Shown: piece after piece, positions 1-64,000 of the stretch
Layout of the letters: each line of letters begins with the position of its first letter
Position numbering within the stretch: position 1 is the first letter of the stretch
Source: Bacteroidota bacterium
GTDB lineage: Bacteria > Bacteroidota > Bacteroidia > Bacteroidales > CG2-30-32-10
Reading direction: 5' to 3'
DNA: 64,000 bases
Assembly (NCBI GenBank): GCA_013377115.1
Contig: JACAAW010000001.1
Location: forward strand, 17,063-81,062
The notes under the pieces: generated by a model
Database searches by the model: none
Told to the model about the DNA's origin: nothing
Seen by the model: only the letters and a program-made list of their open reading frames with translations
Position numbers and translations under genes: made by a program

Positions 1-33
1 AAATCAGAATACCTTGTTCGAATAATTCATTTT

Positions 34-960
34 ATGAATTCATCAGAATCCTTACTTTCAGAAGAAATAAAGCAAAAAGCATTTGAAATTGGCTTTTCTG
101 CATGTGGTATTTCGAAAATTGAAAATCTGGATTCTGAAAGTGATTTTTTAGAGAATTGGATCAATAAAGGCTTTAACGCCGAAATGAATTATCTAAAAAA
201 CCATAAAGAAAAACGAAGAAACCCTGCATTATTATTAGAAAATTCTGTTTCGGTAATTTCATTATTAATCAGCTATTCAACTGATGAAAAACTTGACGAT
301 GCTTCTTTTTATAAAATTGCAAAATATGCTTATGGCAAAGATTACCATGAAGTAATTAAAGCCAAGCTTGAAAAACTCATGGTATTCATCAAAGAAAAAA
401 CCGGAACAAAAATAATTCGTGGTTTTGTTGATTCTGCTCCATTTTTCGAAAAACCCTGGGCTGCAAAAAGCGGTTTGGGATGGATTGGAAAAAACTCTTT
501 GCTAATCAATAAAGAATTGGGTTCTTATGTTTTTATTGGAGAAATAATTACAGATGTTCAACTAAAATATGATTTACCTTTCGAAAACTCGCTTTGTGGA
601 AATTGCAATAAATGCATTGAAGCTTGCCCAACCAACGCTATTAATGATAATTGCTCAATAAATGCATCAAAATGTATTGCTTATCATACCATAGAAAGCA
701 AATCTGATTTACCCGAAAATTTGAATTTTAATAATTATATCTACGGTTGTGACATATGCCAGGATGCTTGTCCATGGAACCAAAAACTTGCAAACACCAA
801 AGAAGATGCTTTTCATTTAAACCCAAAAATAAAAAAACTCACCAAATCTGATTGGGAGAATTTAACCGAAGCTGCTTTTAAAGAGATTTTTGCTGAAAGC
901 GCAATGAATAGAGTAAAATATCACCAGTTAATTAGAAATATCAATTTTGTGACTAAATAA
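34..960 (+). CDS. queG: tRNA epoxyqueuosine(34) reductase
   Basis: 308 aa. Two ferredoxin-type 4Fe-4S motifs (CGNCNKCIEACP and CDICQDACPWN) follow a DUF1730-like N-terminus, which is the QueG layout. tgt from the same pathway lies at 9.3 kb. Confidence 0.8.
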   Translation: MNSSESLLSEEIKQKAFEIGFSACGISKIENLDSESDFLENWINKGFNAEMNYLKNHKEKRRNPALLLENSVSVISLLISYSTDEKLDDASFYKIAKYAYGKDYHEVIKAKLEKLMVFIKEKTGTKIIRGFVDSAPFFEKPWAAKSGLGWIGKNSLLINKELGSYVFIGEIITDVQLKYDLPFENSLCGNCNKCIEACPTNAINDNCSINASKCIAYHTIESKSDLPENLNFNNYIYGCDICQDACPWNQKLANTKEDAFHLNPKIKKLTKSDWENLTEAAFKEIFAESAMNRVKYHQLIRNINFVTK

Positions 961-965
961 AATCT

Positions 966-1559
966 CTATTTGCAATTACAGCTTGTCGAAAAATAAATCT
1001 TTGTATAAGGCAAAAGTTGGGAAATTTCTTCTTGTCCCTTTTCGTTAATGCCAATTACACGCAAATCCAAAACTTTCAAGGTGTTTTTTAATTGAGAAAT
1101 TTCATCTGGAAAAACAGTCAGGTAATTTCCCCACATATCAAAATAGCTTAACTTTTGTAAATTCTTAATTTCTTTTGGGAGCTCTGTAATTTCGTTTTCA
1201 TTTATAATTAATGAATCCAAATTGGTTAATTCACAGAGTTCAACAGGGAAAACTGTAAGTTTATTTCTCGCTAAATTAAGAATTTTTATCTTGGTAAGTG
1301 ACTTTATTTCAGGAGGAATAATTTTGATTTTATTCTTTGCTAAATTTAATTCTTCTAAGTTTTTGAATTTGAAAATTTCCACCGGAAACTCTTCCAACTT
1401 TTTTTTATGTAAATCTAGAATTTTTACTCCATCAGGATTTGTTAAAGCATCTTCAATGGAATTATATTCTCCAGGCCTCAAATCCTCATTATTTTGAGCA
1501 AAAGAAATCAAACCCCAAAAAACAAAAAGAAATGAAAGAATAAATTTCATTTTCAGCAA
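966..1559 (-). CDS. small secreted leucine-rich-repeat protein
   Basis: 197 aa. Hydrophobic signal-like N-terminus, then tandem LxxLxLxxNxL repeats (LNLAKNKIKIIP, LNLARNKLTVFP, LIINENEITELP). Confidence 0.7.
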   Translation of the reverse strand: MLKMKFILSFLFVFWGLISFAQNNEDLRPGEYNSIEDALTNPDGVKILDLHKKKLEEFPVEIFKFKNLEELNLAKNKIKIIPPEIKSLTKIKILNLARNKLTVFPVELCELTNLDSLIINENEITELPKEIKNLQKLSYFDMWGNYLTVFPDEISQLKNTLKVLDLRVIGINEKGQEEISQLLPYTKIYFSTSCNCK

Positions 1560-1615
1560 GATTAATTATTCAAAATTGATAAGCAAATTTAATCTTTTTA
1601 AAGTTCAATACAAGA

Positions 1616-2542
1616 TTATGATAAAATATCTATCGCTTTTCTTTGATCTTGGGATAATTGAAGTTTCAATTCTTCTAAACCATTGAATTTTTGCTCATCT
1701 CTAATCCTATCAATTAACGAAATTGAAATAACTTCATTGTAAATATCGGCATCGAAATCAAAAATATTCACTTCGATTGAAATACCAGTTAAATTCAAAG
1801 TTGGTCTGGTGCCGATATTTAACATTCCTTTATAAATTTTCTTATTCCATTCCACTAAAACAGCATAAACTCCATTGCCAGGAATCAATTTATATTTATT
1901 GTTGATGCTTAAATTTGCGGTCGGATATCCAATAGTTCTTCCGAGTCTATTTCCTTCAATAACGGTTCCTTTAATTGAATAATTGTATCCTAAATAACAA
2001 TTCGCAAGTTTGATATTTCCAATTTCGAGAGCTTTCCTAACTTTTGTTGAGCTCACAGCAATTTCGGAAATGTTTTTTGCGGGAATTTCCTCTACCTCAA
2101 AGTTGTATAATTTTCCCAAATCCGCAAGATTATGAGAATTTCCTTCCTGATTATTTCCAAATCGATGGTCATAACCAATGATAAATTTTTTAGTTTTTAT
2201 TTTATCAACTAAATATTGCTTGACAAATTCGGCAGCCGACAATTTTGAAAACTCTTTTGTAAAAGGAATTTCAATAACATAATCAATTCCAAGGATTTCG
2301 AGAATTTGAAATTTTTCTTCTTGAGTTGAAATTAATTTTAAATCGGATTGTTCGGGAAAAAGAACAATTCTTGGGTGAGGGAAAAAAGTAATTAATACAG
2401 AAGTTCCTCCACATTCTTTCGCATTTTGAATCAGGTTTTTTATTACTTCCTGATGTCCAATATGAATTCCATCAAAAAAACCCATGGTAACAATGGGAAA
2501 TTTGTCATTTATCTGAAAAGAATTATCGTAAAAAATAGTCAC
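1616..2542 (-). CDS. ribF: bifunctional riboflavin kinase / FAD synthetase
   Basis: 308 aa. N-terminal nucleotidyltransferase motif GFFDGIHIGHQ and C-terminal riboflavin-kinase motif GYPTANL. Confidence 0.9.
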   Translation of the reverse strand: MTIFYDNSFQINDKFPIVTMGFFDGIHIGHQEVIKNLIQNAKECGGTSVLITFFPHPRIVLFPEQSDLKLISTQEEKFQILEILGIDYVIEIPFTKEFSKLSAAEFVKQYLVDKIKTKKFIIGYDHRFGNNQEGNSHNLADLGKLYNFEVEEIPAKNISEIAVSSTKVRKALEIGNIKLANCYLGYNYSIKGTVIEGNRLGRTIGYPTANLSINNKYKLIPGNGVYAVLVEWNKKIYKGMLNIGTRPTLNLTGISIEVNIFDFDADIYNEVISISLIDRIRDEQKFNGLEELKLQLSQDQRKAIDILS

Positions 2543-2676
2543 TATAGCTTTGCTTTCTATTAATTTATAACGGTTTAGAATTTTTTTTCAAAATTATAAA
2601 AATAATGTAGAATTAATCTTGGTAAATTTCATAAAAAATTATAATTTCGTTTTCTGAAAAAGTTAATAAGAAATAA

Positions 2677-4215
<1,539 letters not shown>

Positions 4216-4366
4216 CTTTGTCAGTGCATAATGTCTGACTGCTGCGTTACTCTTGTCTGAAAAACCAGTCATTTACCTGAGTAAATTTCTGATTTTAAGA
4301 CTTCTAAAGCCTTGCATTCAAACATTTTGAACAAACAAAATAATAACAACAAAAACAAAGACAAAA

Positions 4367-4603
4367 ATGTTTTTAGAAATAATAACTCCTGATTTAAAAT
4401 TATTCTCTGGCGAAGTTAGCTTGATTCAATTACCTGGAATTGATGGTTCTTTTGAGTTGCTTAATAATCACGCTCCAATTGTGAGTGTGCTTGCAAAAGG
4501 CAAAATAAAAATCATTGATTCCGAAAAAACCAAACAGTATTTTGATGTTAATGGTGGCGTAATTGAAATGCAAAATAACAAAGCCATTATTTTAGCTGAA
4601 TAA
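4367..4603 (+). CDS. atpC: F0F1 ATP synthase subunit epsilon (short form)
   Basis: 78 aa, next gene after atpD. Contains only the epsilon N-terminal beta-sandwich region (GVIEM.. ending), the short form typical of Bacteroidota. Confidence 0.75.
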   Translation: MFLEIITPDLKLFSGEVSLIQLPGIDGSFELLNNHAPIVSVLAKGKIKIIDSEKTKQYFDVNGGVIEMQNNKAIILAE

Positions 4604-4664
4604 TTTTTACTTAAGTACATATTGATTTTACTTGGAATTATTCAAGTAAACAAACTACAATAAT

Positions 4665-5561
4665 ATGTTACAATCCCATTTATATGATAAACTATTTTCT
4701 AAAAAATGGTTTATTTCATACAGTTTAATTATTCTTGGGTCATTTATTCTTGCGGCGGCTTTCGTTTTTTTTATCACGCCATATAAAATTATACCTGGCG
4801 GTGTTTTTGGGATTTCAATTGTAATTCATTATTTATTCGGAGCTCCTGTCGGAATTACAGCGCTAATCATTAATATTCCATTAACAATTATTGGGATAAA
4901 AATCCTCGGACCGAGGTTTGGGATTAAAACAGTTGTCGGCATGGTGCTTTCATCTGTTTTTATGGATTTGCTCACCTATTTTTGGGGAGAAAGACCTTTG
5001 GTTGTAAATGACGCCTTGTTATCTACAATTTTTGGAGGCGTTTTATCAGGTTTTGGATTGGGATTGATTTTTAAAGCAAAAGCAACCTCTGGAGGCTCTG
5101 ATATAATTGCTATGATAATTGCAAAATACACCAAACTACCAATTGGCCAATTGATGATTTATGTTGACTCTTGCATTGTTTTAATTGGTTTATTTGCTTT
5201 CGGCGACTGGAAAATCCCTTTGTATTCCTGGCTGGTAATTTTCCTTTGTGGAAAAGTGATTGATGTTGTTTTGCAAGGAGTGAGTTACGACAAAACTGTT
5301 TTTATTGTTTCCGATAAATACGAAGAAATTAGAAATGTAATTATTAATGATCTTGATAGAGGTGGCACAACCATAAAAGCAGAAGGAATGTATCAAGGCA
5401 ATCCCAAAAATGTGATTTTCACCAACGTAAACAGACGTGAACTGGCTATTTTACAATCTTATATTCACCAGATTGACCCCAATGCATTTATGACTGTAAT
5501 CAATGCCAACGAAGTAATTGGTAGTGGTTTTAAATCCTTGAAAGAGAAAGTGATTGAATAA
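4665..5561 (+). CDS. YitT-family membrane protein (DUF2179 C-terminal domain)
   Basis: 298 aa. Several TM helices followed by a soluble C-terminal domain (..GGTTIKAEGMY..), as in YitT/DUF2179 proteins. Confidence 0.65.
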   Translation: MLQSHLYDKLFSKKWFISYSLIILGSFILAAAFVFFITPYKIIPGGVFGISIVIHYLFGAPVGITALIINIPLTIIGIKILGPRFGIKTVVGMVLSSVFMDLLTYFWGERPLVVNDALLSTIFGGVLSGFGLGLIFKAKATSGGSDIIAMIIAKYTKLPIGQLMIYVDSCIVLIGLFAFGDWKIPLYSWLVIFLCGKVIDVVLQGVSYDKTVFIVSDKYEEIRNVIINDLDRGGTTIKAEGMYQGNPKNVIFTNVNRRELAILQSYIHQIDPNAFMTVINANEVIGSGFKSLKEKVIE

Positions 5562-5565
5562 AACG

Positions 5566-6645
5566 TTAATTCCTATCAATCGCATTCAAATCATTGAAGG
5601 CAATTTTTAGTCGGTCTACCAATGTTTTTTCGCCTTCGTAAAGCCATGCGCGTGGATCGTAATATTTTTTATTGGGTTTTTCGTCGCCATCAGGATTTCC
5701 TATTTGTCCTTGAAGATAGGCTTCGTTTTTCTTATAGAAATTCATTACACCTTGCCAGTAGGCCCATTGGGTATCGGTATCGATGTTCATTTTTACAACT
5801 CCATACGAAATTGCTTCTCTAATTTCTTCCTGGCTTGATCCAGAACCACCATGGAAAACAAAATTTACTGGATTCTCAATCGTATTGTATTTTTCTTGAA
5901 TAAACTTTTGAGAGTTAAGAAGGATTTTAGGTTCTAATCTAACGTTTCCAGGTTTGTATACACCATGAACATTACCAAAAGATGCTGCAATTGTAAAGTT
6001 TTTGCTGATTGCACTTAATTGCTCGTAAGCAAAAGATACATCTTCGGGTTGTGTATATAGTTTCGAATTGTCAATATCGCTATTATCAACTCCATCTTCT
6101 TCTCCACCAGTTACTCCAAGTTCAATTTCTAAAGTCATACCAATTTTGCTCATTCTTTCGAGATATCTTTTGCAGATTTCAATGTTTTCTGTTAAGGTTT
6201 CCTCGGAAAGATCTAACATATGTGAACTATAAAGCGGTTTTCCATTTTTTTGGAAATATTTTTCGCCAGCATCTAAAAGGCCATCAATCCATGGAAGCAA
6301 TTTTTTTGCTGCATGATCAGTATGCAAAATAACTGGAACACCATATAATTCAGCAATATTATGAACATGCTCTGCTCCAGAAATAGCTCCTCTTATTGCA
6401 GTCTTTTGATTTTCATTTGGCAAACTTTTTCCAGCATAAAACAATGCTCCACCATTAGAAAACTGAATAATAATTGGAGAATTTACTTCTCTAGCAGCGG
6501 CCATTACACCATTAACTGAATTGGTTCCAACAACATTAACTGCGGGGATTGCAAACTTATTAAGTTTTGCTATTCTAAAAATTTCTTGTAAATCGTTTCC
6601 ACTTGCAACACCTGCTGCGATATTTTGCATAACTTTTTGTGACAT
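5566..6645 (-). CDS. fba: class II fructose-1,6-bisphosphate aldolase
   Basis: 359 aa. From recall it is collinear with E. coli FbaA, including HTDH and GVVKMNIDTDTQWA segments. Confidence 0.92.
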   Translation of the reverse strand: MSQKVMQNIAAGVASGNDLQEIFRIAKLNKFAIPAVNVVGTNSVNGVMAAAREVNSPIIIQFSNGGALFYAGKSLPNENQKTAIRGAISGAEHVHNIAELYGVPVILHTDHAAKKLLPWIDGLLDAGEKYFQKNGKPLYSSHMLDLSEETLTENIEICKRYLERMSKIGMTLEIELGVTGGEEDGVDNSDIDNSKLYTQPEDVSFAYEQLSAISKNFTIAASFGNVHGVYKPGNVRLEPKILLNSQKFIQEKYNTIENPVNFVFHGGSGSSQEEIREAISYGVVKMNIDTDTQWAYWQGVMNFYKKNEAYLQGQIGNPDGDEKPNKKYYDPRAWLYEGEKTLVDRLKIAFNDLNAIDRN

Positions 6646-6702
6646 ATGTTATTTCGTTTTATTGTTTAATTCCCAAATATAAAATTTTTATTAAAATTTC
6701 TC

Positions 6703-7404
6703 TTAACTTTTTGTCATTAATTTAAATCCAATTCCATGAACATTCAATAACTCTACTGTAGGATCGCTTTTTAAATATTTCCTCAACTTCACAATGTAAA
6801 CATCCATACTTCGGGCATTAAAATAGCTGTCGTCCTGCCAAATTCTATTCAAGGCAATTGTTCGGTCGAGGACTTCGTTCATGTTTTCACACAAAAGTTT
6901 TAGTAATTCAGCCTCTTTTGAAGTAAGTTTTTGATCAATTCCTTCAAAAAGCAAAGTTTGATGAGGATAATCGAAAGTATATTTCCCAAGAACAAAAACA
7001 TTTAATTTTTTGTTTTCATCATCCTCAGGAACAGAACGCCTTAATATTGCTTTCATACGCAGCAATAACTCTTCCATATTAAATGGCTTGGTAATATAAT
7101 CATCAGCGCCAATATTTAAACCATCCAAAATATCTTCTTGCATTGCCTTTGCTGTAAGGAAAAGTAAAGGGATTTTTTTATCCGTTTTTCGAATTTCTTT
7201 TGCAAGAGTAAACCCATCCTTTATTGGCATCATTACATCAATAATACAAAAATCGAAATGCTCTTTTTTGTAAGTATTATGTGCCTCCTGACCATTAACA
7301 CATAAATTTACGCTAAATCCTTTAGCTTCCAAATAGGCTTTTAATATGGTTCCTAAATTTTTATCATCTTCTGCGAGCAGAATTTTTGTGTTTTTTGTTT
7401 CCAT
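6703..7404 (-). CDS. OmpR/PhoB-family response regulator
   Basis: 233 aa. Receiver domain (acidic pocket EDD, phospho-Asp context IIDVMMP, LTAK) plus a winged-helix C-terminus. Adjacent to the histidine kinase gene (4-nt gap). Confidence 0.9.
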   Translation of the reverse strand: METKNTKILLAEDDKNLGTILKAYLEAKGFSVNLCVNGQEAHNTYKKEHFDFCIIDVMMPIKDGFTLAKEIRKTDKKIPLLFLTAKAMQEDILDGLNIGADDYITKPFNMEELLLRMKAILRRSVPEDDENKKLNVFVLGKYTFDYPHQTLLFEGIDQKLTSKEAELLKLLCENMNEVLDRTIALNRIWQDDSYFNARSMDVYIVKLRKYLKSDPTVELLNVHGIGFKLMTKS

Positions 7405-7408
7405 GGGG

Positions 7409-9058
7409 TTAAAAATTAGTTTTTTCTAAAGGAATTGAAATAATAAACGTTGATCCATTTTTTAGTTCACTTTCAACATGAATGGTTCCTTTGTGTTTTT
7501 CAATTATTGCTTTTACATAACTGAGTCCAAGACCAAATCCTTTTACATTGTGAACATTTCCTGTTGAAACCCTATAAAGGTTTTCGAAAATTCTTTTTTG
7601 ATTTAATTTACTAATACCAATACCATTGTCGGTAATTCTGACAACAATATGGCCGTTTATATTTTCTGTTTCAATAATAATTTTGGGATTTTCAGGACTG
7701 TATTTATTTGCATTATCAAGCAAATTATAGAAAACATTTGAAATATGAACTTTATCAGCATGAACAAAATCATTATTTGCATTTAATTGAAGTATCAATT
7801 CTCCATTATTATTTTCTAATTGAAGGATGAAACTTTTTAGAACATCCTCAATTATTTGATGCAAATTTACCTCTTCCAATCTAAGTTTTAAATGTCCATG
7901 ATCTAAAAGAGCCGTTTGAAGCACTTTTTCTGCCAAGGTTTCTAAACGTTTATTCTCTTCGTTTATTACATTCAAATAGCTATTATAAAGAGCATCTGAC
8001 TTGACCATATCAGGATCATTTAGAGCCTGACAAGCCAATGAAATTGTTGAAATTGGAGTCTTAAATTCATGTGTCATATTATTAATAAAATCGTTTTTCA
8101 TTTCAGAAAGCTTCTTTTGCTTATAAATAGTAAAGATGGTGTATGAAAAAGAAAAAACAATAACCACAAGTAAAATTGCAGAAATAGAAAGCATCGACCA
8201 CATTTGTGTTAAAATGTACTGTTTTTGCTGGGGAAAATATAACATTAAAAATTGTGGTGGCATGAACAAATTGTTTGGAAATATAGACGCCATAAATCCA
8301 TTGTATTGAAGGTCGTGAGTATACCTTCCGGTCTTTTCAAAAATGAATTTATTCTGAATGGTACTATAAACTCCAAATTCATAATCTGTCCTAATTCCTT
8401 TATATTTCATTTCAACATTTATCAATGAATCAATAAAAAGAGGGTTTATCCTTTTTTCTGTTGGATCATAGTGCTCCAAATTCACCATATCCTCAAACAA
8501 ATCACTTACGATACTAGATTTTTTGAAAAAGACATCAATTTTATTATTTAAACTATCAATATGATCATGTTTCCGAATTGGCTGTGGATTTGTAATTTGA
8601 TTTAATTTATTGGAGTTCTTTTCAATTTGAATGGGAGCATTTTCATTATAGGAAACTGTTGATGAGTCAATTACAGAATCTGTACCTAGGGAATGAGTTT
8701 TAGAATATTCTATTTTTATTTTCCTAAAGGAATATTTAAATGCACTATCAGAAGGCTCTGTAAAAGACTCTGACATGTTTTCAACTTCTTTAAAAAACAT
8801 TCCATTGAGGGAATCTATAAAACTGAAAAAAGGCAGGGATTTGGATGATTGATTGATGTTATTTTTTAATTTTTTGGAAAGTTCAATTTTTTCAAGCTTC
8901 ACAACAACATTTGTCAAAGCTTCATTTACATCTTTATTAAAGTTTGCTTCACGAATTGCAATTGCATTTTCAATCCATGACAATTGAATCCCAACCAAGC
9001 CAACCAAAGCCATAGAGATGAGAACAATAATAATAATAATGGTTTTCTTATTTGTCAT
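7409..9058 (-). CDS. sensor histidine kinase
   Basis: 549 aa. Two TM segments bracket an extracytoplasmic region. H-box HEFKTPIS, N-box DNANKYS, G-boxes DNGIGI and GFGLGLS. Confidence 0.9.
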   Translation of the reverse strand: MTNKKTIIIIIVLISMALVGLVGIQLSWIENAIAIREANFNKDVNEALTNVVVKLEKIELSKKLKNNINQSSKSLPFFSFIDSLNGMFFKEVENMSESFTEPSDSAFKYSFRKIKIEYSKTHSLGTDSVIDSSTVSYNENAPIQIEKNSNKLNQITNPQPIRKHDHIDSLNNKIDVFFKKSSIVSDLFEDMVNLEHYDPTEKRINPLFIDSLINVEMKYKGIRTDYEFGVYSTIQNKFIFEKTGRYTHDLQYNGFMASIFPNNLFMPPQFLMLYFPQQKQYILTQMWSMLSISAILLVVIVFSFSYTIFTIYKQKKLSEMKNDFINNMTHEFKTPISTISLACQALNDPDMVKSDALYNSYLNVINEENKRLETLAEKVLQTALLDHGHLKLRLEEVNLHQIIEDVLKSFILQLENNNGELILQLNANNDFVHADKVHISNVFYNLLDNANKYSPENPKIIIETENINGHIVVRITDNGIGISKLNQKRIFENLYRVSTGNVHNVKGFGLGLSYVKAIIEKHKGTIHVESELKNGSTFIISIPLEKTNF

Positions 9059-9251
9059 TTAGAAGTAAATTATACAAATTTACGCAATCAATAGGGATAT
9101 ACACCTGACTCTTAACATCTTTTAACAATAGTTAACGAACGTTAACATTAGCTTTATTAATATTTGTCCTAATTTTACGGAAAGAGAAACTTAAAGGAGT
9201 AATTACCTTTTTTATTCTTTTTTTTGTGTTAATTTTTCATGGTTATTAGTT

Positions 9252-9284
9252 AAAAGAACTGCTTTCAATTGAAGGCAGTTTTTT
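9252..9284 (-). terminator. rho-independent terminator downstream of tgt
   Basis: 9-bp stem (actgctttc / gaaggcagt, one G-U pair) with a 4-nt loop at 9258-9279, directly after the tgt stop. A T-rich tract follows on the minus strand and a T7 run follows on the plus strand. Confidence 0.6.
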
Positions 9285-10415
9285 TTATAATCTATTAGAA
9301 AGCTTTGGCAATATTTCCTTTTTCCAAGAAGAAAAAGTTCCATCAATAATTCTTTTTCGAGCTTCCTTTACAAGCCATAAATAAAAACCTAAATTATGAA
9401 CAGAAGCAATCATCGCCCCCAATATTTCATTGGCAACAACCAAATGTCTTAAATAAGCTTTGGTGTAAGAGCTGTCGACAAATGTGTTATTTGCTGGATC
9501 AATTGCTGAGAAATCATTTTTCCACCTTTCATTTTTAATGTTAATAATTCCTTCACTTGTAAAAAGCATACCATTTCTTGCATTTCTGGTTGGCATCACA
9601 CAATCGAACATATCAACACCAGCTGCAATTCCTTCTAAAATATTTGCAGGAGTTCCCACGCCCATTAAATACCTTGGTTTATCGGCAGGCAGAATATCGC
9701 AAACGAGTTCTGTCATTTCATACATTATCTCTGCTGGCTCGCCTACAGATAAACCTCCAATTGCATTTCCTTCTCTATTCATCGAAGCAATGAATTCTGC
9801 AGATTTTATTCTAAGATCTTTATAAACACTGCCCTGAACAATTGGAAATAAGGTTTGAGAATGACCGTATTTTGGATCAGTTTCGTCAAATCGAGTGCAG
9901 CATCTTTGCAACCACTGATGCGTAATATCTAAAGATTTGCTGGCATAATTATACTCACAAGGGAAAGGAGTGCATTCATCAAAAGCCATTATAATATCAG
10001 CTCCAATAATGCGCTGAATGTCCATTACCCGTTCGGGTGTAAAATTATGTCGAGAACCATCGATATGCGATTGGAATACAACGCCGTCAACAGACATTTT
10101 TCTTTTATCTGCAAGCGAATAAACCTGGTAACCGCCACTATCAGTTAAAACTGGTTTATTCCAACCATTAAAACCATGAATTCCGCCAGCCATTTCTAAT
10201 GTTTCTAAACCTGGTCGCAAATACAAATGGTAGGTATTTCCAAGAATTATTTGCGCTTGAATATCATTCATCAATTCACGCTGATGAACGGCTTTTACGG
10301 TTCCAGCAGTTCCTACAGGCATGAATATTGGAGTCTCAATTTCGCCATGGTCTGTTAATATTTTACCGGCTCTTGCCTTGGACTCCTTATCTTTATTAAC
10401 TATATCAAATTTCAT
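9285..10415 (-). CDS. tgt: tRNA-guanine(34) transglycosylase
   Basis: The ORF track gives 417 aa starting at 10538. The conserved Tgt N-terminus (MKFDIV..ARAGKILTDHGEIETPIFMPVGT) begins at the internal ATG at 10415. Catalytic LTDSGGYQ is present. The shorter start removes the overlap with the divergent gene at 10495. Confidence 0.9.
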   Translation of the reverse strand: MKFDIVNKDKESKARAGKILTDHGEIETPIFMPVGTAGTVKAVHQRELMNDIQAQIILGNTYHLYLRPGLETLEMAGGIHGFNGWNKPVLTDSGGYQVYSLADKRKMSVDGVVFQSHIDGSRHNFTPERVMDIQRIIGADIIMAFDECTPFPCEYNYASKSLDITHQWLQRCCTRFDETDPKYGHSQTLFPIVQGSVYKDLRIKSAEFIASMNREGNAIGGLSVGEPAEIMYEMTELVCDILPADKPRYLMGVGTPANILEGIAAGVDMFDCVMPTRNARNGMLFTSEGIINIKNERWKNDFSAIDPANNTFVDSSYTKAYLRHLVVANEILGAMIASVHNLGFYLWLVKEARKRIIDGTFSSWKKEILPKLSNRL

Positions 10416-10494
10416 AAATTGTTTACAAATATTTTTCAAAGATAAATTATAATCCTGAAGAAACGATAAATTTGTATACACAAACCATGGAACG

Positions 10495-11640
10495 ATGTTG
10501 ATTGATTTATTTTTTGCAAATCCGTATTTTAATATCATATTTTCTGTTTTTGCATTTTTTACTCTTATCCTGCTTATTTACTATTGGATCGTATTTTCGA
10601 AACTTGCATTCTATAAAAAAAAACAAGTTCAAAATTCCTATCAACCAGTATCGGTAGTGATTTGTGCAAAAAATGAATATTACAATCTTAAAAGAAACCT
10701 TCCACTAGTTTTAGAACAAGATTATCCTGATTTTGAAGTAATTGTTGTGAATGATTGCTCAGATGATGATACCAATTACCTTTTAAAAGATCTTTCCGAA
10801 AAATATCCGAATTTAAAAGACGTTAGTATTACATCAAGTATTAATTTTTTTCTTGGAAAGAAATTTCCATTATCCGTTGGTATTAAATCTGCTAAGAATG
10901 AACTATTAATTCTCACGGATGCTGATTGTCGTCCAAAAAGCAATCAGTGGATTCAAGAAATTCAGAATAATTATAGCCCACAAACAGAAATTGTTTTAGG
11001 TTACGGTCAATACGAAACTCAAAAAGGTTTGCTCAATAAATTAATTCGATTTGATACGATTCAAATTGCCATGCAGTACTTTTCATTGGCCTTGATGAAT
11101 TTAACTTATATGGGAGTTGGAAGAAATCTTTCTTATAAAAAATCAGTTTTCTTTAAGAATAAAGGATTTACATCGCATTACCATATCAATTCTGGAGATG
11201 ATGATTTGTTTATTAAGCGCATTGCAAAAAAAGGAAATACATCAATAGAAATTTCTGAGAAAACGCATACGGTTTCAATTCCAAAGCAAAGTTTCAGCGC
11301 ATGGTTTAAGCAAAAAAAACGACATTTATCTACTTCTATATATTATAAAGCAAAGCATAAAATAATTTTAGGGCTTTATTCTTTTTCTTCATTTGTATTT
11401 TATTTATCTTTATTTTTGTTGATAGGGTTGTCGTATAAAAACCTATATACCTTAATTCTTATAGGATCTCTTTTCGTAATAAAAGTTTTAAGTCAACTGA
11501 TAATTTTTAAAAAATGCATGAATCGGTTAAATGAAAAAAAATTATTATTACTTTCGCCTATATTTGAATTTGTTTTGATTATCATAAATATGTTTTTAGG
11601 ATTTTCAAATTTTATCTTTAAAGAAAACAAATGGAAGTAA
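10495..11640 (+). CDS. family-2 glycosyltransferase, membrane-bound
   Basis: 381 aa. N-terminal TM helix, GT-A core with acidic motifs (VNDCSDDD, LTDADC) and C-terminal TM helices. Confidence 0.75.
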   Translation: MLIDLFFANPYFNIIFSVFAFFTLILLIYYWIVFSKLAFYKKKQVQNSYQPVSVVICAKNEYYNLKRNLPLVLEQDYPDFEVIVVNDCSDDDTNYLLKDLSEKYPNLKDVSITSSINFFLGKKFPLSVGIKSAKNELLILTDADCRPKSNQWIQEIQNNYSPQTEIVLGYGQYETQKGLLNKLIRFDTIQIAMQYFSLALMNLTYMGVGRNLSYKKSVFFKNKGFTSHYHINSGDDDLFIKRIAKKGNTSIEISEKTHTVSIPKQSFSAWFKQKKRHLSTSIYYKAKHKIILGLYSFSSFVFYLSLFLLIGLSYKNLYTLILIGSLFVIKVLSQLIIFKKCMNRLNEKKLLLLSPIFEFVLIIINMFLGFSNFIFKENKWK

Positions 11641-12239
11641 GTCCTTTATTGACTGATAAAGCAATGCGTGATTATAAACTTGTTCAACTTGCAGTTGAAA
11701 CAGGAAATCAAAAAGCATATGCTGAGTTGATGAATTTTTACAAGGATTCTATCTATTTCATGTTGTTAAAGATGACCAACAATCCTGACGATGCTGATGA
11801 TTTGACATTGGAAGCGTTTGGGAAAGCCTTCAAAAAACTCAGTCAATATACTCCTGATTATGCATTTAGCACGTGGCTTTTTAAAATTGCCTCGAATAAT
11901 TGCATTGATTTTATTCGAAAGAAAAAGAAAAACACTTTTTCAATTGATCAGCCTTGGGAGAACTCTGATGGAAGTGAAGTTGCTCATAGCATACCTTCAC
12001 AAACCCTTGACCCTGAGAAAAAGTTTATCGAAAAACAAAAAATTCAATTAATGCGCGAGGTTGTTGAAAAACTGAAACCTAAATATCGTTCATTAATCGA
12101 GCTTCGCTATTTTAAAGAGTATTCTTATGAAGAAATAGCACAAGAATTGGATTTGCCTATTGGAACTGTAAAAGCTCAACTTTTCAGAGCCCGTGAATTT
12201 TTATTCAATATCTTAAAAGATTCTCAAGAAAAAATTTAA
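11631..12239 (+). CDS. ECF-type RNA polymerase sigma-70 family factor
   Basis: 202 aa. Region 2 (FSTWLFKIASNNCIDFIRK) and region 4 HTH (YSYEEIAQELDLPIGTVKAQLFRAR). The true start may be the ATG at 11664. Confidence 0.8.
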   Translation: MEVSPLLTDKAMRDYKLVQLAVETGNQKAYAELMNFYKDSIYFMLLKMTNNPDDADDLTLEAFGKAFKKLSQYTPDYAFSTWLFKIASNNCIDFIRKKKKNTFSIDQPWENSDGSEVAHSIPSQTLDPEKKFIEKQKIQLMREVVEKLKPKYRSLIELRYFKEYSYEEIAQELDLPIGTVKAQLFRAREFLFNILKDSQEKI

Positions 12240-12308
12240 TTCCTATTTTGAAAAAAATGTGCTATCAAAACAGAATGTATTTCTGAGTTAATAGCACAAA
12301 ATTACAAA

Positions 12309-13685
12309 CTACAGTCTTTCTAGTTCAACAGTAAAGTGACGCATAATAGGGGCTTCATAATTAATTTTAACGCCTCTTTTGATTGAATCTCTTCTATCAA
12401 AAACATTTTTTAGCGCAACAGCAATAACATCCATATGATTGTTGGTATAAACCCTGCGAGGAATTGCCAATCTTAAAAACTCTAATTGAGGATATCTGTT
12501 TTCTCTGGTGATTGGATCTCTATCAGCCAAAATTGCACCAATTTCAACGCCTCTAATTCCAGCTTCTAAATACAATTCAATACCTAAAGTTTGAGCTTGA
12601 AATTCCTCTTTTGGAAGATTGGTCAGAATTCTTTTTGCATCAATAAAAATGGCATGTCCGCCAATTGGCATTTGAATTGGAATACCAAATTCAATCAATC
12701 TATTGCCTAAATATTCTACTTGTTTAATTCGTGTTTCTAAATATTCGAATTCTGTACCTTCATCTAAACCTTGTGCCAAAGCATTCATATCTCTGCCCGA
12801 CATTCCACCATAAGTGATAAATCCTTCATAAATAATATTGAAAACGCTGGCTTTTCTAAATAAATCCTCGTCGCGCAATCCAATAAAACCGCCCATATTA
12901 ACGATGGCATCTTTTTTACTACTCATGGTCATTCCATCAGCATAAGAAAACATTTCTTTAACAATTTCTTTGATAGTTTTGTTTTGATAGCCATCTTCGC
13001 GAAGTTTAATAAAATATGCATTTTCAGCAAACCTTGCAGAATCAAAGAATACTTTTGTTCCGTATTTTTTTGCCATTGCATAAACTTCTTTCATGTTCTG
13101 CAATGAAACAGGCTGTCCACCAGAAGAATTACAGGTTACAGTTACAACAATTAATGGAATATTTTCAATTGGATTTTCGGTAAGGACTTTTTCCAGTTTT
13201 GCTAAATCCAAATTTCCTTTGAAAGGATGAATCGCAGTTGTATCAAATGCTTCATCAATAGTGCAATCCACAGCATGAGCCTTACGAAATTCTATATGAC
13301 CTTTTGTGGTATCAAAATGAGAATTGCCAGGAACAATGTCGCCTTCTTTTAGCAAAGCAGAAAACAATACATTTTCTGCAGCTCTTCCTTGATGAGTAGG
13401 AAGGAAAAAATTAAATCCAAGAAGATTTTTAATTGCATTTTTTAAATTATAATATGACGTTGCTCCAGCGTAACTTTCGTCGCCAACCATCATTGCTGAC
13501 CATTGTTTATCGCTCATTGCGCCGGTACCTGAATCTGTCAGCAAATCGATAAAAACTTGTTCGCTTTTAAGATTAAATAGATTATATTTTGCTTCTTTCA
13601 TCCATTGTTCGCGTTCTTCACGAGTACTTTTCCGGATGGTTTCAATCATTTTTATTTTATATGATTCTGAAAAAGGAAGTTCCAT
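12309..13685 (-). CDS. tnaA: tryptophanase (beta-eliminating lyase family; tyrosine phenol-lyase not fully excluded)
   Basis: 458 aa. IDLLTDSGTGAMS, PLP-lysine context SSKKDA, DSARFAENAYFIK. The FDTTKGH segment resembles my recollection of E. coli TnaA (FDTTQGH) more than Citrobacter TPL (FTTTRYH). Confidence 0.7.
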   Translation of the reverse strand: MELPFSESYKIKMIETIRKSTREEREQWMKEAKYNLFNLKSEQVFIDLLTDSGTGAMSDKQWSAMMVGDESYAGATSYYNLKNAIKNLLGFNFFLPTHQGRAAENVLFSALLKEGDIVPGNSHFDTTKGHIEFRKAHAVDCTIDEAFDTTAIHPFKGNLDLAKLEKVLTENPIENIPLIVVTVTCNSSGGQPVSLQNMKEVYAMAKKYGTKVFFDSARFAENAYFIKLREDGYQNKTIKEIVKEMFSYADGMTMSSKKDAIVNMGGFIGLRDEDLFRKASVFNIIYEGFITYGGMSGRDMNALAQGLDEGTEFEYLETRIKQVEYLGNRLIEFGIPIQMPIGGHAIFIDAKRILTNLPKEEFQAQTLGIELYLEAGIRGVEIGAILADRDPITRENRYPQLEFLRLAIPRRVYTNNHMDVIAVALKNVFDRRDSIKRGVKINYEAPIMRHFTVELERL

Positions 13686-13713
13686 TTTTTTAGTTTTTGT
13701 TTTTTATTAATAA

Positions 13714-15771
13714 TTATTTTTCAATTCTAATTCTGGCATCAACTGCCACAACTTTATCAGGACTTCCGAGCAATGGATTCAAATCCATTTCGAAAATTTC
13801 TGGTGCAATTGTTACCAATGCTGATAAACGCATTATGATATCGATGAAAATTTCTTCGTTCACACCCTTTTGGCCTCTAACGCCTTTAAGCATTTCATAA
13901 CTCTTCAATGATCGAATCATGCTTTTAGCTTCATCTTTACAAAGTGGTGCTAAACCAGAATTAATATCTTTTAGTACTTCAATAAAAATTCCACCAATAC
14001 CAGTAAGAATAATGTGTCCGAATTTATCTTCTCTTTTTGCTCCAGCAAATAATTCGAGTCCAGAAAGCATAGGTTGAATAAGAATCGCTGTAGTTTCGGC
14101 AATTTTTATCATTCTATCAAATTCACGAGCTGCAGTTTCTGTATCTTTAACATTAAGAACAACTCCGCCAACATCGGATTTATGAACAGGACCAACGACT
14201 TTCATTACAACAGGAAAACCTAAAGATTCTGCGGCCTTTACTGCTTCTTCTCTTGAGGTTACCACAGATTCGCCTGCTCTTGGAATTCCAGCTGCATCAA
14301 GCAAACTGCGAATATCTTCTGGTAATAAATAACCATTTTCTGATTTATCAATTACGCTACGAATCGCTGCTTTGTCGATCTCTGGCATTTCGAAATTTTC
14401 AGGAACTGGTTTTGGAGTGAAAAATATTTTCGACAAACCTTTGCCCAATGCGCCTTCTTCAGGGAAAAATATTCTGCCTCTGGAAATAAAATCTTCTATT
14501 TCCTTTTCAGCATTAATTATTGAAGGTAAAACAGGATAAATAGGCTTGCTGCAAGTTTTCATTTTTTGATCTAGCAAACGATAAACATTGTATACTTCAA
14601 ATAAACCTGGGCTACCAAAAATTACAACCATTGCATCGATATCAGAAAATTCGTTTTCGCAATAATCAATAATTCGTCCTAATTGTTCAGCTGTTCCAGT
14701 TGCTAAAAAATCAATTGGATTTGCTACTGATGAACCAGGGAAAAGACTATCTAATAATTCAATTGCTTTTGGGCCTTTAATTGGCGGAACTTCAAGTCCG
14801 TTATTTGAAAGGATATCTGTCAACATTACAGCTGGACCTCCGGCGTGAGTAATTACTGCAATGTTTTTGCCTTGTAATTCTTTGTGCATAAATATTGAAG
14901 CAATTGTGGTAAGTTCTTCTCTGCTATCACAACGCACAATTCCTGCTTTTCTAAACAGTGCATCAACAGCAACTTCGGGTGAAGCAAGGGCTCCCGTGTG
15001 AGATGAAGCTGCACGACTTCCTGCTGCAGAAGAACCAGCTTTAATTGCGGCAATCTTACATCCTTTTCTAATTAATGAAGAAGCGTGTTTTAAAAGCATT
15101 TGAGGCTTTTTTATATTTTCCATATATAAAAGCTTCACTTTTGAATCTCTTTCGGCATCAAAGCTCTCGTCCATATATTTTAAAATATCTTCAACACCCA
15201 TTTGTGCAGAATTACCAACTGAGGTTACACTAGCGAAAGTGAGTCCTTTTGGAATTCCAGCTTCCATAATAAAAACAGCTGTGGCACCAGAACCAGAAAT
15301 AAAGTCGATACCTTTTGGATCTAGTTTTGGAATTGGAGTCGTAAATACAACACTATAATTTGGATTTAAAAATCCAATGCAATTTGGACCAATCAAAGTT
15401 CCGTTGACACTGTTGATCAGTTCGACAATTTGACGTTCAATTTCAGCTCCTTCTTCATTTTCCTCGCTGAATCCAGCAGATAAAATGATAAATGCTTTCG
15501 TGCCTTTTTCTTTTACAAGAACTTCAACAGATTTTAGACAATACTGAGCAGCAATTGCAAGAATTGCTAAATCAACTTGTGGCAAATCTGCAACGTTAGC
15601 GTGGGTTTTTATTCCCTGAACTTCTTTTTCTTTTGGATTTACAACATAAACATTTCCTTTAAAATGGCCATCTTGTAAATTGAACAATACTTTTCCTCCT
15701 GGTTTATTAAGGGTGTTTGAGCCCCCAACCACAACGATACTTTTGGGATTAATTAATTCTTGGGTTACCAT
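13714..15771 (-). CDS. ADP-forming acetyl/acyl-CoA synthetase (fused alpha-beta, NDP-forming)
   Basis: About 685 aa from the ATG at 15771 (the track ORF extends to 15807). CoA-binding N-domain (IVVVGGSN), phosphohistidine loop SSHTGALAS, C-terminal ATP-grasp domain. Confidence 0.8.
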   Translation of the reverse strand: MVTQELINPKSIVVVGGSNTLNKPGGKVLFNLQDGHFKGNVYVVNPKEKEVQGIKTHANVADLPQVDLAILAIAAQYCLKSVEVLVKEKGTKAFIILSAGFSEENEEGAEIERQIVELINSVNGTLIGPNCIGFLNPNYSVVFTTPIPKLDPKGIDFISGSGATAVFIMEAGIPKGLTFASVTSVGNSAQMGVEDILKYMDESFDAERDSKVKLLYMENIKKPQMLLKHASSLIRKGCKIAAIKAGSSAAGSRAASSHTGALASPEVAVDALFRKAGIVRCDSREELTTIASIFMHKELQGKNIAVITHAGGPAVMLTDILSNNGLEVPPIKGPKAIELLDSLFPGSSVANPIDFLATGTAEQLGRIIDYCENEFSDIDAMVVIFGSPGLFEVYNVYRLLDQKMKTCSKPIYPVLPSIINAEKEIEDFISRGRIFFPEEGALGKGLSKIFFTPKPVPENFEMPEIDKAAIRSVIDKSENGYLLPEDIRSLLDAAGIPRAGESVVTSREEAVKAAESLGFPVVMKVVGPVHKSDVGGVVLNVKDTETAAREFDRMIKIAETTAILIQPMLSGLELFAGAKREDKFGHIILTGIGGIFIEVLKDINSGLAPLCKDEAKSMIRSLKSYEMLKGVRGQKGVNEEIFIDIIMRLSALVTIAPEIFEMDLNPLLGSPDKVVAVDARIRIEK

Positions 15772-16036
15772 ATTAAAATATTTTTGCGATAATGATAAAA
15801 TAAACAATAATTATTTTGCTTTTATTTAAACTGATCCCAAAATGAAATCAATCAGTTAAGAAAGGTAAAGAGGATCAGAAAAATAAAATATTAGAAAAGG
15901 ACAACAGAATAACTGTCGCGGTTTTTGATGTTTTTAAAGAGAATAAGTTTAATAAATAACATCATGAATTTGTTAAATTAGAAAGGTCAAATATAACAAT
16001 TTTTAAAATTCAAAATCAAAAACAATTCCTTGTTTT

Positions 16037-17011
16037 TTAGTGGTCGCGAGACATTAGAATTTCTGCAACTTTTTTCAATGCATCTTTTTTCTCCAAAGAC
16101 AAATCGATTTGATTCAAATTCCCTAATGCCACTTGATAAAAGGCTTCCATTTTCTCTTCAGTAAGCTTTTTAACGTCAAATTGATTAAAAATTTCTTTAA
16201 CTGTATTGACCTTAATATCATTGTCAATATCTAAAGTTGAGAATAATGTTTTTAATTTGTTTGCGTTGGTTTCATCAGCTTGTTCAATTGCTTTTAAATA
16301 AAGGAAGGTTTTCTTGTTGGCAATGATATCGCCTCCAGTTTTCTTGCCAAATTTTGATTCATCGGAATATAAATCTAATAAATCATCTTTTAATTGAAAA
16401 GCCATTCCCACATTTTCACCAAATTTATACATCAAATCAGCTTCTTCATTACTGGCATTCGCGATGATTGCGCCAATTTTTAAACTGGCACCCAATAAAA
16501 CTGCGGTTTTAAGACGAATCATATTTAAATAATCGTCAATAGAAACCTGCTCCATTGTTTCAAAGTTCATATCATATTGTTGTCCTTCACAAATTTCGAT
16601 GGCGGTTTGTGTAATCACTTCAATAATTTCGGAAAGTCTTGGGCTCTTGGTTCTAATTAAATATTTATATGCCAAAGCATACATCGTATCACCAGAAAGA
16701 ATTGCAATATTAGAATTCCATTTTTTGTAAACGGTTTCTTTACCTCTACGAATTGGTGCATTATCCATGATATCATCATGAAGCAATGTGAAATTATGAA
16801 AAATTTCTATTCCCATTGCAGGATATAATGCTGATTCCAAATCTCCATCGAATAAATTGCAACCCATTAAGCATAAAACAGGACGGATTCGTTTCCCCCC
16901 TTGCGACATGGTATAATCTATTGGGTCATAAAGCTCAATTGGGTCAGAATTAAATTTTTGTTTTTCGAACTCGTTTTGAACAAGTGAAAGGAGATGATCA
17001 ATGGTTTGCAT
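16037..17011 (-). CDS. polyprenyl diphosphate synthase (trans-isoprenyl)
   Basis: 324 aa. First and second Asp-rich motifs LLHDDIMD and LKDDLLD. Confidence 0.9.
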   Translation of the reverse strand: MQTIDHLLSLVQNEFEKQKFNSDPIELYDPIDYTMSQGGKRIRPVLCLMGCNLFDGDLESALYPAMGIEIFHNFTLLHDDIMDNAPIRRGKETVYKKWNSNIAILSGDTMYALAYKYLIRTKSPRLSEIIEVITQTAIEICEGQQYDMNFETMEQVSIDDYLNMIRLKTAVLLGASLKIGAIIANASNEEADLMYKFGENVGMAFQLKDDLLDLYSDESKFGKKTGGDIIANKKTFLYLKAIEQADETNANKLKTLFSTLDIDNDIKVNTVKEIFNQFDVKKLTEEKMEAFYQVALGNLNQIDLSLEKKDALKKVAEILMSRDH

Positions 17012-17012
17012 A

Positions 17013-17954
17013 TTATAAATTTTTCAGAAAAAGTTTTGAAGAAAGCACTTTTTGTATTCCTTCTTCAATTGGTAAAGGTTCTCTATCTAAGAGTTTCATC
17101 ATTTTGGTAATATCAGGAAATCTGCGTTTCATATCCCCTTCTTCAAGCTCAGGTAAATGAACGATTTTTGAATCTGATTTGGTGAATTTGATAATTAGTT
17201 TTGCTAGATCAAGTATAGAAATTTCAATATTACTTCCAATATTTATTACTTCGTTAATATGAAGATCGTTATAAAACGCAGTAACACATGCGTCAATATT
17301 ATCATCTATATAGCAAAAAGTACGAGTTTGTGAACCATCACCATAAATGGTAATATTTTTATTTTTAAGAGCTAAAGCAATAAATCTTGACATTACAAAA
17401 TCACGGCTTTGCTTTGGTCCATAGGTATTAAAGAATCTAAAAATAGTATAATCAAGATTAAATTCTTTATGGTATGACCTTAAAAATGCTTCGCCAATAT
17501 TTTTAACCACAGCATAAGGAACCCTGGAATTTAAAGGTGTTGTTTGCTCGTTTTGAGGAAATTCAACAGGTTCGCCATAAACTTCGGAAGATGAGGAAAA
17601 GAAAACTCTTTTTACTTCAGAATTTTTGCATAAATCTAAGATATTTTCAATACCATGTAAATCTTGCAGAACTTTCACTGGATGTTCTTGTGTTCTTTGA
17701 ACACCTACCAATGCAGCATAATGGAACACATAATCAAAATGAAAAGATTGCATTACACCTGCAATGTCGCGGTAATTATTTACATCACATTTTATAAATC
17801 GCCATCTATCTTTAGCTGGAGTTGGAAGTTTTGCAATATTTCCAGTAGAAAGATCATCCACTAAAACTATATAATTTCGGTCGTCTTTTAATAATTTTTC
17901 TGCCAAATCACTTCCGATAAACCCAGCGCCTCCAGTAATTAAAATTCTTCTCAT
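17013..17954 (-). CDS. NAD-dependent sugar-nucleotide epimerase/dehydratase (UDP-glucuronate decarboxylase-like)
   Basis: 313 aa. Rossmann motif GGAGFIGS and catalytic YxxxK (YAVVK). Confidence 0.75.
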   Translation of the reverse strand: MRRILITGGAGFIGSDLAEKLLKDDRNYIVLVDDLSTGNIAKLPTPAKDRWRFIKCDVNNYRDIAGVMQSFHFDYVFHYAALVGVQRTQEHPVKVLQDLHGIENILDLCKNSEVKRVFFSSSSEVYGEPVEFPQNEQTTPLNSRVPYAVVKNIGEAFLRSYHKEFNLDYTIFRFFNTYGPKQSRDFVMSRFIALALKNKNITIYGDGSQTRTFCYIDDNIDACVTAFYNDLHINEVINIGSNIEISILDLAKLIIKFTKSDSKIVHLPELEEGDMKRRFPDITKMMKLLDREPLPIEEGIQKVLSSKLFLKNL

Positions 17955-17995
17955 AATTTATATTTTCAAAAATAAAAATACAAAATTTCTTGCAT

Positions 17996-18856
17996 TTAGT
18001 CAATAAGGCTCATTAAATAATCTCCGTATCCACTTTTTAAAAGTGGTTCAGCAACTTTAACCAATTGATTTTTATTAATAAAGCCCATTCTATAAGCAAT
18101 TTCTTCTATGCAACCAATTTTCAATCCTTGACGTTCTTCAATTACTTGAACAAATTGCGAAGCCTGGATCAATGAAGCAAAAGTACCAGTATCAAGCCAT
18201 GCAGTTCCTCTATTTAGAATACCAACTTTTAATTTTCCTTGCTCCAAATAATATTTATTTACATCTGTAATTTCATATTCGCCTCTTTTGCTAGGTTGAA
18301 TATTCTTTGCTACTTCAACCACAGAATTATCATAAAAATACAAACCAGGAACTGCAAAATTTGATTTTGGATTACTTGGTTTTTCCTCTATAGAAATTGC
18401 TTTATGATCTTTATCAAACTCAACAACGCCATATCTTTCAGGATCAGAAACGTGATAAGCAAAAACAACGCCTCCATCAGGATTATTGTTTTCTTTTAGC
18501 AAGTTTTGAAGTCCGGTTCCATAAAAAATATTATCCCCCAAAACCAATGCGGCTTTGTCTTTTCCAATGAAATTTTCACCAATAACAAACGCTTGTGCTA
18601 AACCATTCGGAACAACTTGAGCTTCATAGCTAAAGGAACAACCAATTTGATTTCCATCTCCAAGTAATTTCTCGAAATTTGGCAAATCGTGCGGTGTCGA
18701 AATAATTAATATTTCTGAAATCCCTGCCATCATTAAAACTGACAATGGATAATAAATCATTGGTTTATCGTAAATTGGCATAAGTTGCTTGCTCACTGCC
18801 AAAGTTAATGGGTGAAGTCTGGTTCCTGAACCACCTGCTAAAATAATTCCTTTCAT
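17996..18856 (-). CDS. rfbA: glucose-1-phosphate thymidylyltransferase
   Basis: 286 aa. [11 protein letters not shown] motif and overall RmlA collinearity. Confidence 0.93.
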
Positions 18857-18862
18857 AAAGTG

Positions 18863-21271
18863 TTATTTTGTTTCTTCTTCTTTAATATTATCAAGGTTAA
18901 TTTCTTCTTCTGAATCATCATCTGATTCGTCAAAAATATCAATTATTGGCTGTTCTTTAAATGCTTTTGTTGTAACGATACTATCAAGAGATAGAATTAA
19001 TGAAGGTAAAACAATGATATTAAAAAACAGAGCCATGAACAATGTCAGTGAAATAAGCATTCCCAGCGCTTGAGTTCCTCCGAAATCGGAAAAGATAAAA
19101 ACTCCAAATCCAAGCACTAAAACAATTGAGGAGTAAATCATCGAAATCCCTGTTTCATTTAGAGCGTTGATGATGGATATTTTAATTTCGCCATTTCGCA
19201 GTTTGAGCTCATGCCGGTACTTCGAGAGGAATAAAATCGCATTATCAATAGAAATACCAAGGGCTACACTAAAAACAATTAATGTTGAAGGTTTTACCGG
19301 AATATGGCCAAAACCCATAATTGCAGCAGTCGAAAGCAGGGGAATCAAATTACATATCATTGCAATAATTACCATTCTGTATGAAGAGAAAACCAATGCA
19401 ATTAATAGTGAAATAATAATAATCCCAAACAAAACGCTTTCCAACAAGTTATTGATAAGAAAATCTGTTCCCTTGGTATAAACAACGCTATTTCCAGTTA
19501 TTACAACTTTATACTTTTCTGGATTAAAGATTGAATCAATTTTTGGACGCAGGTGTTTGTAAATAAGATTCATTTCTTTCGTACCAACATCAGCCATTTG
19601 AACGCTTATTCGAGTATATCTTTTTGTACTATCCATAAATGATTTAAGGATATTCTTTTTACCTTTAATTTTGCTTGGCATATAAGATAAAATGAAATCT
19701 TTTTCCATATCATTTGGCATTGAGTACTCAATAGAATCGCCGTTATAAAAAGATTGTCTGCTAAATTTTATCAATTCGGCCAAGGACATAGGTTTTGACA
19801 AAATTGGATATTTTGCAAGTTCTTGCTGAAGTTCATCTATTTTTCTGATTGTTGAAAGCTTCATTACACCGTTATTCTTCTTTGTGTCGATTGAAATTTC
19901 AAAGGGCATTACACCGCTAAAATTTTTCTCAAAGAATTTTAAATCTGTATAAATCGGATCATCTGCTTTTAAATCATCTACCAATTTCCCAGAAGTCTTC
20001 ATCAATGTAAGACCGTAAATACAAACGCCAATGAATATTATACAAACCGTATAAATCAATCCTCTTTTATTAAAAATTAAGTGGATTATTTTTTCAATAA
20101 TAAAATTAACTTTTCGGTTTTCAAGATGTTTAATTTGCTTTTCGGATGGAGGCTTTAAATAACTGAAAATAATAGGCACCAATACAAGTGACATAATAAA
20201 CGCAATCATTACATTTAATGATGCCACGATTCCAAATTCCCTTAAAATTGCATTTGAAGTAAAAATAAAAGTGGCAAAACCAGTAGCGGTGGTTGCATTG
20301 GTCATCAAAGTTGCGAAACCAATTCTTCTAACTACTTGAGATAAAGCTTTTACTTTATTGCCGTGGTTCTTATATTCCCAATGATATTTATTAATCAGAT
20401 AAATACAGTTTTCAATGGCAATTATTGTGAGCAGTGAAGGAATGATACCAGTTAAAATTGTGATTTTAAAGCCAAATAGTGAAATGATACCTAAAGTCCA
20501 GATAATACTCAAAGCTACTAATATCATTGAGGAAAATACAATTTTGGAAGATCTGAAGAATAAAATCATTATCAATGCTGAAATAAGCAATGATGCAATG
20601 ATGAATAATTTTAATTCCTTTTCAATCATCAATGAGGTTTGAGTCCGAATATAGGGTAGACCTGAAAAGTGAACCTCAGATTGAGTTTTTAACTTATAAT
20701 TATCAACTAAATCTTTAATTTTAAAAATAAGTTTTTCACGACTTTTGTCATTTATTTTCTTTCTATCTAGTGTTATTCCGATAAGATAAACTTGAGTTTT
20801 TTCATTATACACTAAGCCTCTATAAAAAGGTAGCGAAAGAATGACGTTTTTCAAACTATCAACTTCAGCTTGATCCTTTGGCATGTTTTGAACAACTGAA
20901 ATAAAATCGAATTTTTTTGTGCTGTCGTTTTTTACGATATTAAGCATTCGGGTAATAGAAACCAGTTCCTCAACACTTTCGAGTTTCCTAATATCTTCAC
21001 AAAGCTGATAAACGGCACAAAACTGTTTGTATTCGAAAATTTTATCGTTTTTTATTCCAACAGCGAAAATATTTCCGTCCTCTCCAAATCTAGTTTTAAA
21101 TGTTTCGTATTCAACATTAGCACTATCATTTGCAGGAAGCATTTTTGCAAGCTCATACGACATTTTCACATTTAAGGCTTTATAAGCCATGAATGCGGTA
21201 AGTAGTGAGATTACAATAATGATGGTTAATCTGTATCGTAATATTATTCTAACAAGTATGGTCCACATCAA
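18863..21271 (-). CDS. MMPL/RND-superfamily exporter
   Basis: 802 aa. Duplicated architecture: 1 TM, a large loop and 5 TM, occurring twice. Acidic C-terminal tail. Confidence 0.7.
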   Translation of the reverse strand: MMWTILVRIILRYRLTIIIVISLLTAFMAYKALNVKMSYELAKMLPANDSANVEYETFKTRFGEDGNIFAVGIKNDKIFEYKQFCAVYQLCEDIRKLESVEELVSITRMLNIVKNDSTKKFDFISVVQNMPKDQAEVDSLKNVILSLPFYRGLVYNEKTQVYLIGITLDRKKINDKSREKLIFKIKDLVDNYKLKTQSEVHFSGLPYIRTQTSLMIEKELKLFIIASLLISALIMILFFRSSKIVFSSMILVALSIIWTLGIISLFGFKITILTGIIPSLLTIIAIENCIYLINKYHWEYKNHGNKVKALSQVVRRIGFATLMTNATTATGFATFIFTSNAILREFGIVASLNVMIAFIMSLVLVPIIFSYLKPPSEKQIKHLENRKVNFIIEKIIHLIFNKRGLIYTVCIIFIGVCIYGLTLMKTSGKLVDDLKADDPIYTDLKFFEKNFSGVMPFEISIDTKKNNGVMKLSTIRKIDELQQELAKYPILSKPMSLAELIKFSRQSFYNGDSIEYSMPNDMEKDFILSYMPSKIKGKKNILKSFMDSTKRYTRISVQMADVGTKEMNLIYKHLRPKIDSIFNPEKYKVVITGNSVVYTKGTDFLINNLLESVLFGIIIISLLIALVFSSYRMVIIAMICNLIPLLSTAAIMGFGHIPVKPSTLIVFSVALGISIDNAILFLSKYRHELKLRNGEIKISIINALNETGISMIYSSIVLVLGFGVFIFSDFGGTQALGMLISLTLFMALFFNIIVLPSLILSLDSIVTTKAFKEQPIIDIFDESDDDSEEEINLDNIKEEETK

Positions 21272-21488
21272 AAATCGAAATTATAACCGTTTTATTTATT
21301 AAAAATCCTAAATCCAATGGATTTAACCGCCAAAATTAAGATTTTCATTTGTAATTCAAAAGATTAATAGTTAAATAATGTGGTTTTGATTTCGAAACAG
21401 CAATAAAAATAATGTTTATAGAGGATTTACAACAAAATATTTTTGGTGATATTATTCAAATTTAATAAGTTTGGAAAAAAATTTAAAT

Positions 21489-21998
21489 ATGGAAACCCAA
21501 GATTGTATAGTAAGTAGACGAAGTATTCGCAAATATAAAACTCAGGAAATTAGCAAAGAAATTGTTTCGAAACTTCTGGAAGCCGCAATGTATGCACCTT
21601 CAGCAAGAAACACCCAATCTTGGCAATTTATTGTAATTTCTGACAAAGAAAAATTGGCTGCAATTACCAAAGTTCATCCTTATGCAAAAATGCTTTTGGA
21701 AGCTCCGTTGGCAATTTTAGTTTGTGGTGATAAATTAAAAGAAGAAAATGAAAGTTATCTAGCAATTAATTGTTCTGCCGCAACTCAAAACATTTTGTTG
21801 TCTGCCCATAGTTTGGAAATTGGTTCCGTTTGGTTAGGTGTTTATCCCAGAATTGAAAGAATTACCCCTTTAATTGATTTGTTTGAGTTACCAGAACACA
21901 TTCTACCAATTTCTCTAATTGCTTTAGGTTATGCAGATGAACAAAAAGAAATTCCCGTGAGATTTAATCTTGAGAATATCCATTACGAAAAATTCTAA
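21489..21998 (+). CDS. nitroreductase-family FMN oxidoreductase
   Basis: The track ORF starts at a TTG (21471); the first ATG is at 21489. RRSIRKY, PSARNTQSW and a C-terminal GY..E region are typical of NfnB/NfsA-fold proteins. Confidence 0.75.
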   Translation: METQDCIVSRRSIRKYKTQEISKEIVSKLLEAAMYAPSARNTQSWQFIVISDKEKLAAITKVHPYAKMLLEAPLAILVCGDKLKEENESYLAINCSAATQNILLSAHSLEIGSVWLGVYPRIERITPLIDLFELPEHILPISLIALGYADEQKEIPVRFNLENIHYEKF

Positions 21999-22015
21999 GG
22001 AAGATTATTTTGCAT

Positions 22016-22043
22016 AAAAAAACCCCGAAAATTCGGGGTTTTT
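22016..22043. terminator. bidirectional rho-independent terminator between convergent genes
   Basis: aaaaaccccgaaaattcggggttttt: a 6-bp GC-rich stem (ccccga/tcgggg) with a 4-nt loop, an A-run 5' and a T-run 3'. It sits between the nitroreductase stop (21998) and the etfA stop (22052). Confidence 0.8.
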
Positions 22044-22051
22044 GAATATTA

Positions 22052-23023
22052 TTAATTTGCTTTTAATTCTTTTACTGCAGAAATAAGGTCGGGCAATACT
22101 TTTTGTAAATCGCCAACAATTCCATAATCAGCCGCTTCAAAAATTGGAGCATCAGGATCTTTATTAACAGCAACAATGCATTTCGCACCACTTATTCCAC
22201 CAAGATGTTGTATTGCACCAGAAATTCCAAATGCAAAATACAAATTAGGAGCAATAATTTTTCCTGTTTGTCCGGTATGTTCTTCGTGAGGTCTCCAACC
22301 TTCGTCAGACACTGGGCGTGAACAAGCTGTTCCTGCGCCCAAAAGCACTGCTAATTCTTCAATTGGACCCCAGTTTTCGCCACTTTTCATTCCTCTTCCG
22401 CCAGAAACAACTATTTCGGCATCAGATAAAAGAATTTTTCCAGTAACTTTATTTACATCTACGACTTTGGTTTTAAAATCTGAGTCTTTCAATTCTGGAT
22501 TAAACTGCTCAATCGTTCCACTTGCTGGACCTTCAACCAAGCCGAAGGCATTTTGAAGAAGCGTTACAATTTTTACTGGAGTTTTAATAACCAAATTTGC
22601 CAATGCTTTTGAAGTATAGATCTTTTTTGTAATTGTAAACGGTTCTGTACTTGAAGGAAGTGTCATCACTCCTGTTGCAAGACCTGCTTTCAATCTAACT
22701 GAAAGTCTTGGAGCAATTGCTTTACCAGAATTATTATGAGCAAAAACTATTACAGTTGCATTTTCTTTTGCTACGGCTTCAGCCAAAACAGAAGTATAAG
22801 CTTGGTTGTTTAAACCATTCAATTTTTCGTTATTTGCATTTAATATTTTAGAAGCACCGTAATTGCTAAGTTTTTTTAATTCTTCTTCGCCAACATTACC
22901 AATAGAAACAACAACAACCGAAGTGTTGAGTTTTTTGGCAATTTCGTTTGCATAAGAAACCAATTCGAAGGATAGCTTTTTAAATTTACCATCCCAGTTT
23001 TCTGTATAAACTAATACTGACAT
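22052..23023 (-). CDS. etfA: electron transfer flavoprotein subunit alpha
   Basis: 323 aa. C-terminal FAD-binding region ([23 protein letters not shown]). Confidence 0.9.
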
Positions 23024-23180
23024 ATTTTTGAGTTTTAAATTTATATTAAAATATTAAAAGGGGTTCTGAAAATTAGAATTTTCTAGGCGAACAAGGTTTT
23101 AAAAAGCGGAGTTTACTAAAGTAAATGAGCATTTTTAAAATTGAAGTTCAACGACGAAAATGCAATTTTTATTAGTCCCG

Positions 23181-23927
23181 TTAAATTACTTTTGCCTCGT
23201 TGTGTAGAAGATTCACTAATTCTTTTACATTTTCTGGGTCAATTTTTTTACATGCTGCTTTTGGTTTTGGCATATCGAAACCAACAAACTCTGTGAAAGA
23301 ATCAGCTCCAACACCTTCAAAAACTTCCATTGGTTTTCCTTTTGCCATCATAATACCACGCATTGAAGGAATTCTAGGTTCTTTTGCAATCCCCTTCTGA
23401 ACGATGCCAATAAATGGTAGTTGAGCTTCAACGGTTTCTTGTCCACCATCAATTTCTCTTTTCAATTGAACTTGACCATTAATTACATCCAAATGCGAAA
23501 CTGCAGAAACAGAAGGCATATCAAGCAATTCAGACAACATTCCACCTAAAGCAGCACCGTTATAATCACTAGATTCTATTCCGCAAATTACGATATCGTA
23601 ATTGTCTTTTTTAACGATTTCGGCAAGCTGACTAGCCACAAAGAAAGTATCTTTAGGTTCCGCATTTACGCGAATTCCTTTATCAGCTCCAATAGCCAAC
23701 GCTTTTCTTATAGTTGGTTCAGTTTCTTGTGAACCAACCGTAACAACAGTAATAGTTTCAATTACACCTGGCTGAGCATCTTTAATATCTAGGGCTCTGG
23801 TTAGTGCTAATTCGTCCCAAGGATTGATAATCCACTGAACACCTGCATTGTCAAAAGTTGTATTGTTTACAAATTTTATTTTTGTAGTGGTGTCAGGAAC
23901 ATTACTAATGCAAATTAAAATTTTCAT
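23181..23927 (-). CDS. etfB: electron transfer flavoprotein subunit beta
   Basis: 248 aa. Typical EtfB N-terminus (MKILICI..VPDT..KI) located upstream of etfA. Confidence 0.9.
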   Translation of the reverse strand: MKILICISNVPDTTTKIKFVNNTTFDNAGVQWIINPWDELALTRALDIKDAQPGVIETITVVTVGSQETEPTIRKALAIGADKGIRVNAEPKDTFFVASQLAEIVKKDNYDIVICGIESSDYNGAALGGMLSELLDMPSVSAVSHLDVINGQVQLKREIDGGQETVEAQLPFIGIVQKGIAKEPRIPSMRGIMMAKGKPMEVFEGVGADSFTEFVGFDMPKPKAACKKIDPENVKELVNLLHNEAKVI

Positions 23928-23957
23928 AACGAGTAAAAAATATTTTAGTGTTTGTTT

Positions 23958-25097
23958 TTATTTTAATAAAGACCTAGAAATTACAATTTTTTGAACTTCT
24001 GAAGTTCCTTCGTAAATCTGGGTAAGTTTGGCTTCACGCATCAATCTTTCAACATGATATTCTTTAACATAACCATATCCACCATGAATTTGAACAGCTT
24101 CAGTAGTTACTTCCATTGCCATATCAGCACAATATTGTTTTGCCATTGCACTTGCTGTACCATAAGGTAAATGCTGGTCTTTTAACCAAGCAGCTTTTAA
24201 GCAAAGGTTTCTTCCGTTTTCAATTTTCACAGCCATATCAGATAATTTGAATGCATTGATTTGGTGGTTGAAAATTTCTGTTCCGAAAGCTTTTCTTTCC
24301 ATTGAATATTTTAGTGCTCTTTCAAATGCACCAGAGGCAATTCCTAATGCTTGAGAAGCGATTCCAATTCTACCACCTTCTAAAGTTTTCATTGCAAATG
24401 GAAATCCAAATCCATCTTCACCAATTCTGTTTTCTTTAGGAACAATTACATCATTAAACATTACCGAATGGGTATCAGAACTTCTCATTCCCATTTTATT
24501 TTCGTGAGGTCCTAATGTGATTCCAGGAGAATTTTTATCAACGATTAAAGCATTGATACCTTTGTGTTTTTTATCAGGATGAGTTTGTGCAATAACGATA
24601 TAAGTTGAAGCAGAATTTGCATTGGTAATCCAATTTTTGGTTCCATTTAATAAATAATGGTCGCCTTTATCTTCTGCAGTTGTTCTTTGTGAAGTGGCAT
24701 CAGATCCAGCTTCTGGTTCTGATAAAAGAAATGCACCAATTTTTTGTCCGCTAGCTAATGGTCTTAAGAATTTTTGCTTTTGCTCTTCATTTCCATAAGT
24801 CTCAATCCCCCAAATTACAAGCGAATTACATACCGACATAACAACCGCAACTGAAGAATCAACTTTTGATATTTCTTCCATTGCCAAAACATAAGAAATG
24901 GTATCCATACCGCCACCATCATATTTAGGATCTGTCATCATACCTAAAAATCCTAATTCGGCTAATTTTTTTATATGTTCTGCTGGAAATTCCGACTTTT
25001 CGTCTCTTTCGATAACATCGTGAAGTAATTCTCTTTCAGCAAAGTCTTTAGCTGCTTGCTGAATCATTTTTTGTTCTTCAGTAAATTCAAAATTCAT
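23958..25097 (-). CDS. short/medium-chain acyl-CoA dehydrogenase (butyryl-CoA dehydrogenase-like)
   Basis: 379 aa. LSEPEAGSD and a catalytic-base context YEGTSEVQ near the C-terminus. First gene of an acd-etfB-etfA unit. Confidence 0.9.
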   Translation of the reverse strand: MNFEFTEEQKMIQQAAKDFAERELLHDVIERDEKSEFPAEHIKKLAELGFLGMMTDPKYDGGGMDTISYVLAMEEISKVDSSVAVVMSVCNSLVIWGIETYGNEEQKQKFLRPLASGQKIGAFLLSEPEAGSDATSQRTTAEDKGDHYLLNGTKNWITNANSASTYIVIAQTHPDKKHKGINALIVDKNSPGITLGPHENKMGMRSSDTHSVMFNDVIVPKENRIGEDGFGFPFAMKTLEGGRIGIASQALGIASGAFERALKYSMERKAFGTEIFNHQINAFKLSDMAVKIENGRNLCLKAAWLKDQHLPYGTASAMAKQYCADMAMEVTTEAVQIHGGYGYVKEYHVERLMREAKLTQIYEGTSEVQKIVISRSLLK

Positions 25098-25338
25098 GGT
25101 TTAATATATTAAGTTTATAGATTTTTGGATTTGAAATAAATTACCAACTTCATCAAGAAGAGCAACAAAGATAAAAAATTTTTGGAACAAAAGTAATAGG
25201 AAATAAATTTTTACATATTTTGTTTATCCTACTAAAATAGAAGTGTATTTTCATTTATAGGTCTCATTAAATAAGTATTTTGTTTTCACCTTTTTAATTT
25301 TTATCTTTGCCTTATATTAATAAATTTGAAAAAAAATT

Positions 25339-26517
25339 ATGGCAACAATTCATTACAATGCCCCTGATTACTTCCTTTTAGACGAGCTTTTTACTGACGA
25401 ACATAAAATGGTTCGAGGTGCAATTAGAGACTGGGTAAATCGCTCAGTAATTCCAATAATTGATGATGCATGCCAAACACATACTTTTCCGAAACATTTG
25501 ATTAGAGAACTTGGAGAAATGGGTGCATTTGGGCCATATATACCACAAAAATATGGTGGCGCAGGATTGGATCATATTGCCTATGGATTAATTATGCAAG
25601 AATTGGAAAGAGGAGATTCGGGAATTCGTTCTATGGCTTCTGTTCAATCTTCTCTGGTAATGTATCCAATTTATAGTTTTGGTACTGAAGAACAAAGAAT
25701 GAAATATCTTCCAAAACTTGCCACTGGCGAATTGGTAGGTTGCTTTGGATTAACAGAGCCTAATCATGGTTCCGATCCAGGAAGTATGGTAACCAGAATT
25801 ACCGACAAAGGAGACCATTTCCTTCTTAATGGTGCAAAAATGTGGATAACAAATTCTCCAATTGCTGACATTGGTGTTGTTTGGGCAAAAGATGATAATG
25901 GAATCGTTCGAGGAGTTATCGTTGAACGTGGAATGAAAGGTTTTACAACTCCAGAAACGACAAAAAAATGGTCCTTAAGAGCTTCTTATACTGGCGAAAT
26001 GGTATTTGACGATGTGATAATCCCAAAAGAGAATTTATTAACTGGCGTTCAAGGATTAAAAGGGCCAATGTCCTGTTTAAATTCAGCTAGATTTGGTATT
26101 GCTTGGGGTGTTATTGGTGCAGCAATGGATTGTTATGATGTTGCCTTAAATTATTCAAAAGAGAGAATTCAATTTAAAAGACCGATTGCTGGATTTCAAT
26201 TAACTCAAAAGAAATTTGCTGAAATTCTTACAGAAATCACTAAAGCACAATTCCTAGCTTGGCGATTGGGTGTTCTTCGTAACGAAAATAGAGCCACTCC
26301 AGCTCAAATTTCAATGGCAAAAAGAAATAATGTAAAAATGGCTTTGGACACTGCACGTGAATCTCGCCAAATACTTGGGGCAATGGGAATCACTGGTGAT
26401 TTTCCAATGATGAGACATATGATGAATTTAGAATCTGTAATCACCTACGAGGGAACTCATGATGTTCATCTTCTAATTACAGGCCTTGATATTACAGGCG
26501 AAAATGCTTTTTCCTAA
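25339..26517 (+). CDS. gcdH: glutaryl-CoA dehydrogenase
   Basis: 392 aa. From recall it aligns with human GCDH over most of its length (CFGLTEPNHGSDPGSM, WITNSPIAD, ARFGIAWGV, ITYEGTHDVHLLI). Confidence 0.9.
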   Translation: MATIHYNAPDYFLLDELFTDEHKMVRGAIRDWVNRSVIPIIDDACQTHTFPKHLIRELGEMGAFGPYIPQKYGGAGLDHIAYGLIMQELERGDSGIRSMASVQSSLVMYPIYSFGTEEQRMKYLPKLATGELVGCFGLTEPNHGSDPGSMVTRITDKGDHFLLNGAKMWITNSPIADIGVVWAKDDNGIVRGVIVERGMKGFTTPETTKKWSLRASYTGEMVFDDVIIPKENLLTGVQGLKGPMSCLNSARFGIAWGVIGAAMDCYDVALNYSKERIQFKRPIAGFQLTQKKFAEILTEITKAQFLAWRLGVLRNENRATPAQISMAKRNNVKMALDTARESRQILGAMGITGDFPMMRHMMNLESVITYEGTHDVHLLITGLDITGENAFS

Positions 26518-26556
26518 ATCATTTCATTAATAAAAAAATAGCTTAATCAAATTTGA

Positions 26557-29352
26557 ATGAAGCAAATTAATTTCAAAGTAAACGGAAAACATTATGGTCT
26601 TTTGGTGAATAGCCATGAAATGTTATCAACTGTAATACGAGAAAAGGTTGGATTAACAGGAACCAAAATAGGCTGTGAACAAGGTAGTTGCGGAGCATGT
26701 ACAGTTTTAGTAAACAACAAACCTGTTTTGAGTTGCATTACACCCGCTTTACGTTGCGAAAATGCCGAAATAATTACAATTGAAGCATTAGCCAAAGATG
26801 GAAAATTACACAAGCTTCAAGAAAAATTTGTTGAAAAAGGTGCCATTCAATGCGGATTTTGTACTCCAGGAATGGTGATGACAGCTCTCAGCCTGGCTCC
26901 AACCTTAAACAAGGATGAAGGTCTTGAATCAATGATGCATCAGATTAAAGATGGTTTATCAGGAAATTTATGCAGATGCACCGGTTATAAAAAAGTTATT
27001 GAAGCAGTTGCCGAATATGCTTTAGAAGATGCAAACATCATTGAAAAGCCTAAGAAACCAATAGAAACGAAAAGTGTAGGAGTTTCTAGACCGTATATCG
27101 AAGCCGAGAAAAAAGTAAAAGGTGCTGCAGATTATGCTGATGACATTGTAATGAAAAATGCTTTGCATTGTAAATTTTTACGCAGCATTTATCCTCATGC
27201 AAAAATCGAAAAAATTGACACCTCCGAAGCTCTCAAATTAGAAGGTGTTCATTATATAGCAATTGGAAAAGAATTGCCAATTACTTTTGGAGTTCTTCCT
27301 ATTTCTGCTGATGAAACAGCTATGGCAGTCGATAAAGTTCGCTATATTGGCGAAATTGTTGCCGCTGTTGCCGCAGATAGCGAGGAAATTGCAGCTGAAG
27401 CATGTAAATTAATCTATGTTCACTATAAGCCAATAAAAGAATTTTTAAAAATCGATGATTCATTAAACGACATTGGTACAAACGAAAAAATTCACGCGGC
27501 TGGAAAATTTAACAATAACATACATAAAAAGGCAGAATTACGTTTTGGAGATCAGCAACAAGGATTAAAAGATGCAGATATTACCACCAAAATGTCATTT
27601 GAATTTTTAGGCATCAATCATGGTTTTACTGAACCTCATGCTGCCACTGCATTTTGGGATGAAAATGGCTTGACAATAACCACTGCAACACAAGTTCCTC
27701 ATTATTTGCATCGCGCATTGGCAAAAGTTTTGGAAGTTCCTTTAAATCGAGTTCGAGTTATCAAACCTTATCTTGGTGGTGGTTTTGGCGGAAAAAGTGA
27801 TCCTTTTCCTCACGAAATGATTGTTTCTCATCTGGCTCGTAAAACTGGGAGACCTGTTCGCGTAAGATTATCTCGCGAAGAAGTTTTTCTTACCAACCAT
27901 GGACGACATCCATCAAAATTGTCGGTAGAAATGGGAATTTCAAAAGATGGATTTTTCAAAGTTCTCGATGCTGATATTGCCATTGATGGCGGAGCTTATG
28001 GAAGTTTTGGTATTGTAACTTCATACTATAACGGAGTTTTATTACAAGCTCCATACAAACTTGATAATTTTGGTTTCAGGACTTATCGAGTTTACACCAA
28101 CAAACCTCAATGTGGTGCAATGCGAGGCCATGGTGCTGTGAATTCCAGATATGCTGTTGAATCACTAATTGATGATTTAGCAAACAAAATAAATGTTGAT
28201 CCTTGCGAATTAAGATTAAAAAACTTCCTTGATTCTAACACCCAAACTGTTGGTCAATATCGAATTACTTCTAATGGAAGTCGAGAATCTTTGCTAAAAG
28301 TTATGGACCAATCAAAATGGAACGAACGCATTGGCAAATTAGAAACTGGTCATGGGCTTGGCGTTGCTTGCGGATTTTTTATTAGTGGAAGCGCTTTGCC
28401 AATTATCTGGAATGAATTACCACAATCAGTTGTTCATTTAAAACTTGATTTCGATGGCAGGGTTTTGATAACTTCTGGTTCCAGCGATATTGGTCAAGGA
28501 AGTGATACTATGCTTGCAATTATTGTTGCAGAAGTTCTTGGAATTTCGATGGACAAAATCTTTGTTTTGGCTGCGGATACATTGCTTACTCCTGTGGATT
28601 TTGGCAGCTATTCGAGTCGAGTTACATTTATGGCAGGTAATGCTGCAAAAGATGCCGCCGAAAACTTGAAAAAAGAAATTTTAGATGCTGTTGTAAAAGC
28701 AAAAGGAATTAATTCGGACGAACTTAATTTTGGAAATAACCGAGTATTTAGCAACGACAAAACTGTTGATTTATCTTGGGATGAAACTATTGAAATTTTA
28801 ACAGCAAAACGAGGAGCTGTTTGTGTAAGCGGAAAATACATTTCTCCAAAATTAGGTGGGGATTTCAAAGGAGCTGGAGCTGGATTAAGTCCTTCTTATA
28901 CATTTGGTGCTTGTGTTGCCGAAGTGAAAGTTGATACAGAGACTGGCCATGTAAAAGTTCTCAATGTTTGGGGAGCTCACGACTGCGGAAAAGCGCTAAA
29001 TCCAATGGCAGTTGAAGGTCAACTAGAAGGTTCGTGGCATATGGGCGCTGGACAAGCAATTAGCGAACAAATGAAATATTATAAAGGACTTTTATTAAAC
29101 AACAATTTCCTTGAATATAAAATCCCAACAACACTTGATACGCCAGATATTCATGCAAACATTATTGAAACAATGGATCCTGAAGGACCTTTTGGAGCAA
29201 AAGAATCTGGTGAAGGTGCAATTCATCCTGTGATTCCTGCAATTGCAAATGCAGTTTTTAAAGCTGTTGGTGTTCGAATTACACAATTACCGATTAGCGC
29301 AGAAGATGTTTTAGCTAAAATGAAAGAGAATCAAATTTCAAAAGAAAATTAA
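26557..29352 (+). CDS. molybdopterin oxidoreductase of the xanthine-dehydrogenase family with fused N-terminal [2Fe-2S] subunit; 4-hydroxybenzoyl-CoA reductase gamma-alpha-like
   Basis: 931 aa. The N-terminal ~160 aa carry two 2Fe-2S motifs (CEQGSCGACTV; CGFCTPG..CRCTGY). These are followed by the aldehyde-oxidase/XDH a/b-hammerhead and MoCo-binding domains. The specific assignment relies on the partner FAD subunit and the gene context. Confidence 0.65.
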   Translation: MKQINFKVNGKHYGLLVNSHEMLSTVIREKVGLTGTKIGCEQGSCGACTVLVNNKPVLSCITPALRCENAEIITIEALAKDGKLHKLQEKFVEKGAIQCGFCTPGMVMTALSLAPTLNKDEGLESMMHQIKDGLSGNLCRCTGYKKVIEAVAEYALEDANIIEKPKKPIETKSVGVSRPYIEAEKKVKGAADYADDIVMKNALHCKFLRSIYPHAKIEKIDTSEALKLEGVHYIAIGKELPITFGVLPISADETAMAVDKVRYIGEIVAAVAADSEEIAAEACKLIYVHYKPIKEFLKIDDSLNDIGTNEKIHAAGKFNNNIHKKAELRFGDQQQGLKDADITTKMSFEFLGINHGFTEPHAATAFWDENGLTITTATQVPHYLHRALAKVLEVPLNRVRVIKPYLGGGFGGKSDPFPHEMIVSHLARKTGRPVRVRLSREEVFLTNHGRHPSKLSVEMGISKDGFFKVLDADIAIDGGAYGSFGIVTSYYNGVLLQAPYKLDNFGFRTYRVYTNKPQCGAMRGHGAVNSRYAVESLIDDLANKINVDPCELRLKNFLDSNTQTVGQYRITSNGSRESLLKVMDQSKWNERIGKLETGHGLGVACGFFISGSALPIIWNELPQSVVHLKLDFDGRVLITSGSSDIGQGSDTMLAIIVAEVLGISMDKIFVLAADTLLTPVDFGSYSSRVTFMAGNAAKDAAENLKKEILDAVVKAKGINSDELNFGNNRVFSNDKTVDLSWDETIEILTAKRGAVCVSGKYISPKLGGDFKGAGAGLSPSYTFGACVAEVKVDTETGHVKVLNVWGAHDCGKALNPMAVEGQLEGSWHMGAGQAISEQMKYYKGLLLNNNFLEYKIPTTLDTPDIHANIIETMDPEGPFGAKESGEGAIHPVIPAIANAVFKAVGVRITQLPISAEDVLAKMKENQISKEN

Positions 29353-29359
29353 GCAAGAA

Positions 29360-30301
29360 ATGATAAAAGAACAATTATATTTCAAAGCTAAATCCATCGA
29401 AGAAGCTATTATTGAAGCAAATAATCATATTGCCAATTTTCGATATATTGCAGGTGGAACAGATGTTCTTGTCAATAAATTTCAAGGAAATGAGAACTCA
29501 AAAATGCTCATTGATCTTTCAGGTATAGATAGTTTAAAGCAAATTACTATTAAGGGAAATCAGGTAGAGATTGGTGCCCTCATTATTTTAGACGAATTAA
29601 AAAATCACAAAATCATTGCTGAAAGTTTTCCTGCATTATTTGAAGCCGCGCATGCTGTTGCCTCACCAATGATTCGTAAAACAGCTACAATCGGTGGAAA
29701 TTTACTATGCGAAAATCGTTGTACTTTTTACAATCAAACAGAATGGTGGAGAAAAGCTGCTGGATATTGTTTAAAATGTGACGGTGATATTTGCATTGCG
29801 ACAGGAGGAAAAAATAACTGCTTATCAAAATTCATTTCCGACACGGCCGTTGTATTGATTAGCATGAATGCAAGTATTGAAATTTTTGACAATAATCAAA
29901 CTTCAATAATTCCTTTAGAAAGTATTTATACTGGAGATGGTGTAAATCCAAGAAATTTAAGTAATTCTGCAATTATCAAATCTATTTTCATTTCGAATGA
30001 TGAAGGATTTACCTCAGTTTATAAAAAGTTGCGACAACGCGAAACCTTAGAATTTGGATCCTTAATTACTGCAGTTACAAAAAGTAAAAATGGAAAAATA
30101 AAGATTGTTTTAGGTGGTGTTGATCCAAAACCTATTGTTGTAGAGGGAATTGCAAATGATGATTTAAACGAACTTATCATAATAGCCAGTAAAAAAGCAC
30201 GAACCGTTGACAATGATATGTATTCCAGGAAATACCGGAAAGAAATGATTTCAGTATATTTGAAGAGAAGTTTTCAGGAATTGGGTTTAATTTTGCCTTA
30301 A
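29360..30301 (+). CDS. hcrB: FAD-binding subunit of the molybdoenzyme, with Cys-rich insertion (4-hydroxybenzoyl-CoA reductase beta-like)
   Basis: 313 aa. FAD_binding_5-type N-terminus (YIAGGTDVLV). An insertion LLCENRCTFYNQTEWWRKAAGYCLKCDGDICIATGGKNNCLS contains six Cys. Confidence 0.6.
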   Translation: MIKEQLYFKAKSIEEAIIEANNHIANFRYIAGGTDVLVNKFQGNENSKMLIDLSGIDSLKQITIKGNQVEIGALIILDELKNHKIIAESFPALFEAAHAVASPMIRKTATIGGNLLCENRCTFYNQTEWWRKAAGYCLKCDGDICIATGGKNNCLSKFISDTAVVLISMNASIEIFDNNQTSIIPLESIYTGDGVNPRNLSNSAIIKSIFISNDEGFTSVYKKLRQRETLEFGSLITAVTKSKNGKIKIVLGGVDPKPIVVEGIANDDLNELIIIASKKARTVDNDMYSRKYRKEMISVYLKRSFQELGLILP

Positions 30302-30329
30302 TAATAGTTAATAAATACCTCTTAACAAA

Positions 30330-31070
30330 ATGAATTTAAAAGGAAAAACTGCAATTGTAACTGGTGGCAGTCAAGGAATTGGCGCTGCTATCGCATTAAA
30401 ACTTGCTGAACTTGGAGCAAATATCGTCATCATTGATCGCAAAGAAAAAGAAGCTTCAGAAACTACAAAGGAAATTGAAAACCTTGGTGTTAAAAGTTTT
30501 GTTGTTATTGCTGATATTTCAAATTTCCAAGAAGCCGACAATGCCGTGAATTCAATTATTAAGGAATTTGGAAAAATTGATATTTTGGTTAACAATGCTG
30601 GAATCAACATGGACGGTGTTATCTGGAAAATGACCGAAGACCAATGGGACAAAGTTATCAATGTAAATCTAAAAGGTTATTTTAATTATATCAGAGCAAT
30701 TTCGCCAATTTTCAGAGAGCAAAAATCAGGAAAGATTATTAATATTACTTCCATAAACGGACTTAGAGGAAAATTTGGACAATCAAATTATGCTTCTGCA
30801 AAAGCTGGTATTATAGGATTAACAAAAACTGTTGCTAAAGAACTAGGAAAATACAATGTAAATGTAAACGCTGTAGCTCCCGGATTAATTGAAACCGAAA
30901 TGATGAAAAACGCAGATCCTGTGGTTCGCGAAGCAGCAACTGCCGAAATTGTGTTGGGAAGAATGGGCCAATCTGTAGATATTGCAAATACTGTGGCTTT
31001 TCTGGCTTCCGAATTATCGCGCCATATTACAGGCGAAGTGATAAAAGTCGATGGCGGACAATATATTTAG
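30330..31070 (+). CDS. short-chain dehydrogenase/reductase, 3-oxoacyl reductase (FabG-like)
   Basis: 246 aa. TGGSQGIG, NNAG, catalytic YASAKAG. Confidence 0.85.
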   Translation: MNLKGKTAIVTGGSQGIGAAIALKLAELGANIVIIDRKEKEASETTKEIENLGVKSFVVIADISNFQEADNAVNSIIKEFGKIDILVNNAGINMDGVIWKMTEDQWDKVINVNLKGYFNYIRAISPIFREQKSGKIINITSINGLRGKFGQSNYASAKAGIIGLTKTVAKELGKYNVNVNAVAPGLIETEMMKNADPVVREAATAEIVLGRMGQSVDIANTVAFLASELSRHITGEVIKVDGGQYI

Positions 31071-31094
31071 AAGAATTATTAAGAAAAATGCATT

Positions 31095-32288
31095 ATGAAT
31101 TTAAACGACATTGTAATAGTATCAGCCTGTAGAACTGCCATGGGAAAATTTGGAGGAACTCTTAGAAATATTCCTTCTTACGATTTGGGCGCAGTGGTTA
31201 TTAAAGAAGCATTAAAAAGGGTTTCTATTTCAGGAGATCAAGTTGATGATGTGATTTTAGGAAGCTGCCGTCAGGCCGGAAACGGACCAAATCCTGCAAG
31301 AACTGCTGCTGTTAAAGGTGGAATTGCAATGGAAAAACCTGTTATCACACTGAATATGGCATGTCCTTCAGGAATGAGATCCATTGCAATGGCATCGCAG
31401 GCAATTCGTTTGGGCGAGGCTGAAATTATGGTTGTTGGAGGTTTCGACAGCATGAGTTCAATTCCGTATTTATTGAAAAATGCCCGTTGGGATGGTTTTA
31501 AAATGGGAAACAAATCTCTTGAAGACGGTTGGAGCGATAGTATTGATCCGCTTATCGGACAAGGAATGGGTGAAACTGCAGAAAATTTATTTGATAAATA
31601 TAAAATTTCGAGAGAAGAACAAGATCAATATGCAGTTAATAGTCATTTGAAAGCTGCTGCTGCGCAAAAGAATGGTTGGTTTAATGAAGAAATTGTTCCT
31701 ATTGAAATTCCAGGTGCAAAAAATGCTGCTGCAACAATTTTTGATAAAGACGAAACCATCCGTACCAATGTGAACATGGAAGATCTTGCTAAAATTCGTC
31801 CTGCATTTAGAAAAGAAGGTGGAAGTGTAACTGCAGGAAACTCTTGTGGATTAAGTGATGGCGCAACAGCTTTAGTTGTGATGAGCCGTAAAAAAGCTTC
31901 AGAGTTAAATTTAACTCCACTTTTTTCAATTGTTTCTTATTCGCAAATTGCTGTAAATCCTTCAACAATGGGAGAAGGTCCTTCGGTTGCCATTCCTGAA
32001 GCATTGAAAAAAGCAAATATGACTTTGAATCAATTGGATATTGTTGAAATAAACGAAGCTTTTGCAGTTCAAGTTTTATCAAACCAAAAAGTTCTTAATA
32101 TAGATCCAGAAAAACTAAATGTTAATGGCGGTGCCATCGCATTAGGACATCCTACCGGAATAAGTGGAGCCAGAATATTAGTGACTGGTTATTATGCTCT
32201 AAAAAGACTCAATAAAACATATTGTGTTGCTTCCATTTGTGGTGGCGGTGGAGTAAGTACAGCAATGATAATAAAAAGAGAATCTTAA
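31095..32288 (+). CDS. acetyl-CoA C-acetyltransferase (thiolase II)
   Basis: 397 aa. Nucleophile context NMACPSG, NEAFA, GHPTGISG, CGGGG. Confidence 0.9.
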   Translation: MNLNDIVIVSACRTAMGKFGGTLRNIPSYDLGAVVIKEALKRVSISGDQVDDVILGSCRQAGNGPNPARTAAVKGGIAMEKPVITLNMACPSGMRSIAMASQAIRLGEAEIMVVGGFDSMSSIPYLLKNARWDGFKMGNKSLEDGWSDSIDPLIGQGMGETAENLFDKYKISREEQDQYAVNSHLKAAAAQKNGWFNEEIVPIEIPGAKNAAATIFDKDETIRTNVNMEDLAKIRPAFRKEGGSVTAGNSCGLSDGATALVVMSRKKASELNLTPLFSIVSYSQIAVNPSTMGEGPSVAIPEALKKANMTLNQLDIVEINEAFAVQVLSNQKVLNIDPEKLNVNGGAIALGHPTGISGARILVTGYYALKRLNKTYCVASICGGGGVSTAMIIKRES

Positions 32289-32291
32289 ATT

Positions 32292-32825
32292 TTATTTCTC
32301 TGGAAATCTAAACCCATTCTGAAATAACTGAACTACATTAATATTGGGATATTCAGTTTTTCCTAAAATATAAAGAAGTCCGATATAATAATTATCGATC
32401 CAACCTTTTACGCTTAGTTGGCTTCCATCTTTGGTTTTCCAATAATCAATAACTCCAGTTGCGTCAGGATTACTTTCTAAGGAGTGACCTTTTCCATAAC
32501 CAACTGCATCCGTAATTTCCCAGGAAGTTTTTAAATAATCCATGTATTGAATTAATAAAAGTTCCAAATCAGCTTTATCATTTCCTGTCTTTTGTGCAAA
32601 TTTTACTGTTACAATTCCGTAGGTGTATCCATCAAAATCAAAAGAACCTGTATAGATTTTTGCAGAATCAGGTGAATAATTGAATTCGAAATTAGTTGGG
32701 GTGCCAGGAAAATAGGCATAGCAGCCACTTGTTGAAATTGGAATTTTTTGGAACCTAGGAACTTTTTGACCAAATAAGGCAAAAATCGAGAAAAACAAAA
32801 CAAAATTCAATACAACTTTTTTCAT
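32292..32825 (-). CDS. hypothetical secreted protein
   Basis: 177 aa with a signal-like N-terminus. I recognise no motifs. Confidence 0.4.
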   Translation of the reverse strand: MKKVVLNFVLFFSIFALFGQKVPRFQKIPISTSGCYAYFPGTPTNFEFNYSPDSAKIYTGSFDFDGYTYGIVTVKFAQKTGNDKADLELLLIQYMDYLKTSWEITDAVGYGKGHSLESNPDATGVIDYWKTKDGSQLSVKGWIDNYYIGLLYILGKTEYPNINVVQLFQNGFRFPEK

Positions 32826-32892
32826 AACTATTAATTCATGGTAAAATTTGATGCTAATTTATAAAACTTAATTTACATTTTTCTGTTTTATT

Positions 32893-32932
32893 AAAAAAAG
32901 GGACATTGAACTAAATCCAAATATCCCTTTTT
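32893..32932 (-). terminator. candidate terminator of the ring-processing operon
   Basis: aaaaaaaggga ... tcccttttt forms a 9-bp stem around a ~20-nt loop just downstream of the 701-aa gene's stop, with a T-run on the minus strand. The loop is unusually large. Confidence 0.4.
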
Positions 32933-32952
32933 AATGATATTACTTCAGCTGT

Positions 32953-35058
32953 TTAAACTTGCCAAGTTTTTGTGTAAGTAGAACCAATAACTCCCTTTTT
33001 GCAAAGTTTTGTCGTCATAAATTCTCCTGAGTGTTTAGCTTGGATTGAAATTGCATCCGATAAAGTTGCATTACAAGAATTTTTAATACAATCTAAAAGT
33101 GCTTTTCTTGCTTGGCTTAGAATTTCATCTTCATTATTTTCTAATCCTGCTATTTCATTTGGAATATCAGAAATTGGATTTTCATTAACTGCTCTTTTTG
33201 CAATTCCATGATCCCCACCTGAAGCAATTTTCAAAGCCATTTTGATTGAGTCTTCAGTAGAACCAGCATAATCAATAAGCCAACCAACAGCATCTTTTGC
33301 TTTTACAGATTTTCCTGATAAAATCAACTTTAGTAAATTTTGATAATTTCCAGCTTGCATTTTTCTAAATGGCCAGTGACAGCCTTCCATTCCTGGTATT
33401 ACTGGCAAAGTAACTTCTGGCATGCCCAAAGCTGCATTTTCTTCTGCAACTAAATAATGACAATGAACCATTAATTCAAGGAATCCACCCAAACAGCGTT
33501 TTCCATTGATAAATCCAACAGAATTTTTAAAGTCGGTATGTAAACGTCGTGCAGTTGCTGACCATGCTTTGCTCAATTCAATTCCCTTATTTGCATCTTC
33601 AATTGCAGGGAAAAAATCTGTTGTATCAGCACCAACCATTTGTGTTGAAATATGGAAATCACCAGTGATAATTACGTTTTCGATTCCAGCTGATTTCAAA
33701 TAATCAATGGCTCTGTTTAATTCAGCATTTACATCATGATTATAGCTTTCGCGATTAATAGAAATTACACCAACTTTTCCGTCATGCTCGGCATTTACAT
33801 AAAGTTGTTGCCATTCTGGACTACCAATTTTATCAAATTCTTTTGGATACCAAGCATTTTTAGCCGCTTCTGGCTGAAGTTTATGATAATCGCTTACAAT
33901 TTTGCGAGCGGCATCAGCACCATAATGTCGAATAAGTGCAAGTACGCCTTTTCTAAATTGAGCACATAATTCACCAATTAAATTCATTTGTGAAAGATGC
34001 GAGCGATTTTCATGAAGCATCAAGCTGGTCATTTGGAACAATGGACCGAGAATCCATGCATCAAATTCTGCAGTTTCTTCTTCGTTCATCGACCAGTCAA
34101 CCATTGGTCTGAAATGATCAAGTGGATACCAGTTTGAACCGCTTTCTTTCTTTTCGTTCATGTTGTCACTTGGTGTAAAAAGTTCGCCATAATGTTGACC
34201 TAAATGATGCAAACACGACCAAGTTAGGAAGTTTGCTCCAGCAGCACCAATTGCATCATGCGCTCTGAAAGGATTTGGACCAAAATATTTACGAATATAT
34301 TTATCTATTTTCCAATAAGGCATATTGGTAGTTTCGTTGAATCTAGCAGCTGCACCTGTGAGTCCGCAGAAGAAAACATCAAGAACAAAGGCCCAATTAT
34401 CGCTAACTTGCATTGGAATTAATCCCAAAGCCCATAATAGTTTTGAACTTGAAGAAGGCGTTGATTCAACAATTTCCCAAATTTTATTTACTTCGTGAGG
34501 AAAAGCGGGGTGTGCAATTCCAACTCCTAGTTGTGAACTTGGAAATCCAGAAGTAACAGACCAAATATCGATATCAGGAAAACTTTCTCTGAATGCTTTA
34601 TAATGATCCTTTTTTATTTCGAGAATTTCGGGAATTGCTTCAAGTAAAAATTTAGGATTGTGAGAAGCCAAAGCTTTTGGTAATGTTTTTCCGTCGTATG
34701 AATATTTAATAATATTTCCCATTACTTTATTGGCATTTCCTTTTCCGAATGCTTTAACAAGTCCGGGATATTGTTTTGCAATACCATCTGGTACACCTGG
34801 AAAATCCAGTGCAATAATTGGAATATCGAAAGGTTCCAGTCTTGAACCCAACTGCATTGTTTTTCCTGCGCCAACAATTCCATTGGCTCCTGTAATTACA
34901 AGAGCTCCTCTATTACCTGCTTTTCCAAAAACTTGGTCAACAAGTTCACCTGCTGTAACAGGTAATTTTCCATTTTGAAATATTTCTATAATTGAACCTA
35001 ACCCCAGCGTCTGAAGTGTAGATGATCTCATTTGATTTATCATATATTTTTCCTCCAT
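32953..35058 (-). CDS. fused 3-hydroxyacyl-CoA dehydrogenase (N-terminal) / enoyl-CoA hydratase-fold (C-terminal) protein
   Basis: 701 aa. N-terminal Rossmann-like ITGANGIVGAGKT followed by a HAD-type helical domain. The C-terminal ~260 aa have a crotonase fold (GVISINRESYNHDV.., GKRCLGGFLELMVHCHY). Domain order is the reverse of FadB. Confidence 0.6.
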   Translation of the reverse strand: MEEKYMINQMRSSTLQTLGLGSIIEIFQNGKLPVTAGELVDQVFGKAGNRGALVITGANGIVGAGKTMQLGSRLEPFDIPIIALDFPGVPDGIAKQYPGLVKAFGKGNANKVMGNIIKYSYDGKTLPKALASHNPKFLLEAIPEILEIKKDHYKAFRESFPDIDIWSVTSGFPSSQLGVGIAHPAFPHEVNKIWEIVESTPSSSSKLLWALGLIPMQVSDNWAFVLDVFFCGLTGAAARFNETTNMPYWKIDKYIRKYFGPNPFRAHDAIGAAGANFLTWSCLHHLGQHYGELFTPSDNMNEKKESGSNWYPLDHFRPMVDWSMNEEETAEFDAWILGPLFQMTSLMLHENRSHLSQMNLIGELCAQFRKGVLALIRHYGADAARKIVSDYHKLQPEAAKNAWYPKEFDKIGSPEWQQLYVNAEHDGKVGVISINRESYNHDVNAELNRAIDYLKSAGIENVIITGDFHISTQMVGADTTDFFPAIEDANKGIELSKAWSATARRLHTDFKNSVGFINGKRCLGGFLELMVHCHYLVAEENAALGMPEVTLPVIPGMEGCHWPFRKMQAGNYQNLLKLILSGKSVKAKDAVGWLIDYAGSTEDSIKMALKIASGGDHGIAKRAVNENPISDIPNEIAGLENNEDEILSQARKALLDCIKNSCNATLSDAISIQAKHSGEFMTTKLCKKGVIGSTYTKTWQV

Positions 35059-35064
35059 CGTTAG

Positions 35065-36261
35065 TTAAGAAACTCTAAAAATACCTGCAGTGCCAACGTC
35101 TCCAGCTGCACAACCAAATATCAATACAAATCCACCACCTAAATCAACAGCTTCTTCGAGAGCTTCGATAAGGGTTCTTGTAAGCGTTGGTGCTTGTGGA
35201 TGTCCCCAAACAAGAGAACATCCAGTATTGTTCATTTTTGCCCAATCGTAATTCATTGTTTTAGCAAAAATAGCATCATTCACTGCAAAAGGATTGTGGT
35301 TCTTAACAACCGCCATATCATTCAATGTTAATCCAGTGCGATCAAGAAGTTTTTTAACTGCCATTCCCGGAGCTTCTGGCATCAAACCAGGTCCAGTACG
35401 AATATCAACTTTTGCGATAAATTCGATATTAATTTCTGGTCGAGTACTTAGTTCTTTCGCTTTTTCAATAGAAGAAACAAGTAGAGTTGCCATTCCATCT
35501 GCAGCATGAGTTTGAGTTCCTGAAGTAATACAAGTATCCAATTCTCTTTGTTCTCTGAGTGTTTGAAGTGAAATTTCGCGAACGCCAACATCTTCGCTAA
35601 TTGTTCCTAAAAGTCGGCCTTGTACATTCAATACATCAAATGAAAACAAGCATTTATCTAAGAAGCCAGATTTTTTTGTATCAAAATATTGTTTATAACG
35701 TAAGTAGGTAAGTTCATCAACTTCTGCTCTGTCAATTTTGTATTTACGAGCAGTCATACCGGCAGTTGAAAGCATTGAACTACCTGTAGAAGGATCAAAA
35801 CCGAAATTATCCCAAACATCGGCAATTACTTCTGTTCTTCTGTAAGAGCGACGTTCTGGAAAAACTCCAACTGGCGAATCACTTGTTCTATCAAAGGTTA
35901 AAACTCCGGCAACATCATAGGATTTTGAATTCACTTCTGATCCGGCAACTATCACAGCACTAAGTCCTGTGGCACAAGCTTGTTCCATTTGGAAACCAGG
36001 GATTCTTTGTCCCATGCAACTTGCCACAGCAGGTCCATTCCAAAATTTCCAATGCCATGGAACAGTAGATCCGATAACAAGATATTCAAGTTCTTTCCGA
36101 CGAACTTTTCGTTTTCCTAATATATTTGCCATTGCCTCTCCAGCAAACTGGCCAATATTCACCTCAGCTAAAGGTGATGTTTGCCATCCTGGGAAATAAC
36201 TACTTCCCCAAGTTCCGTATGGAATCCTAGCAAATGGAAACATTGATTCAACTAATTTCAT
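35065..36261 (-). CDS. divergent thiolase-family protein
   Basis: 398 aa. Nucleophile context MEQACATGL, C-terminal GHPQAP and FGCAAGD. The sequence is far from canonical thiolase II. Confidence 0.65.
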   Translation of the reverse strand: MKLVESMFPFARIPYGTWGSSYFPGWQTSPLAEVNIGQFAGEAMANILGKRKVRRKELEYLVIGSTVPWHWKFWNGPAVASCMGQRIPGFQMEQACATGLSAVIVAGSEVNSKSYDVAGVLTFDRTSDSPVGVFPERRSYRRTEVIADVWDNFGFDPSTGSSMLSTAGMTARKYKIDRAEVDELTYLRYKQYFDTKKSGFLDKCLFSFDVLNVQGRLLGTISEDVGVREISLQTLREQRELDTCITSGTQTHAADGMATLLVSSIEKAKELSTRPEINIEFIAKVDIRTGPGLMPEAPGMAVKKLLDRTGLTLNDMAVVKNHNPFAVNDAIFAKTMNYDWAKMNNTGCSLVWGHPQAPTLTRTLIEALEEAVDLGGGFVLIFGCAAGDVGTAGIFRVS

Positions 36262-36295
36262 TTTTACGCCTCCTTTATGTTTTCTTTTTTTTTCT

Positions 36296-37042
36296 TTATT
36301 TCGTATTTAACAAAACACAACCATATGCCGCCAAAAACTGTGACTTTTCAGGACTTTCTGTGTTTTTAAACTTATCTTTAAACAATTTCAATATCATTGG
36401 ATGGTTATCAGGAATTCCACCAGTTACGACCAAAAAGTCTTCAACCAATGCCAATTCGAAACTTCTTTCAATGATTGAATTATAAATTCCCAAAACGATA
36501 CTTGGCATATTGGATCCATTTTTTATCATCCCAATAATTTCCGAAACAGCGAAAACAGTGCAAAAACTATTAATTCGAATTTCTTCAGTTGCTTTCTCGG
36601 CAAATTCATTGAATTCTAATGCTGAAATATCTAAGCGAAAAGCTATTTCTTCCAAAAATGAACCAGTACCAGCAGCACATTTTCGATTCATTTTAAATTT
36701 ATCAACTTGACCTTCTGCGTTAATTTTCACAAACTTTGTATCCTGACCGCCAATATCAATTACGGAACATGGCTTTTTGTAAATATCAAAAACAGCTTTG
36801 GACAATGCAATTATCTCAGAATTGGAAACCAAAGGAACCGTAAGCTTTTCGCGGCCATAGCCACAGGTAAAAATTGGATATTCGATTTCATGCTGGGCAG
36901 AAAAATGGTCAATTACTTTTTTTGAAGCTTTATCAAAGTCAAAACCAGTGCGGCCAACAAAATAATCGACAATAGCGTTATCTTCGTTAACGAGAACACC
37001 TTTGGTAAATGAAGATCCTAAATCAATTCCTATTCGGTACAT
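36296..37042 (-). CDS. BcrAD/BadFG/HgdC-family ATPase (electron-transfer activator)
   Basis: 248 aa. Actin-fold phosphate-1 motif IGIDLGSSFTKG, IDIGGQDTK, and cluster-bridging Cys contexts NRKCAAGTGSFLE and NSFCTVFAVSE. Confidence 0.85.
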   Translation of the reverse strand: MYRIGIDLGSSFTKGVLVNEDNAIVDYFVGRTGFDFDKASKKVIDHFSAQHEIEYPIFTCGYGREKLTVPLVSNSEIIALSKAVFDIYKKPCSVIDIGGQDTKFVKINAEGQVDKFKMNRKCAAGTGSFLEEIAFRLDISALEFNEFAEKATEEIRINSFCTVFAVSEIIGMIKNGSNMPSIVLGIYNSIIERSFELALVEDFLVVTGGIPDNHPMILKLFKDKFKNTESPEKSQFLAAYGCVLLNTK

Positions 37043-37092
37043 TATATATTTTTTACATTTAGATTTAAAAATAATGTAAATCTAAGAGAAAA

Positions 37093-38328
37093 TTATTTTC
37101 TATTTGCCAATTGTTGAATAAACGTTTCTATTGAAATAATGCTTTGCTCTTCGCTGTAGCACCTTGAATCATTCAAATCGCCATGAATTTCAATAAAAGG
37201 AACCTTGGTTTTTTCTAATAATCTATTTTGCAAACCGTATCTGTTGTTCGAGTTACGTGGACAAGTTTTGGATTCATGATAAATAATTCCGTCAATCGAA
37301 AATTCTGATAGAAGATTTGTCAAAACTTTTTCCTTTTCCTCGTCGGCTCTTACAATAAATAATTTGCAATAGGCCAATGCCGAAGATTCAAAAGGATCTG
37401 CTGGGTCTAAGGCATCAAAAATCCAGCTATTGCAATAGGTTGAAGCGACAATACAAGTGTCGAGACTTGCAAACATCTTAGCATTGCTGCTTAATTTGTA
37501 CCACAATGGCATTCCGTCCCAGTAAAGTCTTAGTTTTTCGTTTGGAACTGCACTAATTCCGTTCCTCACTCTTTCTTGAAGTTCTGCAAGTAAAATTTTA
37601 TAATAATCAACAGCATGCTGAGTTCCACGCATCACAACGATTGGTCCCATGTGAATCGCTGAATCAAAAAAGTTGATTGGTGATGGCTTATTTTTCGCTG
37701 TTTCTAAAACTTGACGCCAAAGCACGCAACCATCATGAGATAATTTTATCGTTTCTCTGAATTTGTCAATGTCGAATTTTTGCGTTGCAACCTTTTCCAA
37801 TTCAGGAATAATTTCTTTGAATTGTTCTGCAACAGATTTTATGATGCTTGGCGTGAGCTCGTTTATACAAAGTGGTGTATTGATCTCTAAAATAGGAACT
37901 TTAAAATACCTGGCGTAATATGAAAACCAATCTCCAACCTCGCGGCATTGATTGGTATTATAAACCAAAATATCTGGTGTTGGCACCGATTTGAATCCAC
38001 TTTTTTGAAGCGGTGTTTCGTTTTGCAAAAATGCACCAATATCGCTTGTTAAATACGAACAAATATCTGGTGAAAAACCATGAGCAACAGCTGTAGGAAT
38101 ATATTTATCAGCAGTTTTTGAAGCTCCCAACATGGCACCATGATTTTCAGGAAAATAAACTTCAAATCCCATGGAATAAAGCAATTCTGCCGGACCAACA
38201 CTTGTGCACCAGACAATTTTTTTATTCTTGGTTTCGTCAGCGGTTTTTAGTCGGTTAAAATAATCATCCATAGTAACACGGAGATTACCAACAGATTGAA
38301 GTTTTACTATTTCAGGTTTTTCTTGCAT
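37093..38328 (-). CDS. single-subunit member of the benzoyl-CoA reductase / 2-hydroxyacyl-CoA dehydratase family (double-cubane-cluster-protein-like)
   Basis: 411 aa. Family N-terminal signature IVWCTSVGPAELLYSMGFEVYFPENHGA and multiple conserved-looking Cys. Only one such subunit lies next to one activator gene. Confidence 0.7.
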   Translation of the reverse strand: MQEKPEIVKLQSVGNLRVTMDDYFNRLKTADETKNKKIVWCTSVGPAELLYSMGFEVYFPENHGAMLGASKTADKYIPTAVAHGFSPDICSYLTSDIGAFLQNETPLQKSGFKSVPTPDILVYNTNQCREVGDWFSYYARYFKVPILEINTPLCINELTPSIIKSVAEQFKEIIPELEKVATQKFDIDKFRETIKLSHDGCVLWRQVLETAKNKPSPINFFDSAIHMGPIVVMRGTQHAVDYYKILLAELQERVRNGISAVPNEKLRLYWDGMPLWYKLSSNAKMFASLDTCIVASTYCNSWIFDALDPADPFESSALAYCKLFIVRADEEKEKVLTNLLSEFSIDGIIYHESKTCPRNSNNRYGLQNRLLEKTKVPFIEIHGDLNDSRCYSEEQSIISIETFIQQLANRK

Positions 38329-38330
38329 CG

Positions 38331-39104
38331 TTATTTATTTTTCCAAACTGGTTTTCTTTTTTCTAAGAATGAATTAATCCCTTCGTTTGCATCTTCGGTT
38401 TCCATCAACTCTTTTACAAACATATCAGTAAAAGCAGGCAGATTTTTATTCATGAAATAATCGAAAGAAGCACGGGCAGCGCGAGTTGCATATTTTAATG
38501 ATACTGCACTTTTGGTACAAATATTACTTGTAATCCATTTTTCAGTTTCTGCTTCCAACATTTCTTTGTCTTCAAATACCTCATTGAGCAAACCAAGGTT
38601 TTTTGCTTCATCAGCAGAAATAATTTTCCCTGTAATTAAAAGTTCCTCAGCTTTTGCATTTCCAATTTTCAATGGCAACATAATTGAGGCTGGCGGAGCA
38701 AAAACGCCAAGAACAATTTCTGGTTGACCTAATTTTGCTGATTTATCTGCAAACATAAAATTACAAACCAATGCTAATTCGAGACCTCCACCCAAACACT
38801 GACCAGAAATTTTAGACATGGTTGGAATATGAAGTTCAACTATTGTTTGGAATATTTTATGAAAAGTAGTGAGCATTTTTAATGCATTTTCTTTGGTATG
38901 TTCTTCAACACTGGCTCCAAATGAAAAATGTTTTCCTGCTCCCTCAAAAGTAATGAGTTTTAAATCGTTTCTGGTTTTGTACGAAACTAAAAGTTCAATC
39001 AGTTCATTCATCATGATATCATCAATAACATTGCCCTTACCGTCATCGAGAACAATTCTTGCGACGGTGTTTTCGTATAAATATTCTACTTTTATTTTTT
39101 GCAT
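38331..39104 (-). CDS. dch: enoyl-CoA hydratase-fold protein; candidate cyclohexa-1,5-diene-1-carbonyl-CoA hydratase
   Basis: 257 aa crotonase (GAGKHFSFGASVEEH, CLGGGLELALVC) in the same operon as the had and oah homologues. Substrate is inferred from context only. Confidence 0.55.
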   Translation of the reverse strand: MQKIKVEYLYENTVARIVLDDGKGNVIDDIMMNELIELLVSYKTRNDLKLITFEGAGKHFSFGASVEEHTKENALKMLTTFHKIFQTIVELHIPTMSKISGQCLGGGLELALVCNFMFADKSAKLGQPEIVLGVFAPPASIMLPLKIGNAKAEELLITGKIISADEAKNLGLLNEVFEDKEMLEAETEKWITSNICTKSAVSLKYATRAARASFDYFMNKNLPAFTDMFVKELMETEDANEGINSFLEKRKPVWKNK

Positions 39105-39110
39105 TGTATT

Positions 39111-39140
39111 AAAATGTTTGTTGTTCTTTGTTTTATGTTT
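39111..39140. repeat. left inverted repeat flanking the four-helix-bundle gene
   Basis: aaaatgtttgttgttctttgttttatgttt. Its reverse complement matches 39599-39634 (a 15-nt exact block aacataaaacaaaga plus a 7-nt block caaacat). Confidence 0.75.
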
Positions 39141-39549
39141 ATTGTTCTATATTGGTCGTTTTATGAAACTTTGTACCTTTATACTGAGAATTTTTCAGAT
39201 AAGTAATTAACCCTCCAGATTTTGAAATTATTTCTTCACAAATTTGAGAATTGATTTTAAATTCCTCTTCCGAAATATATTTCCAATCAATGGCTCTGTA
39301 TAATTGTGATCGACATTCATTGCATGAACCAAGTGCTATACTCAAAAAATTAACAAATTCTTTGTTTCCCCCTCTTCCATAGCCTTCAGCAATATTATCC
39401 ATAATTGAACCACTTGAAGATTTTATTTGGTCTCTAAATCTGAAATCTTTTTGAAAAGAACCCTTTTCTGTTATCTCAAAAATATTAACACACAATTTTC
39501 TTGCAAGTTGCCATATTTCTAAATCTTCAAATCTTTTAAAAGTCGCCAT
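39139..39549 (-). CDS. four-helix-bundle protein (23S rRNA intervening-sequence protein family)
   Basis: 136 aa. FEDLEIWQLARKL.., RFRDQIKSSSGSIMDNIAEGYGR, ALGSCNECRSQL are typical of the PF05635-type family. Confidence 0.8.
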   Translation of the reverse strand: MATFKRFEDLEIWQLARKLCVNIFEITEKGSFQKDFRFRDQIKSSSGSIMDNIAEGYGRGGNKEFVNFLSIALGSCNECRSQLYRAIDWKYISEEEFKINSQICEEIISKSGGLITYLKNSQYKGTKFHKTTNIEQ

Positions 39550-39598
39550 TTCAAATTGATAAGTTCAATGTTGATTATCAGTAATTTAATATGGTTTT

Positions 39599-39634
39599 AA
39601 CATAAAACAAAGATCCTCAAACATAAAACATTTT
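39599..39634. repeat. right inverted repeat flanking the four-helix-bundle gene
   Basis: aacataaaacaaagatcctcaaacataaaacatttt, partner of 39111-39140. Confidence 0.75.
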
Positions 39635-39639
39635 TTAGT

Positions 39640-40722
39640 TTATTGAAATTGTGGCGAAATCGTTTTTATCAATTCATCATTCCACTCATGACCTTCAGCA
39701 AGCATTTGGCGTAATTTTACAAAATCAGCTTCTCTATTGTCTTTTGGACCATCATTGAATGCTCTGAAACCAGCTTTTCCTTCTGTCATCATGTTTAAAG
39801 CTAACCAATCTCTGTGGCTTTCTTTGTTCATATCCCAGAAAGCAAGTTTATGCATTCTAAGAGCATTAATGGTTTTGCTTAAACAATTTGGCATTGTATA
39901 AAGTAATTTTGTACAACATTTTTCAACGGCTTCGTCTAATGCTGTCAAATCAACAACACCAGATTTCATGATTTCTTTTCCTTTTGCTAAATCATCACCA
40001 GATTTTGATCTGCCATAAACAATTTGACCTCTATCGTCAACCCATTTATCAACAACAACCATTGGGTTTGCTATATATTCGCCATTAACTTTTAAAGCAG
40101 GAACTACTTCAGTTAGTAAACCTAAACGTAAAGCTTCATGAGCCGACCATGGATCGCAAACTGTGCAAGAATACATTGCATTTTCAATACCAACTAAAAG
40201 AGGTAAGAAATCTGTTGAACCACCAATTGGTGCACTTCCATGTTTAGGACCAGCTTGACCAAAACGGGCTAAATCCTGAGAAATAGAGAAATCGCAAGCC
40301 ATTCCAATTTCTTGTCCACCACCAATTCTCATTCCATTAACTCTGCAGATAACAGGTTTGTCATTCATTAAAATTGAAGAAACCATGTCATTAAACAAAC
40401 GCATGTATTGTTTGTATTCTTGAGGATTTCCAGCATAATATTCTGCGTATTCTTTAGTGTTTCCACCTGTACAGAATGCTTTATCTCCAACTCCAGTGAA
40501 AACAACAGCAACCACGCTTCTATCATTAGAAGATTCGCGCATTGCAAGAATTACTTCTTTAACTGCATCAGTTGTGTAAGAATTGTATTGACTTGGATTG
40601 TTTAGAATAATCCAGGCATTGAATAAACCTTTTATTGCATTTCCATGTTTATCTTTACAAGGGCGCAATTCATAAATAATGTTTTGGTATTCGTGCTTTA
40701 CTAAATTGTGACTTGATAACAT
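39640..40722 (-). CDS. oah: 6-oxocyclohex-1-ene-1-carbonyl-CoA hydrolase (ring-cleaving; Oah/BamA)
   Basis: 360 aa, an enlarged crotonase. It contains QYNSYTT and GGGQEIGMACDF about 90 aa apart. These are the peptides encoded by the bamA marker primers SP9/ASP1 as I recall them. Confidence 0.85.
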   Translation of the reverse strand: MLSSHNLVKHEYQNIIYELRPCKDKHGNAIKGLFNAWIILNNPSQYNSYTTDAVKEVILAMRESSNDRSVVAVVFTGVGDKAFCTGGNTKEYAEYYAGNPQEYKQYMRLFNDMVSSILMNDKPVICRVNGMRIGGGQEIGMACDFSISQDLARFGQAGPKHGSAPIGGSTDFLPLLVGIENAMYSCTVCDPWSAHEALRLGLLTEVVPALKVNGEYIANPMVVVDKWVDDRGQIVYGRSKSGDDLAKGKEIMKSGVVDLTALDEAVEKCCTKLLYTMPNCLSKTINALRMHKLAFWDMNKESHRDWLALNMMTEGKAGFRAFNDGPKDNREADFVKLRQMLAEGHEWNDELIKTISPQFQ

Positions 40723-40748
40723 AATTCTATATTTTTTAATTATTAATA

Positions 40749-41810
40749 TTATTGATTGTCGGGGACCAAAATAGACCTTTTTTTGTATTTATGTTCCAAT
40801 GTATTTTTGAATACTTCATTGATTTTCGACATTGGGAAAAGTTCAACAAAATCATTGATTTTCAATTTATCTGTCGCAATTAAATCAATTACTTCTGTAT
40901 ATAATTCAGGTTTGCAACCCCAGGTGCCAATTACTTTTGCATCGAAAGCCATTAAATTACTCAAGCGAACTTCTGGTTTATCCATGGTAAATCCAACAAT
41001 TGATAAAGTTGAAGTAAAGGTAATCAAATTGAATCCCAATTCTTGTCCGGCTTTTGTACCAGACATTTCGAAAATTTTCCAACCAAAGCGAGAAACGCCC
41101 AAGATTTTAACAATCTCTTTTACATTTTCTTTCACGGTTCTAATATCCATACCTTTAATATTGAGAGTGGCATCAATTCCGTTTGCTTTTGCGGTTGCTA
41201 ATTTTTCATTATCAATATCCAAAGCCAAAACTTTGGCACCCATAATTTTTGCGATTAATGCAGCATAAACGCCAACACCGCCAACACCAATAACAATTGC
41301 TAAATCGCCTACCTCCAATTCAGATTTTTTCAATACTTGATAAGGAGTTGAAATTGCATCAGCAACAACAGCTAATTTTTCCAAAGGGTATTTTTCTAAA
41401 ACGGCTTCAGGAACTGGACATAAAAATTTCGCAGGAACTTTGATATGAGAAGCAAAACCTCCATCAAAATCATTTCCTGGCATTAGTTGTTTTTGGCACA
41501 TATTGCTGCGTCCCTTTTTACAAAGTTCACATTCGCCACAAGGAAGAACAGCAGGAATAATCACATTTTTTCCAATCCACTCACTTGGTCCAGCTATGAC
41601 TTTTCCACTAATTTCATGACCAAGAGTTAAAGGCAATTCTTTTTTTGTTTTTACACCAAAATGCCAAAAGCTCAAATCTGTATGGCAAACGCCACAACCA
41701 GAAATTTTTATTAAAGCTTCATCTTGATTGAGTTCTGGTAAAGGACTTTCTACAAGTTGAAAATCAGCTTTTAGCTCCGTCATTTTCCAAGAATACATTT
41801 TTCCTTCCAT
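40749..41810 (-). CDS. had: Zn-dependent alcohol dehydrogenase; candidate 6-hydroxycyclohex-1-ene-1-carbonyl-CoA dehydrogenase
   Basis: 353 aa. Catalytic Zn ligands (GCGVCHTD, GHEISG), structural Zn site CGECELCKKGRSNMC, Rossmann motif GVGGVGV. Immediately upstream of oah. Confidence 0.7.
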   Translation of the reverse strand: MEGKMYSWKMTELKADFQLVESPLPELNQDEALIKISGCGVCHTDLSFWHFGVKTKKELPLTLGHEISGKVIAGPSEWIGKNVIIPAVLPCGECELCKKGRSNMCQKQLMPGNDFDGGFASHIKVPAKFLCPVPEAVLEKYPLEKLAVVADAISTPYQVLKKSELEVGDLAIVIGVGGVGVYAALIAKIMGAKVLALDIDNEKLATAKANGIDATLNIKGMDIRTVKENVKEIVKILGVSRFGWKIFEMSGTKAGQELGFNLITFTSTLSIVGFTMDKPEVRLSNLMAFDAKVIGTWGCKPELYTEVIDLIATDKLKINDFVELFPMSKINEVFKNTLEHKYKKRSILVPDNQ

Positions 41811-41830
41811 ATGATAATGTTATTTGTTTT

Positions 41831-42799
41831 TTAAATATTTTCTCCGTCTTTGGATGTTCTATTTTTGTAGGTTATTGACCTTACTAAATTTGTAAACGTT
41901 AAATTTAATGGTGTTTTAATGTAATGTTTACGACCATATTCAACAATTTTTCCATTCATAAAATCAATTTCTGTCTCTTTTTTGTTAATTAAATCGACTG
42001 CTAATGAAGGCATGTGATTTCCGGCATTTTTCAAATAACGAATGCACAATTTAACAAAATTCTCAGGTAATTTTATTTCCTCTGCTTTTGCAACTTCAAC
42101 AGCTTCATAAATAATTTGTTCTACAATTTCTAAAGTATCTGGATGATCCATTGCTTCTTTCATGGTAAGATTGGAAATCGCACATAATGGACTTAAAGCC
42201 GCATTTAAAATTGTTTTTTCCCAAATTTTGTTAACGACTTCAAAAGAGCCAACTTTTTCGGTAATTAAACCAACGCTTGTTAATAATTCGGCTATTTTTT
42301 CAGCTATTTCAGGATGAGAATCATCAACAGAGGCAACATAGTTTGGTGGATTGAAAAAACTAACTGCTGTAACATTAGGAGCATGAAGATTTCCAGCATA
42401 GTTGACAACCATTCTCAACACTTTTGATTCTTCAAAATGTGTAATGTATTTTTTTCTAACTCCAATTCCATTTTGGGCAATCAATAAAAAAACATCTTTT
42501 TTATCACAAAGTTTTACTTGTTCGATAATACTATCAACATTATAATCTTTTACAGCGCTAATTAAAACATCAAAATCATGTTCCAGCAATTCTTGAATTG
42601 AGCTATAAACATGTTTAAAATAAGCTTGCTTTTCAATTTTATCAACCAATTCAATTCCTGAATTTCTAATTAAAGCAAGTTTGTTTTTATCAATGTCAGT
42701 AATAGCAACTTCACATCCAGCTTCTTTTAAATGAACTGCTAATGCTTGCCCAACAGGACCAAGACCAATAATTCCGAATCGAAATACTTTTTCTCCCAT
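41831..42799 (-). CDS. ketopantoate-reductase (ApbA/PanE) family NAD(P)-dependent oxidoreductase
   Basis: 322 aa. N-terminal GIIGLGPVG Rossmann fold and C-terminal PanE-type helical domain (KIWEKTILNAALSPL.., SLAVDL..KETEIDFMNG). Confidence 0.7.
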   Translation of the reverse strand: MGEKVFRFGIIGLGPVGQALAVHLKEAGCEVAITDIDKNKLALIRNSGIELVDKIEKQAYFKHVYSSIQELLEHDFDVLISAVKDYNVDSIIEQVKLCDKKDVFLLIAQNGIGVRKKYITHFEESKVLRMVVNYAGNLHAPNVTAVSFFNPPNYVASVDDSHPEIAEKIAELLTSVGLITEKVGSFEVVNKIWEKTILNAALSPLCAISNLTMKEAMDHPDTLEIVEQIIYEAVEVAKAEEIKLPENFVKLCIRYLKNAGNHMPSLAVDLINKKETEIDFMNGKIVEYGRKHYIKTPLNLTFTNLVRSITYKNRTSKDGENI

Positions 42800-42841
42800 A
42801 ATTTTATTCTTCTTTCTATAAAATAAAAATCCTTTAATAAA

Positions 42842-44929
42842 TTACATAATAATACGAGCATCTACTGCACAAACCCTATTCTCATTTGCAAAAATGGGGT
42901 TTAAATCCAACTCTTTGATTTCTGGAAAATCATTCACCAAAGTGGAAATTCTTTGTAAAATCTCTGATACTTTTCCTTTATCAATTCCTTTTTTCCCTCT
43001 AAAATCATTCAATAATGCGGCCGATTTAATATTTTCGAGCATTTCATTTGCCTCAACATCAGTGGTTGGAGCAATTTTGAACACCACATCTTTGTATACC
43101 TCAACCATAACACCACCCATTCCGAACATAATTAAATGGCCTAATCCTTCTTCCTCCTTAACTCCGATAATTAATTCTCGGCTTTCAGGAAGAAATTCCT
43201 GAATGAAGAATTTTAAATCTGGTTGCTGAAGTTTGTTTTGCATATTTTGCACTACAGTTCTGACTTCCTCAGCGTTTTTAATATTTATTGCAACTCCACC
43301 CACATCACTTTTGTGAATGATTTTTTCCGAATCCGCTTTTATTACCAAAGGAAATCCAATTTTCTCGGCTTCAATAACAGCTTCATCAACAGTTTTTGCA
43401 ATACTCCATTTTGCTATTGGAATTTTGTAAGCCTCTAAAATTTCATAAACATCTTTGGCTGTTAAAACTTCTTTTCCTTGGGCTTTTACTGAATCGAAAA
43501 CGGCTTTAGCTTTGCCTTTATTGATATCTGTAAAAGTTTTTATTGAACCTTTTTTCCTCGATCTGATTTCATTGTATTTTGAAAGTGACGAAAGGGCTTT
43601 TGCAGCAGTTTCAGGGTAATCAAAACATGGAATTCCTCCATCAGCAAGAATTTTAGAAGTTTCACCCCAGTTTTGTTTATCCGTGATATAATTACAAACA
43701 ATTGGTTTTATTTGTTTTTTGCTTATTTCAGCAATTTCTTTAGCGACACTCACACAATCAACAAAAGGAGGAGTTACAAAAGTGAGATAAATCCCGTCAA
43801 TTTGCTCTTCATTCATCATCACTTCTATGGCGCTTTTAAAATGTGCAGCACCAGCAGTCGCCACAACATCCAAAGGATTGTTTATTGACGCTTGTTCCAA
43901 CATGGTTAGTTTTAATTCTGCTTTGGCTTTTTCCGAAATTGGAGGCATTGCCATACCACAAGAAACCAGTTCGTCGGTTGCAATAATAGCAGGACCACCA
44001 GTATTGGTAATCATTCCAACGTTGCTTCCATTTGGTATTGGTTGCGAAGAAAAAGCAATGGCAGCATGACAAATTTCCTCTAAATTAGAGAATGAAAGAA
44101 TTCCTGCTTTTTGAAATATCAGCTCCATTGTTACTCCACCAGCCAAACCACCAGTATGGGATTTGGAAGCCGCAGCACCTTTTTCGGTTCTACCAGCAGA
44201 AATGGCTAAAATTGGTTTTTTAGCAGCAACTTCCATCGCTACTTCCATGAATTCTTTTGTATTTGAAAGGCTTTCGAGATAAAGAATAATTACTTTGGTT
44301 CCTTCATCTTCGCCATAATATTTTAAAATTTCGGATATGGAAACATCAGAGCCATTGCCATTAGAAGAATAAAGCCTCAATCCAATTTCCATATCATGCA
44401 ATACTTGCATAATTAATGCCCCAACACCGCCACTTTGCGCAACAATAGAAATAGAACCTGGTTTGTAAAATGTAAATGTAAAATTGCAATAAGCATTGTA
44501 TTTTGGGTCGGAATTGATGGTACCTTGGCAGTTTGGACCAATAATTCTGATACCGTATTTTTTTGCGCGGGCTAAAAAATCATCTTCAAGAGCCTGACCT
44601 TCTGCCCCCATTTCTTTGAAACCAGCAGTATTGATAATAATAGCTTTTACTCCTTTTTTTCCGCAATTTTCAACCTCTTCTGGAACAAACGGTGGAGGTA
44701 TAACGATGTGAGCTAATTCGACTTCGCCAGGAACATCCATAATTGATGGATAAGCTTTTATTCCCCGAATCTCGTCAACCTTTGGGTTTATTGGATAAAT
44801 TGGCCCTGTAAAACCATAATGAACTAAGTTTTTGATGATGATATTTCCAATAGAAAGCTCTTTTACTGATGCACCAATTAACGCAATTGATTTGGGTTCG
44901 TAGAAATAATTCAAGTTATCTTTATTCAT
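42842..44929 (-). CDS. ADP-forming acyl-CoA synthetase (fused alpha-beta), first gene of the ring-processing operon
   Basis: 695 aa. CoA-binding N-domain (IALIGAS), phosphohistidine loop SKSHTGGLAG, C-terminal ATP-grasp domain. Paralogue of the gene at 13714-15771. Confidence 0.8.
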   Translation of the reverse strand: MNKDNLNYFYEPKSIALIGASVKELSIGNIIIKNLVHYGFTGPIYPINPKVDEIRGIKAYPSIMDVPGEVELAHIVIPPPFVPEEVENCGKKGVKAIIINTAGFKEMGAEGQALEDDFLARAKKYGIRIIGPNCQGTINSDPKYNAYCNFTFTFYKPGSISIVAQSGGVGALIMQVLHDMEIGLRLYSSNGNGSDVSISEILKYYGEDEGTKVIILYLESLSNTKEFMEVAMEVAAKKPILAISAGRTEKGAAASKSHTGGLAGGVTMELIFQKAGILSFSNLEEICHAAIAFSSQPIPNGSNVGMITNTGGPAIIATDELVSCGMAMPPISEKAKAELKLTMLEQASINNPLDVVATAGAAHFKSAIEVMMNEEQIDGIYLTFVTPPFVDCVSVAKEIAEISKKQIKPIVCNYITDKQNWGETSKILADGGIPCFDYPETAAKALSSLSKYNEIRSRKKGSIKTFTDINKGKAKAVFDSVKAQGKEVLTAKDVYEILEAYKIPIAKWSIAKTVDEAVIEAEKIGFPLVIKADSEKIIHKSDVGGVAINIKNAEEVRTVVQNMQNKLQQPDLKFFIQEFLPESRELIIGVKEEEGLGHLIMFGMGGVMVEVYKDVVFKIAPTTDVEANEMLENIKSAALLNDFRGKKGIDKGKVSEILQRISTLVNDFPEIKELDLNPIFANENRVCAVDARIIM

Positions 44930-45034
44930 AAACTATAAAAATTCAGGTGAAAAGCAGGATGTTAGATTTGAAGTTTTTAGGAGAATCAAAATACTTAACG
45001 AGTCCAAATTTAAATCTTTCTTAAAGTTATTTTA

Positions 45035-45213
45035 TTAAAATCAAATATAGTAATCTTTATTGATTATGTCAAATTTTAAAAAAACCATAACAAATAAGGA
45101 TTCTTTATATCGCAAAGATAAAAATAAATCGACAAAAAACAAATATGGTTTGAAAAAACAAACGAATTCGCCTTTTTTCCTATTGCTTTAGTAGGAAATT
45201 AACTATTTTTAAC
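45035..45213 (-). promoter_or_regulatory. promoter/regulatory region, copy X of a duplicated ~180-bp block
   Basis: On the minus strand: TTTG (45070-45073), N20, TATATTTG (45042-45049), matching the Bacteroidota -33/-7 consensus, about 113 nt upstream of the ATG at 44929. A 43-nt block identical to copy Y lies further upstream (tctttatatcgcaaagataaaaataaatcgacaaaaaacaaat), as does the palindrome TTCCTA-N9-TAGGAA (45177-45197). Confidence 0.7.
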
Positions 45214-45444
45214 ATTTTATTAATATTTAACGCAAATCAAAATAAAAACGTTAGATATTTAATCCTTTAATTCAAAACGAAATATTTTATCTTTCGAGGT
45301 AATTCCTCTTCACAAATACACTGATTTCATTAATGAAATAACGGCAAGTACTTTCTAAATTATTATCAAATAATTCCGGTGGTATTGATTATTTTTAGGC
45401 GGTTGAAAAAGTGGTATTTTGAGAAATATTGATACAAATTCTAC

Positions 45445-46272
45445 CTATTTTTTCAACTTCTTATTTTTCTTCGCTTCGGGTAAAAAATTGTTTTCAGAAA
45501 TTACTTTTTCACCTGTTTTTAATTCCAATGCTTTTCTAGCATCACCTGCTATTTTACCGCCTTGTTTGGCAACCACTTTATTTTGGACAAAACCTTTTGG
45601 GTTTTTAGTTTTTACAATAGCTGTTGTTGATGCTTCTCCGAGCATTGAGAAAATTAATTCCAAATCGGTCATGTGGTCACGCAGGTTTTGGCTTTTCAAA
45701 CCTTTTACTTTCTTGTATTGAGAAGGTGTTAAACCAAATGTTGCTTTAGAAATTTCTGCAGTTAAAATAGAATATTCAATTTGTTCTTTTACGCCTCTAT
45801 TTTTCCATTCCTCAGTTAATTCTTCACGAATAGCAATGCTACGCATTCGTTTTTCAATCCAATCGTCAGGATAGCCTTTGGCTTTATACAATTCTCTGGT
45901 TCGTTGAGTTGCTAATTCCGGATTTTCAATTTCGTCTAATCTGTCTGAACCAACTTGTGCCAACCATTGCTTAAATGGTTCTGCTTTGGGTGATGGAATT
46001 GATTGAATGATTCTCAAAAGACCTTTAGCGTTTGCAGCCTGTACTTTACGTCTTTTACCATCAGCTGCCTGCATTTCAACTAGGGTACAAATTGTACCCC
46101 AGTTGCTTTTTAGTTGTTCATCACGACTTAAAATTCTTTTTATGTATTGCTTAACATCCGCACTATCGGTGAGGACTTCTACAACATCTTGCACTGAGAA
46201 ATACCATTTGTTCTCTGTTTCGTTCCAAACAGACCGTATTTGCTTACTTTCAAAAAGTTTTATATTGCTCAT
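45445..46272 (-). CDS. Bro-N domain / DinD-like (DNA-damage-inducible protein D family) protein
   Basis: About 275 aa from the ATG at 46272 (MSNIKLFESKQIRSVWNETENKWYFSVQDVVEVLT is Bro-N-like). The C-terminal region ..NLRDHMTDLELIFSMLGEASTT.. resembles DinD. Confidence 0.65.
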   Translation of the reverse strand: MSNIKLFESKQIRSVWNETENKWYFSVQDVVEVLTDSADVKQYIKRILSRDEQLKSNWGTICTLVEMQAADGKRRKVQAANAKGLLRIIQSIPSPKAEPFKQWLAQVGSDRLDEIENPELATQRTRELYKAKGYPDDWIEKRMRSIAIREELTEEWKNRGVKEQIEYSILTAEISKATFGLTPSQYKKVKGLKSQNLRDHMTDLELIFSMLGEASTTAIVKTKNPKGFVQNKVVAKQGGKIAGDARKALELKTGEKVISENNFLPEAKKNKKLKK

Positions 46273-46544
46273 TAATTTGTTTTTTCTGGAACTCAAAAAT
46301 ACTTAAAAGTGCGTACTTTAAAAAATGATTTTGAAAATTTGGAGGGTTGAGTTATCAACAATTATTTATTACAGTAGACAATTTACAACAAATATTCTAA
46401 GGAAAATCTATCAGGAAATACAAAAATTATTCCGCAATCACCCAATCACCATTTTTGATGAGAATATTGTTAGGATTGAAATCCCAGTTCATGTTACTTA
46501 ATAATTAAGAAAATTCTAAATAATTACAATTTCAATAATTGGTA

Positions 46545-47369
46545 TTATTTTTTATTCAATTTATGGTATCTAAATCCACCAAATATTGCAGCTCCAATTG
46601 CTCCAGAATAAATTGCATCGGGATGTGTCGAAAAAGTTAAACCTAATTTTGCTTCTGTTCCAAGTTCTTCAATTGCCTGAACCATACCTTTATTCATTGC
46701 CATTCCACCCATTAATGCAACTTTTGAATCGGCTTTTAATGAAGAAAGCAATTTTATTACTTTACTTGCTATGGATAAATGAATTCCTTTAATAATATCT
46801 GGAGTTGAAATCCCTCTAGAAACCATGTTAATCACATCCGTTTCTGCAAGTACTGAGCAAATACCTGAAGGCAATTCAGGTGACATTGATTTTAGTGATG
46901 CATCGCCAACTTCTTCTATTGCTAATCCTAAATATCTTGAAATGTTTTCAACAAATTGTCCCGAACCAGAAGCACATTGGCCTGTCATTTTATAATCCAA
47001 TACTCGGCCTTCATCACTAATGTTTATTGCTCTTACGAAAAGAGCTCCAAGATCCAAAACTGTTTTTGAACCAGGATTAAGAAATAGCCCACCTTTTGCA
47101 TGAGTAGTCATGCTATAAAAATGACCTTTCTTTCTTTTTAGAAGTTCTCCTTCTCCAGTTGAAGCCACATAAGCAATATCCTCGTATTTCAAATTGTTTT
47201 TTAAAAGTATTGCATCTAATAAAAGATCCGAAATACTTTCGGGATTCCTTTTTCTTATTTTCTCGTTTACCTTGTCAATAATAATTGGATTATCAGAATA
47301 CTCCATTAAAACCAGTTTAATTGTACTGCTTCCAACGTCAATTCCGAGGGTATAAACTTTATTATCCAT
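46545..47369 (-). CDS. bcrD: benzoyl-CoA reductase ATPase subunit, small (BcrD/BadG-like)
   Basis: 274 aa. LGIDVGSSTIK, cluster Cys contexts TGQCASGSGQF and SGICSVLAETD. Fourth gene of a C-B-A-D series. Confidence 0.75.
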   Translation of the reverse strand: MDNKVYTLGIDVGSSTIKLVLMEYSDNPIIIDKVNEKIRKRNPESISDLLLDAILLKNNLKYEDIAYVASTGEGELLKRKKGHFYSMTTHAKGGLFLNPGSKTVLDLGALFVRAINISDEGRVLDYKMTGQCASGSGQFVENISRYLGLAIEEVGDASLKSMSPELPSGICSVLAETDVINMVSRGISTPDIIKGIHLSIASKVIKLLSSLKADSKVALMGGMAMNKGMVQAIEELGTEAKLGLTFSTHPDAIYSGAIGAAIFGGFRYHKLNKK

Positions 47370-47401
47370 ATAGACTTATTTCTTTATTTAATTTTTACTG
47401 A

Positions 47402-48784
47402 TTATTCAACATGACTTCTTCTAGCAAACATTGCTCCGCCCAGAGCTCCCATAAATATTGAGTCAGGATGAATATTAATAATAATATCATCACCATAATT
47501 TTTATGTACCAACTCAGAAACGTATTTCAATACTGCTTGGTTACGAGCAACACCACCTGTAAATGTAAATTCATTTCTAACACCACCTGAACGAGCTAAT
47601 AAAGACATCGCTCTCATCACAATTGCGCGATGTAAACCGGCTAAAATATCAGAACGTTTTTGACCTACATTTAAAAGCTCACGAATTTCTGCAGCAGCAA
47701 AAACAGTACACGTTGAACAAATATTAACTTCACTTTTTGCCTCCAAAGCTAATGGTCCAAGTTCATTTAATGAAATACTAAACTCATCAGCAATGTAACC
47801 AAGATATCTTCCACATCCAGCAGCACATCTATCATTCATATGGAAACTAGTTACCAAACCATGACTATCAACCTGAATCGCTTTTGTATCCTGCCCACCA
47901 ATGTCTAAAACTGTTTTTGTATTAGGGAAAACAGCATGAGCTCCAAAAGCATGGCATAAAATCTCAGATTTGATACATTTCTCTGGGAATGGCAATAATG
48001 CTCTTCCATATCCTGTTCCTACCATATTGGCTATGTGAATATCCATATTGGCAACAAACATGATGTGTTCCTTTATTGAATCATGAACATTTTTAAAGTT
48101 GCCCTTCAATAAATTCATTTCAGTATCAAATTCTATACTTTGGTTTTCAGCAATAGTCTCTTCAAGATTCTGATATTTATCGTGAAGAATTTCTAATGCC
48201 TGAAACACCAACTCTTTGAAATTAAACTCCGTGAGCTCATTTTCTACGGATGTGATACTTTTATCATAAACCAGCATCAAAGGTTCAAATAGTGCTTTAT
48301 CTAATTTCCCAATTTCTTTGTTAAAATGCTCACTTACAATATCACGAAAAAATTGATTTTTAGAACCTAAATTTCCATACAAAAAATCATCATGAATAAT
48401 TGGTCCAATAGTTTTTACAATATTCTCAACATGCTTTGCAACAATATCTCTCAATTCGTTTTCGAAGGTAGTTGCAATGGTATCTTTGAATTGAACATTT
48501 AGGCGATCCAATCGTTTTTTAAACTGTAAATATTGAAATACGGATTCAACATCCTCGATATATTTTTTATATTCTGGTTTGCTCTGAATCTCATCTTCCA
48601 ATTTTAATTTGAGCAAAGAAAATCTAGCATTATAAATGGCCTCAAGTCTGGCAATTTCAGTTGCCACCGTATAATTTGCCCTTGTATTTGTAATTCCTCT
48701 TCCAATTATCTCATCTTTTTCATTAACAATTACTGCTTTAGATGTTGTTGAGCCGAGGTCTATTCCTAAAAAGTATTTCTTCAT
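47402..48784 (-). CDS. bcrA: benzoyl-CoA reductase ATPase subunit, large (BcrA/BadF-like)
   Basis: 460 aa. LGIDLGSTTSKA, then a ~200-aa insertion, then DIGGQDTKA, NDRCAAGCGRYL and CSTCTVFAAAE. The insertion-bearing large ATPase is characteristic of class I BCR alpha subunits. Confidence 0.75.
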   Translation of the reverse strand: MKKYFLGIDLGSTTSKAVIVNEKDEIIGRGITNTRANYTVATEIARLEAIYNARFSLLKLKLEDEIQSKPEYKKYIEDVESVFQYLQFKKRLDRLNVQFKDTIATTFENELRDIVAKHVENIVKTIGPIIHDDFLYGNLGSKNQFFRDIVSEHFNKEIGKLDKALFEPLMLVYDKSITSVENELTEFNFKELVFQALEILHDKYQNLEETIAENQSIEFDTEMNLLKGNFKNVHDSIKEHIMFVANMDIHIANMVGTGYGRALLPFPEKCIKSEILCHAFGAHAVFPNTKTVLDIGGQDTKAIQVDSHGLVTSFHMNDRCAAGCGRYLGYIADEFSISLNELGPLALEAKSEVNICSTCTVFAAAEIRELLNVGQKRSDILAGLHRAIVMRAMSLLARSGGVRNEFTFTGGVARNQAVLKYVSELVHKNYGDDIIINIHPDSIFMGALGGAMFARRSHVE

Positions 48785-48817
48785 TGATATCTGTTATTTC
48801 TAAATTTTGTAAAATTT

Positions 48818-50089
48818 TTAATACATCTTTCTTTGATCTAACATTTGGAAAAAAGACTCAAGTCTGTTTTTAATGTTGGAATAAGAAAAATATCTCGGAT
48901 CTACTAAATCAGATTCAATAAATCCGACAGGAATTTCCAGTTGTCGTTCTAATTGTTGCATAATCATTAATTGTCCGGCAGAAAAAGAATTACAACTTTT
49001 TATTGAATTCACTAAAAATCCATCGGCTTTATAATCTGTAATACATTTTGACAAAAGCTCCACTCTTTGTTCTAAATTTAGGTTGGTATAGCAATTCATA
49101 CAATATTCTGCAAGGCTTTCGAGTGGTTTCTCAGGATTAACTCTAAATCCCATATCATAAACACCGCCAACTTTGGTATAGGAAGAAGCAACGATGACGG
49201 CTCCCATATCATAGAATAATTTCCAAAATTCTCTGAAATGAGTCCAATTTGGAGGACCTTCAACTACCAATCTAAATCGTTCTTTTTCCATTACACCTTC
49301 AGGGGTGATTGGGCCCAAACCAAGATTAACTCTTTCTAAAATTTCATTATAAAGTTCATGATAATAATTTACTGCTTCATCAGAACCACGAAAACCATTA
49401 TTAATTGGCCCGATATAGTAAACGCCAGCAAAATAGGCATCAATAGGAGATGGAACATTTTTGGTGGTATCAAAAATCTTCATAATATAATCTTCCACCT
49501 TGCTAGAATTTCGTAAGCAGGCCTTTAATTTTTCTTCATCATATTTATTTCCAGAAACTTTTTCCATTTTAGGAATAACCTCTTCCTTCAATTGCTTCAC
49601 CATATAAGCAGTCATTTCTGGAGTAACTTTATGATTTTCTTGATAAGGTGTGTGCAATAAGGCAACAGGAACATCTGGATAAAGACGTTTTAATGTTTCG
49701 AACCATTTCATGAAAGTGAAACAGCCAGTATAACTTAAAAGAAAAAGATCGGGTTCAGGAATTTTTTCACCATTTGGACCAATGTTTCCATTAATCATCA
49801 TTCCAACATCACATTTAACATAGGTACAAACATCTTCAGAATGCCCTATTTTTTCTGCATCCCTAATAAAATCGGCAGATTTTTTTCTCATTCCAGATTG
49901 CAATGCATTTATTTCTGGATAAACAGGCAACATGCCGAATGACAATATTAATTCTGAAATATTCCCCGGAACAAAAGTATAAACAACTTTTTTTCCAGTT
50001 TCTTTTGCAGTACTCAAATCCTTAAAAAGACGAGAAATCATCTCTTTTTGAATAATCATACTTTTTTCTTTTGCAATATCTTTTGACAT
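48818..50089 (-). CDS. bcrB: benzoyl-CoA reductase core subunit (BcrB/BadE-like; 2-hydroxyacyl-CoA dehydratase fold)
   Basis: 423 aa. Family signature VVYTFVPGNISELILSFGMLPVYPE. Its size fits the ~48-kDa BCR beta subunit. Confidence 0.7.
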   Translation of the reverse strand: MSKDIAKEKSMIIQKEMISRLFKDLSTAKETGKKVVYTFVPGNISELILSFGMLPVYPEINALQSGMRKKSADFIRDAEKIGHSEDVCTYVKCDVGMMINGNIGPNGEKIPEPDLFLLSYTGCFTFMKWFETLKRLYPDVPVALLHTPYQENHKVTPEMTAYMVKQLKEEVIPKMEKVSGNKYDEEKLKACLRNSSKVEDYIMKIFDTTKNVPSPIDAYFAGVYYIGPINNGFRGSDEAVNYYHELYNEILERVNLGLGPITPEGVMEKERFRLVVEGPPNWTHFREFWKLFYDMGAVIVASSYTKVGGVYDMGFRVNPEKPLESLAEYCMNCYTNLNLEQRVELLSKCITDYKADGFLVNSIKSCNSFSAGQLMIMQQLERQLEIPVGFIESDLVDPRYFSYSNIKNRLESFFQMLDQRKMY

Positions 50090-50166
50090 ATTTTAAGTAA
50101 AATTAATAGTTAAAAAAACGAGTATTTTTGCAGTATAAATTCAAATATGAAATCTACTAAAATACA

Positions 50167-51330
50167 CTAATCCCAAAGTTTAATAGAATCTGAAAAAGTT
50201 CCAACCTGTTCTTTAATAACTTTAAACTGTCCTGTATTTTCACTATACAAGAAGCTTATGTAACGCATATTGTTTTCAATGCAGGCTTGTTGAAGAATTG
50301 GATGGTCTAATAATGCTGGGTCACAAAAACTAGGAGCAGCAAAAATAATTCCATCAACTTTTCTTTCGCTGGCAAGTTTTAATAATCGAGCTTCTTTCGG
50401 ATTATCAACGTCGTAAACTGATGAAGAGAAGGTGCTATTATTTAAATATGAGTGACTTAATGCTCTAAAAGGATCATTGCTGTCAGTTGGAATATCTCCT
50501 TGAATCCATCTGGTTCCTAAAAGGAAATCATCTTCAACAATATAACAACCTGCCAATTCAATAGCTCTAATTAATCCAACTGGAGGTTGCTCACAAAATG
50601 CTCCAATTACTAAAACTCTGATTTTATCTAGTGGCTCTCCACTTTCTTGATTAAGCAAACTAATTACTTTTTCAAGAATTTCATTATGCTCTTCAACTGG
50701 AATTACCAATCCTGCCCTTACAATATGGTAAACATCAGCAGCTGTTATTTTCCAAGGAGCAGCATCGCGAATGGAATAAATCTCTTCAGTTAATTTTCTA
50801 TTTTTATTGAACAAAGAAATAGAGTGATTAAGGCGTTCAGGTGTAATTTCAACATTGTTGATTTTTTTTACTTCTGCCAATACGTGTTCCATTTCTTGAA
50901 TATAGAAGGTTCCCCCAATATGAGATTTGAAATTTTGCGGATAATCCAGATATTTTACAAACTTACCTTTGTTTAAGAGTTTAAACATTCCAGATAAATT
51001 TCTGATAACATCACAAATAGAAGGAAAAATAAATCCATCAAAACCCTCAAAATGATTATCAAGAGCAAGCTCAATGATACCTCTGGGCATATGGCAAATA
51101 TAGGATTGATAATAAGCATCACCCTTTACTATTAGTTTTTTATCTCCACCACCCATTATACCAATGGCTAAACCATTTGCAGCATGTATAATTTCTCTAG
51201 GAAAATAAATTGGCATATAACCTACCAGAACCCTTGACTGATCCTGCGATTTCCACTCTTTTGCTCTAGTAAAATTTAAATCAAAGGAAAGATCTTCACA
51301 TTTACTAATAATTTCATTTAAAGATTCCAA
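50167..51330 (-). CDS. bcrC: benzoyl-CoA reductase core subunit (BcrC/BadD-like)
   Basis: 387 aa. VGYMPIYFPREIIHAANG signature. The ORF begins with TTG at 51330, and the next Met lies inside the conserved region, so a TTG start is likely. Confidence 0.7.
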   Translation of the reverse strand: MESLNEIISKCEDLSFDLNFTRAKEWKSQDQSRVLVGYMPIYFPREIIHAANGLAIGIMGGGDKKLIVKGDAYYQSYICHMPRGIIELALDNHFEGFDGFIFPSICDVIRNLSGMFKLLNKGKFVKYLDYPQNFKSHIGGTFYIQEMEHVLAEVKKINNVEITPERLNHSISLFNKNRKLTEEIYSIRDAAPWKITAADVYHIVRAGLVIPVEEHNEILEKVISLLNQESGEPLDKIRVLVIGAFCEQPPVGLIRAIELAGCYIVEDDFLLGTRWIQGDIPTDSNDPFRALSHSYLNNSTFSSSVYDVDNPKEARLLKLASERKVDGIIFAAPSFCDPALLDHPILQQACIENNMRYISFLYSENTGQFKVIKEQVGTFSDSIKLWD

Positions 51331-51357
51331 ATTGTAATTGTTTTTAATGAAGTTTTT

Positions 51358-51538
51358 TATAAAATCAAATATAGCAATCTAAATCAGTTATGTCAAATTT
51401 TAGAAATATTATAACAAATAACTAATCTTTATATCGCAAAGATAAAAATAAATCGACAAAAAACAAATCACAATTAAAAAAGGCGCCGTAAGTGCTGTTT
51501 TTCCTATCGCTTTAATAGGAAATTTAACTATTTTTAAC
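51358..51538 (-). promoter_or_regulatory. promoter/regulatory region, copy Y of the duplicated block (upstream of bcrC)
   Basis: On the minus strand: TTTG (51394-51397), N20, TATATTTG (51366-51373), 36 nt upstream of the TTG start. It carries the same 43-nt block as copy X and the palindrome TTCCTAT-N7-ATAGGAA (51501-51521). Confidence 0.7.
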
Positions 51539-51547
51539 TTTTCACTT

Positions 51548-52339
51548 TTAGAATTGAATTTTCGAAATAAATTCCATCATTTTTCTTTGCACCAATTCTT
51601 TGGCTTGAAAATGAGGTTCATGTCCACAATTCTCAATAAATAGAATTTCGATGGTTCCGCTTACGTTTTTTAGTTTTGAAATCAATTGCTCAACAGAACC
51701 GTAAGCATCGTCTTTTCCTTGAATAGAAAGGACAGGAGAGGTAATATTTTTTAAATGTTTTTCAACATTCCAAATTTTTCCACCTTCCGAAAGCCAAGTA
51801 TCGCACCAACCATGAAACATGGTTTCGGTTTTTTCTTGATGGTATTTATAAAGGACTCTTTTCAGAACACCTGATTCAAAATGTTTTAATGTGGCCCGGA
51901 AACCTTGATAGGTAATTTCTTCACAAAAAATATGATCTGCTTCAGTTATTACTCCTAAAACTTTTTCGCGATATTTTGATGCAAACAAAAGTGCAATGGT
52001 TCCTCCATCACTATGTCCAACTAAAATTACTTTTTCAGTGATATTCAAATTTTTCAATAAATCAGGTAAGGAATCAAACCCTTCAATATCCATATAATCG
52101 TTATCACGAAGTTCGTTCAGCATTTCCGATTTTCCGTATCCATAACGATCGTAAATCAGCATGGGCAATTCTGTTTTATCGCTTATTTCTTTAGGAAACC
52201 CTTTCCACTGGGCACAACTTCCTAAACCTTCATGAAGAAAAATCAATAACGGTTTTTCAGGCTTCCGAAATTGAAGATTGTGAAACTCGTAATAAATTTC
52301 CCTGCTATTTGCATTAATAAAACCACTGGTACTATTCAT
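51548..52339 (-). CDS. alpha/beta-fold hydrolase
   Basis: 263 aa. HEGLGS oxyanion region, nucleophile elbow GHSDGG, C-terminal catalytic His (CGHEPH). Confidence 0.8.
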   Translation of the reverse strand: MNSTSGFINANSREIYYEFHNLQFRKPEKPLLIFLHEGLGSCAQWKGFPKEISDKTELPMLIYDRYGYGKSEMLNELRDNDYMDIEGFDSLPDLLKNLNITEKVILVGHSDGGTIALLFASKYREKVLGVITEADHIFCEEITYQGFRATLKHFESGVLKRVLYKYHQEKTETMFHGWCDTWLSEGGKIWNVEKHLKNITSPVLSIQGKDDAYGSVEQLISKLKNVSGTIEILFIENCGHEPHFQAKELVQRKMMEFISKIQF

Positions 52340-52344
52340 TGTTT

Positions 52345-53289
52345 TTAAAAATCGAAAATAAACAATTCTTTTTTTGCTTGTATATATTCTGAAATTATTT
52401 CATTGATGATTGCTGCTGCTGGTTCAATTTCCTTAATTATTCCTGAAATCTGTCCAATTTCTAATTCACCTTCATCAGGATTTCCTTCAAACATCCCTTT
52501 TCGGGCTCTACCTTTTCCGAGCAAATTTGCAATTTCCTCAACTGAAGCACCTTCAATTTCAAGTTTTTCAACGTCATCAAAGAATTTATTTTTCAGAAGA
52601 CGAACTGGTTGCAATCTTTTCATGCTAAGTTTAGTATCGCCATCAACCGCTTCAAGAATTTTTCTTTTAAAAAGTGGATGTGCACTCGATTCGTTTGAGG
52701 CAACAAAACGACTTCCAATTTGAACTCCATCGGCACCCAATGCCATTGCTGCCAGCATTCCTCTTCCTGTTCCAATCCCTCCGGCAGCTATCAAAGGAAT
52801 TGATATTGCTTCTCGAACCATTGGAATTAAAACCATCGTTGTTGTTTCTTCTTTTCCATTATGGCCGCCTGCTTCAAAACCTTCGGCCACAACTGCATCA
52901 ACACCAGCCGCTTCGCATTTTATTGCAGATTTAACATTTGCTACCACATGAACTACAGTCATTCCATTTTCTTTTAAAAATGGGGTCCATTTTGCAGGAT
53001 TTCCAGCTGAAGTAAAAACAATTTTTACTTTTTCTTGAATGCAAATATTAACAAACTCTTCTGCATAAGGAAAAATTAAAGGAATATTTACTCCAAAAGG
53101 TTTGTCGGTTATTTTTTTGCATTTAGTGATATGGTCAAGCAAAATTTCTGGTTTCATTGAACCTGAGCCAATAATTCCTAAGCCACCAGCATTACTAACT
53201 GCAGAAGCCAATTCCCAACCACTGCACCAAATCATTCCAGCCTGAATGATTGGATATTTAATTTTGAATAATTCGGTAATTTTATTCAT
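52345..53289 (-). CDS. FMN-dependent nitronate monooxygenase / FabK-like enoyl reductase family protein
   Basis: 314 aa TIM barrel. IIQAGM, GGLGIIG, AAGGIGTGRG, GADGVQIGSRF. Confidence 0.8.
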   Translation of the reverse strand: MNKITELFKIKYPIIQAGMIWCSGWELASAVSNAGGLGIIGSGSMKPEILLDHITKCKKITDKPFGVNIPLIFPYAEEFVNICIQEKVKIVFTSAGNPAKWTPFLKENGMTVVHVVANVKSAIKCEAAGVDAVVAEGFEAGGHNGKEETTTMVLIPMVREAISIPLIAAGGIGTGRGMLAAMALGADGVQIGSRFVASNESSAHPLFKRKILEAVDGDTKLSMKRLQPVRLLKNKFFDDVEKLEIEGASVEEIANLLGKGRARKGMFEGNPDEGELEIGQISGIIKEIEPAAAIINEIISEYIQAKKELFIFDF

Positions 53290-53302
53290 CGTTTATTTTT
53301 TA

Positions 53303-53340
53303 AGCGAGACAACAAAAGTTTTAAAAACTTTTGTTATCTT
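53303..53340. repeat. REP-like imperfect palindrome H1
   Basis: agcgagacaacaaaagttttaaaaacttttgttatctt. Stem acaaaag/cttttgt extended by gaga/tatc. Located between the RAYT stop and the start of the preceding gene. Confidence 0.75.
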
Positions 53341-53343
53341 AAG

Positions 53344-53919
53344 CTAAGTCTGAAAATCAAGTTCAAAATTAGTATTTTCCATTAAATGAAATGCTTTAAA
53401 ATTATTTATATCCTCAAACATTTCAATAATTTCTTTTGAACCTAGCCATTCGCAATCATTTTTTGTAATAGCATTAAAAGAACTAAAATTGTAATCAGAG
53501 GCAACTGAACAAATTCCAGCTTCCACAGGGTTCAAGTGAATGTATCGAATAAGATTCTTAAGATAAATTTCGTCTTCTATTTGTTTACGTTTAAATTTAT
53601 ACTGAAATAAACTTCCAGTCCTATGATATTTTTTATTGATACTTTTAGCATATGAAATAAAAAAATCTCGAAAAGCTTTTTCAATTGGGGTTAAAGCTAG
53701 TTGTTTCGTTAAATTTTGATACTGCAATTTTTCATTTTCTTTTATTCTTATTAAAAAATGAAAATGATTATTCATCAAACAATATGAAAAGACATCAACA
53801 AATGGATCGAGGTATTGGCGAAATTTTTTCAGAAAATAATCATAATTCTCTTCCTCATAAAATATAATATCGCCATTGTTACCCCTATTAAATACGTGGT
53901 AATATCCGCCTTCAATCAT
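53344..53919 (-). CDS. REP-associated tyrosine transposase (RAYT; IS200/IS605 Y1 HUH family)
   Basis: 191 aa. HUH motif NNHFHFLI and catalytic-Tyr motif LIRYIHLNPVEAG. Confidence 0.85.
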   Translation of the reverse strand: MIEGGYYHVFNRGNNGDIIFYEEENYDYFLKKFRQYLDPFVDVFSYCLMNNHFHFLIRIKENEKLQYQNLTKQLALTPIEKAFRDFFISYAKSINKKYHRTGSLFQYKFKRKQIEDEIYLKNLIRYIHLNPVEAGICSVASDYNFSSFNAITKNDCEWLGSKEIIEMFEDINNFKAFHLMENTNFELDFQT

Positions 53920-53933
53920 TTCGTTTATCTTTT

Positions 53934-53972
53934 AGAGAAACTAAAAAAGTTTTTGAAAAATTTTTAGTCTTA
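53934..53972. repeat. REP-like imperfect palindrome H2
   Basis: agagaaactaaaaaagtttttgaaaaatttttagtctta. Arms aga(aa)ctaaaaa / tttttagtct with a 2-nt bulge. Immediately upstream of the RAYT start. Confidence 0.65.
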
Positions 53973-54001
53973 TACTGCTTTTGTATTCTTCCAAATAATG
54001 A

Positions 54002-54373
54002 TTATACTAGCATTCTATTTATAAAAAATTTAAAAAGGATCAGTGATGCAAAGGTTAAAATCAAAAATGACCAAGATAAAACTATTGATAAAAAATGACT
54101 TTTGAAAAACATCGGTTTCTCTTTAATTATTTTTTTTGCATACCCTTTTTTAACATAATAAAAATAATTAAAGACAAAGGGCAAAAGAATTATACCAAAT
54201 AAAATCCAATTATCTATTGTGTGCTTGAAAATTAACGAACTTAAGTAATCTGAAAATCCCATAACAAAAATCATTTCAGAAAAACTCAAAGAAAACCATG
54301 CGCTGAGTATTGGCTGGGTTTCCACCTTTGACCATTTATAGAATAAGTAATTATAGTAAAACAAAGTATTCAT
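54002..54373 (-). CDS. hypothetical small membrane protein
   Basis: 123 aa with 3-4 predicted TM helices. No recognisable motif. Confidence 0.4.
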   Translation of the reverse strand: MNTLFYYNYLFYKWSKVETQPILSAWFSLSFSEMIFVMGFSDYLSSLIFKHTIDNWILFGIILLPFVFNYFYYVKKGYAKKIIKEKPMFFKSHFLSIVLSWSFLILTFASLILFKFFINRMLV

Positions 54374-54458
54374 TCAAAAAAATATTGTTACTTACAAATT
54401 CTTGTAAAGATAGAAATTAGATAACTTCGTTTTATTTTATAAAATAAAAAACTTCATA

Positions 54459-54503
54459 AGCGAAAGACTACAAAAGTTTTAAAAACTTTTGTAGTCTCGC
54501 TTT
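54459..54503. repeat. REP-like palindrome H3 (also a likely terminator hairpin for the thiolase operon)
   Basis: aagcgaaagactacaaaagttttaaaaacttttgtagtctcgctt. Perfect 12-bp stem agactacaaaag/cttttgtagtct. Its core acaaaagttttaaaaacttttgt is identical to H1. Confidence 0.8.
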
Positions 54504-54519
54504 GTTTTCGCTAAATTAT

Positions 54520-55764
54520 TTATTCCGCTTTTTTATAAACTATAGAAACTAAAGTTTTATCATCGCCACCCATATTAATGGTTAAACCATAAGGTCTTTC
54601 AGGTTTCATTGTAATTTGAGCATCACCAGCTTTTCCAGTTAGTTGTTCCCAAATAGTAACGGCTTGGTGAACTCCAGTTGCACCAGTTGGATGGCCCCAA
54701 CCAATTAAACCGCCAGTGGTATTAAATGGAACCATTCCTGTTCTAGAGGTATTTCCTTCTAAAACGAAATCGATTCCTTTTCCGTGTTCAGCAAAACCAA
54801 TGGCTTCGGTTGCCATTACGCCTGCAATTGTAAAACAATCGTGGCATTCAACAGTTCCAATTTGATCTTTTGTAACTCCTGCAGACTCGAAAGCTTTCTT
54901 AACCGCAACCTTTGTTGTTGAAAGAACTGTAGGATCTGTTGGTGGCTTTGTGATATCATCTTCTGCCATTCCAAATCCCATTACTTCAACTGCATCTTTT
55001 TTGTCAATACCGCATCTTCTCAAACCTTCTTCAGAAACAATTGCGATTGAACTTGCACCATCAGATACTTTTGAACAATCAAAAACATTTAATGAATCAA
55101 CAAAACCCTTTGGATTTGGAGTTACTAATCCACATGCTTGTAAATCTTTGGTTGTATTGTGGAATTCTTGTGCTGTAGGACAAAGACGTGCATTTTCAAT
55201 GGCGTTTGTAAACCATTTTGCCATTGCCGCTCTTGTTTTTTCTCTGTCAAATCTTTCTGCATAAGCTTTTGAGCGATCACTAAATTTTCCAGGGAAGAAA
55301 TAAGCATGACCTGTTTTTCTTTCTTTTGCCCAACCTGCTGCTGCAAGAATATCAGCTCCGTAAATTGCTTTAACCGTATTTTGAACTTCAACACCTAAAA
55401 CCAAAACAACTTCTGCTGTTTCAGCTAAGATAGATTTAATTCCCGCTGCTAATGCTAATGCACCAGTTCCACAAGCACCTTCAACTCTGGTACAAGGAAT
55501 ATATCTTAAACCTTCATCAATGTAAGGAATAAATCCTGCCATATTTGCTTGTCTGTTGAAACGAGAAGCAATAAAATTTCCAATAACGCCTTCGTCAACG
55601 TTTTTAGCACCACCGATTTGTTTAAGAACTGCCTGACCAGCTTCTCTGATATATTCTTCTAAGCCTGGACGCTCTTTTTTAGGATTGAATTCTTTTCTAC
55701 CGGTTCCCATCGAAATGGTGTTGTATCCGGCAACCATATATATTTTTCTACGTAATTTTGTCAT
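54520..55764 (-). CDS. thiolase-domain protein (SCP-x / non-specific lipid-transfer-type thiolase)
   Basis: 414 aa. Nucleophile context VEGACGTGALA, HDCFT and GHPTGATG motifs. Confidence 0.8.
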   Translation of the reverse strand: MTKLRRKIYMVAGYNTISMGTGRKEFNPKKERPGLEEYIREAGQAVLKQIGGAKNVDEGVIGNFIASRFNRQANMAGFIPYIDEGLRYIPCTRVEGACGTGALALAAGIKSILAETAEVVLVLGVEVQNTVKAIYGADILAAAGWAKERKTGHAYFFPGKFSDRSKAYAERFDREKTRAAMAKWFTNAIENARLCPTAQEFHNTTKDLQACGLVTPNPKGFVDSLNVFDCSKVSDGASSIAIVSEEGLRRCGIDKKDAVEVMGFGMAEDDITKPPTDPTVLSTTKVAVKKAFESAGVTKDQIGTVECHDCFTIAGVMATEAIGFAEHGKGIDFVLEGNTSRTGMVPFNTTGGLIGWGHPTGATGVHQAVTIWEQLTGKAGDAQITMKPERPYGLTINMGGDDKTLVSIVYKKAE

Positions 55765-55785
55765 TTTTAAATCCTCCTTATTTTA

Positions 55786-57117
55786 TTAATAATTGTTTAT
55801 TGGTCCGTAAGCATGGAAAAATCCTGTGAGTAACACTGTGTTCACGTCATTTTCGCTAAAAGCTACTTTATCAGAAACCAATTTTAAACCAATTTCTTTT
55901 GAACGTTTTGCATAATTTCTTGCAATTTCTGCTCCCATTGAATCAAAAGTTTTCAAATCATTGAAATAGGCAACGAAAACTTCTTCTTTCTTTTTGTTTC
56001 CAACCACTGCTTTCCATGGCTGAACAGAAGCTGGAGGATTTCCTAATTTTGAATCGCAATTTGCTTGGAATTCGTCAACAGCAACATAGGCTTTTTTATT
56101 CAAATCATAGAAACCAGTAACTCTTCCTTTTTCGTATTTTAGGAAACCATCTTTTTGCGAACCGTCGGAATTTTGTCCACCACGAACTCCAATTTCTAAC
56201 ATTTTGTCAAGTAAATCGCAATGCAAATTTTCGTCAGCAAGATAAGGATTCATAACACTCATGATATATTGACAAACATCGATTCCGACATAATCAATTA
56301 ATTGAAAAATTCCCATCGGACGAATCAAATAATCTTGAGTTACTTTATTAATCATATAAACAGCTTCAGGGAAAGAAGCAGTTGCCATTAATTTTTCTGC
56401 TTGAGCAATTCCGTATTGAGCATCACGCATAAAATGACCATTGCCAATAAATCCAGCAAAATCGTGAGAAGGAACAACGATTTTCTTAAGATTTTTAGCC
56501 AACATATTTGCAAACTCAACCAATTCCATGTCTGCATTTTCGGTTTTGATAATTTCAACCAATTTCTGAATTGCAGGTGGATTATAGAAATGAACTCCTA
56601 AAACTCTGCCACCTAAATTTGCTTTACTATCAATTACATTGATTGGAATTGAAGAAGTGTTGGTGCAGAACCAAGGTGATTTTTTGTTGTTTTGATTAAT
56701 TTGAGTGAAGATTTTAACTTTCAATTCTGGATCTTCTTTAATTGCTTCAAAAATAACAGTTGATTCATAAGCAGCTTCCAAATTCGTTGTAGGTCTAACA
56801 ATGAAAAGTACATCCTCAACATATTGATCAATGATTTCGCTGTTGTCAATTAAATCAGCTCTGTCTTCGTAAACTTTTCTAAGAGCAATTACTTTTTTCT
56901 CAGCAGCTTTAAGAACTTGAGTTTTTAGGTATTTCATCAAGCCTTTAAGAGCTTCACTGGAAGTATCCATTGCATTAAGCACAAAAAGTTTTCCTTTGTT
57001 TTCGGGCAATAAACTTAAATCTGCCATTTCAATAGCAGTAAGCAATAGGATTCCGCTACCCATTTTTCCTGCGGCTCCCAGAACGGTTACGTTTTGTAAT
57101 TTTTCTGAATAGTTCAT
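55786..57117 (-). CDS. 3-hydroxyacyl-CoA dehydrogenase (long form)
   Basis: 443 aa. N-terminal VLGAAGKMGSG Rossmann fold, HFYNPP motif, C-terminal HAD dimerisation-type domain. Confidence 0.8.
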   Translation of the reverse strand: MNYSEKLQNVTVLGAAGKMGSGILLLTAIEMADLSLLPENKGKLFVLNAMDTSSEALKGLMKYLKTQVLKAAEKKVIALRKVYEDRADLIDNSEIIDQYVEDVLFIVRPTTNLEAAYESTVIFEAIKEDPELKVKIFTQINQNNKKSPWFCTNTSSIPINVIDSKANLGGRVLGVHFYNPPAIQKLVEIIKTENADMELVEFANMLAKNLKKIVVPSHDFAGFIGNGHFMRDAQYGIAQAEKLMATASFPEAVYMINKVTQDYLIRPMGIFQLIDYVGIDVCQYIMSVMNPYLADENLHCDLLDKMLEIGVRGGQNSDGSQKDGFLKYEKGRVTGFYDLNKKAYVAVDEFQANCDSKLGNPPASVQPWKAVVGNKKKEEVFVAYFNDLKTFDSMGAEIARNYAKRSKEIGLKLVSDKVAFSENDVNTVLLTGFFHAYGPINNY

Positions 57118-57140
57118 TTTCTTTATTTTAATTTATTTTC

Positions 57141-57911
57141 TTAATTCCAGTTAGGTTTTCTTTTTTCAAGAAAAGCACGCATTCCTTCGGCACCTTCATT
57201 TCCAAACAAAGAGCCAAATTCTTTTGATTCAAGATCGCTGCCGGATTTAAAATCGGTCAGCATTCCTTGTCTTGTCACTAATTTTATTTTTTTAACAGCA
57301 TTAGGACCTTTTGAAGCAATTTTTGTTGCAATTGCAATAGTTTCAGACATTAATTGCTCTGGTTCTACAACTTTTTGAACCAATCCGATTCGAAGTGCTT
57401 CATCAGCAGTAATCATATCAGCAGTATAAAGCAGATACAATGCATTTGGAAGTCCAACAATTCTTGGAAGTCTTTGTGTTGCAGCATAACCAGGAATAAG
57501 TCCCAGATTAACTTCTGGCTGACCAAATTTTGCAAGATTACTTGCAATCCTGAAATCACATGCCATGGCAAGTTCGCAGCCGCCACCTAAAGCAAAACCG
57601 TTGATTGCAGCAATAACCGGAATCTCCAATTTTTCAATGCTATTAAAAGTATTTTGTCCAATTTTTGAGAAATTGCTACCTTGTTCGTCATTCATATCAA
57701 CCATTTCGGCAATATCAGCACCAGCAACAAAAGCTTTTCCATCACCAGTTAATATCAAAACACTAATATCTTTTCTTGCTGACACATCTATAAGCATTTG
57801 ATCCATTTCTGAAAAAAATCTGGTATTCAATGCATTCATAGCTTGAGGCCTCGAAATTTTAACAATACCAATTCCGTTTTCCACTTCAAGACTTAATATT
57901 TCGTAATTCAT
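57141..57911 (-). CDS. enoyl-CoA hydratase (crotonase)
   Basis: 256 aa. AFVAGADI, GFALGGGCELAMACD, FGQPEVNLG. Confidence 0.9.
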   Translation of the reverse strand: MNYEILSLEVENGIGIVKISRPQAMNALNTRFFSEMDQMLIDVSARKDISVLILTGDGKAFVAGADIAEMVDMNDEQGSNFSKIGQNTFNSIEKLEIPVIAAINGFALGGGCELAMACDFRIASNLAKFGQPEVNLGLIPGYAATQRLPRIVGLPNALYLLYTADMITADEALRIGLVQKVVEPEQLMSETIAIATKIASKGPNAVKKIKLVTRQGMLTDFKSGSDLESKEFGSLFGNEGAEGMRAFLEKRKPNWN

Positions 57912-58251
57912 ATTTTAGAGTTTTTGTAAATTATCTAATGTTAATTATTCTTAAAATCATTTATTTCCTATTTTTTCTATAACAAAACCTAAAATTTGCT
58001 CATTTTTCATTATTCACAATAAAATGGAAACCCGCGATTTACGTATGAAATTAATTTTTTAATGACCTCTAACTGCAAATATAAAAAAAAATTCAAACTA
58101 ATATACACATTTATTGAATTTTTAAAAAGAACAAAAATTTAATAATTATTCTTTATTGTAAAACAAAAATCCAAGATCCTGAATATTAAAATTGTTTAAG
58201 AAACTTTACGCAATTTTCTTAATTTTGTCGAAAAATTTGGCATTAAATTTT

Positions 58252-60576
58252 ATGAGAAAAATTTGGTTATTTATTGGTATATTATTGTTCTTGTTTAAAT
58301 TAGAATCCCTCGCACAAGGCAAACATACCATTAGCGGATACATTAAAGATGCAAAAACTGGCGAAGGGCTTATCGGTGCATCAGTCATTGTTAAGGAAAT
58401 TCCTGGAACTGGTGTTTCAACAAACGCCTATGGCTTTTACTCCCTAACTTTACTTGATGGCAAATACACTTTAACAACTCAGTTCGTTGGATACGAGCCT
58501 TCGAGCATCATAATAAATTTGGATAAAAATTTAAAATCTGATTTTATTATTAAAGAGCGAACCGTTAATCTCAAAGAAGTTTCAATTACTGGAGAAAAAC
58601 GTGAAGAAAACATTGTTAAAACTCAAATGGGAGTTGAAAAAATTAACATCAAAGCCGTTAATAACATTCCGGTTTTGTTGGGAGAAAAAGATCTTCTAAA
58701 AACATTGCAATTGATACCAGGCGTTAAATCAGCTGGAGAAGGCAATAGTGGCTTTTATGTTCGTGGTGGTGGCGCAGATCAGAATTTGATTTTATTGGAC
58801 GAAGCCACCGTTTACAATGCCTCCCATTTAATGGGATTTTTCTCAGTTTTTAATTCGGATGCCATCAAAGATTTAACAGTTTATAAAGGTGGACAACCGG
58901 CAGAATATGGTGGCAGATTATCATCCGTTATAGATATAAAAATGAATGATGGGAACAATAAAAAGTTTGGTGCCAGTGGCGGAATAGGTTTAATTTCATC
59001 AAGATTAAATATTGAAGGTCCGATTGTAAAAGATAAAGGTTCTTTTTCTCTTTCAGGTCGTAGAACTTATGCCGATTTATTTTTGAAACTTTCGTCAGAC
59101 ACTAATTTAACTGATGCAAAACTTTATTTCTACGACTTAAATTTAAAGGGAAACTATACCATTAATGACAAAAATCGAATTTTCTTATCAGGTTATTTTG
59201 GAAAAGACATATTAGGATTTGGGAAAATGTTTGGTATTGATTGGGGTAATGCAACAGGAACTTTAAGATGGAATCATTTGGTAAATGATAAATTGTTTTC
59301 GAACACCTCGTTAATTTTTAGCAATTACGATTATAAAATCAAACTCGATTTTAATGGAAACGAAATGAATATCATTTCTAGAATTCAAGATTATAACCTG
59401 AAGCAAGATTTTCAATATTTTGCAAATTCGAATAGTAAATTAAAAGTTGGATTTAACTCTATTTACCATAAAATTATTCCTGGCGCAATTACCAACAGTG
59501 ATAAGTCGATTCAAGATCTGCATCTTCCAAATAAATATGGTTGGGAAAACGCAATTTATGGTTCTCACGAATTAAAACTTTCTGCTTTGTTCAGTGTTGA
59601 ATATGGAATTCGCCTTGCCTCCTATAGCGCCATCGGACCAGGAAATTTTTATTCCTACAATTCAGATGGTTCGATTTTAGACACTATTGTTTCTAAGAAT
59701 GGCGAATTTGTAAAAACCTATTTCAATGCTGAGCCACGTTTGGCAGTAAATTATATCATCAATGAAAAAAGTTCTATAAAAGCATCTTATGGAAGGAATA
59801 CTCAAAATCTTCATTTGCTTTCAAATTCAACCTCAGGAAGTCCAACAGATTTGTGGATTGGAAGCAGTAATAATGTGAAACCAGAACTTTGCGATCAGGT
59901 TTCTCTCGGGTATTTCAGGAATTTCTTCAATAACAATTATGAGTTTTCTACTGAGCTTTATTATAAAAGCCTTCAAAACCAAATTGATTATAAAAATGGT
60001 GCAGAGCTAAATTTTAATGAAATGGTAGAGTCTCAATTGTATTATGGCGTTGGAAGAGCTTACGGAATTGAATTGTTTTTCAAGAAAAAATATGGCCGTT
60101 TTAATGGTTGGATTGGTTACACACTTTCTCGTTCCGAACGCAAATTCAAAGAAATTAATAACGGAAAGTATTTTGCAGCAAAACAAGACAGAACTCACGA
60201 CATTTCAATAGTTGGAATGTTTGATCTTACAAAAAAATGGAATATTTCTGCAACTTGGGTTTATTATACTGGAAACGCTGTGACTTTTCCAAGTGGGAAA
60301 TATGAAGTTGCCGGTCAAGTTTTTAATTATTACACAGAAAGAAATGGTTACAGAATGCCAGCATATCATCGTTTAGATATTGGAGCAACATGGATCACCA
60401 AGAAAACCGAAAAATTTGAATCCAGTTTAAATATTTCGGTTTACAATGTTTATGCTCGCGAAAACGCATATTCGATAAGTTTCCAGGAGGACCCCAACGA
60501 CCCAACAAAAACACAAGCGGTTCAAACAACCTTATTCAAACTTATTCCTTCAATTACTTACAATTTTAAATTTTAA
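58252..60576 (+). CDS. TonB-dependent outer-membrane receptor with carboxypeptidase-regulatory-like N-domain
   Basis: The track ORF starts at a TTG (58192), whereas the signal peptide MRKIWLFIGILLFLFKLESLAQG starts at the ATG at 58252. CarbopepD_reg-like GYIKDAKTGEGLIGASV, a plug domain, and a C-terminal beta-barrel ending in ..YNFKF. Confidence 0.85.
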   Translation: MRKIWLFIGILLFLFKLESLAQGKHTISGYIKDAKTGEGLIGASVIVKEIPGTGVSTNAYGFYSLTLLDGKYTLTTQFVGYEPSSIIINLDKNLKSDFIIKERTVNLKEVSITGEKREENIVKTQMGVEKINIKAVNNIPVLLGEKDLLKTLQLIPGVKSAGEGNSGFYVRGGGADQNLILLDEATVYNASHLMGFFSVFNSDAIKDLTVYKGGQPAEYGGRLSSVIDIKMNDGNNKKFGASGGIGLISSRLNIEGPIVKDKGSFSLSGRRTYADLFLKLSSDTNLTDAKLYFYDLNLKGNYTINDKNRIFLSGYFGKDILGFGKMFGIDWGNATGTLRWNHLVNDKLFSNTSLIFSNYDYKIKLDFNGNEMNIISRIQDYNLKQDFQYFANSNSKLKVGFNSIYHKIIPGAITNSDKSIQDLHLPNKYGWENAIYGSHELKLSALFSVEYGIRLASYSAIGPGNFYSYNSDGSILDTIVSKNGEFVKTYFNAEPRLAVNYIINEKSSIKASYGRNTQNLHLLSNSTSGSPTDLWIGSSNNVKPELCDQVSLGYFRNFFNNNYEFSTELYYKSLQNQIDYKNGAELNFNEMVESQLYYGVGRAYGIELFFKKKYGRFNGWIGYTLSRSERKFKEINNGKYFAAKQDRTHDISIVGMFDLTKKWNISATWVYYTGNAVTFPSGKYEVAGQVFNYYTERNGYRMPAYHRLDIGATWITKKTEKFESSLNISVYNVYARENAYSISFQEDPNDPTKTQAVQTTLFKLIPSITYNFKF

Positions 60577-60579
60577 GAA

Positions 60580-61392
60580 ATGAAAATATTAGAAATTTTA
60601 TATAGAAATCCACTTAATTTTATTGGCATTGTTTTCCTTTCAACCATGGCACTTTTCTCTTGCCAAAAGGTAGTGGATATTAATTTAAATTCCGTTCCAA
60701 AACAAAATGTTATTGAAGCAGAAATTACAAATCAGCCTGGCCCATTTTCGTTCAAAATAACCAAGACAGTGAATTACGACGAAGAGAATAATTTTCCAGC
60801 AATTTCAGGTGCTGTGGTTAAGGTTTCTGACAATTCAGGAAACTCAGAAACGCTTACTGAAACTGCTCCAGGAATTTATACAGCAAATGTAATGCAAGGT
60901 GTTCCTGGAAGAACTTATTATCTTGATATTTTTGCAGAAGGAAAAGAATATCACGCAGAATCAACAATGCCACAAGCAGTAAATTTTGATACTCTGGTAA
61001 ATATCAAAGAAATATCTTTTGGTGATACATTTAGATACGTAAACGCAATTTTCCTTGACCCAGTTGGTGTAGATAATTATTATCGCTTCGTCACTTTCCA
61101 TAACGACACATTGCTTAAAACAATTATTATTGCAAATGATCAATTTATGGATGGAAGTTATATTCCAGTTGGTATTTATGATTATAAAATCAATTTTGAA
61201 ATTGGTGACACTTTAAAAGTTGTTATGCAATGCATTGATAAAAATGTTTTTGAATATTTTAAAACACTAAGCACATTGGGTGGTTATAGCGAAACTGCTT
61301 CACCTGCAAATCCTACAACAAATATCAATAATGGCGCACTTGGCTATTTTAACGCCACTTCAACTCAAACAAAAACAGTTGTAATTCAATAA
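60580..61392 (+). CDS. DUF4249-type lipoprotein partner of the TonB receptor
   Basis: 270 aa. Signal/lipobox-like LFSCQ and a C-terminal ..GALGYF.A.S motif typical of DUF4249. Starts 4 nt after the receptor gene. Confidence 0.6.
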   Translation: MKILEILYRNPLNFIGIVFLSTMALFSCQKVVDINLNSVPKQNVIEAEITNQPGPFSFKITKTVNYDEENNFPAISGAVVKVSDNSGNSETLTETAPGIYTANVMQGVPGRTYYLDIFAEGKEYHAESTMPQAVNFDTLVNIKEISFGDTFRYVNAIFLDPVGVDNYYRFVTFHNDTLLKTIIIANDQFMDGSYIPVGIYDYKINFEIGDTLKVVMQCIDKNVFEYFKTLSTLGGYSETASPANPTTNINNGALGYFNATSTQTKTVVIQ

Positions 61393-61450
61393 TTAGGTAA
61401 TTTGCAAGACCAGAAAACGCTTAAACTTCTAATCTTTTCAATAATAATGT

Positions 61451-62410
61451 ATGATTAAAAAACTTATGGTTGTAATTATACTCCTTTTAATTAGCATTGC
61501 AAATTCAGAAGCTTGTACAATCTTCTCTGGGATAGACAAAAATGGTAATGTTTGGACTGGAAATAACGAGGACGGAATTTTTAGTTTAAATACATGCATT
61601 AATGTTATAGCACCTACCAATAAGACTTTTGGGTATTTTTATTTTACTAATTCTAAAAATCCAAATGAATTTCCACAAGGAGGCTTAAATGATGCTGGTC
61701 TTTTTTTTGATGGCAATTCTGTTCCGATTTCTGTTTATAAAGATTTTGATAAAAAGAAAGATTTCCCAAATGGAATTAATGAAATGATGTTTTTCATTTT
61801 AAAAAATTGTCAAACCGTGCAAGAAGTGTTTAATGTTTTTAAAACATACAGGTTAAAAGGACTTGAAGGAAGTCAATTGCATTTTGCTGATAAGTACGGG
61901 ACTTTTGGAATTATTGTAGCTGACAGCATGTGGATTACGAAAGCAAATTATCAAATTTCTACAAATTACAATTTGTGTCATCCAAATAAAGATAATATTC
62001 ATTGCTTGCGTTTCCCAATAGCTGAAAGGATATTAAAATCAAAGGAAATTGGGTTAGAAACATTTAGAAATATATGTGATTCCACAAGTCAAGAAAAATG
62101 GACAAATTACTCTAATATTCAAAATCTCAATACAGGAGATATTTGGTTTTACTATGCAATGAATTATAGTAGACCATATAAAACAAATATAAAGGAATTA
62201 CTTGAAAAAGGGAATAGGACGTTTTACATGTATGAGTTATTTAAAGACGACCCTCTAGTGAAACAAATTCTTCAATCAAAGGAAACAGAAAATCAATTAT
62301 TTCTTTTTATTTTGGCCTCACTCTTTATTGTTTTACTTTTGACAATATACATTTTGTTAAATAAAAGACGAGAACGAAAACTCAGAAAAGTAATAATAAA
62401 ACAGAAGTGA
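61451..62410 (+). CDS. secreted Ntn (N-terminal Cys nucleophile) hydrolase-like protein with C-terminal membrane anchor
   Basis: 319 aa. A signal peptide ends ..ANSEA|CTIFSG, which would expose an N-terminal Cys as in choloylglycine/linear-amide C-N hydrolases. C-terminal TM helix plus a basic tail (NKRRERKLRK). Confidence 0.5.
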   Translation: MIKKLMVVIILLLISIANSEACTIFSGIDKNGNVWTGNNEDGIFSLNTCINVIAPTNKTFGYFYFTNSKNPNEFPQGGLNDAGLFFDGNSVPISVYKDFDKKKDFPNGINEMMFFILKNCQTVQEVFNVFKTYRLKGLEGSQLHFADKYGTFGIIVADSMWITKANYQISTNYNLCHPNKDNIHCLRFPIAERILKSKEIGLETFRNICDSTSQEKWTNYSNIQNLNTGDIWFYYAMNYSRPYKTNIKELLEKGNRTFYMYELFKDDPLVKQILQSKETENQLFLFILASLFIVLLLTIYILLNKRRERKLRKVIIKQK

Positions 62411-62557
62411 TTCGTGGAAACCATAGTAAGTAAAATCACCAAAGAAAAGTTGCAGCCTCCAAACTAGTAATATTTGTTTTTCAAACTAAAATTTTTTCAA
62501 ATTTATTGATTTTGCAAAATATATGTCGTATGTTTGCAACATAATTCAAAAATACAA

Positions 62558-62884
62558 ATGACGTACAAAAAAACTCAAGATTTCGACAAAGATTTTCAAG
62601 AAATTGCCACTTACGCAAGGATTCTTTCGCATCCTGCCAGAATTGCTATTTTGAGTTATTTGGCTAAAACTAATAGTTGCATTTCAGGAGATATCACTAA
62701 CGAAATTCCATTAAGCAGAACTACAGTTTCGCAGCATTTGCAAGAACTTAAAAAAGCAGAATTGATTACTGGAGAAATTGATGGAGTTAAAATTTGCTAT
62801 TGTATCAATAGTCAAACCATGAAAAAATGTACCGATTTATTCGGCAAATTATTCAAGAACATTACTAAAACTAAATGTTGTTAA
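62558..62884 (+). CDS. ArsR/SmtB-family metalloregulator
   Basis: About 108 aa from the ATG at 62558 (the track ORF starts at an upstream TTG). HTH region ILSHPARIAILSYL..CISGDIT..IPLSRTTVSQHLQELKKA and a C-terminal CC. Confidence 0.85.
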   Translation: MTYKKTQDFDKDFQEIATYARILSHPARIAILSYLAKTNSCISGDITNEIPLSRTTVSQHLQELKKAELITGEIDGVKICYCINSQTMKKCTDLFGKLFKNITKTKCC

Positions 62885-62895
62885 AAAAATAAATT

Positions 62896-63267
62896 ATGGA
62901 AACTAAAGACGAAAAAGATAATTGTTGTTCACCAAAAGATGAAAACAAAAAAGATTGTGGTTGCGATTCGAATGAAAACTCAAAAGATACTTGCTGTTCA
63001 ACAAAAGACGAAAAAAAATCAGACTGTGGCTGCAGCGATTCATCTTGTTGCGAGCCAAAACAAAAAAACAAATTCGTAAAATTTATCTTTATTTTAGTAA
63101 TTGGCGCTGCCATTGGAATTATTGGATTTAAACTTTACAGCAATTCAACAATGAAAAAGGAAGCCACAACAAAAAATTGCGCCGTAACGGACTCAACCAA
63201 ACAAACAAAAGCTGGGGAAAAACCAAGTTGTTGTCCAGGATCAAAGACTAATTGTGAAAAAAAATAA
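62896..63267 (+). CDS. Cys-rich, single-pass membrane protein (putative metal/thiol-binding)
   Basis: 123 aa. N-terminal tandem ~22-aa repeat (KDNCCSPKDENKKDCGCDS / KDTCCSTKDEKKSDCGCSDS, then SCCEP), one TM helix, and a C-terminal tail with CC and C motifs. Confidence 0.6.
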   Translation: METKDEKDNCCSPKDENKKDCGCDSNENSKDTCCSTKDEKKSDCGCSDSSCCEPKQKNKFVKFIFILVIGAAIGIIGFKLYSNSTMKKEATTKNCAVTDSTKQTKAGEKPSCCPGSKTNCEKK

Positions 63268-63270
63268 ATT

Positions 63271-63969
63271 ATGCAAGAATGGATCAATCAGGTTATTAAT
63301 TCTGAAAGTATTTCATTTAGTGTTTTAATTGCTGGCTTTTTACTGGGAGCTCTGGCAACAATAACTTCGTGTTGTAATTTTGCTGTAATTGGTGCCGTTG
63401 TTGGCTATTCTGGGAGCATCAGTGTTTCACAAAAGAAAAAAAGCGTCACTACGAGTGGATTAGCATTTCTTCTTGGAACGGTTGTTTCTCTGGGAATTAT
63501 TGGTGGATTAACTGGTTATATCAGCAATTTTATTGGCGATACCATTGGGGATTACTGGAAGATTTTTGCAGGAGTAATCTCTATTTTCTTCGGTTTAGCA
63601 ACCATGAATGCATTACCATTTAATCTGCCATCCGTTACTTTTTTAAAAGCAAAAGGAAGTGGATTTTTTTCAGCATTGCTTTTTGGCTTAATGATTGGTG
63701 GTCTTTCAACAGTTTGTAACACAGCTTGTAATCCAATTTTTCCGATTGTATTGGGCGCTGCTTTTATTAAAGCAAATTATGCATGGGGAATGGCAATACT
63801 ATTCTCATTCGCTTTAGGATATGGACTTCCACTTGCTGCAGGTATGATTGGGATTGGTTTAGGTCTGGGAAAACTCTCAAAAACGTTTAACACTTTCAGT
63901 ACAGCAATAAAGTATATTGCCGGAATTATTTTAATTGCAATCGGATTTTATTTTCTAATCACATTATAG
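63271..63969 (+). CDS. CcdA/DsbD-family thiol:disulfide transfer membrane protein
   Basis: 232 aa, about 6 TM helices. Cys pairs within TM1 (TSCCNF) and TM4 (VCNTACNP), as in the cytochrome c biogenesis CcdA/DsbD transmembrane domain. Confidence 0.65.
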   Translation: MQEWINQVINSESISFSVLIAGFLLGALATITSCCNFAVIGAVVGYSGSISVSQKKKSVTTSGLAFLLGTVVSLGIIGGLTGYISNFIGDTIGDYWKIFAGVISIFFGLATMNALPFNLPSVTFLKAKGSGFFSALLFGLMIGGLSTVCNTACNPIFPIVLGAAFIKANYAWGMAILFSFALGYGLPLAAGMIGIGLGLGKLSKTFNTFSTAIKYIAGIILIAIGFYFLITL

Positions 63970-64000
63970 AAAATTTTAAAAATGGAAACGATTTCAGCTA

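Follow-up and report, generated by a model that had tools for sequence, protein, structure and literature searches.

A Predicted Benzoyl-CoA Degradation Island with an Additional BCR/HAD-Family Module in an Uncultured Bacteroidota Bacterium

The 64-kb stretch of DNA analyzed here (the window) carries a cluster of genes for benzoyl-CoA degradation. This observation, made in a preliminary description of the same DNA, is confirmed; each gene named there is an open reading frame (ORF) at the place given for it and matches the family assigned to it. The interpretation offered there is likewise supported by homology. Anaerobic degradation of aromatic acids via benzoyl-CoA is very likely the core pathway. 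Taken as a whole, the region is probably a native catabolic island in the chromosome of an uncultured member of the Bacteroidota, whose closest metagenome-assembled genomes (MAGs) are labelled Bacteroidales, with this core pathway plus an extra module. All functions are, of course, assigned from homology and gene context.

The Proposed Route

Here, aromatic acids would be converted to their CoA thioesters. A molybdenum enzyme, HcrCA/HcrB, would dehydroxylate 4-hydroxybenzoyl-CoA. BcrCBAD, an ATP-driven, four-subunit class I reductase of the Thauera (BCR) type, would then reduce benzoyl-CoA to a cyclic dienoyl-CoA, its low-potential electrons presumably supplied by a ferredoxin or flavodoxin whose gene lies in another part of the genome. 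Dch would hydrate this product, Had would oxidize it, and Oah would hydrolytically open the ring to give 3-hydroxypimelyl-CoA. This would be carried to acetyl-CoA by SDR/HAD enzymes, thiolases, a decarboxylating glutaryl-CoA dehydrogenase (GCDH), a crotonase, and an acyl-CoA dehydrogenase with Etf (ACAD/Etf). The preliminary description called the pathway complete; the core enzyme families are indeed present, but completeness is judged from homology alone.

Genes of the Core Pathway

Equivalog calls compare NCBIfam bit scores with the cut-offs curated by NCBI. The four reductase genes were placed by the preliminary description at 46545-51330, and all four are found there on the minus strand. 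BcrC (50167..51330), an HGD-D-type subunit of class I benzoyl-CoA reductase, passes TIGR02263 (456.5 bits, cut-off 421), and BcrB (48818..50089), the catalytic-type HGD-D subunit, passes TIGR02260 (632 bits, cut-off 487). The two ATPase subunits fall below their cut-offs, BcrA (47402..48784) with 416 bits against 578 on TIGR02259 and BcrD (46545..47369) just so, with 306.5 bits against 312.9 on TIGR02261, yet these models are their best hits. Cysteines that ligate Fe-S clusters are kept in all four subunits. The conserved cysteines are five in BcrC (kept in at least 97% of 72 homologues), Cys88/123/366 plus 93/330/333 in BcrB, the invariant Cys277 and Cys320 in BcrA, and the conserved Cys132 and Cys171 in BcrD. 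On the bzdO and bzdN models the reductase here reaches no more than 84 and 93 bits; by its scores it is a BCR-type class I enzyme, not a BZD-type.

The ring-processing genes, also on the minus strand, lie at 38331-41810, as had been claimed. Had, a predicted 6-hydroxycyclohex-1-ene-1-carbonyl-CoA dehydrogenase (40749..41810), passes TIGR03201 (451 bits, cut-off 339), and Oah, a BamA-type ring-cleaving hydrolase (39640..40722), passes TIGR03200 (593 bits, cut-off 464). The Dch-like dienoyl-CoA hydratase (38331..39104) scores 212 bits on TIGR03189, its best hit, below the cut-off of 292.5.

On the plus strand, the genes assigned to 4-hydroxybenzoyl-CoA dehydroxylation (26557..30301) have the expected families as best hits, though below cut-off. 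The HcrC-HcrA fusion (26557-29352) scores 816 bits against 995 on TIGR03194 and 152 against 258 on TIGR03193, and HcrB (29360-30301) scores 208 against 405 on TIGR03195. The Fe-S loop of HcrB (RC..YC..C..C) aligns with 1RM6_B, and in 16 loci the fused form is the usual one. The GCDH gene (25339..26517, plus strand) also stands where it had been placed. Its product resembles the solved decarboxylating enzymes 3D6B and 1SIQ (416-432 bits) rather than the non-decarboxylating 3MPI (227 bits).

Family matches likewise bear out the acyl-CoA dehydrogenase (23958-25097) with EtfB (23181-23927) and EtfA (22052-23023), all on the minus strand (22052..25097). An SDR (30330-31070) and a thiolase (31095-32288) on the plus strand (30330..32288) are candidates for 3-hydroxypimelyl-CoA dehydrogenase and 3-oxopimelyl-CoA thiolase; the SDR is found near bcrCBAD in many phyla. 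On the minus strand (32953..36261), a divergent thiolase (35065-36261) adjoins a 701-residue bifunctional HAD~ECH protein (32953-35058). This pair is seen again in loci L016 and L072; L035 has the thiolase without its partner. The beta-oxidation counts of the preliminary description also hold, with three thiolases, four crotonase domains, and several HAD/SDR genes.

Acid Activation, Promoters, and Missing Partners

The gene for an ADP-forming acyl-CoA synthetase (ACD; 42842..44929, minus strand) is where the preliminary description put its aryl-acid activator, but that role is still a candidate one. The protein scores 550 bits on NF045493 and 451 bits on TIGR02717, both below cut-off. In most other Bacteroidota loci an AMP-forming ligase fills this slot, and the best hits of these ligases are FadD-type, unlike benzoate-CoA ligase.

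The ACD gene shares a duplicated promoter with bcrC. The region before bcrC (51354..51542, minus strand) holds two TTTG...TAnnTTTG motifs and a hairpin. A diverged copy of it, a direct repeat of 189 nt with 78% ungapped identity, now lies 5' of the ACD gene (45030..45218, minus strand). Part of the same promoter also precedes the GCDH gene, with the motif at 25279-25309. In a relative (locus L081), the gap between bcrD and the ACD gene is just 6 bp.

The preliminary description had noted that a ferredoxin and a dedicated regulator are absent from the window, and this holds. No ferredoxin-type ORF lies within the 64 kb, the sole CxxCxxCxxxCP motif being inside QueG, and no transcription regulator was found inside the cluster. 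Nor does the window hold a canonical benzoate-CoA ligase, a transporter, a regulator, or the Mo-cofactor helpers MobA-like and XdhC, both of which are present in other loci.

An Additional HgdX/KPR/Activase Module

A HadB-like subunit, an extra activase, and a KPR-like gene, absent from the earlier gene list, lie on the minus strand of the same interval. HgdX (37093..38328) belongs to the BCR/HAD radical enzyme family as a lone, HadB-like [4Fe-4S] subunit, with 221 bits on HadB, 159 on BcrB, and 98 on BzdO; its PDB match is 3o3m_A (178 bits). Five cysteines (Cys41/90/128/299/356) are kept in at least 95% of 40 Bacteroidota homologues and are invariant in 20 homologues from other lineages. No second HgdX paralogue was found in the 64-kb window or in the loci of relatives. 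The stand-alone activase (36296..37042), an archerase-type ATPase, scores 167.5 bits on TIGR00241 (cut-off 125). The third protein (41831..42799) is a KPR-family (PanE-like) NAD(P)H oxidoreductase, with 167 bits on TIGR00745 (cut-off 141) and Pfam domains ApbA and ApbA_C. Solved KPRs have the same residues at the positions of its conserved WxK and TEID motifs, which we take to hold the catalytic Lys and Glu. The protein resembles 8WL1, 2EW2, and 3WFI more than E. coli PanE. D-mandelate and D-2-hydroxyisocaproate dehydrogenases are members of the KPR family (PMC12350541; 10.1101/2024.01.05.573888).

Elsewhere, parts of this module are fused. A KPR~activase fusion occurs in all 29 members of its family (29 loci); in 24 of these loci a ligase or ACD gene lies two genes 5' of the fusion, directly before HgdX. 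A KPR~HGD-D fusion, in which the HGD-D partner has lost the cluster ligands, occurs in L061 and in 38 metagenome loci. It is always followed by an activase (30/30), and ECH and Had usually flank it. ACD-activase-HgdX stands as a separate unit in L087 to L089, and the module is also found inside the benzoyl-CoA clusters of other lineages. Gene context thus shows the acid-CoA ligase (here ACD), KPR, HgdX, and activase to form a predicted functional unit tied to benzoyl-CoA clusters.

The leading guess for this unit, and a tentative one, is a side entry of the 2-hydroxyacyl-CoA dehydratase type that might feed aryl-C3 acids into the pathway. Here, a 2-oxo acid would become a D-2-hydroxy acid, then a 2-hydroxyacyl-CoA, and then an enoyl-CoA. 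Phenylpyruvate or phenyllactate, for example, could yield cinnamoyl-CoA and, after one round of beta-oxidation, benzoyl-CoA or 4-hydroxybenzoyl-CoA. The module shares with the clostridial systems HadBC/HadI/LdhA/HadA and FldABC/FldI/FldH the logic of a reductase, a CoA-activating enzyme, an Fe-S dehydratase, and an ATP-dependent activator. As there, the activase stands alone, and HgdX is most similar to HadB, three cluster cysteines included. However, known 2-hydroxyacyl-CoA dehydratases are alpha/beta heterodimers that work with a CoA-transferase. Here, there is one HGD-D subunit instead of a pair (in other lineages the partner is the one fused to KPR), a ligase or ACD replaces the transferase, the reductase is of the KPR and not the D-2-hydroxyacid dehydrogenase family, and the module is set in an oxidative aromatic pathway rather than in a fermentation operon. 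Against aryl-lactates, further, no aminotransferase is linked to the module. In minimal Bacteroidota clusters (e.g., L019), the ligase, SDR, and thiolase are already needed for benzoate, so that no hydratase or dehydrogenase is to spare for the cinnamoyl-CoA round.

Alternatively, though this is rather unlikely, the three proteins do not form a feeder branch at all. They would instead be a novel BCR/HAD-family enzyme, a reductase or a dehydroxylase, whose substrate is an intermediate with a substituted ring. This could be, for example, 3-hydroxybenzoyl-CoA, formed from protocatechuate or 3-hydroxybenzoate, in which case KPR would reduce the ring ketone produced; it could also be 2-hydroxyglutaryl-CoA derived from hydroxylated rings. 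Where a lineage has no bcrCBAD nearby, the module might even be the ring reductase itself. Many lineages do have the module within their dch/had operon. Of 23 long metagenome loci with the module, just 1 has bcrB, whereas Had, Hcr, and a true Oah do occur there, and those lineages carry two HGD-D-type and two ATPase-type genes, the composition of a class I reductase. HgdX has two more invariant cysteines besides the three cluster ligands, and all other genes of the minimal Bacteroidota clusters are already used in benzoate degradation. Conversely, the HadB model gives HgdX and its orthologues higher scores than BcrB or BzdO does, BcrCBAD and Hcr are both already present in the Bacteroidota clusters, and KPR enzymes are known to act on free 2-oxo acids, not on CoA esters. 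The fused HGD-D partner lacks cluster ligands, whereas BcrC and BzdN do bear clusters (PMC11971306).

Host and Distribution

The host is, by concordant sequence evidence from housekeeping flanks, composition, promoters, and nearest relatives, a member of the Bacteroidota. The assignment, and the native status of the cluster, follow from four lines: TnaA lies above the cut-off of the Porphyromonas-type equivalog; the named best matches of the flanking Tgt are Bacteroidota only (75-78% identity); composition and codon bias are uniform over the stretch, with GC3 of 0.17-0.29 throughout and a tetranucleotide correlation between cluster and flanks of 0.97-0.99; and Bacteroidota-type promoter motifs stand immediately 5' of bcrC, the ACD gene, and GCDH. 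The closest relatives of BcrB and HgdX are Bacteroidota MAGs with identical gene order. The preliminary description had thus read host, promoters, and shared composition correctly. The TonB-type receptor that it named is present at 58192-60576; its DUF4249 was not detected in 60580-61392.

The cluster is widespread in public MAGs and not unique to this genome. The same gene order is found in 58 species-level genomes, all MAGs, of which 43 are labelled Bacteroidota, 6 Ignavibacteria, and a few otherwise. The order bcrCBAD-ligase-...-had-oah-dch, with hcr nearby, is kept in 58 loci with BcrB identities of 71-90%, nearly all with Bacteroidota or Ignavibacteria labels. By label, identity is 85-90% in Bacteroidales MAGs, 71-80% in other Bacteroidota and Ignavibacteria, and 62-66% in other phyla. 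Consistent with the preliminary description, no Bacteroidota version of the anaerobic benzoyl-CoA route was found in the literature searched.

These data bear on other accounts of the region. A chimeric assembly, or recent import from Proteobacteria, might be read from the odd labels of a few related loci (Gammaproteobacteria, Bifidobacteriaceae, Chlorobiota), but is highly improbable given the uniform composition and codon bias, the promoters before the operons, the fall of BcrB identity with taxon label, and an identical 20-kb gene order on a 217-kb contig of a relative. Scarcely credible, too, is that the Bcr-like proteins are 2-hydroxyacyl-CoA dehydratases of amino acid fermentation and the crotonases generic, with no aromatic pathway. 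The families are homologous, of course, and HgdX is a true HadB-like gene. This identity is nevertheless contradicted by the score ratios, which place the proteins on the aromatic side, as the preliminary description had supposed: BcrB has 632 bits on its own model against 173 on HadB, BcrC 456 against 164 on HadC, Oah 593 against 125 on BadI, and Had 451 against 136 on the next family. In addition, bcrCBAD and the conserved had-oah-dch order are co-located across phyla. A subtler possibility, itself improbable, is that the island serves mainly other substrates (methyl- or hydroxy-substituted benzoyl-CoA analogues, phenylpropanoids, alicyclic acids) or the other direction. The sub-threshold scores of BcrA, BcrD, Dch, and HcrABC, which count against the core reading, would fit this, as would the FadD-type ligases and the top PDB match of BcrB, MbdO (9g87_A, 190 bits), a 3-methylbenzoyl-CoA reductase subunit. 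Against it, the models that BcrB, BcrC, Had, and Oah pass were built on benzoyl-CoA enzymes, and ring reduction coupled to ATP is considered practically irreversible.

Comparison with Known Systems

The cluster of Thauera aromatica (bcrCBAD-fdx, dch, had, oah; hcrCAB; KGOR) shares with this one a BCR-type reductase of four subunits, with its genes likewise in the order C-B-A-D, ring opening through Dch, Had, and Oah, a Mo 4-hydroxybenzoyl-CoA reductase of three components whose beta subunit has the Fe-S loop, and a decarboxylating GCDH. Here, however, no ferredoxin or KGOR gene lies beside bcr, HcrC is fused to HcrA, an ACD (in relatives a FadD-type AMP ligase) replaces benzoate-CoA ligase, the HgdX/KPR/activase module is additional, and the host is a member of the Bacteroidota with about 33% GC, not a denitrifying betaproteobacterium. 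BzdNOPQ of Aromatoleum sp. CIB (PDB 8S02), a BZD-type class I enzyme, belongs to the same radical family and has in common the three-Cys [4Fe-4S] cluster of the catalytic subunit and the conserved Glu of a PE(N/I) motif (PMC11971306). Three residues after the second cluster Cys, BcrB has Phe and HgdX has Val, where BzdO has His131 after Cys128 (PMC11971306).

Class I bcr with dch/had/oah has likewise been predicted in bcrABCD MAGs of the Krumholzibacteriota, an uncultured FCB-superphylum lineage, from anoxic habitats (PMC10936416). In that study, neither bcr nor bam genes were detected in 37 other FCB representatives (PMC10936416), whereas the present cluster occurs in the Bacteroidota- and Ignavibacteria-labelled genomes counted above. 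The relatives include a Krumholzibacteriia locus (L064) with 64% BcrB identity; its order is had-oah-dch-bcrCBAD-SDR, without the HgdX/KPR/activase module.

Segments Specific to This Genome

At 54520..57911 (minus strand) lie an SCP-x-type thiolase, a 443-residue HAD, and a crotonase, presumably for short-chain beta-oxidation. Their tie to the cluster is specific to this genome; the set is absent near bcr in 80 related loci. Segment 51548-57911 as a whole has no bcr-adjacent counterpart in those loci, barring weak matches to crotonases and a single FabK-like one, also weak. Within 22052-57911, four ORFs (45445-46296, 39139-39549, 53344-54373, and 32292-32825) resemble insertions or unrelated genes.

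A predicted benzoyl-CoA pathway

Benzoyl-CoA reduction is the bottleneck in the anaerobic degradation of aromatic compounds, including lignin monomers, aromatic amino acids, and pollutants. The preliminary description had placed a complete pathway for this degradation between 22 and 58 kb of the window. The ORFs of this interval were scanned against NCBIfam and Pfam, with scores given here as bits/curated equivalog cut-off. Every gene that the description named was found where it had been placed; the observation is real, and its interpretation is supported, with function predicted by homology. Four key markers (BcrB, BcrC, Oah, and Had) score above their equivalog cut-offs, while the remaining enzymes stay below theirs, with the expected family as best match (the Hcr gamma domain excepted).

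The ring reductase is encoded by four neighbouring genes on the minus strand in the order C-B-A-D, which deliver two HGD-D-type and two BcrAD_BadFG ATPase-type subunits. The subunits of the catalytic module, BcrC (50167-51330; TIGR02263, 456.5/421.15) and BcrB (48818-50089; TIGR02260, 632/486.55), reach the equivalog cut-offs of the class I benzoyl-CoA reductase (BCR) of Thauera type. Those of the ATPase module, BcrA (47402-48784; 416.2/578) and BcrD (46545-47369; 306.5/312.85), miss theirs and are still best matched by these models, with alternative NCBIfam families far lower. Across 66-75 homologues, the Fe-S ligand cysteines are kept: three in the catalytic subunit BcrB (C88/C123/C366), and two each, for the bridging cluster, in BcrD (C132/C171) and BcrA (C277/C320). 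The cluster-ligand cysteines of BcrC are likewise conserved. For the catalytic subunit, the corresponding set in BzdO is Cys95/128/380 (PMC11971306). The BCR, MBR, and BZD types of class I reductase have been defined in the same work (PMC11971306). Against the BZD type, the window enzyme reaches only 84 bits (bzdO) and 93 bits (bzdN), and by its sequence it is of the BCR (Thauera) type rather than the BZD type.

The genes for ring processing, also on the minus strand, are had (40749-41810; TIGR03201, 451/338.65), oah (39640-40722; TIGR03200, 593.4/464.45, with BadI the next family), and dch (38331-39104). Dch falls below its cut-off (TIGR03189, 212/292.5); that model is nevertheless its best match, a generic crotonase following at 157 bits, and its placement beside oah and had is conserved in related loci. 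One might, of course, suppose that the Bcr-like proteins are dehydratases of amino acid fermentation. This idea fails because of the score ratios: BcrB scores 632 bits versus 173 for HadB, BcrC 456 versus 164 for HadC, and Oah 593 versus 125 for BadI. These ratios favour the original placement of the Bcr-like and Oah-like proteins with aromatic-pathway families, rather than with fermentation dehydratases or generic crotonases. The position of BzdO His131 was considered as a discriminator between reductases and dehydratases and was dropped; BcrB itself has Phe there, and the position therefore does not discriminate (PMC11971306).

The components of 4-hydroxybenzoyl-CoA reductase lie on the plus strand as an HcrC-HcrA fusion (26557-29352) followed by HcrB (29360-30301). 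All three components score below their equivalog cut-offs (alpha, TIGR03194, 816/995; beta, TIGR03195, 208/405; gamma, TIGR03193, 152/258). For alpha and beta, the Hcr models match best, with the xanthine dehydrogenase models well behind; the gamma domain scores slightly higher on two related models of 2Fe-2S subunits (165 and 163 versus 152 bits). The [4Fe-4S] loop of HcrB, RCTFYNQ(T/S)EWWR..GYCLK..GD.C......C, is that of the beta subunit of the Thauera enzyme, all four cysteines being matched to 1RM6_B in the alignment. It may be shared beyond Hcr, since two FAD subunits of aldehyde oxidoreductases (5y6q_B and 5g5g_B) can be aligned over the same stretch, although they score lower.

On the same strand are an SDR gene, a thiolase gene, and the gene for glutaryl-CoA dehydrogenase (GCDH, 25339-26517), which PDB comparison assigns to the decarboxylating type: 416-432 bits to 3D6B, 2EBA, and 1SIQ, versus 227 to the non-decarboxylating Desulfococcus enzyme 3MPI. 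The acyl-CoA dehydrogenase with EtfBA is present at 22052-25097, as first described; EtfA is nearest to a bifurcating Etf (5OL2_A), and EtfB to non-bifurcating ones, so that the comparison points both ways as to the bifurcating type, which could regenerate ferredoxin. The ADP-forming acyl-CoA synthetase (ACD) lies at 42842-44929 on the minus strand. Further beta-oxidation genes between 22 and 58 kb encode two more thiolases, a crotonase, a HAD, and a 701-aa protein, a divergent HAD-ECH bifunctional enzyme having 23% identity over 500 residues to a protein with 3HCDH_N and ECH_1 domains from a related locus (L020). In the closest long relative (L081), a hotdog-fold thioesterase gene (12043-12498) follows the activase gene, and further downstream the places of the window's divergent thiolase and 701-aa protein are taken by a conventional thiolase and a HAD protein of 821 aa.

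Gene content, cofactor-ligand conservation, synteny, and host are read directly in this analysis. As their families suggest, the enzymes would activate acids to CoA thioesters, Hcr would take off the para-hydroxyl, and BcrCBAD, spending ATP, would reduce benzoyl-CoA by two electrons to cyclohexa-1,5-diene-1-carbonyl-CoA. The ring would then be opened by Dch, Had, and Oah, and SDR or HAD with thiolase would lead to glutaryl-CoA, which GCDH would convert to crotonyl-CoA and thence on to acetyl-CoA. The electrons of the acyl-CoA dehydrogenases would pass to Etf.

Two partners had been described as absent, and the scan agrees. The window has no ferredoxin ORF, its sole ferredoxin motif sitting within QueG; nor do the related loci share a conserved family of ferredoxin size. 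A dedicated ferredoxin gene beside bcr is typical of characterised clusters; it does not strictly define them. Nor is there a regulator within the cluster; high-GC lineages have a TetR gene at the corresponding place. The MobA-like and XdhC helpers of Mo-enzymes, present at other loci, do not occur in the window. Together with hemerythrin, they accompany hcr in 15-17 other Bacteroidota loci (for example L028 1549-2085, L039 1209-1823, and L028 6896-7687), a set that the cluster of the window lacks.

Host and native status

The host is, by its sequence, a member of the phylum Bacteroidota; Tgt, TnaA, the TonB-type receptor, the promoters, and the nearest relatives agree on this. The window holds 55 substantial ORFs, with queG, ribF, atpD, fba, tgt, a two-component pair, and an ECF sigma factor in the flanks. 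The named best matches of Tgt are all from Bacteroidota (75-78% identity), with unnamed metagenome sequences at 95-96%. Tryptophanase TnaA (12309-13685) passes the Porphyromonas gingivalis-type equivalog (890/750), and Bacteroidota MAGs are the source of the relatives of BcrB and of the HGD-D protein discussed below. A TonB-type receptor is indeed present in the flank, with a CarboxypepD_reg domain; the DUF4249 protein described beside it was not detected in 60580-61392. The four ORFs downstream of the receptor (60580-63969) are without a Pfam family, and no rRNA or tRNA gene was found in the 64-kb window by Rfam and tRNA scans. BcrB had no match in an exact-sequence look-up.

The view that the cluster is not a recent import also holds up. 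There is no sign of either a chimeric assembly or a recent import: composition is uniform and the promoters are of Bacteroidota type. Window GC stays at about 0.30-0.38, GC3 is 0.17-0.29 across every ORF, and the cluster agrees with its flanks in tetranucleotide frequencies (correlation 0.97-0.99). The promoter pattern TTTG-N17-21-TAnnTTTG occurs 12 times in the window versus 6.5 expected, a count attained in 3 of 100 shuffles. The pattern immediately precedes bcrC, the ACD gene, and the GCDH gene, and is also found in the intergenic regions beside the nitroreductase and MMPL genes.

Several minor features were noted. Compared with most homologues (376 aa; 90% query coverage), the tgt ORF (9285-10538) has about 40 extra N-terminal codons. 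It overlaps the divergent glycosyltransferase ORF that begins at 10495, and its real start probably lies further inside than the start called. A second ADP-forming acyl-CoA synthetase gene (13714-15807) adjoins the tryptophanase gene, outside the interval first described, and homologues of this lyase (45-46% identity) lie near bcr in three related loci (L046, L060, L063).

Distribution and gene order

A BcrB scan of one genome per GTDB species gave at least 591 relatives, from which the best 80, all MAGs, were taken. Among these best 80 of at least 591, 58 loci have 71-90% BcrB identity, labelled Bacteroidota (43; including Bacteroidales, Bacteroidia, Flavobacteriales, Vicingaceae, Saprospiraceae, and Chitinophagaceae), Ignavibacteria (6), "Chlorobiota" (3), Calditrichaceae (2), and odd or unspecific (4). 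In the same best 80, a tier at 62-66% identity comprises Planctomycetota, Acidobacteriota, Polyangia, Krumholzibacteriia, and Gemmatimonadales. Record names make the source habitats of these MAGs appear to be lakes, bogs, groundwater, and wastewater plants.

Synteny was examined by tblastn. Among the matches listed, the closest clade (85-90%) has exactly the order of the window, bcrCBAD-ACD-KPR-had-oah-dch-HgdX, where KPR is a protein of the ketopantoate reductase family and HgdX a single HadB-like HGD-D subunit. A relative's 217-kb contig goes on with activase-thioesterase-thiolase-HAD and has thiolase-SDR-hcrB-hcrCA on the opposite strand. Other Bacteroidota have bcrCBAD-AMP ligase-HgdX-KPR~activase-thiolase-had-oah-dch (a tilde marks a gene fusion), where hcrB-hcrCA-(MobA-like, XdhC, hemerythrin)-SDR may precede bcr; phyla outside the FCB group have had-oah-dch-bcrCBAD-SDR. 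Window positions 51548-57911 have no counterpart near bcr in the related loci searched (tblastn, best 80 of at least 591).

The nearest published precedent that was found concerns Krumholzibacteriota, in a 2024 survey that detected neither bcr nor bam genes in 37 FCB-superphylum representatives outside that phylum (PMC10936416). In full-text literature whose coverage misses most subscription journals, we found no description of a class I BCR cluster from Bacteroidota, nor of a module combining KPR, HGD-D, and activase. The cluster is common in public MAGs yet, as far as we searched, undiscussed in the literature. The sequences support a predicted pathway that is a variant of a known one, in a phylum without a characterised pathway in the literature searched. 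As a native cluster conserved in dozens of uncultured species of Bacteroidota and Ignavibacteria, it would make an abundant phylum a candidate degrader of aromatics. Experiments could start from three of its features: activation by the cheaper, ADP-forming route, a BCR that has no ferredoxin gene of its own, and a radical-enzyme module that its fusions mark as one functional unit.

A module outside the textbook pathway

Three minus-strand genes of the cluster are outside the textbook pathway, and the preliminary description overlooked them: HgdX (37093-38328), a stand-alone activase (36296-37042; TIGR00241, 167.5/125), and the KPR-family protein (41831-42799). This conserved, fusion-linked module is what the analysis adds, together with the exchange of ADP-forming and AMP-forming ligases within the same slot.

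HgdX is an HGD-D protein scoring 221 bits with HadB, 178 with PDB 3o3m_A, 159 with BcrB, and 98 with BzdO. Three of its cysteines (C90/C128/C356) align with the cluster ligands of HadB; two more (C41, C299) are conserved in at least 95% of homologues. The KPR-family protein has WxK and TEID motifs that align with solved KPRs and that would hold the catalytic Lys and Glu. It is nearer to 8WL1, 2EW2, and 3WFI (the last presumably Enterococcus D-mandelate dehydrogenase) than to E. coli PanE. Its family includes D-mandelate and D-2-hydroxyisocaproate dehydrogenases (PMC12350541; 10.1101/2024.01.05.573888).

The genes for these proteins are fused in two ways. In 29 Bacteroidota loci, KPR~activase is a single protein of about 616 aa with both domains (29/29), confirmed by NCBIfam for L019, and an acid-CoA ligase or ACD gene is directly upstream of HgdX in 24 of the 29. 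In a 68%-GC genome (L061, 4479-6812), KPR is joined instead to an HGD-D domain (777 aa). A metagenome scan with this fusion as query gave 79 loci, the fusion being present in 38. The KPR~HGD-D family (L061; L083-L120) measures about 760-785 aa; activase follows the fusion in 30/30 metagenome loci, and ECH precedes it in 23/31. In the long fusion loci (n=23), Had is found in 15, Hcr in 11, ACD in 7, and BcrB in only 1; in 14 of 21 there is an HgdX orthologue (44-53%) together with an activase of its own. In locus L087, both Oah (565/464) and Had (432/339) are true members of their families. None of the three Fe-S cysteine ligands is left in the KPR-fused HGD-D domain, while the HgdX orthologues keep all five cysteines. 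In L087 to L089, ACD-activase-HgdX stands as a unit by itself, and L119 carries both AMP ligase and ACD. The 65%-GC benzoyl-CoA cluster of L087 has three further genes between had and the ACD-activase-HgdX unit (14085-17436): one resembling type III polyketide synthases, one of the DUF6165 family, and a 537-aa ORF that matches no family.

Because of these two kinds of fusion and the conserved neighbours in distant lineages, HgdX, KPR, and activase are, on comparative grounds, one functional unit tied to the benzoyl-CoA clusters of those lineages, with putative chemistry. Like 2-hydroxyacyl-CoA dehydratase systems, the unit has a three-cysteine [4Fe-4S] site and a dedicated ATP-dependent activator. 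The known dehydratase, however, is an alpha/beta Fe-S heterodimer, whereas HgdX is a lone subunit, with no second non-Bcr HGD-D gene in the window or in related Bacteroidota loci; in other lineages, the second HGD-D subunit is the KPR-fused one without cysteine ligands. A dehydratase operon would have a partner (R)-2-hydroxyacid dehydrogenase and a CoA-transferase; the reductase here is of the KPR family, and ACD or an AMP ligase takes the place of a CoA-transferase.

What might this unit do? We tentatively suggest, as somewhat short of probable, that HgdX, KPR, and activase, with ACD or ligase, are an undescribed and widespread ATP-activated Fe-S radical system of the BCR/HAD family, catalysing a step of aromatic catabolism absent from the textbook pathway. 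Candidates for that step are the dehydration of aryl-lactyl-CoA, funnelling phenylalanine- and tyrosine-derived acids into benzoyl-CoA; the removal of a meta-hydroxyl-derived function; and, where a lineage has no bcrCBAD close by, the reduction of the ring. Favoured among specific readings, and still rather unlikely to be correct, is a side entry in which a 2-oxo acid would become a D-2-hydroxy acid, its CoA ester, and then an enoyl-CoA. It is favoured because reductase, CoA activation, activator, and dehydratase fit the logic of the clostridial 2-hydroxyacyl-CoA dehydratases, and because ligase or ACD adjoins HgdX. Arylpyruvate or aryl-lactate would be the obvious substrates, feeding benzoyl-CoA or 4-hydroxybenzoyl-CoA after one round of beta-oxidation. 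Against the side entry stand the single HgdX subunit, the lack of a linked CoA-transferase or aminotransferase, and minimal clusters that have no spare hydratase or dehydrogenase. Its main rival, slightly less likely still in our estimate, is that a ring intermediate bearing a substituent would be reduced or dehydroxylated by the module, as a new enzyme.

Two further ideas carry less weight. A route from glutaconyl-CoA to 2-oxoglutarate, feeding ferredoxin reduction of the KGOR type, was set aside because GCDH is of the decarboxylating type, because most loci have an AMP-forming ligase, which is effectively irreversible, and because the thermodynamics, roughly estimated, speak against it. KPR~activase as an electron pump from NAD(P)H to BCR is unlikely, for want of a flavin or another two-to-one electron converter.

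Promoter repeat and insertions

The promoter region of bcrC (51354-51542) is repeated upstream of the ACD gene (45030-45218) as a 189-nt direct repeat with 78% ungapped identity, containing two TTTG..TAnnTTTG motifs and the hairpin TTTCCTAT..ATAGGAAA. The GCDH gene, too, is preceded by a part of this region (25279-25315). Between bcrD and the ACD gene, a gene for a BRO-N domain protein (phage antirepressor-like; 45445-46296) has been inserted, which is missing from the syntenic relative L081. Because bcrD and the ACD gene are only 6 bp apart in L081, the promoter copy may restore transcription after this insertion.

Between dch and oah lies a gene for a four-helix-bundle protein (39139-39549; TIGR02436), with a 26-nt inverted repeat on either side (39114-39139 and 39599-39624). 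L081 lacks this gene, which looks like a small mobile insertion. Two 33-nt palindromic repeats (53307-53339 and 54465-54497) enclose a REP-associated tyrosine transposase gene (53344-53919) and a membrane ORF of 123 aa. Also inside the cluster is a 177-aa protein (32292-32825) with a signal-peptide-like N-terminus and no Pfam family.

No operator motif is shared across 12 aligned upstream regions of bcrC. Only L006 (about 880-926) and L012 (about 700-741) have in common a palindrome, TTCGATATG-N-CATATCGAA, which does not occur in the window and which could be an operator in those two loci.

Follow-up and report, generated by a model that had tools for sequence, protein, structure and literature searches.

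[quoted passage not shown] For each part of the enzyme, Thauera aromatica HcrCAB (PDB 1RM6/1SB3; EC 1.1.7.1, formerly 1.3.7.9) gave the best match in both sequence and fold. The two open reading frames lie on the + strand with 7 bp between them, and the coordinates and lengths given for both in the original prediction were exact:

26557..29352, + strand: fused gamma-alpha subunit, NVO01104.1 (ORF of 931 aa; Pfam, NCBIfam, and PDB matches)
26557..27015, + strand: HcrC-like domain, aa 1-153 (Fer2 and Fer2_2; 1rm6_C match; Cys invariance)
27016..27072, + strand: fusion linker, about aa 154-172 (gap between HcrC and HcrA matches; conservation profile)
27073..29352, + strand: HcrA-like MoCo domain, aa 173-931 (1rm6_A, QorL, and CoxL alignments; signature columns; NJ tree)
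29360..30301, + strand: HcrB-like FAD-binding beta subunit, NVO01105.1 (313 aa; FAD_binding_5; TIGR03195; 1rm6_B)
29708..29821, + strand: Cys-rich insertion, predicted [4Fe-4S] loop, aa 117-154 (ungapped HcrB alignment; invariance)

The 931-aa protein is a two-[2Fe-2S] domain fused to a xanthine-oxidase-family MoCo domain. Pfam models matched Fer2/Fer2_2 (aa 7-151), followed by Ald_Xan_dh_C and MoCoBD_1/2 (aa 189-863), the HcrC-like domain matched 1rm6_C residues 6-149, and all eight [2Fe-2S] Cys (40, 45, 48, 60 and 99, 102, 139, 141) were invariant in 120/120 homologues. Between the domains, the HcrC match extends to aa 153 and the HcrA match begins at aa 165; in the conservation profile, no position between about aa 157 and 173 was conserved, and across orthologues the linker varied both in sequence and in length (30 to 45 residues between fixed points). 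As predicted, the sizes of the separate Thauera chains nearly add up to the fusion (161 aa for 1rm6_C and 769 aa for 1rm6_A, i.e., 930 vs. 931 aa). HcrCAB is thus matched by two genes instead of three, in the order CA-B, with gamma and alpha in one chain. The Fer2 domain stands at the very N-terminus, with no Tat leader of the PaoA kind before it; query residue 4 is aligned opposite PaoA residue 63.

That the fusion arose by a sequencing, assembly, or gene-calling error, or represents a decaying pseudogene, is close to inconceivable. The origin of the window from a MAG is all that speaks for such a reading, and the conservation data effectively refute it: each of the 120 best clusters at 90% identity contained a single fused ORF of 909-946 aa (the Fer2_2 and MoCo domain set being shared by nearly all), a single fused ORF was likewise seen in 80 independent species-level loci, the cofactor ligands were all invariant, and an identical ORF was recovered from an independent Logan assembly. 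The fused form was found in at least 154 species. The original prediction had regarded the fusion as a variant architecture; the fusion itself is real, but it is lineage-wide in Bacteroidota and not rare, and both other Hcr-like lineages and the wider xanthine oxidase family show it repeatedly. The 120 sequences closest to Thauera HcrA, in contrast, all lack the fusion and are about 770 aa long. Desulfovibrio gigas MOP (1VLB/1SIJ) likewise joins FeS and MoCo domains in one chain (about 907 aa), so the fused architecture is old and common in the family; however, MOP is oxidative, has neither an FAD subunit nor a [4Fe-4S] loop, and matches only aa 6-706 of the 931-aa protein (322 bits).

The 313-aa protein contains FAD_binding_5 (Pfam) and had 1rm6_B (chain length 324) as both its best sequence match (131 bits vs. 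74 for the second) and its top fold match. Its Cys-rich insertion carries Cys117, 121, 137, 140, 145, and 154, in full agreement with the earlier count. In the phmmer alignment to 1rm6_B, which is ungapped across the loop, C121/C137/C145/C154 fall on HcrB C122/C138/C146/C155 within a conserved motif, RC(T)FYNQ(S/T)EWWR...GYCLK...GD.C....C, so the predicted correspondence to the HcrB ligands and the homology of the two loops were both borne out. These four Cys were invariant in 78/78 Bacteroidota orthologues of the FAD subunit and are the predicted ligands of a [4Fe-4S] cluster; Cys117 (76/78) and Cys140 (75/78) are additional loop Cys, conserved in and specific to the Bacteroidota clade, which set the loop apart from that of HcrCAB. 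In the AlphaFold model, loop residues 119-157 had a pLDDT below 50. Together with the fused subunit, the predicted cofactors are those of HcrCAB, i.e., Mo-pyranopterin, two [2Fe-2S], FAD, and the [4Fe-4S] insertion of about 40 residues.

The loop was originally taken to be what makes 4-HBCR reductive, and this part of the prediction did not hold. The four Cys columns are common to PaoB (5g5g_B) and Methylobacillus aldehyde oxidase (5y6q_B), both oxidative and the second and third best sequence matches of the FAD subunit (second and eighth by fold), and the presence of a [4Fe-4S] loop in oxidative PaoABC-type enzymes has also been described (PMC13404670); the loop alone therefore does not set the reaction direction. 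[quoted passage not shown] Ucd likewise removes an OH para to an electron-withdrawing carbonyl; from its published description, it has three separate subunits, an NADH-linked electron input, and a non-CoA substrate, and is about 33% identical to 4-HBCR (PMC11760930, PMC12771579).

The shared loop, the overall subunit logic in common with PaoABC (5G5G) and the Methylobacillus enzyme (5Y6Q), the FeS-MoCo fusion typical of aldehyde oxidoreductases such as MOP, and the source name 'aldehyde oxidase' of one relative would fit an oxidative enzyme, a Mo hydroxylase or an aldehyde oxidoreductase of the XDH or PaoABC kind, whose [4Fe-4S] loop would serve as electron output. This is nevertheless a distinctly improbable reading, as the MoCo domain points elsewhere. 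The top PDB match of the 931-aa protein was 1rm6_A with 589 bits, followed by 1sij_A with 322, whereas the MoCo subunits of the two loop-bearing oxidative enzymes were far more distant (PaoC 187, 5y6q_C 184 bits), and their loops differ in length and sequence. Against NCBIfam, the HcrA model (TIGR03194) came first with 816 bits, compared to 547 for XdhA and 279 for PaoC. PaoABC is moreover periplasmic with a Tat leader, absent here, and the neighbours of the gene pair are anaerobic benzoyl-CoA pathway genes instead of genes for purine or aldehyde metabolism. In a neighbour-joining (NJ) tree of 146 MoCo domains, the Bacteroidota clade and Thauera HcrA formed a 19-member group (bootstrap 91-92) apart from the other sampled xanthine oxidase family representatives; the domain thus does not group with purine or aldehyde hydroxylases, a placement that would have counted against the original prediction.

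Placement in the 4-HBCR branch is further supported at the level of residues. Alignments to 1rm6_A, QorL, and CoxL identified Glu886 as the equivalent of the catalytic Thauera Glu726, and 17 signature columns that are rare outside the group are common to the MoCo domain and Thauera HcrA (including Tyr491, His525 of the RGHG motif, Arg511, Arg531, and Glu883); the catalytic Glu and the signature residues named here were invariant in 120/120 homologues. Within the group, the window protein belongs to a 17-member subgroup that has no biochemically characterised member, and Thauera HcrA is not its nearest branch. The nearest branches (bootstrap 89-99; 48-52% identity; none characterised) are the uncultured P0124/P0123/P0128, which keep gamma and alpha genes separate, and P0122, which has a gamma-alpha fusion like the window protein. 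Their partner FAD subunits carry a loop as in the window (those of P0122, P0123, and P0128 were the ones checked inside the 19-member group), whereas that of P0126, in the next lineage outward, has 292 aa and no loop. The HcrA, HcrB, and HcrC models were the top-scoring NCBIfam models for their respective parts, but all three equivalog cut-offs were missed (HcrA 816 vs. 994.55; HcrB, TIGR03195, the best model for the FAD subunit, 207.6 vs. 404.55; HcrC 151.6 vs. 257.8), and BLASTP identity to Thauera HcrA was 41%, with many other family representatives at 36-39%. From this distance, the substrate is one that we infer.

The surrounding genes are those of the class I benzoyl-CoA reductase (BCR) and lower benzoyl-CoA pathway, to which HcrCAB is also linked:

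25339..26517, + strand: gcdH, decarboxylating-type glutaryl-CoA dehydrogenase (432 bits to solved GcdH)
30330-31070, + strand: FabG-like SDR, co-oriented 3' of hcrB
31095-32288, + strand: thiolase, co-oriented 3' of the SDR
38331-39104, - strand: dch (TIGR03189 top match)
39640-40722, - strand: oah, part of the dch/oah/had set
40749-41810, - strand: had, part of the dch/oah/had set
46545..51330, - strand: bcrD, bcrA, bcrB, bcrC (TIGR02260, TIGR02263, TIGR02259, TIGR02261)

As predicted, gcdH directly adjoins the fused gene (432 bits to solved GcdH structures vs. 247 to other ACADs); the bcr genes, which had been mentioned together with it, are not adjacent but are found 16-21 kb further downstream, on the other strand. 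gcdH is the first gene of an apparent operon gcdH-hcrCA-hcrB-SDR-thiolase, an order with gcdH first that was kept in eleven loci of relatives (L012, L013, L015-L017, L021-L024, L039, L060). The SDR and thiolase, conserved 3' of hcrB in the closest relatives, are probably lower-pathway beta-oxidation genes. The dch/oah/had set, starting 8 kb from the hcr pair, encodes the modified beta-oxidation of the dearomatised ring (TIGR03200 and TIGR03201 pass their cut-offs). Judged by its model matches (TIGR02260 and TIGR02263 above cut-offs, TIGR02259 and TIGR02261 as top matches), bcrDABC encodes a class I ATP-dependent benzoyl-CoA reductase of the Thauera type. Neither an AMP-forming 4-hydroxybenzoate-CoA ligase nor PFOR nor a 2x[4Fe-4S] ferredoxin was found among the genes of the window, and it contains no MoCo maturation genes, xdhC and mocA included (both adjoin orthologues elsewhere); the missing ligase, ferredoxin, xdhC, and mocA count against the 4-HBCR reading.

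In relatives, bcr, dch/had/oah, or gcdH was found nearby in 42/80 loci and, among loci with full 10-kb flanks, within 10 kb in 23/35. Typically, mocA-xdhC-SDR-hcrCA-hcrB(-hemerythrin-PFOR) runs divergently from bcrCBAD. The unfused sister P0124 lies within an operon (bcrCBAD-panE-SDR-thiolase-hcrCAB-HGD-D-activase) that mirrors the gene set of the window, and the fused P0122 adjoins bcr-like genes and a 2-oxoacid:ferredoxin oxidoreductase. PFOR or KGOR adjoining hcr genes fits a ferredoxin-dependent reductase. Gene context across relatives thus supports a tie between the hcr pair and the benzoyl-CoA pathway.

An Hcr-clade, ferredoxin-driven reductive dehydroxylase with another or broader para-hydroxylated aryl-CoA substrate (e.g., protocatechuyl-, vanilloyl-, or methyl-substituted 4-hydroxybenzoyl-CoA) is an unlikely though not negligible alternative, and where a lineage has no bcr cluster next to the pair, the substrate might even be a phenolic other than a CoA thioester. 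The identity and cut-offs given above, the absence of a characterised enzyme from the immediate subclade, the two extra clade-specific loop Cys, and the non-CoA substrate of Ucd (PMC12771579, PMC11760930) are compatible with it, as are the about one third of full-flank loci without any benzoyl-CoA pathway gene within 10 kb; at L002 and L030, for example, the genes around the hcr pair encode MFS transporters, CRP, hemerythrin, and PFOR instead, and no bcr gene lies that close. On the other hand, 17 signature residues of the clade with Thauera HcrA are kept, including those in Mo-site motifs, Ucd is remote in sequence and lacks the loop (PMC12771579), and tight linkage to bcr, dch/had/oah, and gcdH recurs in two thirds of the well-sampled loci and in sister lineages, a linkage left unexplained if the product were neither benzoyl-CoA nor another BCR substrate. 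Dehydroxylation of 4-hydroxybenzoyl-CoA, as originally proposed, is therefore supported by loop homology, MoCo placement, and gene context, with the substrate presumed.

For the 4-HBCR reading, we infer substrate, reaction direction, and electron donor by homology to the solved Thauera enzyme, from which the electron path was drawn. Low-potential ferredoxin would reduce the [4Fe-4S] cluster on Cys121/137/145/154 of the FAD subunit, and electrons would pass via FAD to the two [2Fe-2S] clusters in the HcrC-like domain of the fused subunit and on to the Mo-pyranopterin centre, where the para-hydroxyl of 4-hydroxybenzoyl-CoA would leave as water to give benzoyl-CoA. The latter would be dearomatised by class I BcrABCD and the product passed to Dch/Had/Oah, beta-oxidation enzymes, and GcdH, all of them encoded in the window. 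The genes belong to a low-GC Bacteroidota MAG, those of HcrCAB to a denitrifying proteobacterium. The two-protein form is common in uncultured freshwater Bacteroidota, and relatives are already labelled as 4-HBCR subunits by public pipelines; a fused 4-HBCR homologue is accordingly a sound yet fairly ordinary find, whose role, if this reading holds, would be in the oxygen-free breakdown of phenolic compounds.

[quoted passage not shown]

26557-29352 (+): fused gamma-alpha ORF, 931 aa (hcrCA, NVO01104.1), by ORF call and Pfam
29360-30301 (+): FAD (beta) subunit ORF, 313 aa (hcrB, NVO01105.1), with FAD_binding_5 (Pfam)

Both the ORF lengths and the Pfam domains agreed with the predicted gamma-alpha fusion followed by an FAD subunit. 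In the large protein, Pfam placed Fer2/Fer2_2 at aa 7-151 and Ald_Xan_dh_C, MoCoBD_1, and MoCoBD_2, all three matched over their full length, at aa 189-863. The module for two [2Fe-2S] clusters aligned to residues 6-149 of the solved Thauera aromatica HcrC chain (1rm6_C), and its cysteines (Cys40/45/48/60 and Cys99/102/139/141) were invariant in 120/120 homologues. The match to HcrC stopped at aa 153 and that to HcrA started at aa 165; the stretch in between was constant across orthologues neither in sequence nor in length, which fits a simple linker. The fused length had been predicted to approximate the sum of the Thauera gamma and alpha subunits, and the solved chains of 161 and 769 aa indeed add up to 930 aa versus 931 aa here (the beta chain has 324 aa). 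Canonical 4-HBCR is encoded by three subunit genes, whereas gamma and alpha form one ORF in the window and every cofactor module is kept. The GC content of the window was about 33%, and base composition over the hcr genes was without anomaly.

The large protein was searched against NCBIfam models, and the 4-HBCR alpha subunit model (HcrA, TIGR03194) scored best at 816.1 bits, followed by XdhA (547 bits) and PaoC (279 bits). Among solved relatives, Thauera HcrA (1rm6_A) led with 589 bits, followed by D. gigas MOP (322 bits) and QorL (234 bits), and BLASTP identity to Thauera HcrA was 41%. The Hcr models were top-scoring for the alpha and beta parts; for the gamma part, the generic small-subunit models NF041020 and NF043084 scored slightly above TIGR03193. 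All equivalog cut-offs were missed (TIGR03194, 816.1 vs 994.55 bits; TIGR03195, 207.6 vs 404.55 bits; TIGR03193, 151.6 vs 257.8 bits), which accounts for the purely generic GenBank names of both proteins of this Bacteroidota MAG. A PaoABC-type enzyme was not indicated: the PaoC model (cut-off 1180) gave 279 bits, and the solved chain 5g5h_C gave 187 bits vs 589 for HcrA. Furthermore, the alignment to PaoA, which carries a Tat leader, began at PaoA residue 63, and the window protein opened at its Fer2 domain (judged from the alignment).

A homologue search covering 1.8 billion representative proteins was followed by neighbor-joining (NJ) of 146 MoCo domains (703 columns, 100 bootstraps), which yielded the following nested groups.

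Nested groups around the window protein in the NJ tree (bootstrap support; P numbers are representative homologous proteins)
Fused Bacteroidota clade: 100
Fused Bacteroidota clade with unfused P0123 and P0124: 89
The previous level with unfused P0128: 99
Group of 17 members: 90
The 17-member group with Thauera HcrA and its representative P0134 (19 members): 91
The 19-member group with three more representatives (22 members): 92

Support collapsed outside the 22-member group. A grouping of the MoCo domain with purine or aldehyde hydroxylases, named in the original prediction as the outcome that would speak against it, was not found: the window protein shared bipartitions with Thauera HcrA at bootstrap values of 91-92, in a distance tree with this enzyme as its one characterised anchor. 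The immediate subclade of the window protein contained no characterised enzyme among the 146 MoCo domains. Within the 19-member group, the Cys-rich loop of the FAD subunit was present in the partner subunits of P0122, P0123, and P0128. Signature columns of the MoCo domain had to be at least 85% conserved in the loop-bearing group (Thauera included) and no more than 15% outside of it; 17 such columns were found (e.g., Tyr326, Arg346, His360 of the RGHG motif, Arg366, and Glu723 in Thauera numbering). The window residue equalled the Thauera residue at 16/17 of them, and at the 17th the group consensus is Ser vs Thr in Thauera. Five checked signature residues (window Tyr491, Arg511, His525, Arg531, and Glu883) were invariant in 120/120 close homologues, as was the catalytic Glu886, which corresponds to Thauera Glu726 and, in QorL and CoxL, to the catalytic Glu of their GE motif.

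For the FAD subunit, phmmer ranked Thauera HcrB (1rm6_B) first among solved relatives with 131 bits, the next one reaching 74 bits. Cysteines were counted at positions 117, 121, 137, 140, 145, and 154 of the 313-aa protein, exactly as predicted. In the ungapped phmmer alignment to 1rm6_B, which argues for homology of the insertion (aa 117-154) with the FeS loop of about 40 residues in HcrB, C121/C137/C145/C154 fell on HcrB C122/C138/C146/C155, which we take to be the [4Fe-4S] ligands in 1RM6, within the motif R-C-x-F-Y-N-Q-S/T-E-W-W-R...G-Y-C-L-K...C...C. These four cysteines were invariant in 78/78 orthologous FAD subunits taken from related loci, and theirs were the only Cys columns common to distant Hcr-like partner subunits and 5y6q_B, a [4Fe-4S] aldehyde oxidase. 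From the identity of the HcrB ligands and this conservation pattern, C121, C137, C145, and C154 are predicted to ligate a [4Fe-4S] cluster. An AlphaFold2 model of the subunit reached a pTM of 0.83, and Foldseek put 1rm6_B first; the loop itself was modelled poorly (pLDDT < 50), which is unsurprising if, as predicted, a metal cluster organises its fold.

The two additional loop cysteines, Cys117 (29708-29710) and Cys140 (29777-29779), were kept in 76/78 and 75/78 of the Bacteroidota FAD subunits, respectively, and were missing from Thauera HcrB (Gln118, Tyr141) and the other loop-bearing subunits compared. A C117-C140 disulfide was considered and tested for joint loss of both residues; the rare losses were uncorrelated, so an obligate pair is not indicated.

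HcrB has an extra loop that binds a 4Fe-4S cluster (PMC11760930), and the loop had been read as a sign of operation in the reductive direction. The loop alone does not tell the direction, since the oxidative PaoB and the Methylobacillus aldehyde oxidase carry the loop (PMC13404670) and the reductive urolithin dehydroxylase Ucd is without it (PMC11760930, PMC12771579). Ucd is a three-subunit enzyme (PMC11760930), from which the window enzyme, compared by description only, differs in having the loop.

The fusion, originally regarded as a variant architecture, is real and is not rare, as the best 120 protein clusters and 80 species-level loci were all fused. Fused gamma-alpha proteins were also found in other Hcr-like lineages (P0122, P0125, P0126), and the xanthine oxidase family as a whole is rich in FeS-MoCo fusions of about 900-950 aa, with D. 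gigas MOP as the classic example. Among relatives of Thauera HcrA, the nearest 120 (identity at least 74%) were all unfused and about 770 aa in length. Because the nearest sisters of the fused Bacteroidota clade are unfused as well, fusion or fission must have occurred more than once.

In the window, the pair lies in an apparent operon gcdH-hcrCA-hcrB-SDR-thiolase, in which gcdH matched solved glutaryl-CoA dehydrogenases with 432 bits. The opposite strand carries, at a distance of 8 to 21 kb, dch, oah, had, an ADP-forming acyl-CoA synthetase gene, bcrD, bcrA, bcrB, and bcrC; the models for oah and had exceeded their equivalog cut-offs, and the bcr genes were of the Thauera class I benzoyl-CoA reductase (BCR) type, with the bcrB and bcrC models above cut-off. 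Upstream, ETF and another acyl-CoA dehydrogenase are encoded. Searches of the 64-kb window returned no xdhC, mocA, PFOR, or hemerythrin (tblastn) and no AMP-forming aryl-CoA (benzoate or 4-hydroxybenzoate) ligase, and a scan for the 2x[4Fe-4S] ferredoxin motif matched only QueG, i.e., no ferredoxin gene.

The ADP-forming (NDP-forming) acyl-CoA synthetase gene (42842-44929 (-)) is situated 1.6 kb downstream of bcrD, and a synthetase of this type adjoins bcrD also in the related loci L023, L040, L077, and L081. In the sister lineage L091, a fusion of BcrD with an AMP-ligase (878 aa; 3929-6565 of that locus) takes its place. Activation of the substrate by an ADP-forming aryl-CoA synthetase is possible. 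A second gene for an ADP-forming acyl-CoA synthetase (697 aa) adjoins a Beta_elim_lyase gene (12309-13685; both genes within 12309-15807 (-)), which was considered as a phenolic-supplying tyrosine phenol-lyase and rejected, as it is the tryptophanase TnaA (NF053783, 890 bits, above cut-off).

Genes for an HGD-D protein (411 aa), a BcrAD-type activase (248 aa), and a PanE/ApbA-like reductase (36296-38328 (-) and 41831-42799 (-)) represent a second, minimal BCR/dehydratase-like set, whose best models (HadB, 221 bits; BcrB, 159 bits) stayed far under their cut-offs. The module recurs beside had-oah-dch in many Bacteroidota loci (L032, L034, L062, L067, L074), it comes after hcrB in L091, the sister lineage with unfused subunits, and an ApbA-HGD-D fusion was seen in L088. 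The aromatic cluster is broken up by small inserted genes:

39139-39549 (-): 23S rRNA intervening-sequence protein, between dch and oah
45445-46296 (-): Bro-N domain protein, between the acyl-CoA synthetase gene and bcrD
53344-53919 (-): REP-associated tyrosine transposase, downstream of the bcr genes

An ORF of 701 aa (32953-35058 (-)), flanked by the hcr operon and a divergent thiolase-like gene, gave only a weak crotonase match at aa 420-610, its N-terminal ~400 residues being without Pfam or NCBIfam match at E <= 1e-5.

A scan of species-representative genomes yielded 154 loci with a relative, of which the best 80 were studied. All 80 stem from Bacteroidota MAGs, mostly of freshwater and groundwater. 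Pathway genes were counted by tblastn with the window proteins within 10 kb of the pair, for all loci and for the 35 loci with full flanks. Flanks of 10 kb undercount the association with bcr genes, as those of the window itself are more than 16 kb away.

Genes within 10 kb of the pair in related loci (all studied loci; full-flank loci)
bcrABCD, dch/had/oah, or gcdH: 42/80; 23/35
mocA and/or xdhC: 42/80; 26/35
PFOR: 15/80; 11/35

Homologues of mocA and xdhC, the dedicated maturation genes for the molybdopterin cytosine dinucleotide cofactor of 4-HBCR, are typically located directly upstream of the pair, the usual layout being mocA-xdhC-SDR-hcrCA-hcrB(-hemerythrin)(-PFOR), mostly divergent from bcrCBAD or beside dch-oah-had. 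Pathway genes were absent within 10 kb in about one third of the well-sampled loci. One locus (L002; P0068, 77% identity) encodes MFS, CRP, mocA, xdhC, hcrCA, hcrB, hemerythrin, and PFOR with no bcr gene within 10 kb, and hinted at a clade unrelated to benzoyl-CoA metabolism, a view overturned by the survey of the 80 loci. Outside the Bacteroidota, the unfused P0124 lies within bcrC-bcrB-bcrA-(bcrD fused to AMP-ligase)-panE-SDR-thiolase-hcrC-hcrA-hcrB-HGD-D-activase, and the fused P0122 adjoins bcr-like genes, a had-like dehydrogenase gene, and a 2-oxoacid:ferredoxin oxidoreductase gene.

A hemerythrin gene directly 3' of hcrB, often followed by that of a 1175-aa PFOR, was observed in L002-L004, L007, L030, L032, L043, L082, and L084, and its product may sense or scavenge oxygen for the oxygen-sensitive module. 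An outer Hcr-like member, the fused P0126 (951 aa; L088, 9126-12856), has its FAD subunit (292 aa, without the loop) encoded upstream and is surrounded by genes for TetR, mocA, xdhC, thiolase, crotonases, and HGD-D/activase. This locus may represent the state before acquisition of the loop or after its loss.

Cofactor modules, predicted ligands, tree placement, and gene neighbourhood together support the proposed reductive 4-HBCR, and the most fitting description of the pair is a Bacteroidota-type variant of this enzyme made of two polypeptides, set in a cluster that encodes the complete class I benzoyl-CoA pathway. Substrate, direction, and electron donor are inferred; the PFOR or KGOR genes that adjoin the pair in related loci lend indirect support to a ferredoxin-dependent reductase. 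On the model of the solved homologue, electrons would enter from reduced ferredoxin, which the PFOR or KGOR often encoded next to the pair in relatives presumably regenerates. [quoted passage not shown]

A shifted substrate range is conceivable, given that the subclade holds no characterised enzyme and about one third of the loci have no pathway gene nearby. It appears rather improbable that the Bacteroidota (gamma-alpha)+beta enzymes form a distinct ferredoxin/PFOR-coupled aryl dehydroxylase subfamily with substrates beyond 4-hydroxybenzoyl-CoA, in which Cys117 and Cys140 tune or protect the FeS loop and the downstream hemerythrin guards against oxygen. If this were true, phenolics from lignin and humic matter would be consumed to a significant extent by facultatively anaerobic freshwater Bacteroidota via a pathway with the ATP-dependent class I BCR.

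The preferred assignment, a two-polypeptide 4-HBCR, is a variant of a well-understood enzyme that annotation pipelines recognise in part (JGI labels relatives as 4-hydroxybenzoyl-CoA reductase subunits, and NCBI does so for the beta subunit of one relative), and for the specialist it is plausible more than surprising. The enzymological gain is little, as the cofactors follow the logic known from the solved Thauera enzyme and FeS-MoCo fusions are common in the family. The two-polypeptide form could ease heterologous expression of this oxygen-sensitive enzyme. Literature searches returned nothing specific on 4-HBCR or BCR in Bacteroidota or on an hcrC-hcrA fusion, and nothing on an ATP-dependent anaerobic aromatic pathway in uncultured freshwater Bacteroidota; to our knowledge, no cultured anaerobic aromatic degrader exists in this phylum. 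The ecological side, i.e., such a pathway being widespread in these organisms, is the more interesting one. Should the assignment hold, many uncultured freshwater and groundwater Bacteroidota encode the complete anaerobic route of the Thauera type. Since these bacteria are usually regarded as polysaccharide degraders, the range of organisms from which mineralisation of phenolics and compounds derived from lignin is expected in anoxic waters would then grow.

Follow-up and report, generated by a model that had tools for sequence, protein, structure and literature searches.

Do the genes at 38331–41810 of the window (the whole 64,000-nucleotide stretch of DNA analyzed here) encode a ring-processing trio, as the original prediction proposed from two short BamA marker peptides in one of them? 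We consider it highly probable that the region encodes the three "modified β-oxidation" enzymes acting on what benzoyl-CoA reductase produces. Judged by their sequences, they appear to be the ordinary Dch/Had/Oah set of anaerobic aromatic degradation, placed in a low-GC Bacteroidota genome.

Family assignment of the three enzymes

The central gene (39640–40722, minus strand) encodes a 360-aa enlarged crotonase whose assignment as the 6-oxocyclohex-1-ene-1-carbonyl-CoA hydratase Oah/BamA is supported along its full length. The two peptides that had been predicted to lie about 90 residues apart, QYNSYTT (aa 45–51) and GGGQEIGMACDF (aa 134–145, with GQEIGM at aa 136–141), start 89 residues apart. 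In a profile search, the protein scored 593.4 bits against the NCBIfam equivalog TIGR03200 (trusted cutoff 464.45; E 1.4e-178), with residues 3–354 covering profile positions 2–358 of 360. The alignment to this family runs through the entire protein; the occurrence of the two bamA motifs is not due to chance. Identity to Oah from a cultured organism, Magnetospirillum fulvum, is 66.6%, rising to 86.6% across the 97-aa region of the survey amplicon, and orthologs occur in many Bacteroidota and Ignavibacteria metagenome-assembled genomes (MAGs). Oah itself is not new, and its novelty had been overrated: a 100% identical GenBank MAG protein, NVO01115.1, is already named 6-oxocyclohex-1-ene-1-carbonyl-CoA hydratase.

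Directly upstream lies a 353-aa protein with the Zn-dependent alcohol dehydrogenase fold (40749–41810, minus strand), supported as a member of the 6-hydroxycyclohex-1-ene-1-carbonyl-CoA dehydrogenase (Had) family. It passes the cutoff of TIGR03201 (451 bits against 338.65), and its nearest solved structures are the Had entries 7quy and 7qul (359 and 358 bits), followed at a distance by the alcohol dehydrogenase 6iqd (133 bits). Identity to 7quy is approximately 50% over the full length. The putative metal and dinucleotide sites comprise GCGVCHTD (C39/C42), GHE (64–66), the structural-Zn lobe C91/C94/C97/C105, and the glycine motif GVGGVG, all of which align to their 7quy counterparts. The earlier description of a Had-like dehydrogenase with both Zn sites is thus borne out.

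The third member, a 257-aa crotonase (38331–39104, minus strand), is probably the cyclohexa-1,5-diene-1-carbonyl-CoA hydratase Dch. Its translation contains GGGLE and QPE, which we take to hold the crotonase catalytic Glu pair by analogy with E144 and E164 of rat enoyl-CoA hydratase. "Dch-like" is a fair label for this protein. It had been predicted to follow oah, and here the size and the likeness to Dch in clade and synteny hold up; the two genes are not directly adjacent. Between them is a 136-aa four-helix-bundle ORF of the 23S rRNA intervening protein (IVP) family (39139–39549, minus strand; PF05635 118 bits, TIGR02436 107 bits). Among the 80 oah loci compared, an ORF of this kind at this position is confined to the window and L001.

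Two of these assignments can be read differently. The 360-aa protein could be a BadI, a MenB, or a generic crotonase that shares just two short motifs with BamA, and its crotonase domain (aa 36–217) does align with MenB structures at approximately 100 bits. The chance of this is close to nil. The BadI model TIGR03210 gives 125.1 bits against a cutoff of 467.6 and covers residues 36–215 only, so membership in the BadI family is rejected, and MenB and generic crotonase models reach at most 119 bits, compared with 593 bits for the full-length Oah match. The protein also has the 360-aa length and C-terminal extension specific to Oah, and its had and dch neighbors are conserved. In a neighbor-joining tree that had no BadI sequence among those included, it sits within a single compact Oah clade, with a long branch between this clade and the generic crotonases, the window's own among them. 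The branching with BadI or generic crotonases that had been named beforehand as counting against an Oah identity was therefore not seen in the model scores or in the tree. Together with synteny, these results refute the BadI, MenB, and generic readings. For the 257-aa protein, the concern is that it may serve the lower (pimelyl/glutaryl-CoA) pathway as an ordinary enoyl-CoA hydratase, with another protein hydrating the dienoyl-CoA. Its 212 bits against TIGR03189 fall short of the 292.5 cutoff, the generic hydratase model PRK07658 gives 157 bits, and the solved structures nearest to it are those of generic hydratases. Yet TIGR03189 is its best family match and, for most of the homologs checked, the sole match at E <1e-40. 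Those homologs, from Bacteroidota, Ignavibacteria, and related phyla, all score below the cutoff as well (223–239 bits); Dch proteins that pass it include those of L071 (437 bits) and L077 (341 bits), and Magnetospirillum Dch scores 437 bits. The candidate clades with the bona fide Dch of L071 and L077, apart from the ech256-type hydratases of the same loci, and a homolog is present at 73 of 80 loci, usually immediately after oah. The lower pathway is moreover already covered by a short-chain hydratase at 57141–57911 (PRK05809, 318 bits). We find the ordinary-hydratase interpretation improbable and retain Dch as the probable identity.

Genomic context and the proposed pathway

Approximately 5 kb upstream of the trio is a probable class I, Thauera-type benzoyl-CoA reductase (46545–51330, minus strand), encoded by bcrC (50167–51330), bcrB (48818–50089), bcrA (47402–48784), and bcrD (46545–47369), and the locus consequently appears to be a full class I benzoyl-CoA cluster. 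The gene order C-B-A-D is that of Thauera and Magnetospirillum. BcrB (632 bits; cutoff 486.55) and BcrC (456.5; 421.15) exceed their family cutoffs; BcrA (416; 578) and BcrD (306.5; 312.85) have these families as best matches below cutoff. The trio, bcrCBAD, and β-oxidation genes form one co-directional block in a genome of approximately 33% GC, with had adjoining oah and dch one ORF away. The cluster lacks a ferredoxin gene as well as an AMP-forming benzoate-CoA ligase. The order had-oah-dch is kept across Bacteroidota, Ignavibacteria, Marinimicrobia, Zixibacteria, Acidobacteria, and Proteobacteria, and a had homolog accompanies oah in 74 of the 80 loci. On the plus strand, the pathway context includes a glutaryl-CoA-dehydrogenase-like acyl-CoA dehydrogenase (25339–26517) and a 4-hydroxybenzoyl-CoA-reductase-like Mo enzyme with the gamma subunit fused to alpha (26557–29352) and a separate beta subunit (29360–30301). 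The best matches in the region 25339–30301 are all below cutoff: TIGR03194 with 816 bits (994.55), TIGR03195 with 207.6 (404.55), and NF045552 with 254 (470).

The substrates and reaction order are inferred from the characterized enzymes of Thauera, Geobacter, and Syntrophus. Dch would add water to cyclohexa-1,5-diene-1-carbonyl-CoA in a 1,4-hydration, giving 6-hydroxycyclohex-1-ene-1-carbonyl-CoA, which the NAD+-dependent Had would oxidize to 6-oxocyclohex-1-ene-1-carbonyl-CoA. By analogy, Oah/BamA would then hydrate the double bond and open the ring hydrolytically, releasing 3-hydroxypimelyl-CoA. The chemistry of this pathway has been summarized (PMC5742626), and the Thauera Dch works at approximately 100 U/mg (PMC5742626).

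Even with these identities in place, the trio might act on other substrates or in the other direction. It could process a substituted dienoyl-CoA derived from a methyl-, hydroxy-, or halo-benzoyl-CoA, like the Mbd enzymes of Azoarcus CIB; the 4-hydroxybenzoyl-CoA-reductase-like enzyme, the extra radical-enzyme genes in the same island, and the scores of Dch, BcrA, and BcrD under their equivalog cutoffs would fit such a role. We give this little credence, given that Oah and Had pass equivalog cutoffs built on enzymes of the unsubstituted pathway, that the window holds a single trio and a single benzoyl-CoA reductase, and that a 4-hydroxybenzoyl-CoA reductase would itself yield unsubstituted benzoyl-CoA. 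As for direction, Syntrophus aciditrophicus makes cyclohexanecarboxylate and benzoate, and a pathway running mainly in this reverse, fermentative mode would have the trio closing rings in vivo. A low-GC member of the Bacteroidales is probably fermentative, and the cluster has ADP-forming acyl-CoA synthetases, which are typical of ATP-conserving fermenters. However, an ATP-hydrolyzing class I reductase is effectively irreversible, and the 4-hydroxybenzoyl-CoA-reductase-like enzyme and the β-oxidation genes point to catabolism, making a ring-closing role very improbable. Degradation of the unsubstituted benzoyl-CoA reductase product is the reading that we prefer.

Among known systems, the cluster of Thauera aromatica and Magnetospirillum (AJ224959, cited in PMC5742626) has the same families in the order had, oah, dch beside a Thauera-type bcrCBAD, and in M. 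fulvum oah lies in a had-oah-dch-bcrCBAD cluster. The window differs in its GC content, in the ORF that splits oah from dch, in the lack of fdx, and in a Dch that is only 38% identical and under the HMM cutoff. Its bcr genes are also upstream rather than downstream, with a Bro-N ORF, an ADP-forming acyl-CoA synthetase, and a ketopantoate reductase (KPR)-like gene between. In Geobacter metallireducens and Syntrophus aciditrophicus (BamA/BamQ/BamR), the highly conserved BamA serves as a functional marker; the window retains QYNSYTT and GQEIGM, its signature peptides, at the 292-bp spacing, a likeness drawn from the peptides and their distance. In these two obligate anaerobes, the reductase that goes with BamA is the ATP-independent class II enzyme BamB-I, whereas in the window it is probably an ATP-dependent class I enzyme. 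The BadK/BadH/BadI system of Rhodopseudomonas palustris likewise combines a hydratase, a dehydrogenase, and a ring hydrolase of the crotonase fold, but BadI is approximately 260 aa and cleaves 2-ketocyclohexanecarboxyl-CoA, and Oah matches its model in the crotonase core alone. Published uncultured members of the Bacteroidota superphylum carry bcrABCD and the genes from benzoyl-CoA to 3-hydroxypimelyl-CoA, as in the window. The papers on them report only which genes are present; the accessory module, the replacement of the ligase by a synthetase, and the mismatched primers described below do not feature in them.

Match to the bamA survey primers

Standard bamA surveys rely on the primers SP9 and ASP1, whose sequences as published (PMC3794298, PMC3579730) agree with those given in the original prediction. 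The window DNA matches them poorly. At the SP9 site (40569–40590, minus strand; CAATACAATTCTTACACAACTG), which encodes QYNSYTT, 2 of 22 positions are mismatched (3 and 12) and the 3′ end is perfect. At the ASP1 annealing site, over the G-Q-E-I-G-M codons (40299–40316, plus strand), 4 of 18 are mismatched (primer positions 5, 8, 14, and 17); two of these are within five bases of the 3′ end, one of them (position 17) at the last base but one. The AT-rich codons noted earlier at the primer sites thus weigh on ASP1, and their effect is uneven, with SP9 little changed. The in silico amplicon is 292 bp, in line with the expected ~300 bp.

With an annealing step at 59 °C, the estimated duplex Tm on the window template is approximately 47 °C for SP9 and 30 °C for ASP1 (66 °C when perfectly matched), although these are rough nearest-neighbor values and a low-stringency PCR could still amplify. 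Over the 80 loci, lower GC goes with more primer mismatches (Spearman rho −0.71, p 1.6e-13), and all 23 loci under 40% GC have more than two SP9 and ASP1 mismatches in total. In silico, then, the mismatches, the Tm estimates, and the GC trend all support the proposal that standard bamA PCR probably misses this lineage, and we would expect SP9/ASP1 amplification to fail on the window template.

The accessory module and the synthetase slot

The genes flanking the trio are, in our view, more interesting than the trio itself. Next to had is a conserved neighbor, a 322-aa dehydrogenase of the KPR family (41831–42799, minus strand; TIGR00745 166.8 bits). This gene is found in 49 of 80 loci and is fused to the HgdC-type activase in at least 26. 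Past dch, on the same strand, are a 411-aa HadB-like single HGD-D subunit (37093–38328; PF06050 204 bits) and a 248-aa HgdC-type activase (36296–37042; TIGR00241 167.5 bits), a module conserved in 57 of the 80 loci. The nearest PDB entry to the HadB-like subunit is the HadB alpha subunit 3o3m_A (178 bits); the benzoyl-CoA reductase subunits MbdO and BzdO score approximately 100. A 695-aa ADP-forming (NDP-forming) acyl-CoA synthetase (42842–44929, minus strand), with the Pfam domains CoA_binding_2, Succ_CoA_lig, and ATP-grasp_5, sits in the slot that an AMP-forming ligase occupies in 26 other loci. The ADP-forming type is found in 14 loci, and no locus has both. Also on the minus strand are the genes for a divergent thiolase-like protein (35065–36261) and for a 701-aa protein whose C-terminal part is a crotonase domain (32953–35058); the two are found together in L008, L010, L047, L049, L051, and L065.

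One tentative idea, which we hold to be on the unlikely side, is that this module feeds the trio. The KPR-family enzyme would reduce an aryl-2-oxoacid supplied by amino-acid fermentation (phenylpyruvate or 4-hydroxyphenylpyruvate, for example), after which the synthetase or ligase would form the 2-hydroxyacyl-CoA, and the HadB-like enzyme would dehydrate it to cinnamoyl-CoA. β-Oxidation would then yield benzoyl-CoA or 4-hydroxybenzoyl-CoA for benzoyl-CoA reductase and Dch/Had/Oah. If such an aryl-2-oxoacid route operates, activation would be one ATP equivalent cheaper than usual. With their radical-enzyme module and, in the window's lineage, the ADP-forming synthetase in the ligase slot, benzoyl-CoA clusters of Bacteroidota and related phyla may go beyond the Thauera pathway rather than simply repeat it.

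Identity of the ring-processing genes

The interval 38331–41810 holds four co-directional ORFs, all on the minus strand. The product of the 360-aa ORF (39640–40722, minus) was assigned to Oah/BamA in an NCBIfam search, where it scored 593.4 bits over the whole profile of the equivalog TIGR03200 (6-oxocyclohex-1-ene-1-carbonyl-CoA hydratase; cutoff 464.45 bits). The original prediction had placed both bamA marker peptides in this protein, and both were located in the translation, QYNSYTT at residues 45–51 and GGGQEIGMACDF at residues 134–145. An exact look-up of the protein among contigs gave no match; the protein collection holds an identical entry (100%), GenBank NVO01115.1, which resides on an 88.7-kb contig and is named [quoted passage not shown]. 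The PDB copy searched contained no solved structure of Oah. Among the best 120 Oah relatives listed, identity ranged from 76 to 93%.

Scanning GTDB species representatives yielded 80 related loci. Bacteroidota and Ignavibacteria make up the majority, and the others come from Marinimicrobia, Zixibacteria, Gemmatimonadota, Eisenbacteria, Acidobacteria, and a few Proteobacteria, including Magnetospirillum fulvum DSM 13234, which served as a proxy for the Thauera-type cluster. In a neighbor-joining tree, the Oah sequences of these loci form one tight clade, and a long branch sets it apart from the generic crotonases that the window itself encodes. The nearest sequence to the window Oah is that of a Bacteroidales locus, L001 (87%), within a Bacteroidota/Ignavibacteria subclade. 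BadI was compared through HMM scores: its model gave 125 bits and MenB at most 119 bits, with alignments confined to the crotonase core. These scores and the tree rule out a BadI, MenB, or generic crotonase identity, and the predicted membership in the Oah/BamA clade holds. The window Oah is 66.6% identical to that of M. fulvum overall and 86.6% over the 97-aa amplicon region. For about the same region, identities of 82% (Thauera versus Geobacter) and 70% (Geobacter versus Azoarcus BzdY) have been reported (PMC3794298); by this comparison, the window enzyme falls comfortably within the known protein-level diversity of BamA.

The gene upstream had been described as a zinc-dependent alcohol dehydrogenase of the Had type with both Zn sites, a description that the searches bear out. 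The 353-aa product of had (40749–41810, minus) scored 451 bits against TIGR03201 (cutoff 338.65). Its best solved structures, 7quy and 7qul (359 bits), are 6-hydroxycyclohex-1-ene-1-carbonyl-CoA dehydrogenases; the next Zn-ADH reached 133 bits. The motifs GCGVCHTD and GHE and a four-Cys structural-zinc lobe (C91, C94, C97, C105) were found and aligned with the same motifs in 7quy.

The Dch-like partner is less clear-cut. The best match of the 257-aa crotonase (38331–39104, minus) is TIGR03189, cyclohexa-1,5-dienecarbonyl-CoA hydratase, but its 212 bits fall below the cutoff of 292.5. To weigh this score, genes at the dch position in nine related loci were scanned as well. Those of cultured M. 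fulvum and a Nostocoides MAG gave 437 and 341 bits, while those of Bacteroidota, Ignavibacteria, Marinimicrobia, Zixibacteria, and Acidobacteria gave 223–239 bits, with TIGR03189 as the best match and usually the sole one at E < 1e-40. L053 was the exception: its dch-like gene occupies another part of the locus, gives 146 bits with TIGR03189, and scores highest against generic enoyl-CoA hydratase models. In a neighbor-joining tree, the window protein and its homologs share a clade with cutoff-passing Dch proteins, and ech256-type short-chain enoyl-CoA hydratases of the same loci fall apart from it. The crotonase catalytic Glu pair (GGGLE, QPE) is present, and the PDB copy searched held no solved Dch structure. 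Given the best match, the shared clade, and the Glu pair, the protein is probably Dch, though it fails the curated threshold.

This crotonase does lie downstream of oah, but the original prediction overlooked a 136-aa ORF in between (39139–39549, minus), a member of the four-helix-bundle/23S rRNA intervening-sequence (IVP) family (PF05635, 118 bits; TIGR02436, 107 bits). In the other loci dch typically follows oah directly. Because this ORF occupies the position in just the window and its closest relative, L001, among the 80 loci, it probably entered the operon recently.

The surrounding cluster and catabolic island

Homologs of had and dch accompany oah in 74 and 73 of the 80 loci, and the order had-oah-dch is kept. 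In the window, bcrC-B-A-D (46545–51330, minus) lies about 5 kb upstream of the trio, so that the region would make up a full class I benzoyl-CoA cluster of the Thauera type. BcrB (632 bits) and BcrC (456.5 bits) score above cutoff; BcrA (416 bits) and BcrD (306.5 bits) are best matches, yet below cutoff. The Thauera cluster carries fdx, whereas no ferredoxin-like small ORF was found near bcrCBAD within 44900–54600 of the window. An electron donor for the class I benzoyl-CoA reductase (BCR) is not apparent in the window.

A typical gene order, for example in locus L033, is bcrCBAD, CoA ligase, HadB-like HGD-D, ketopantoate-reductase (KPR)-family dehydrogenase, HgdC-type activase, thiolase, had, oah, dch, and FadB-like. 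The window encodes the HadB-like protein (37093–38328) and the activase at 36296–38328 (minus) and the KPR-family dehydrogenase at 41831–42799 (minus). This module adjoins had-oah-dch in most Bacteroidota, Ignavibacteria, and related loci (4557–7645 in L033), and in at least 26 of the 80 the KPR-like and activase parts are a single fused ORF (for example, L033:5771–7645). Because contigs of ten identical sizes recur in the Oah and HadB-like match lists, the two genes seem to share contigs. The HadB-like protein could be taken for a second BcrB; this was ruled out, as it is merely 28–29% identical to BcrB and lies nearer to dehydratase alpha subunits. Its nearest PDB entry is the 2-hydroxyisocaproyl-CoA dehydratase alpha subunit 3o3m_A (178 bits), and the BCR subunits MbdO and BzdO reach about 100 bits. 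No beta-subunit partner is visible. Pantoate-type and D-2-hydroxyacid-type members were not told apart when the KPR-like protein was searched against the PDB.

The ligase slot adjoins the HadB-like and KPR-like genes and follows bcrD in loci having bcrD. In the window it holds an ADP-forming (NDP-forming) acyl-CoA synthetase (42842–44929, minus; compare L033:2807–4555). Across the loci, the slot holds an AMP-forming ligase in 26 and an ADP-forming synthetase in 14, and since it never holds both, this suggests that the substrate-activating enzyme underwent non-orthologous displacement. An ADP-forming synthetase here could save one ATP equivalent. One conceivable, though improbable, role for these genes is a phenyllactate-type feeder route, in which an aryl-2-oxoacid would pass through the 2-hydroxyacid, its CoA ester, and cinnamoyl-CoA to benzoyl-CoA; if true, the window's lineage would spend one ATP equivalent less on activation. 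Elsewhere in the window, tryptophanase TnaA (NF053783, 890 bits) stands beside a second ADP-forming acyl-CoA synthetase of 697 aa (12309–15807, minus), which may point to fermentation of aromatic amino acids by this organism.

The island at 22–58 kb also encodes ETF, two acyl-CoA dehydrogenases (one glutaryl-CoA-dehydrogenase-like), thiolases, a 3-hydroxyacyl-CoA dehydrogenase, and a short-chain enoyl-CoA hydratase. A 4-hydroxybenzoyl-CoA-reductase-like Mo enzyme (26557–30301, plus; TIGR03194 and TIGR03195 best matches, below cutoffs), whose 2Fe-2S gamma part is fused to alpha (931 aa) and whose FAD beta subunit is encoded separately, is kept near oah in about 23 loci. Two ORFs at 32953–36261 (minus) encode, as a pair, a divergent thiolase-like protein of 398 aa and a protein of 701 aa. 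The latter has a weak crotonase domain in its C-terminal 280 aa, and its N-terminal part matched no family; the pair recurs in L008, L010, L047, L049, L051, and L065. A Bro-N-domain ORF between bcrD and the acyl-CoA synthetase (45445–46296, minus) and a REP-associated tyrosine-transposase-like ORF upstream of bcrC (53344–53919, minus) resemble insertions of mobile or phage origin in the catabolic island. The remaining window carries ordinary chromosomal genes (QueG, Tgt, FAD synthetase, class II aldolase, an ECF sigma factor, and a TonB-dependent receptor with a CarboxypepD_reg domain) at about 33% GC throughout. Promoter and terminator scans of 36000–46700 gave counts not above shuffled controls, and no Rfam families or tRNAs were found within the window.

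Predicted chemistry and its novelty

Following the chemistry of characterized enzymes as summarized in PMC5742626, BCR would reduce benzoyl-CoA to the cyclic 1,5-dienoyl-CoA, to which Dch would add water to give 6-hydroxycyclohex-1-ene-1-carbonyl-CoA. Had would oxidize this product with NAD+, and Oah would hydrate the enoyl group and hydrolyze the ring to 3-hydroxypimelyl-CoA, which could then pass to the beta-oxidation enzymes of the same island. Family membership, synteny, and intact reading frames were observed directly; we infer the substrates, reaction direction, and expression of the trio.

The trio is the textbook benzoyl-CoA lower pathway, from which biochemistry gains nothing new. Earlier papers already record benzoyl-CoA pathway genes for MAGs from this superphylum: the anaerobic benzoyl-CoA enzymes are expressed by a Flavobacteriales koll-22 MAG (PMC8099898), and Krumholzibacteriota have bcrABCD and the steps to 3-hydroxypimelyl-CoA (PMC10936416). 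The window oah is already correctly auto-annotated as Oah in GenBank. Given these reports and this annotation, the trio is one more uncharacterized member of a well-known kind.

The bamA survey primers at low GC

Surveys of anaerobic aromatic degradation use bamA amplified with SP9 and ASP1 as their standard marker. The original prediction had described these primers in agreement with the published sequences, and had proposed that standard bamA PCR would probably miss this lineage. The SP9 site (window 40590–40569, CAATACAATTCTTACACAACTG) carries 2 mismatches, both internal. The ASP1 target (40316–40299, gene sense GACAAGAAATTGGAATGG) carries 4 in 18; counted from the primer 3′ end, two of these fall at positions 2 and 5. 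The in-silico amplicon is 292 bp, close to the roughly 300 bp anticipated, and this spacing is invariant across the 80 loci. By rough nearest-neighbor estimates, the Tm on the window is about 47°C for SP9 and 30°C for ASP1, versus 60°C and 66°C for perfect matches; annealing in the published protocol is at 59°C. These values agree in direction with the 3′ mismatches.

Over the 80 loci, total primer mismatches climb steeply as locus GC declines (Spearman rho −0.71, p 1.6e-13). Every one of the 23 loci below 40% GC has more than two mismatches in total, and in 19 of them an ASP1 mismatch lies within the last five bases at the 3′ end. Because low-GC loci carry more mismatches, mostly including such 3′-end ones, there is in-silico support for the proposal that SP9/ASP1 surveys would probably miss the window's lineage, and it would extend to low-GC Bacteroidota and Ignavibacteria generally. 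As the amplicon region is 87% identical to the Magnetospirillum BamA protein, the blind spot would sit at the DNA level rather than reflect a divergent enzyme. Our literature search, which was poorly targeted to this question, found no published evaluation of SP9/ASP1 bias. An example of a more degenerate bamA primer pair is CARTWYAAYTCNTAYACNAC with CCATNCCDATYTCYTGNC.

The practical value of the finding is methodological. Because of this primer blind spot, PCR-based surveys may under-count low-GC Bacteroidota and Ignavibacteria degraders, which metagenomes will see. ATP-dependent class I BCR is widespread in uncultured Bacteroidota and related phyla.
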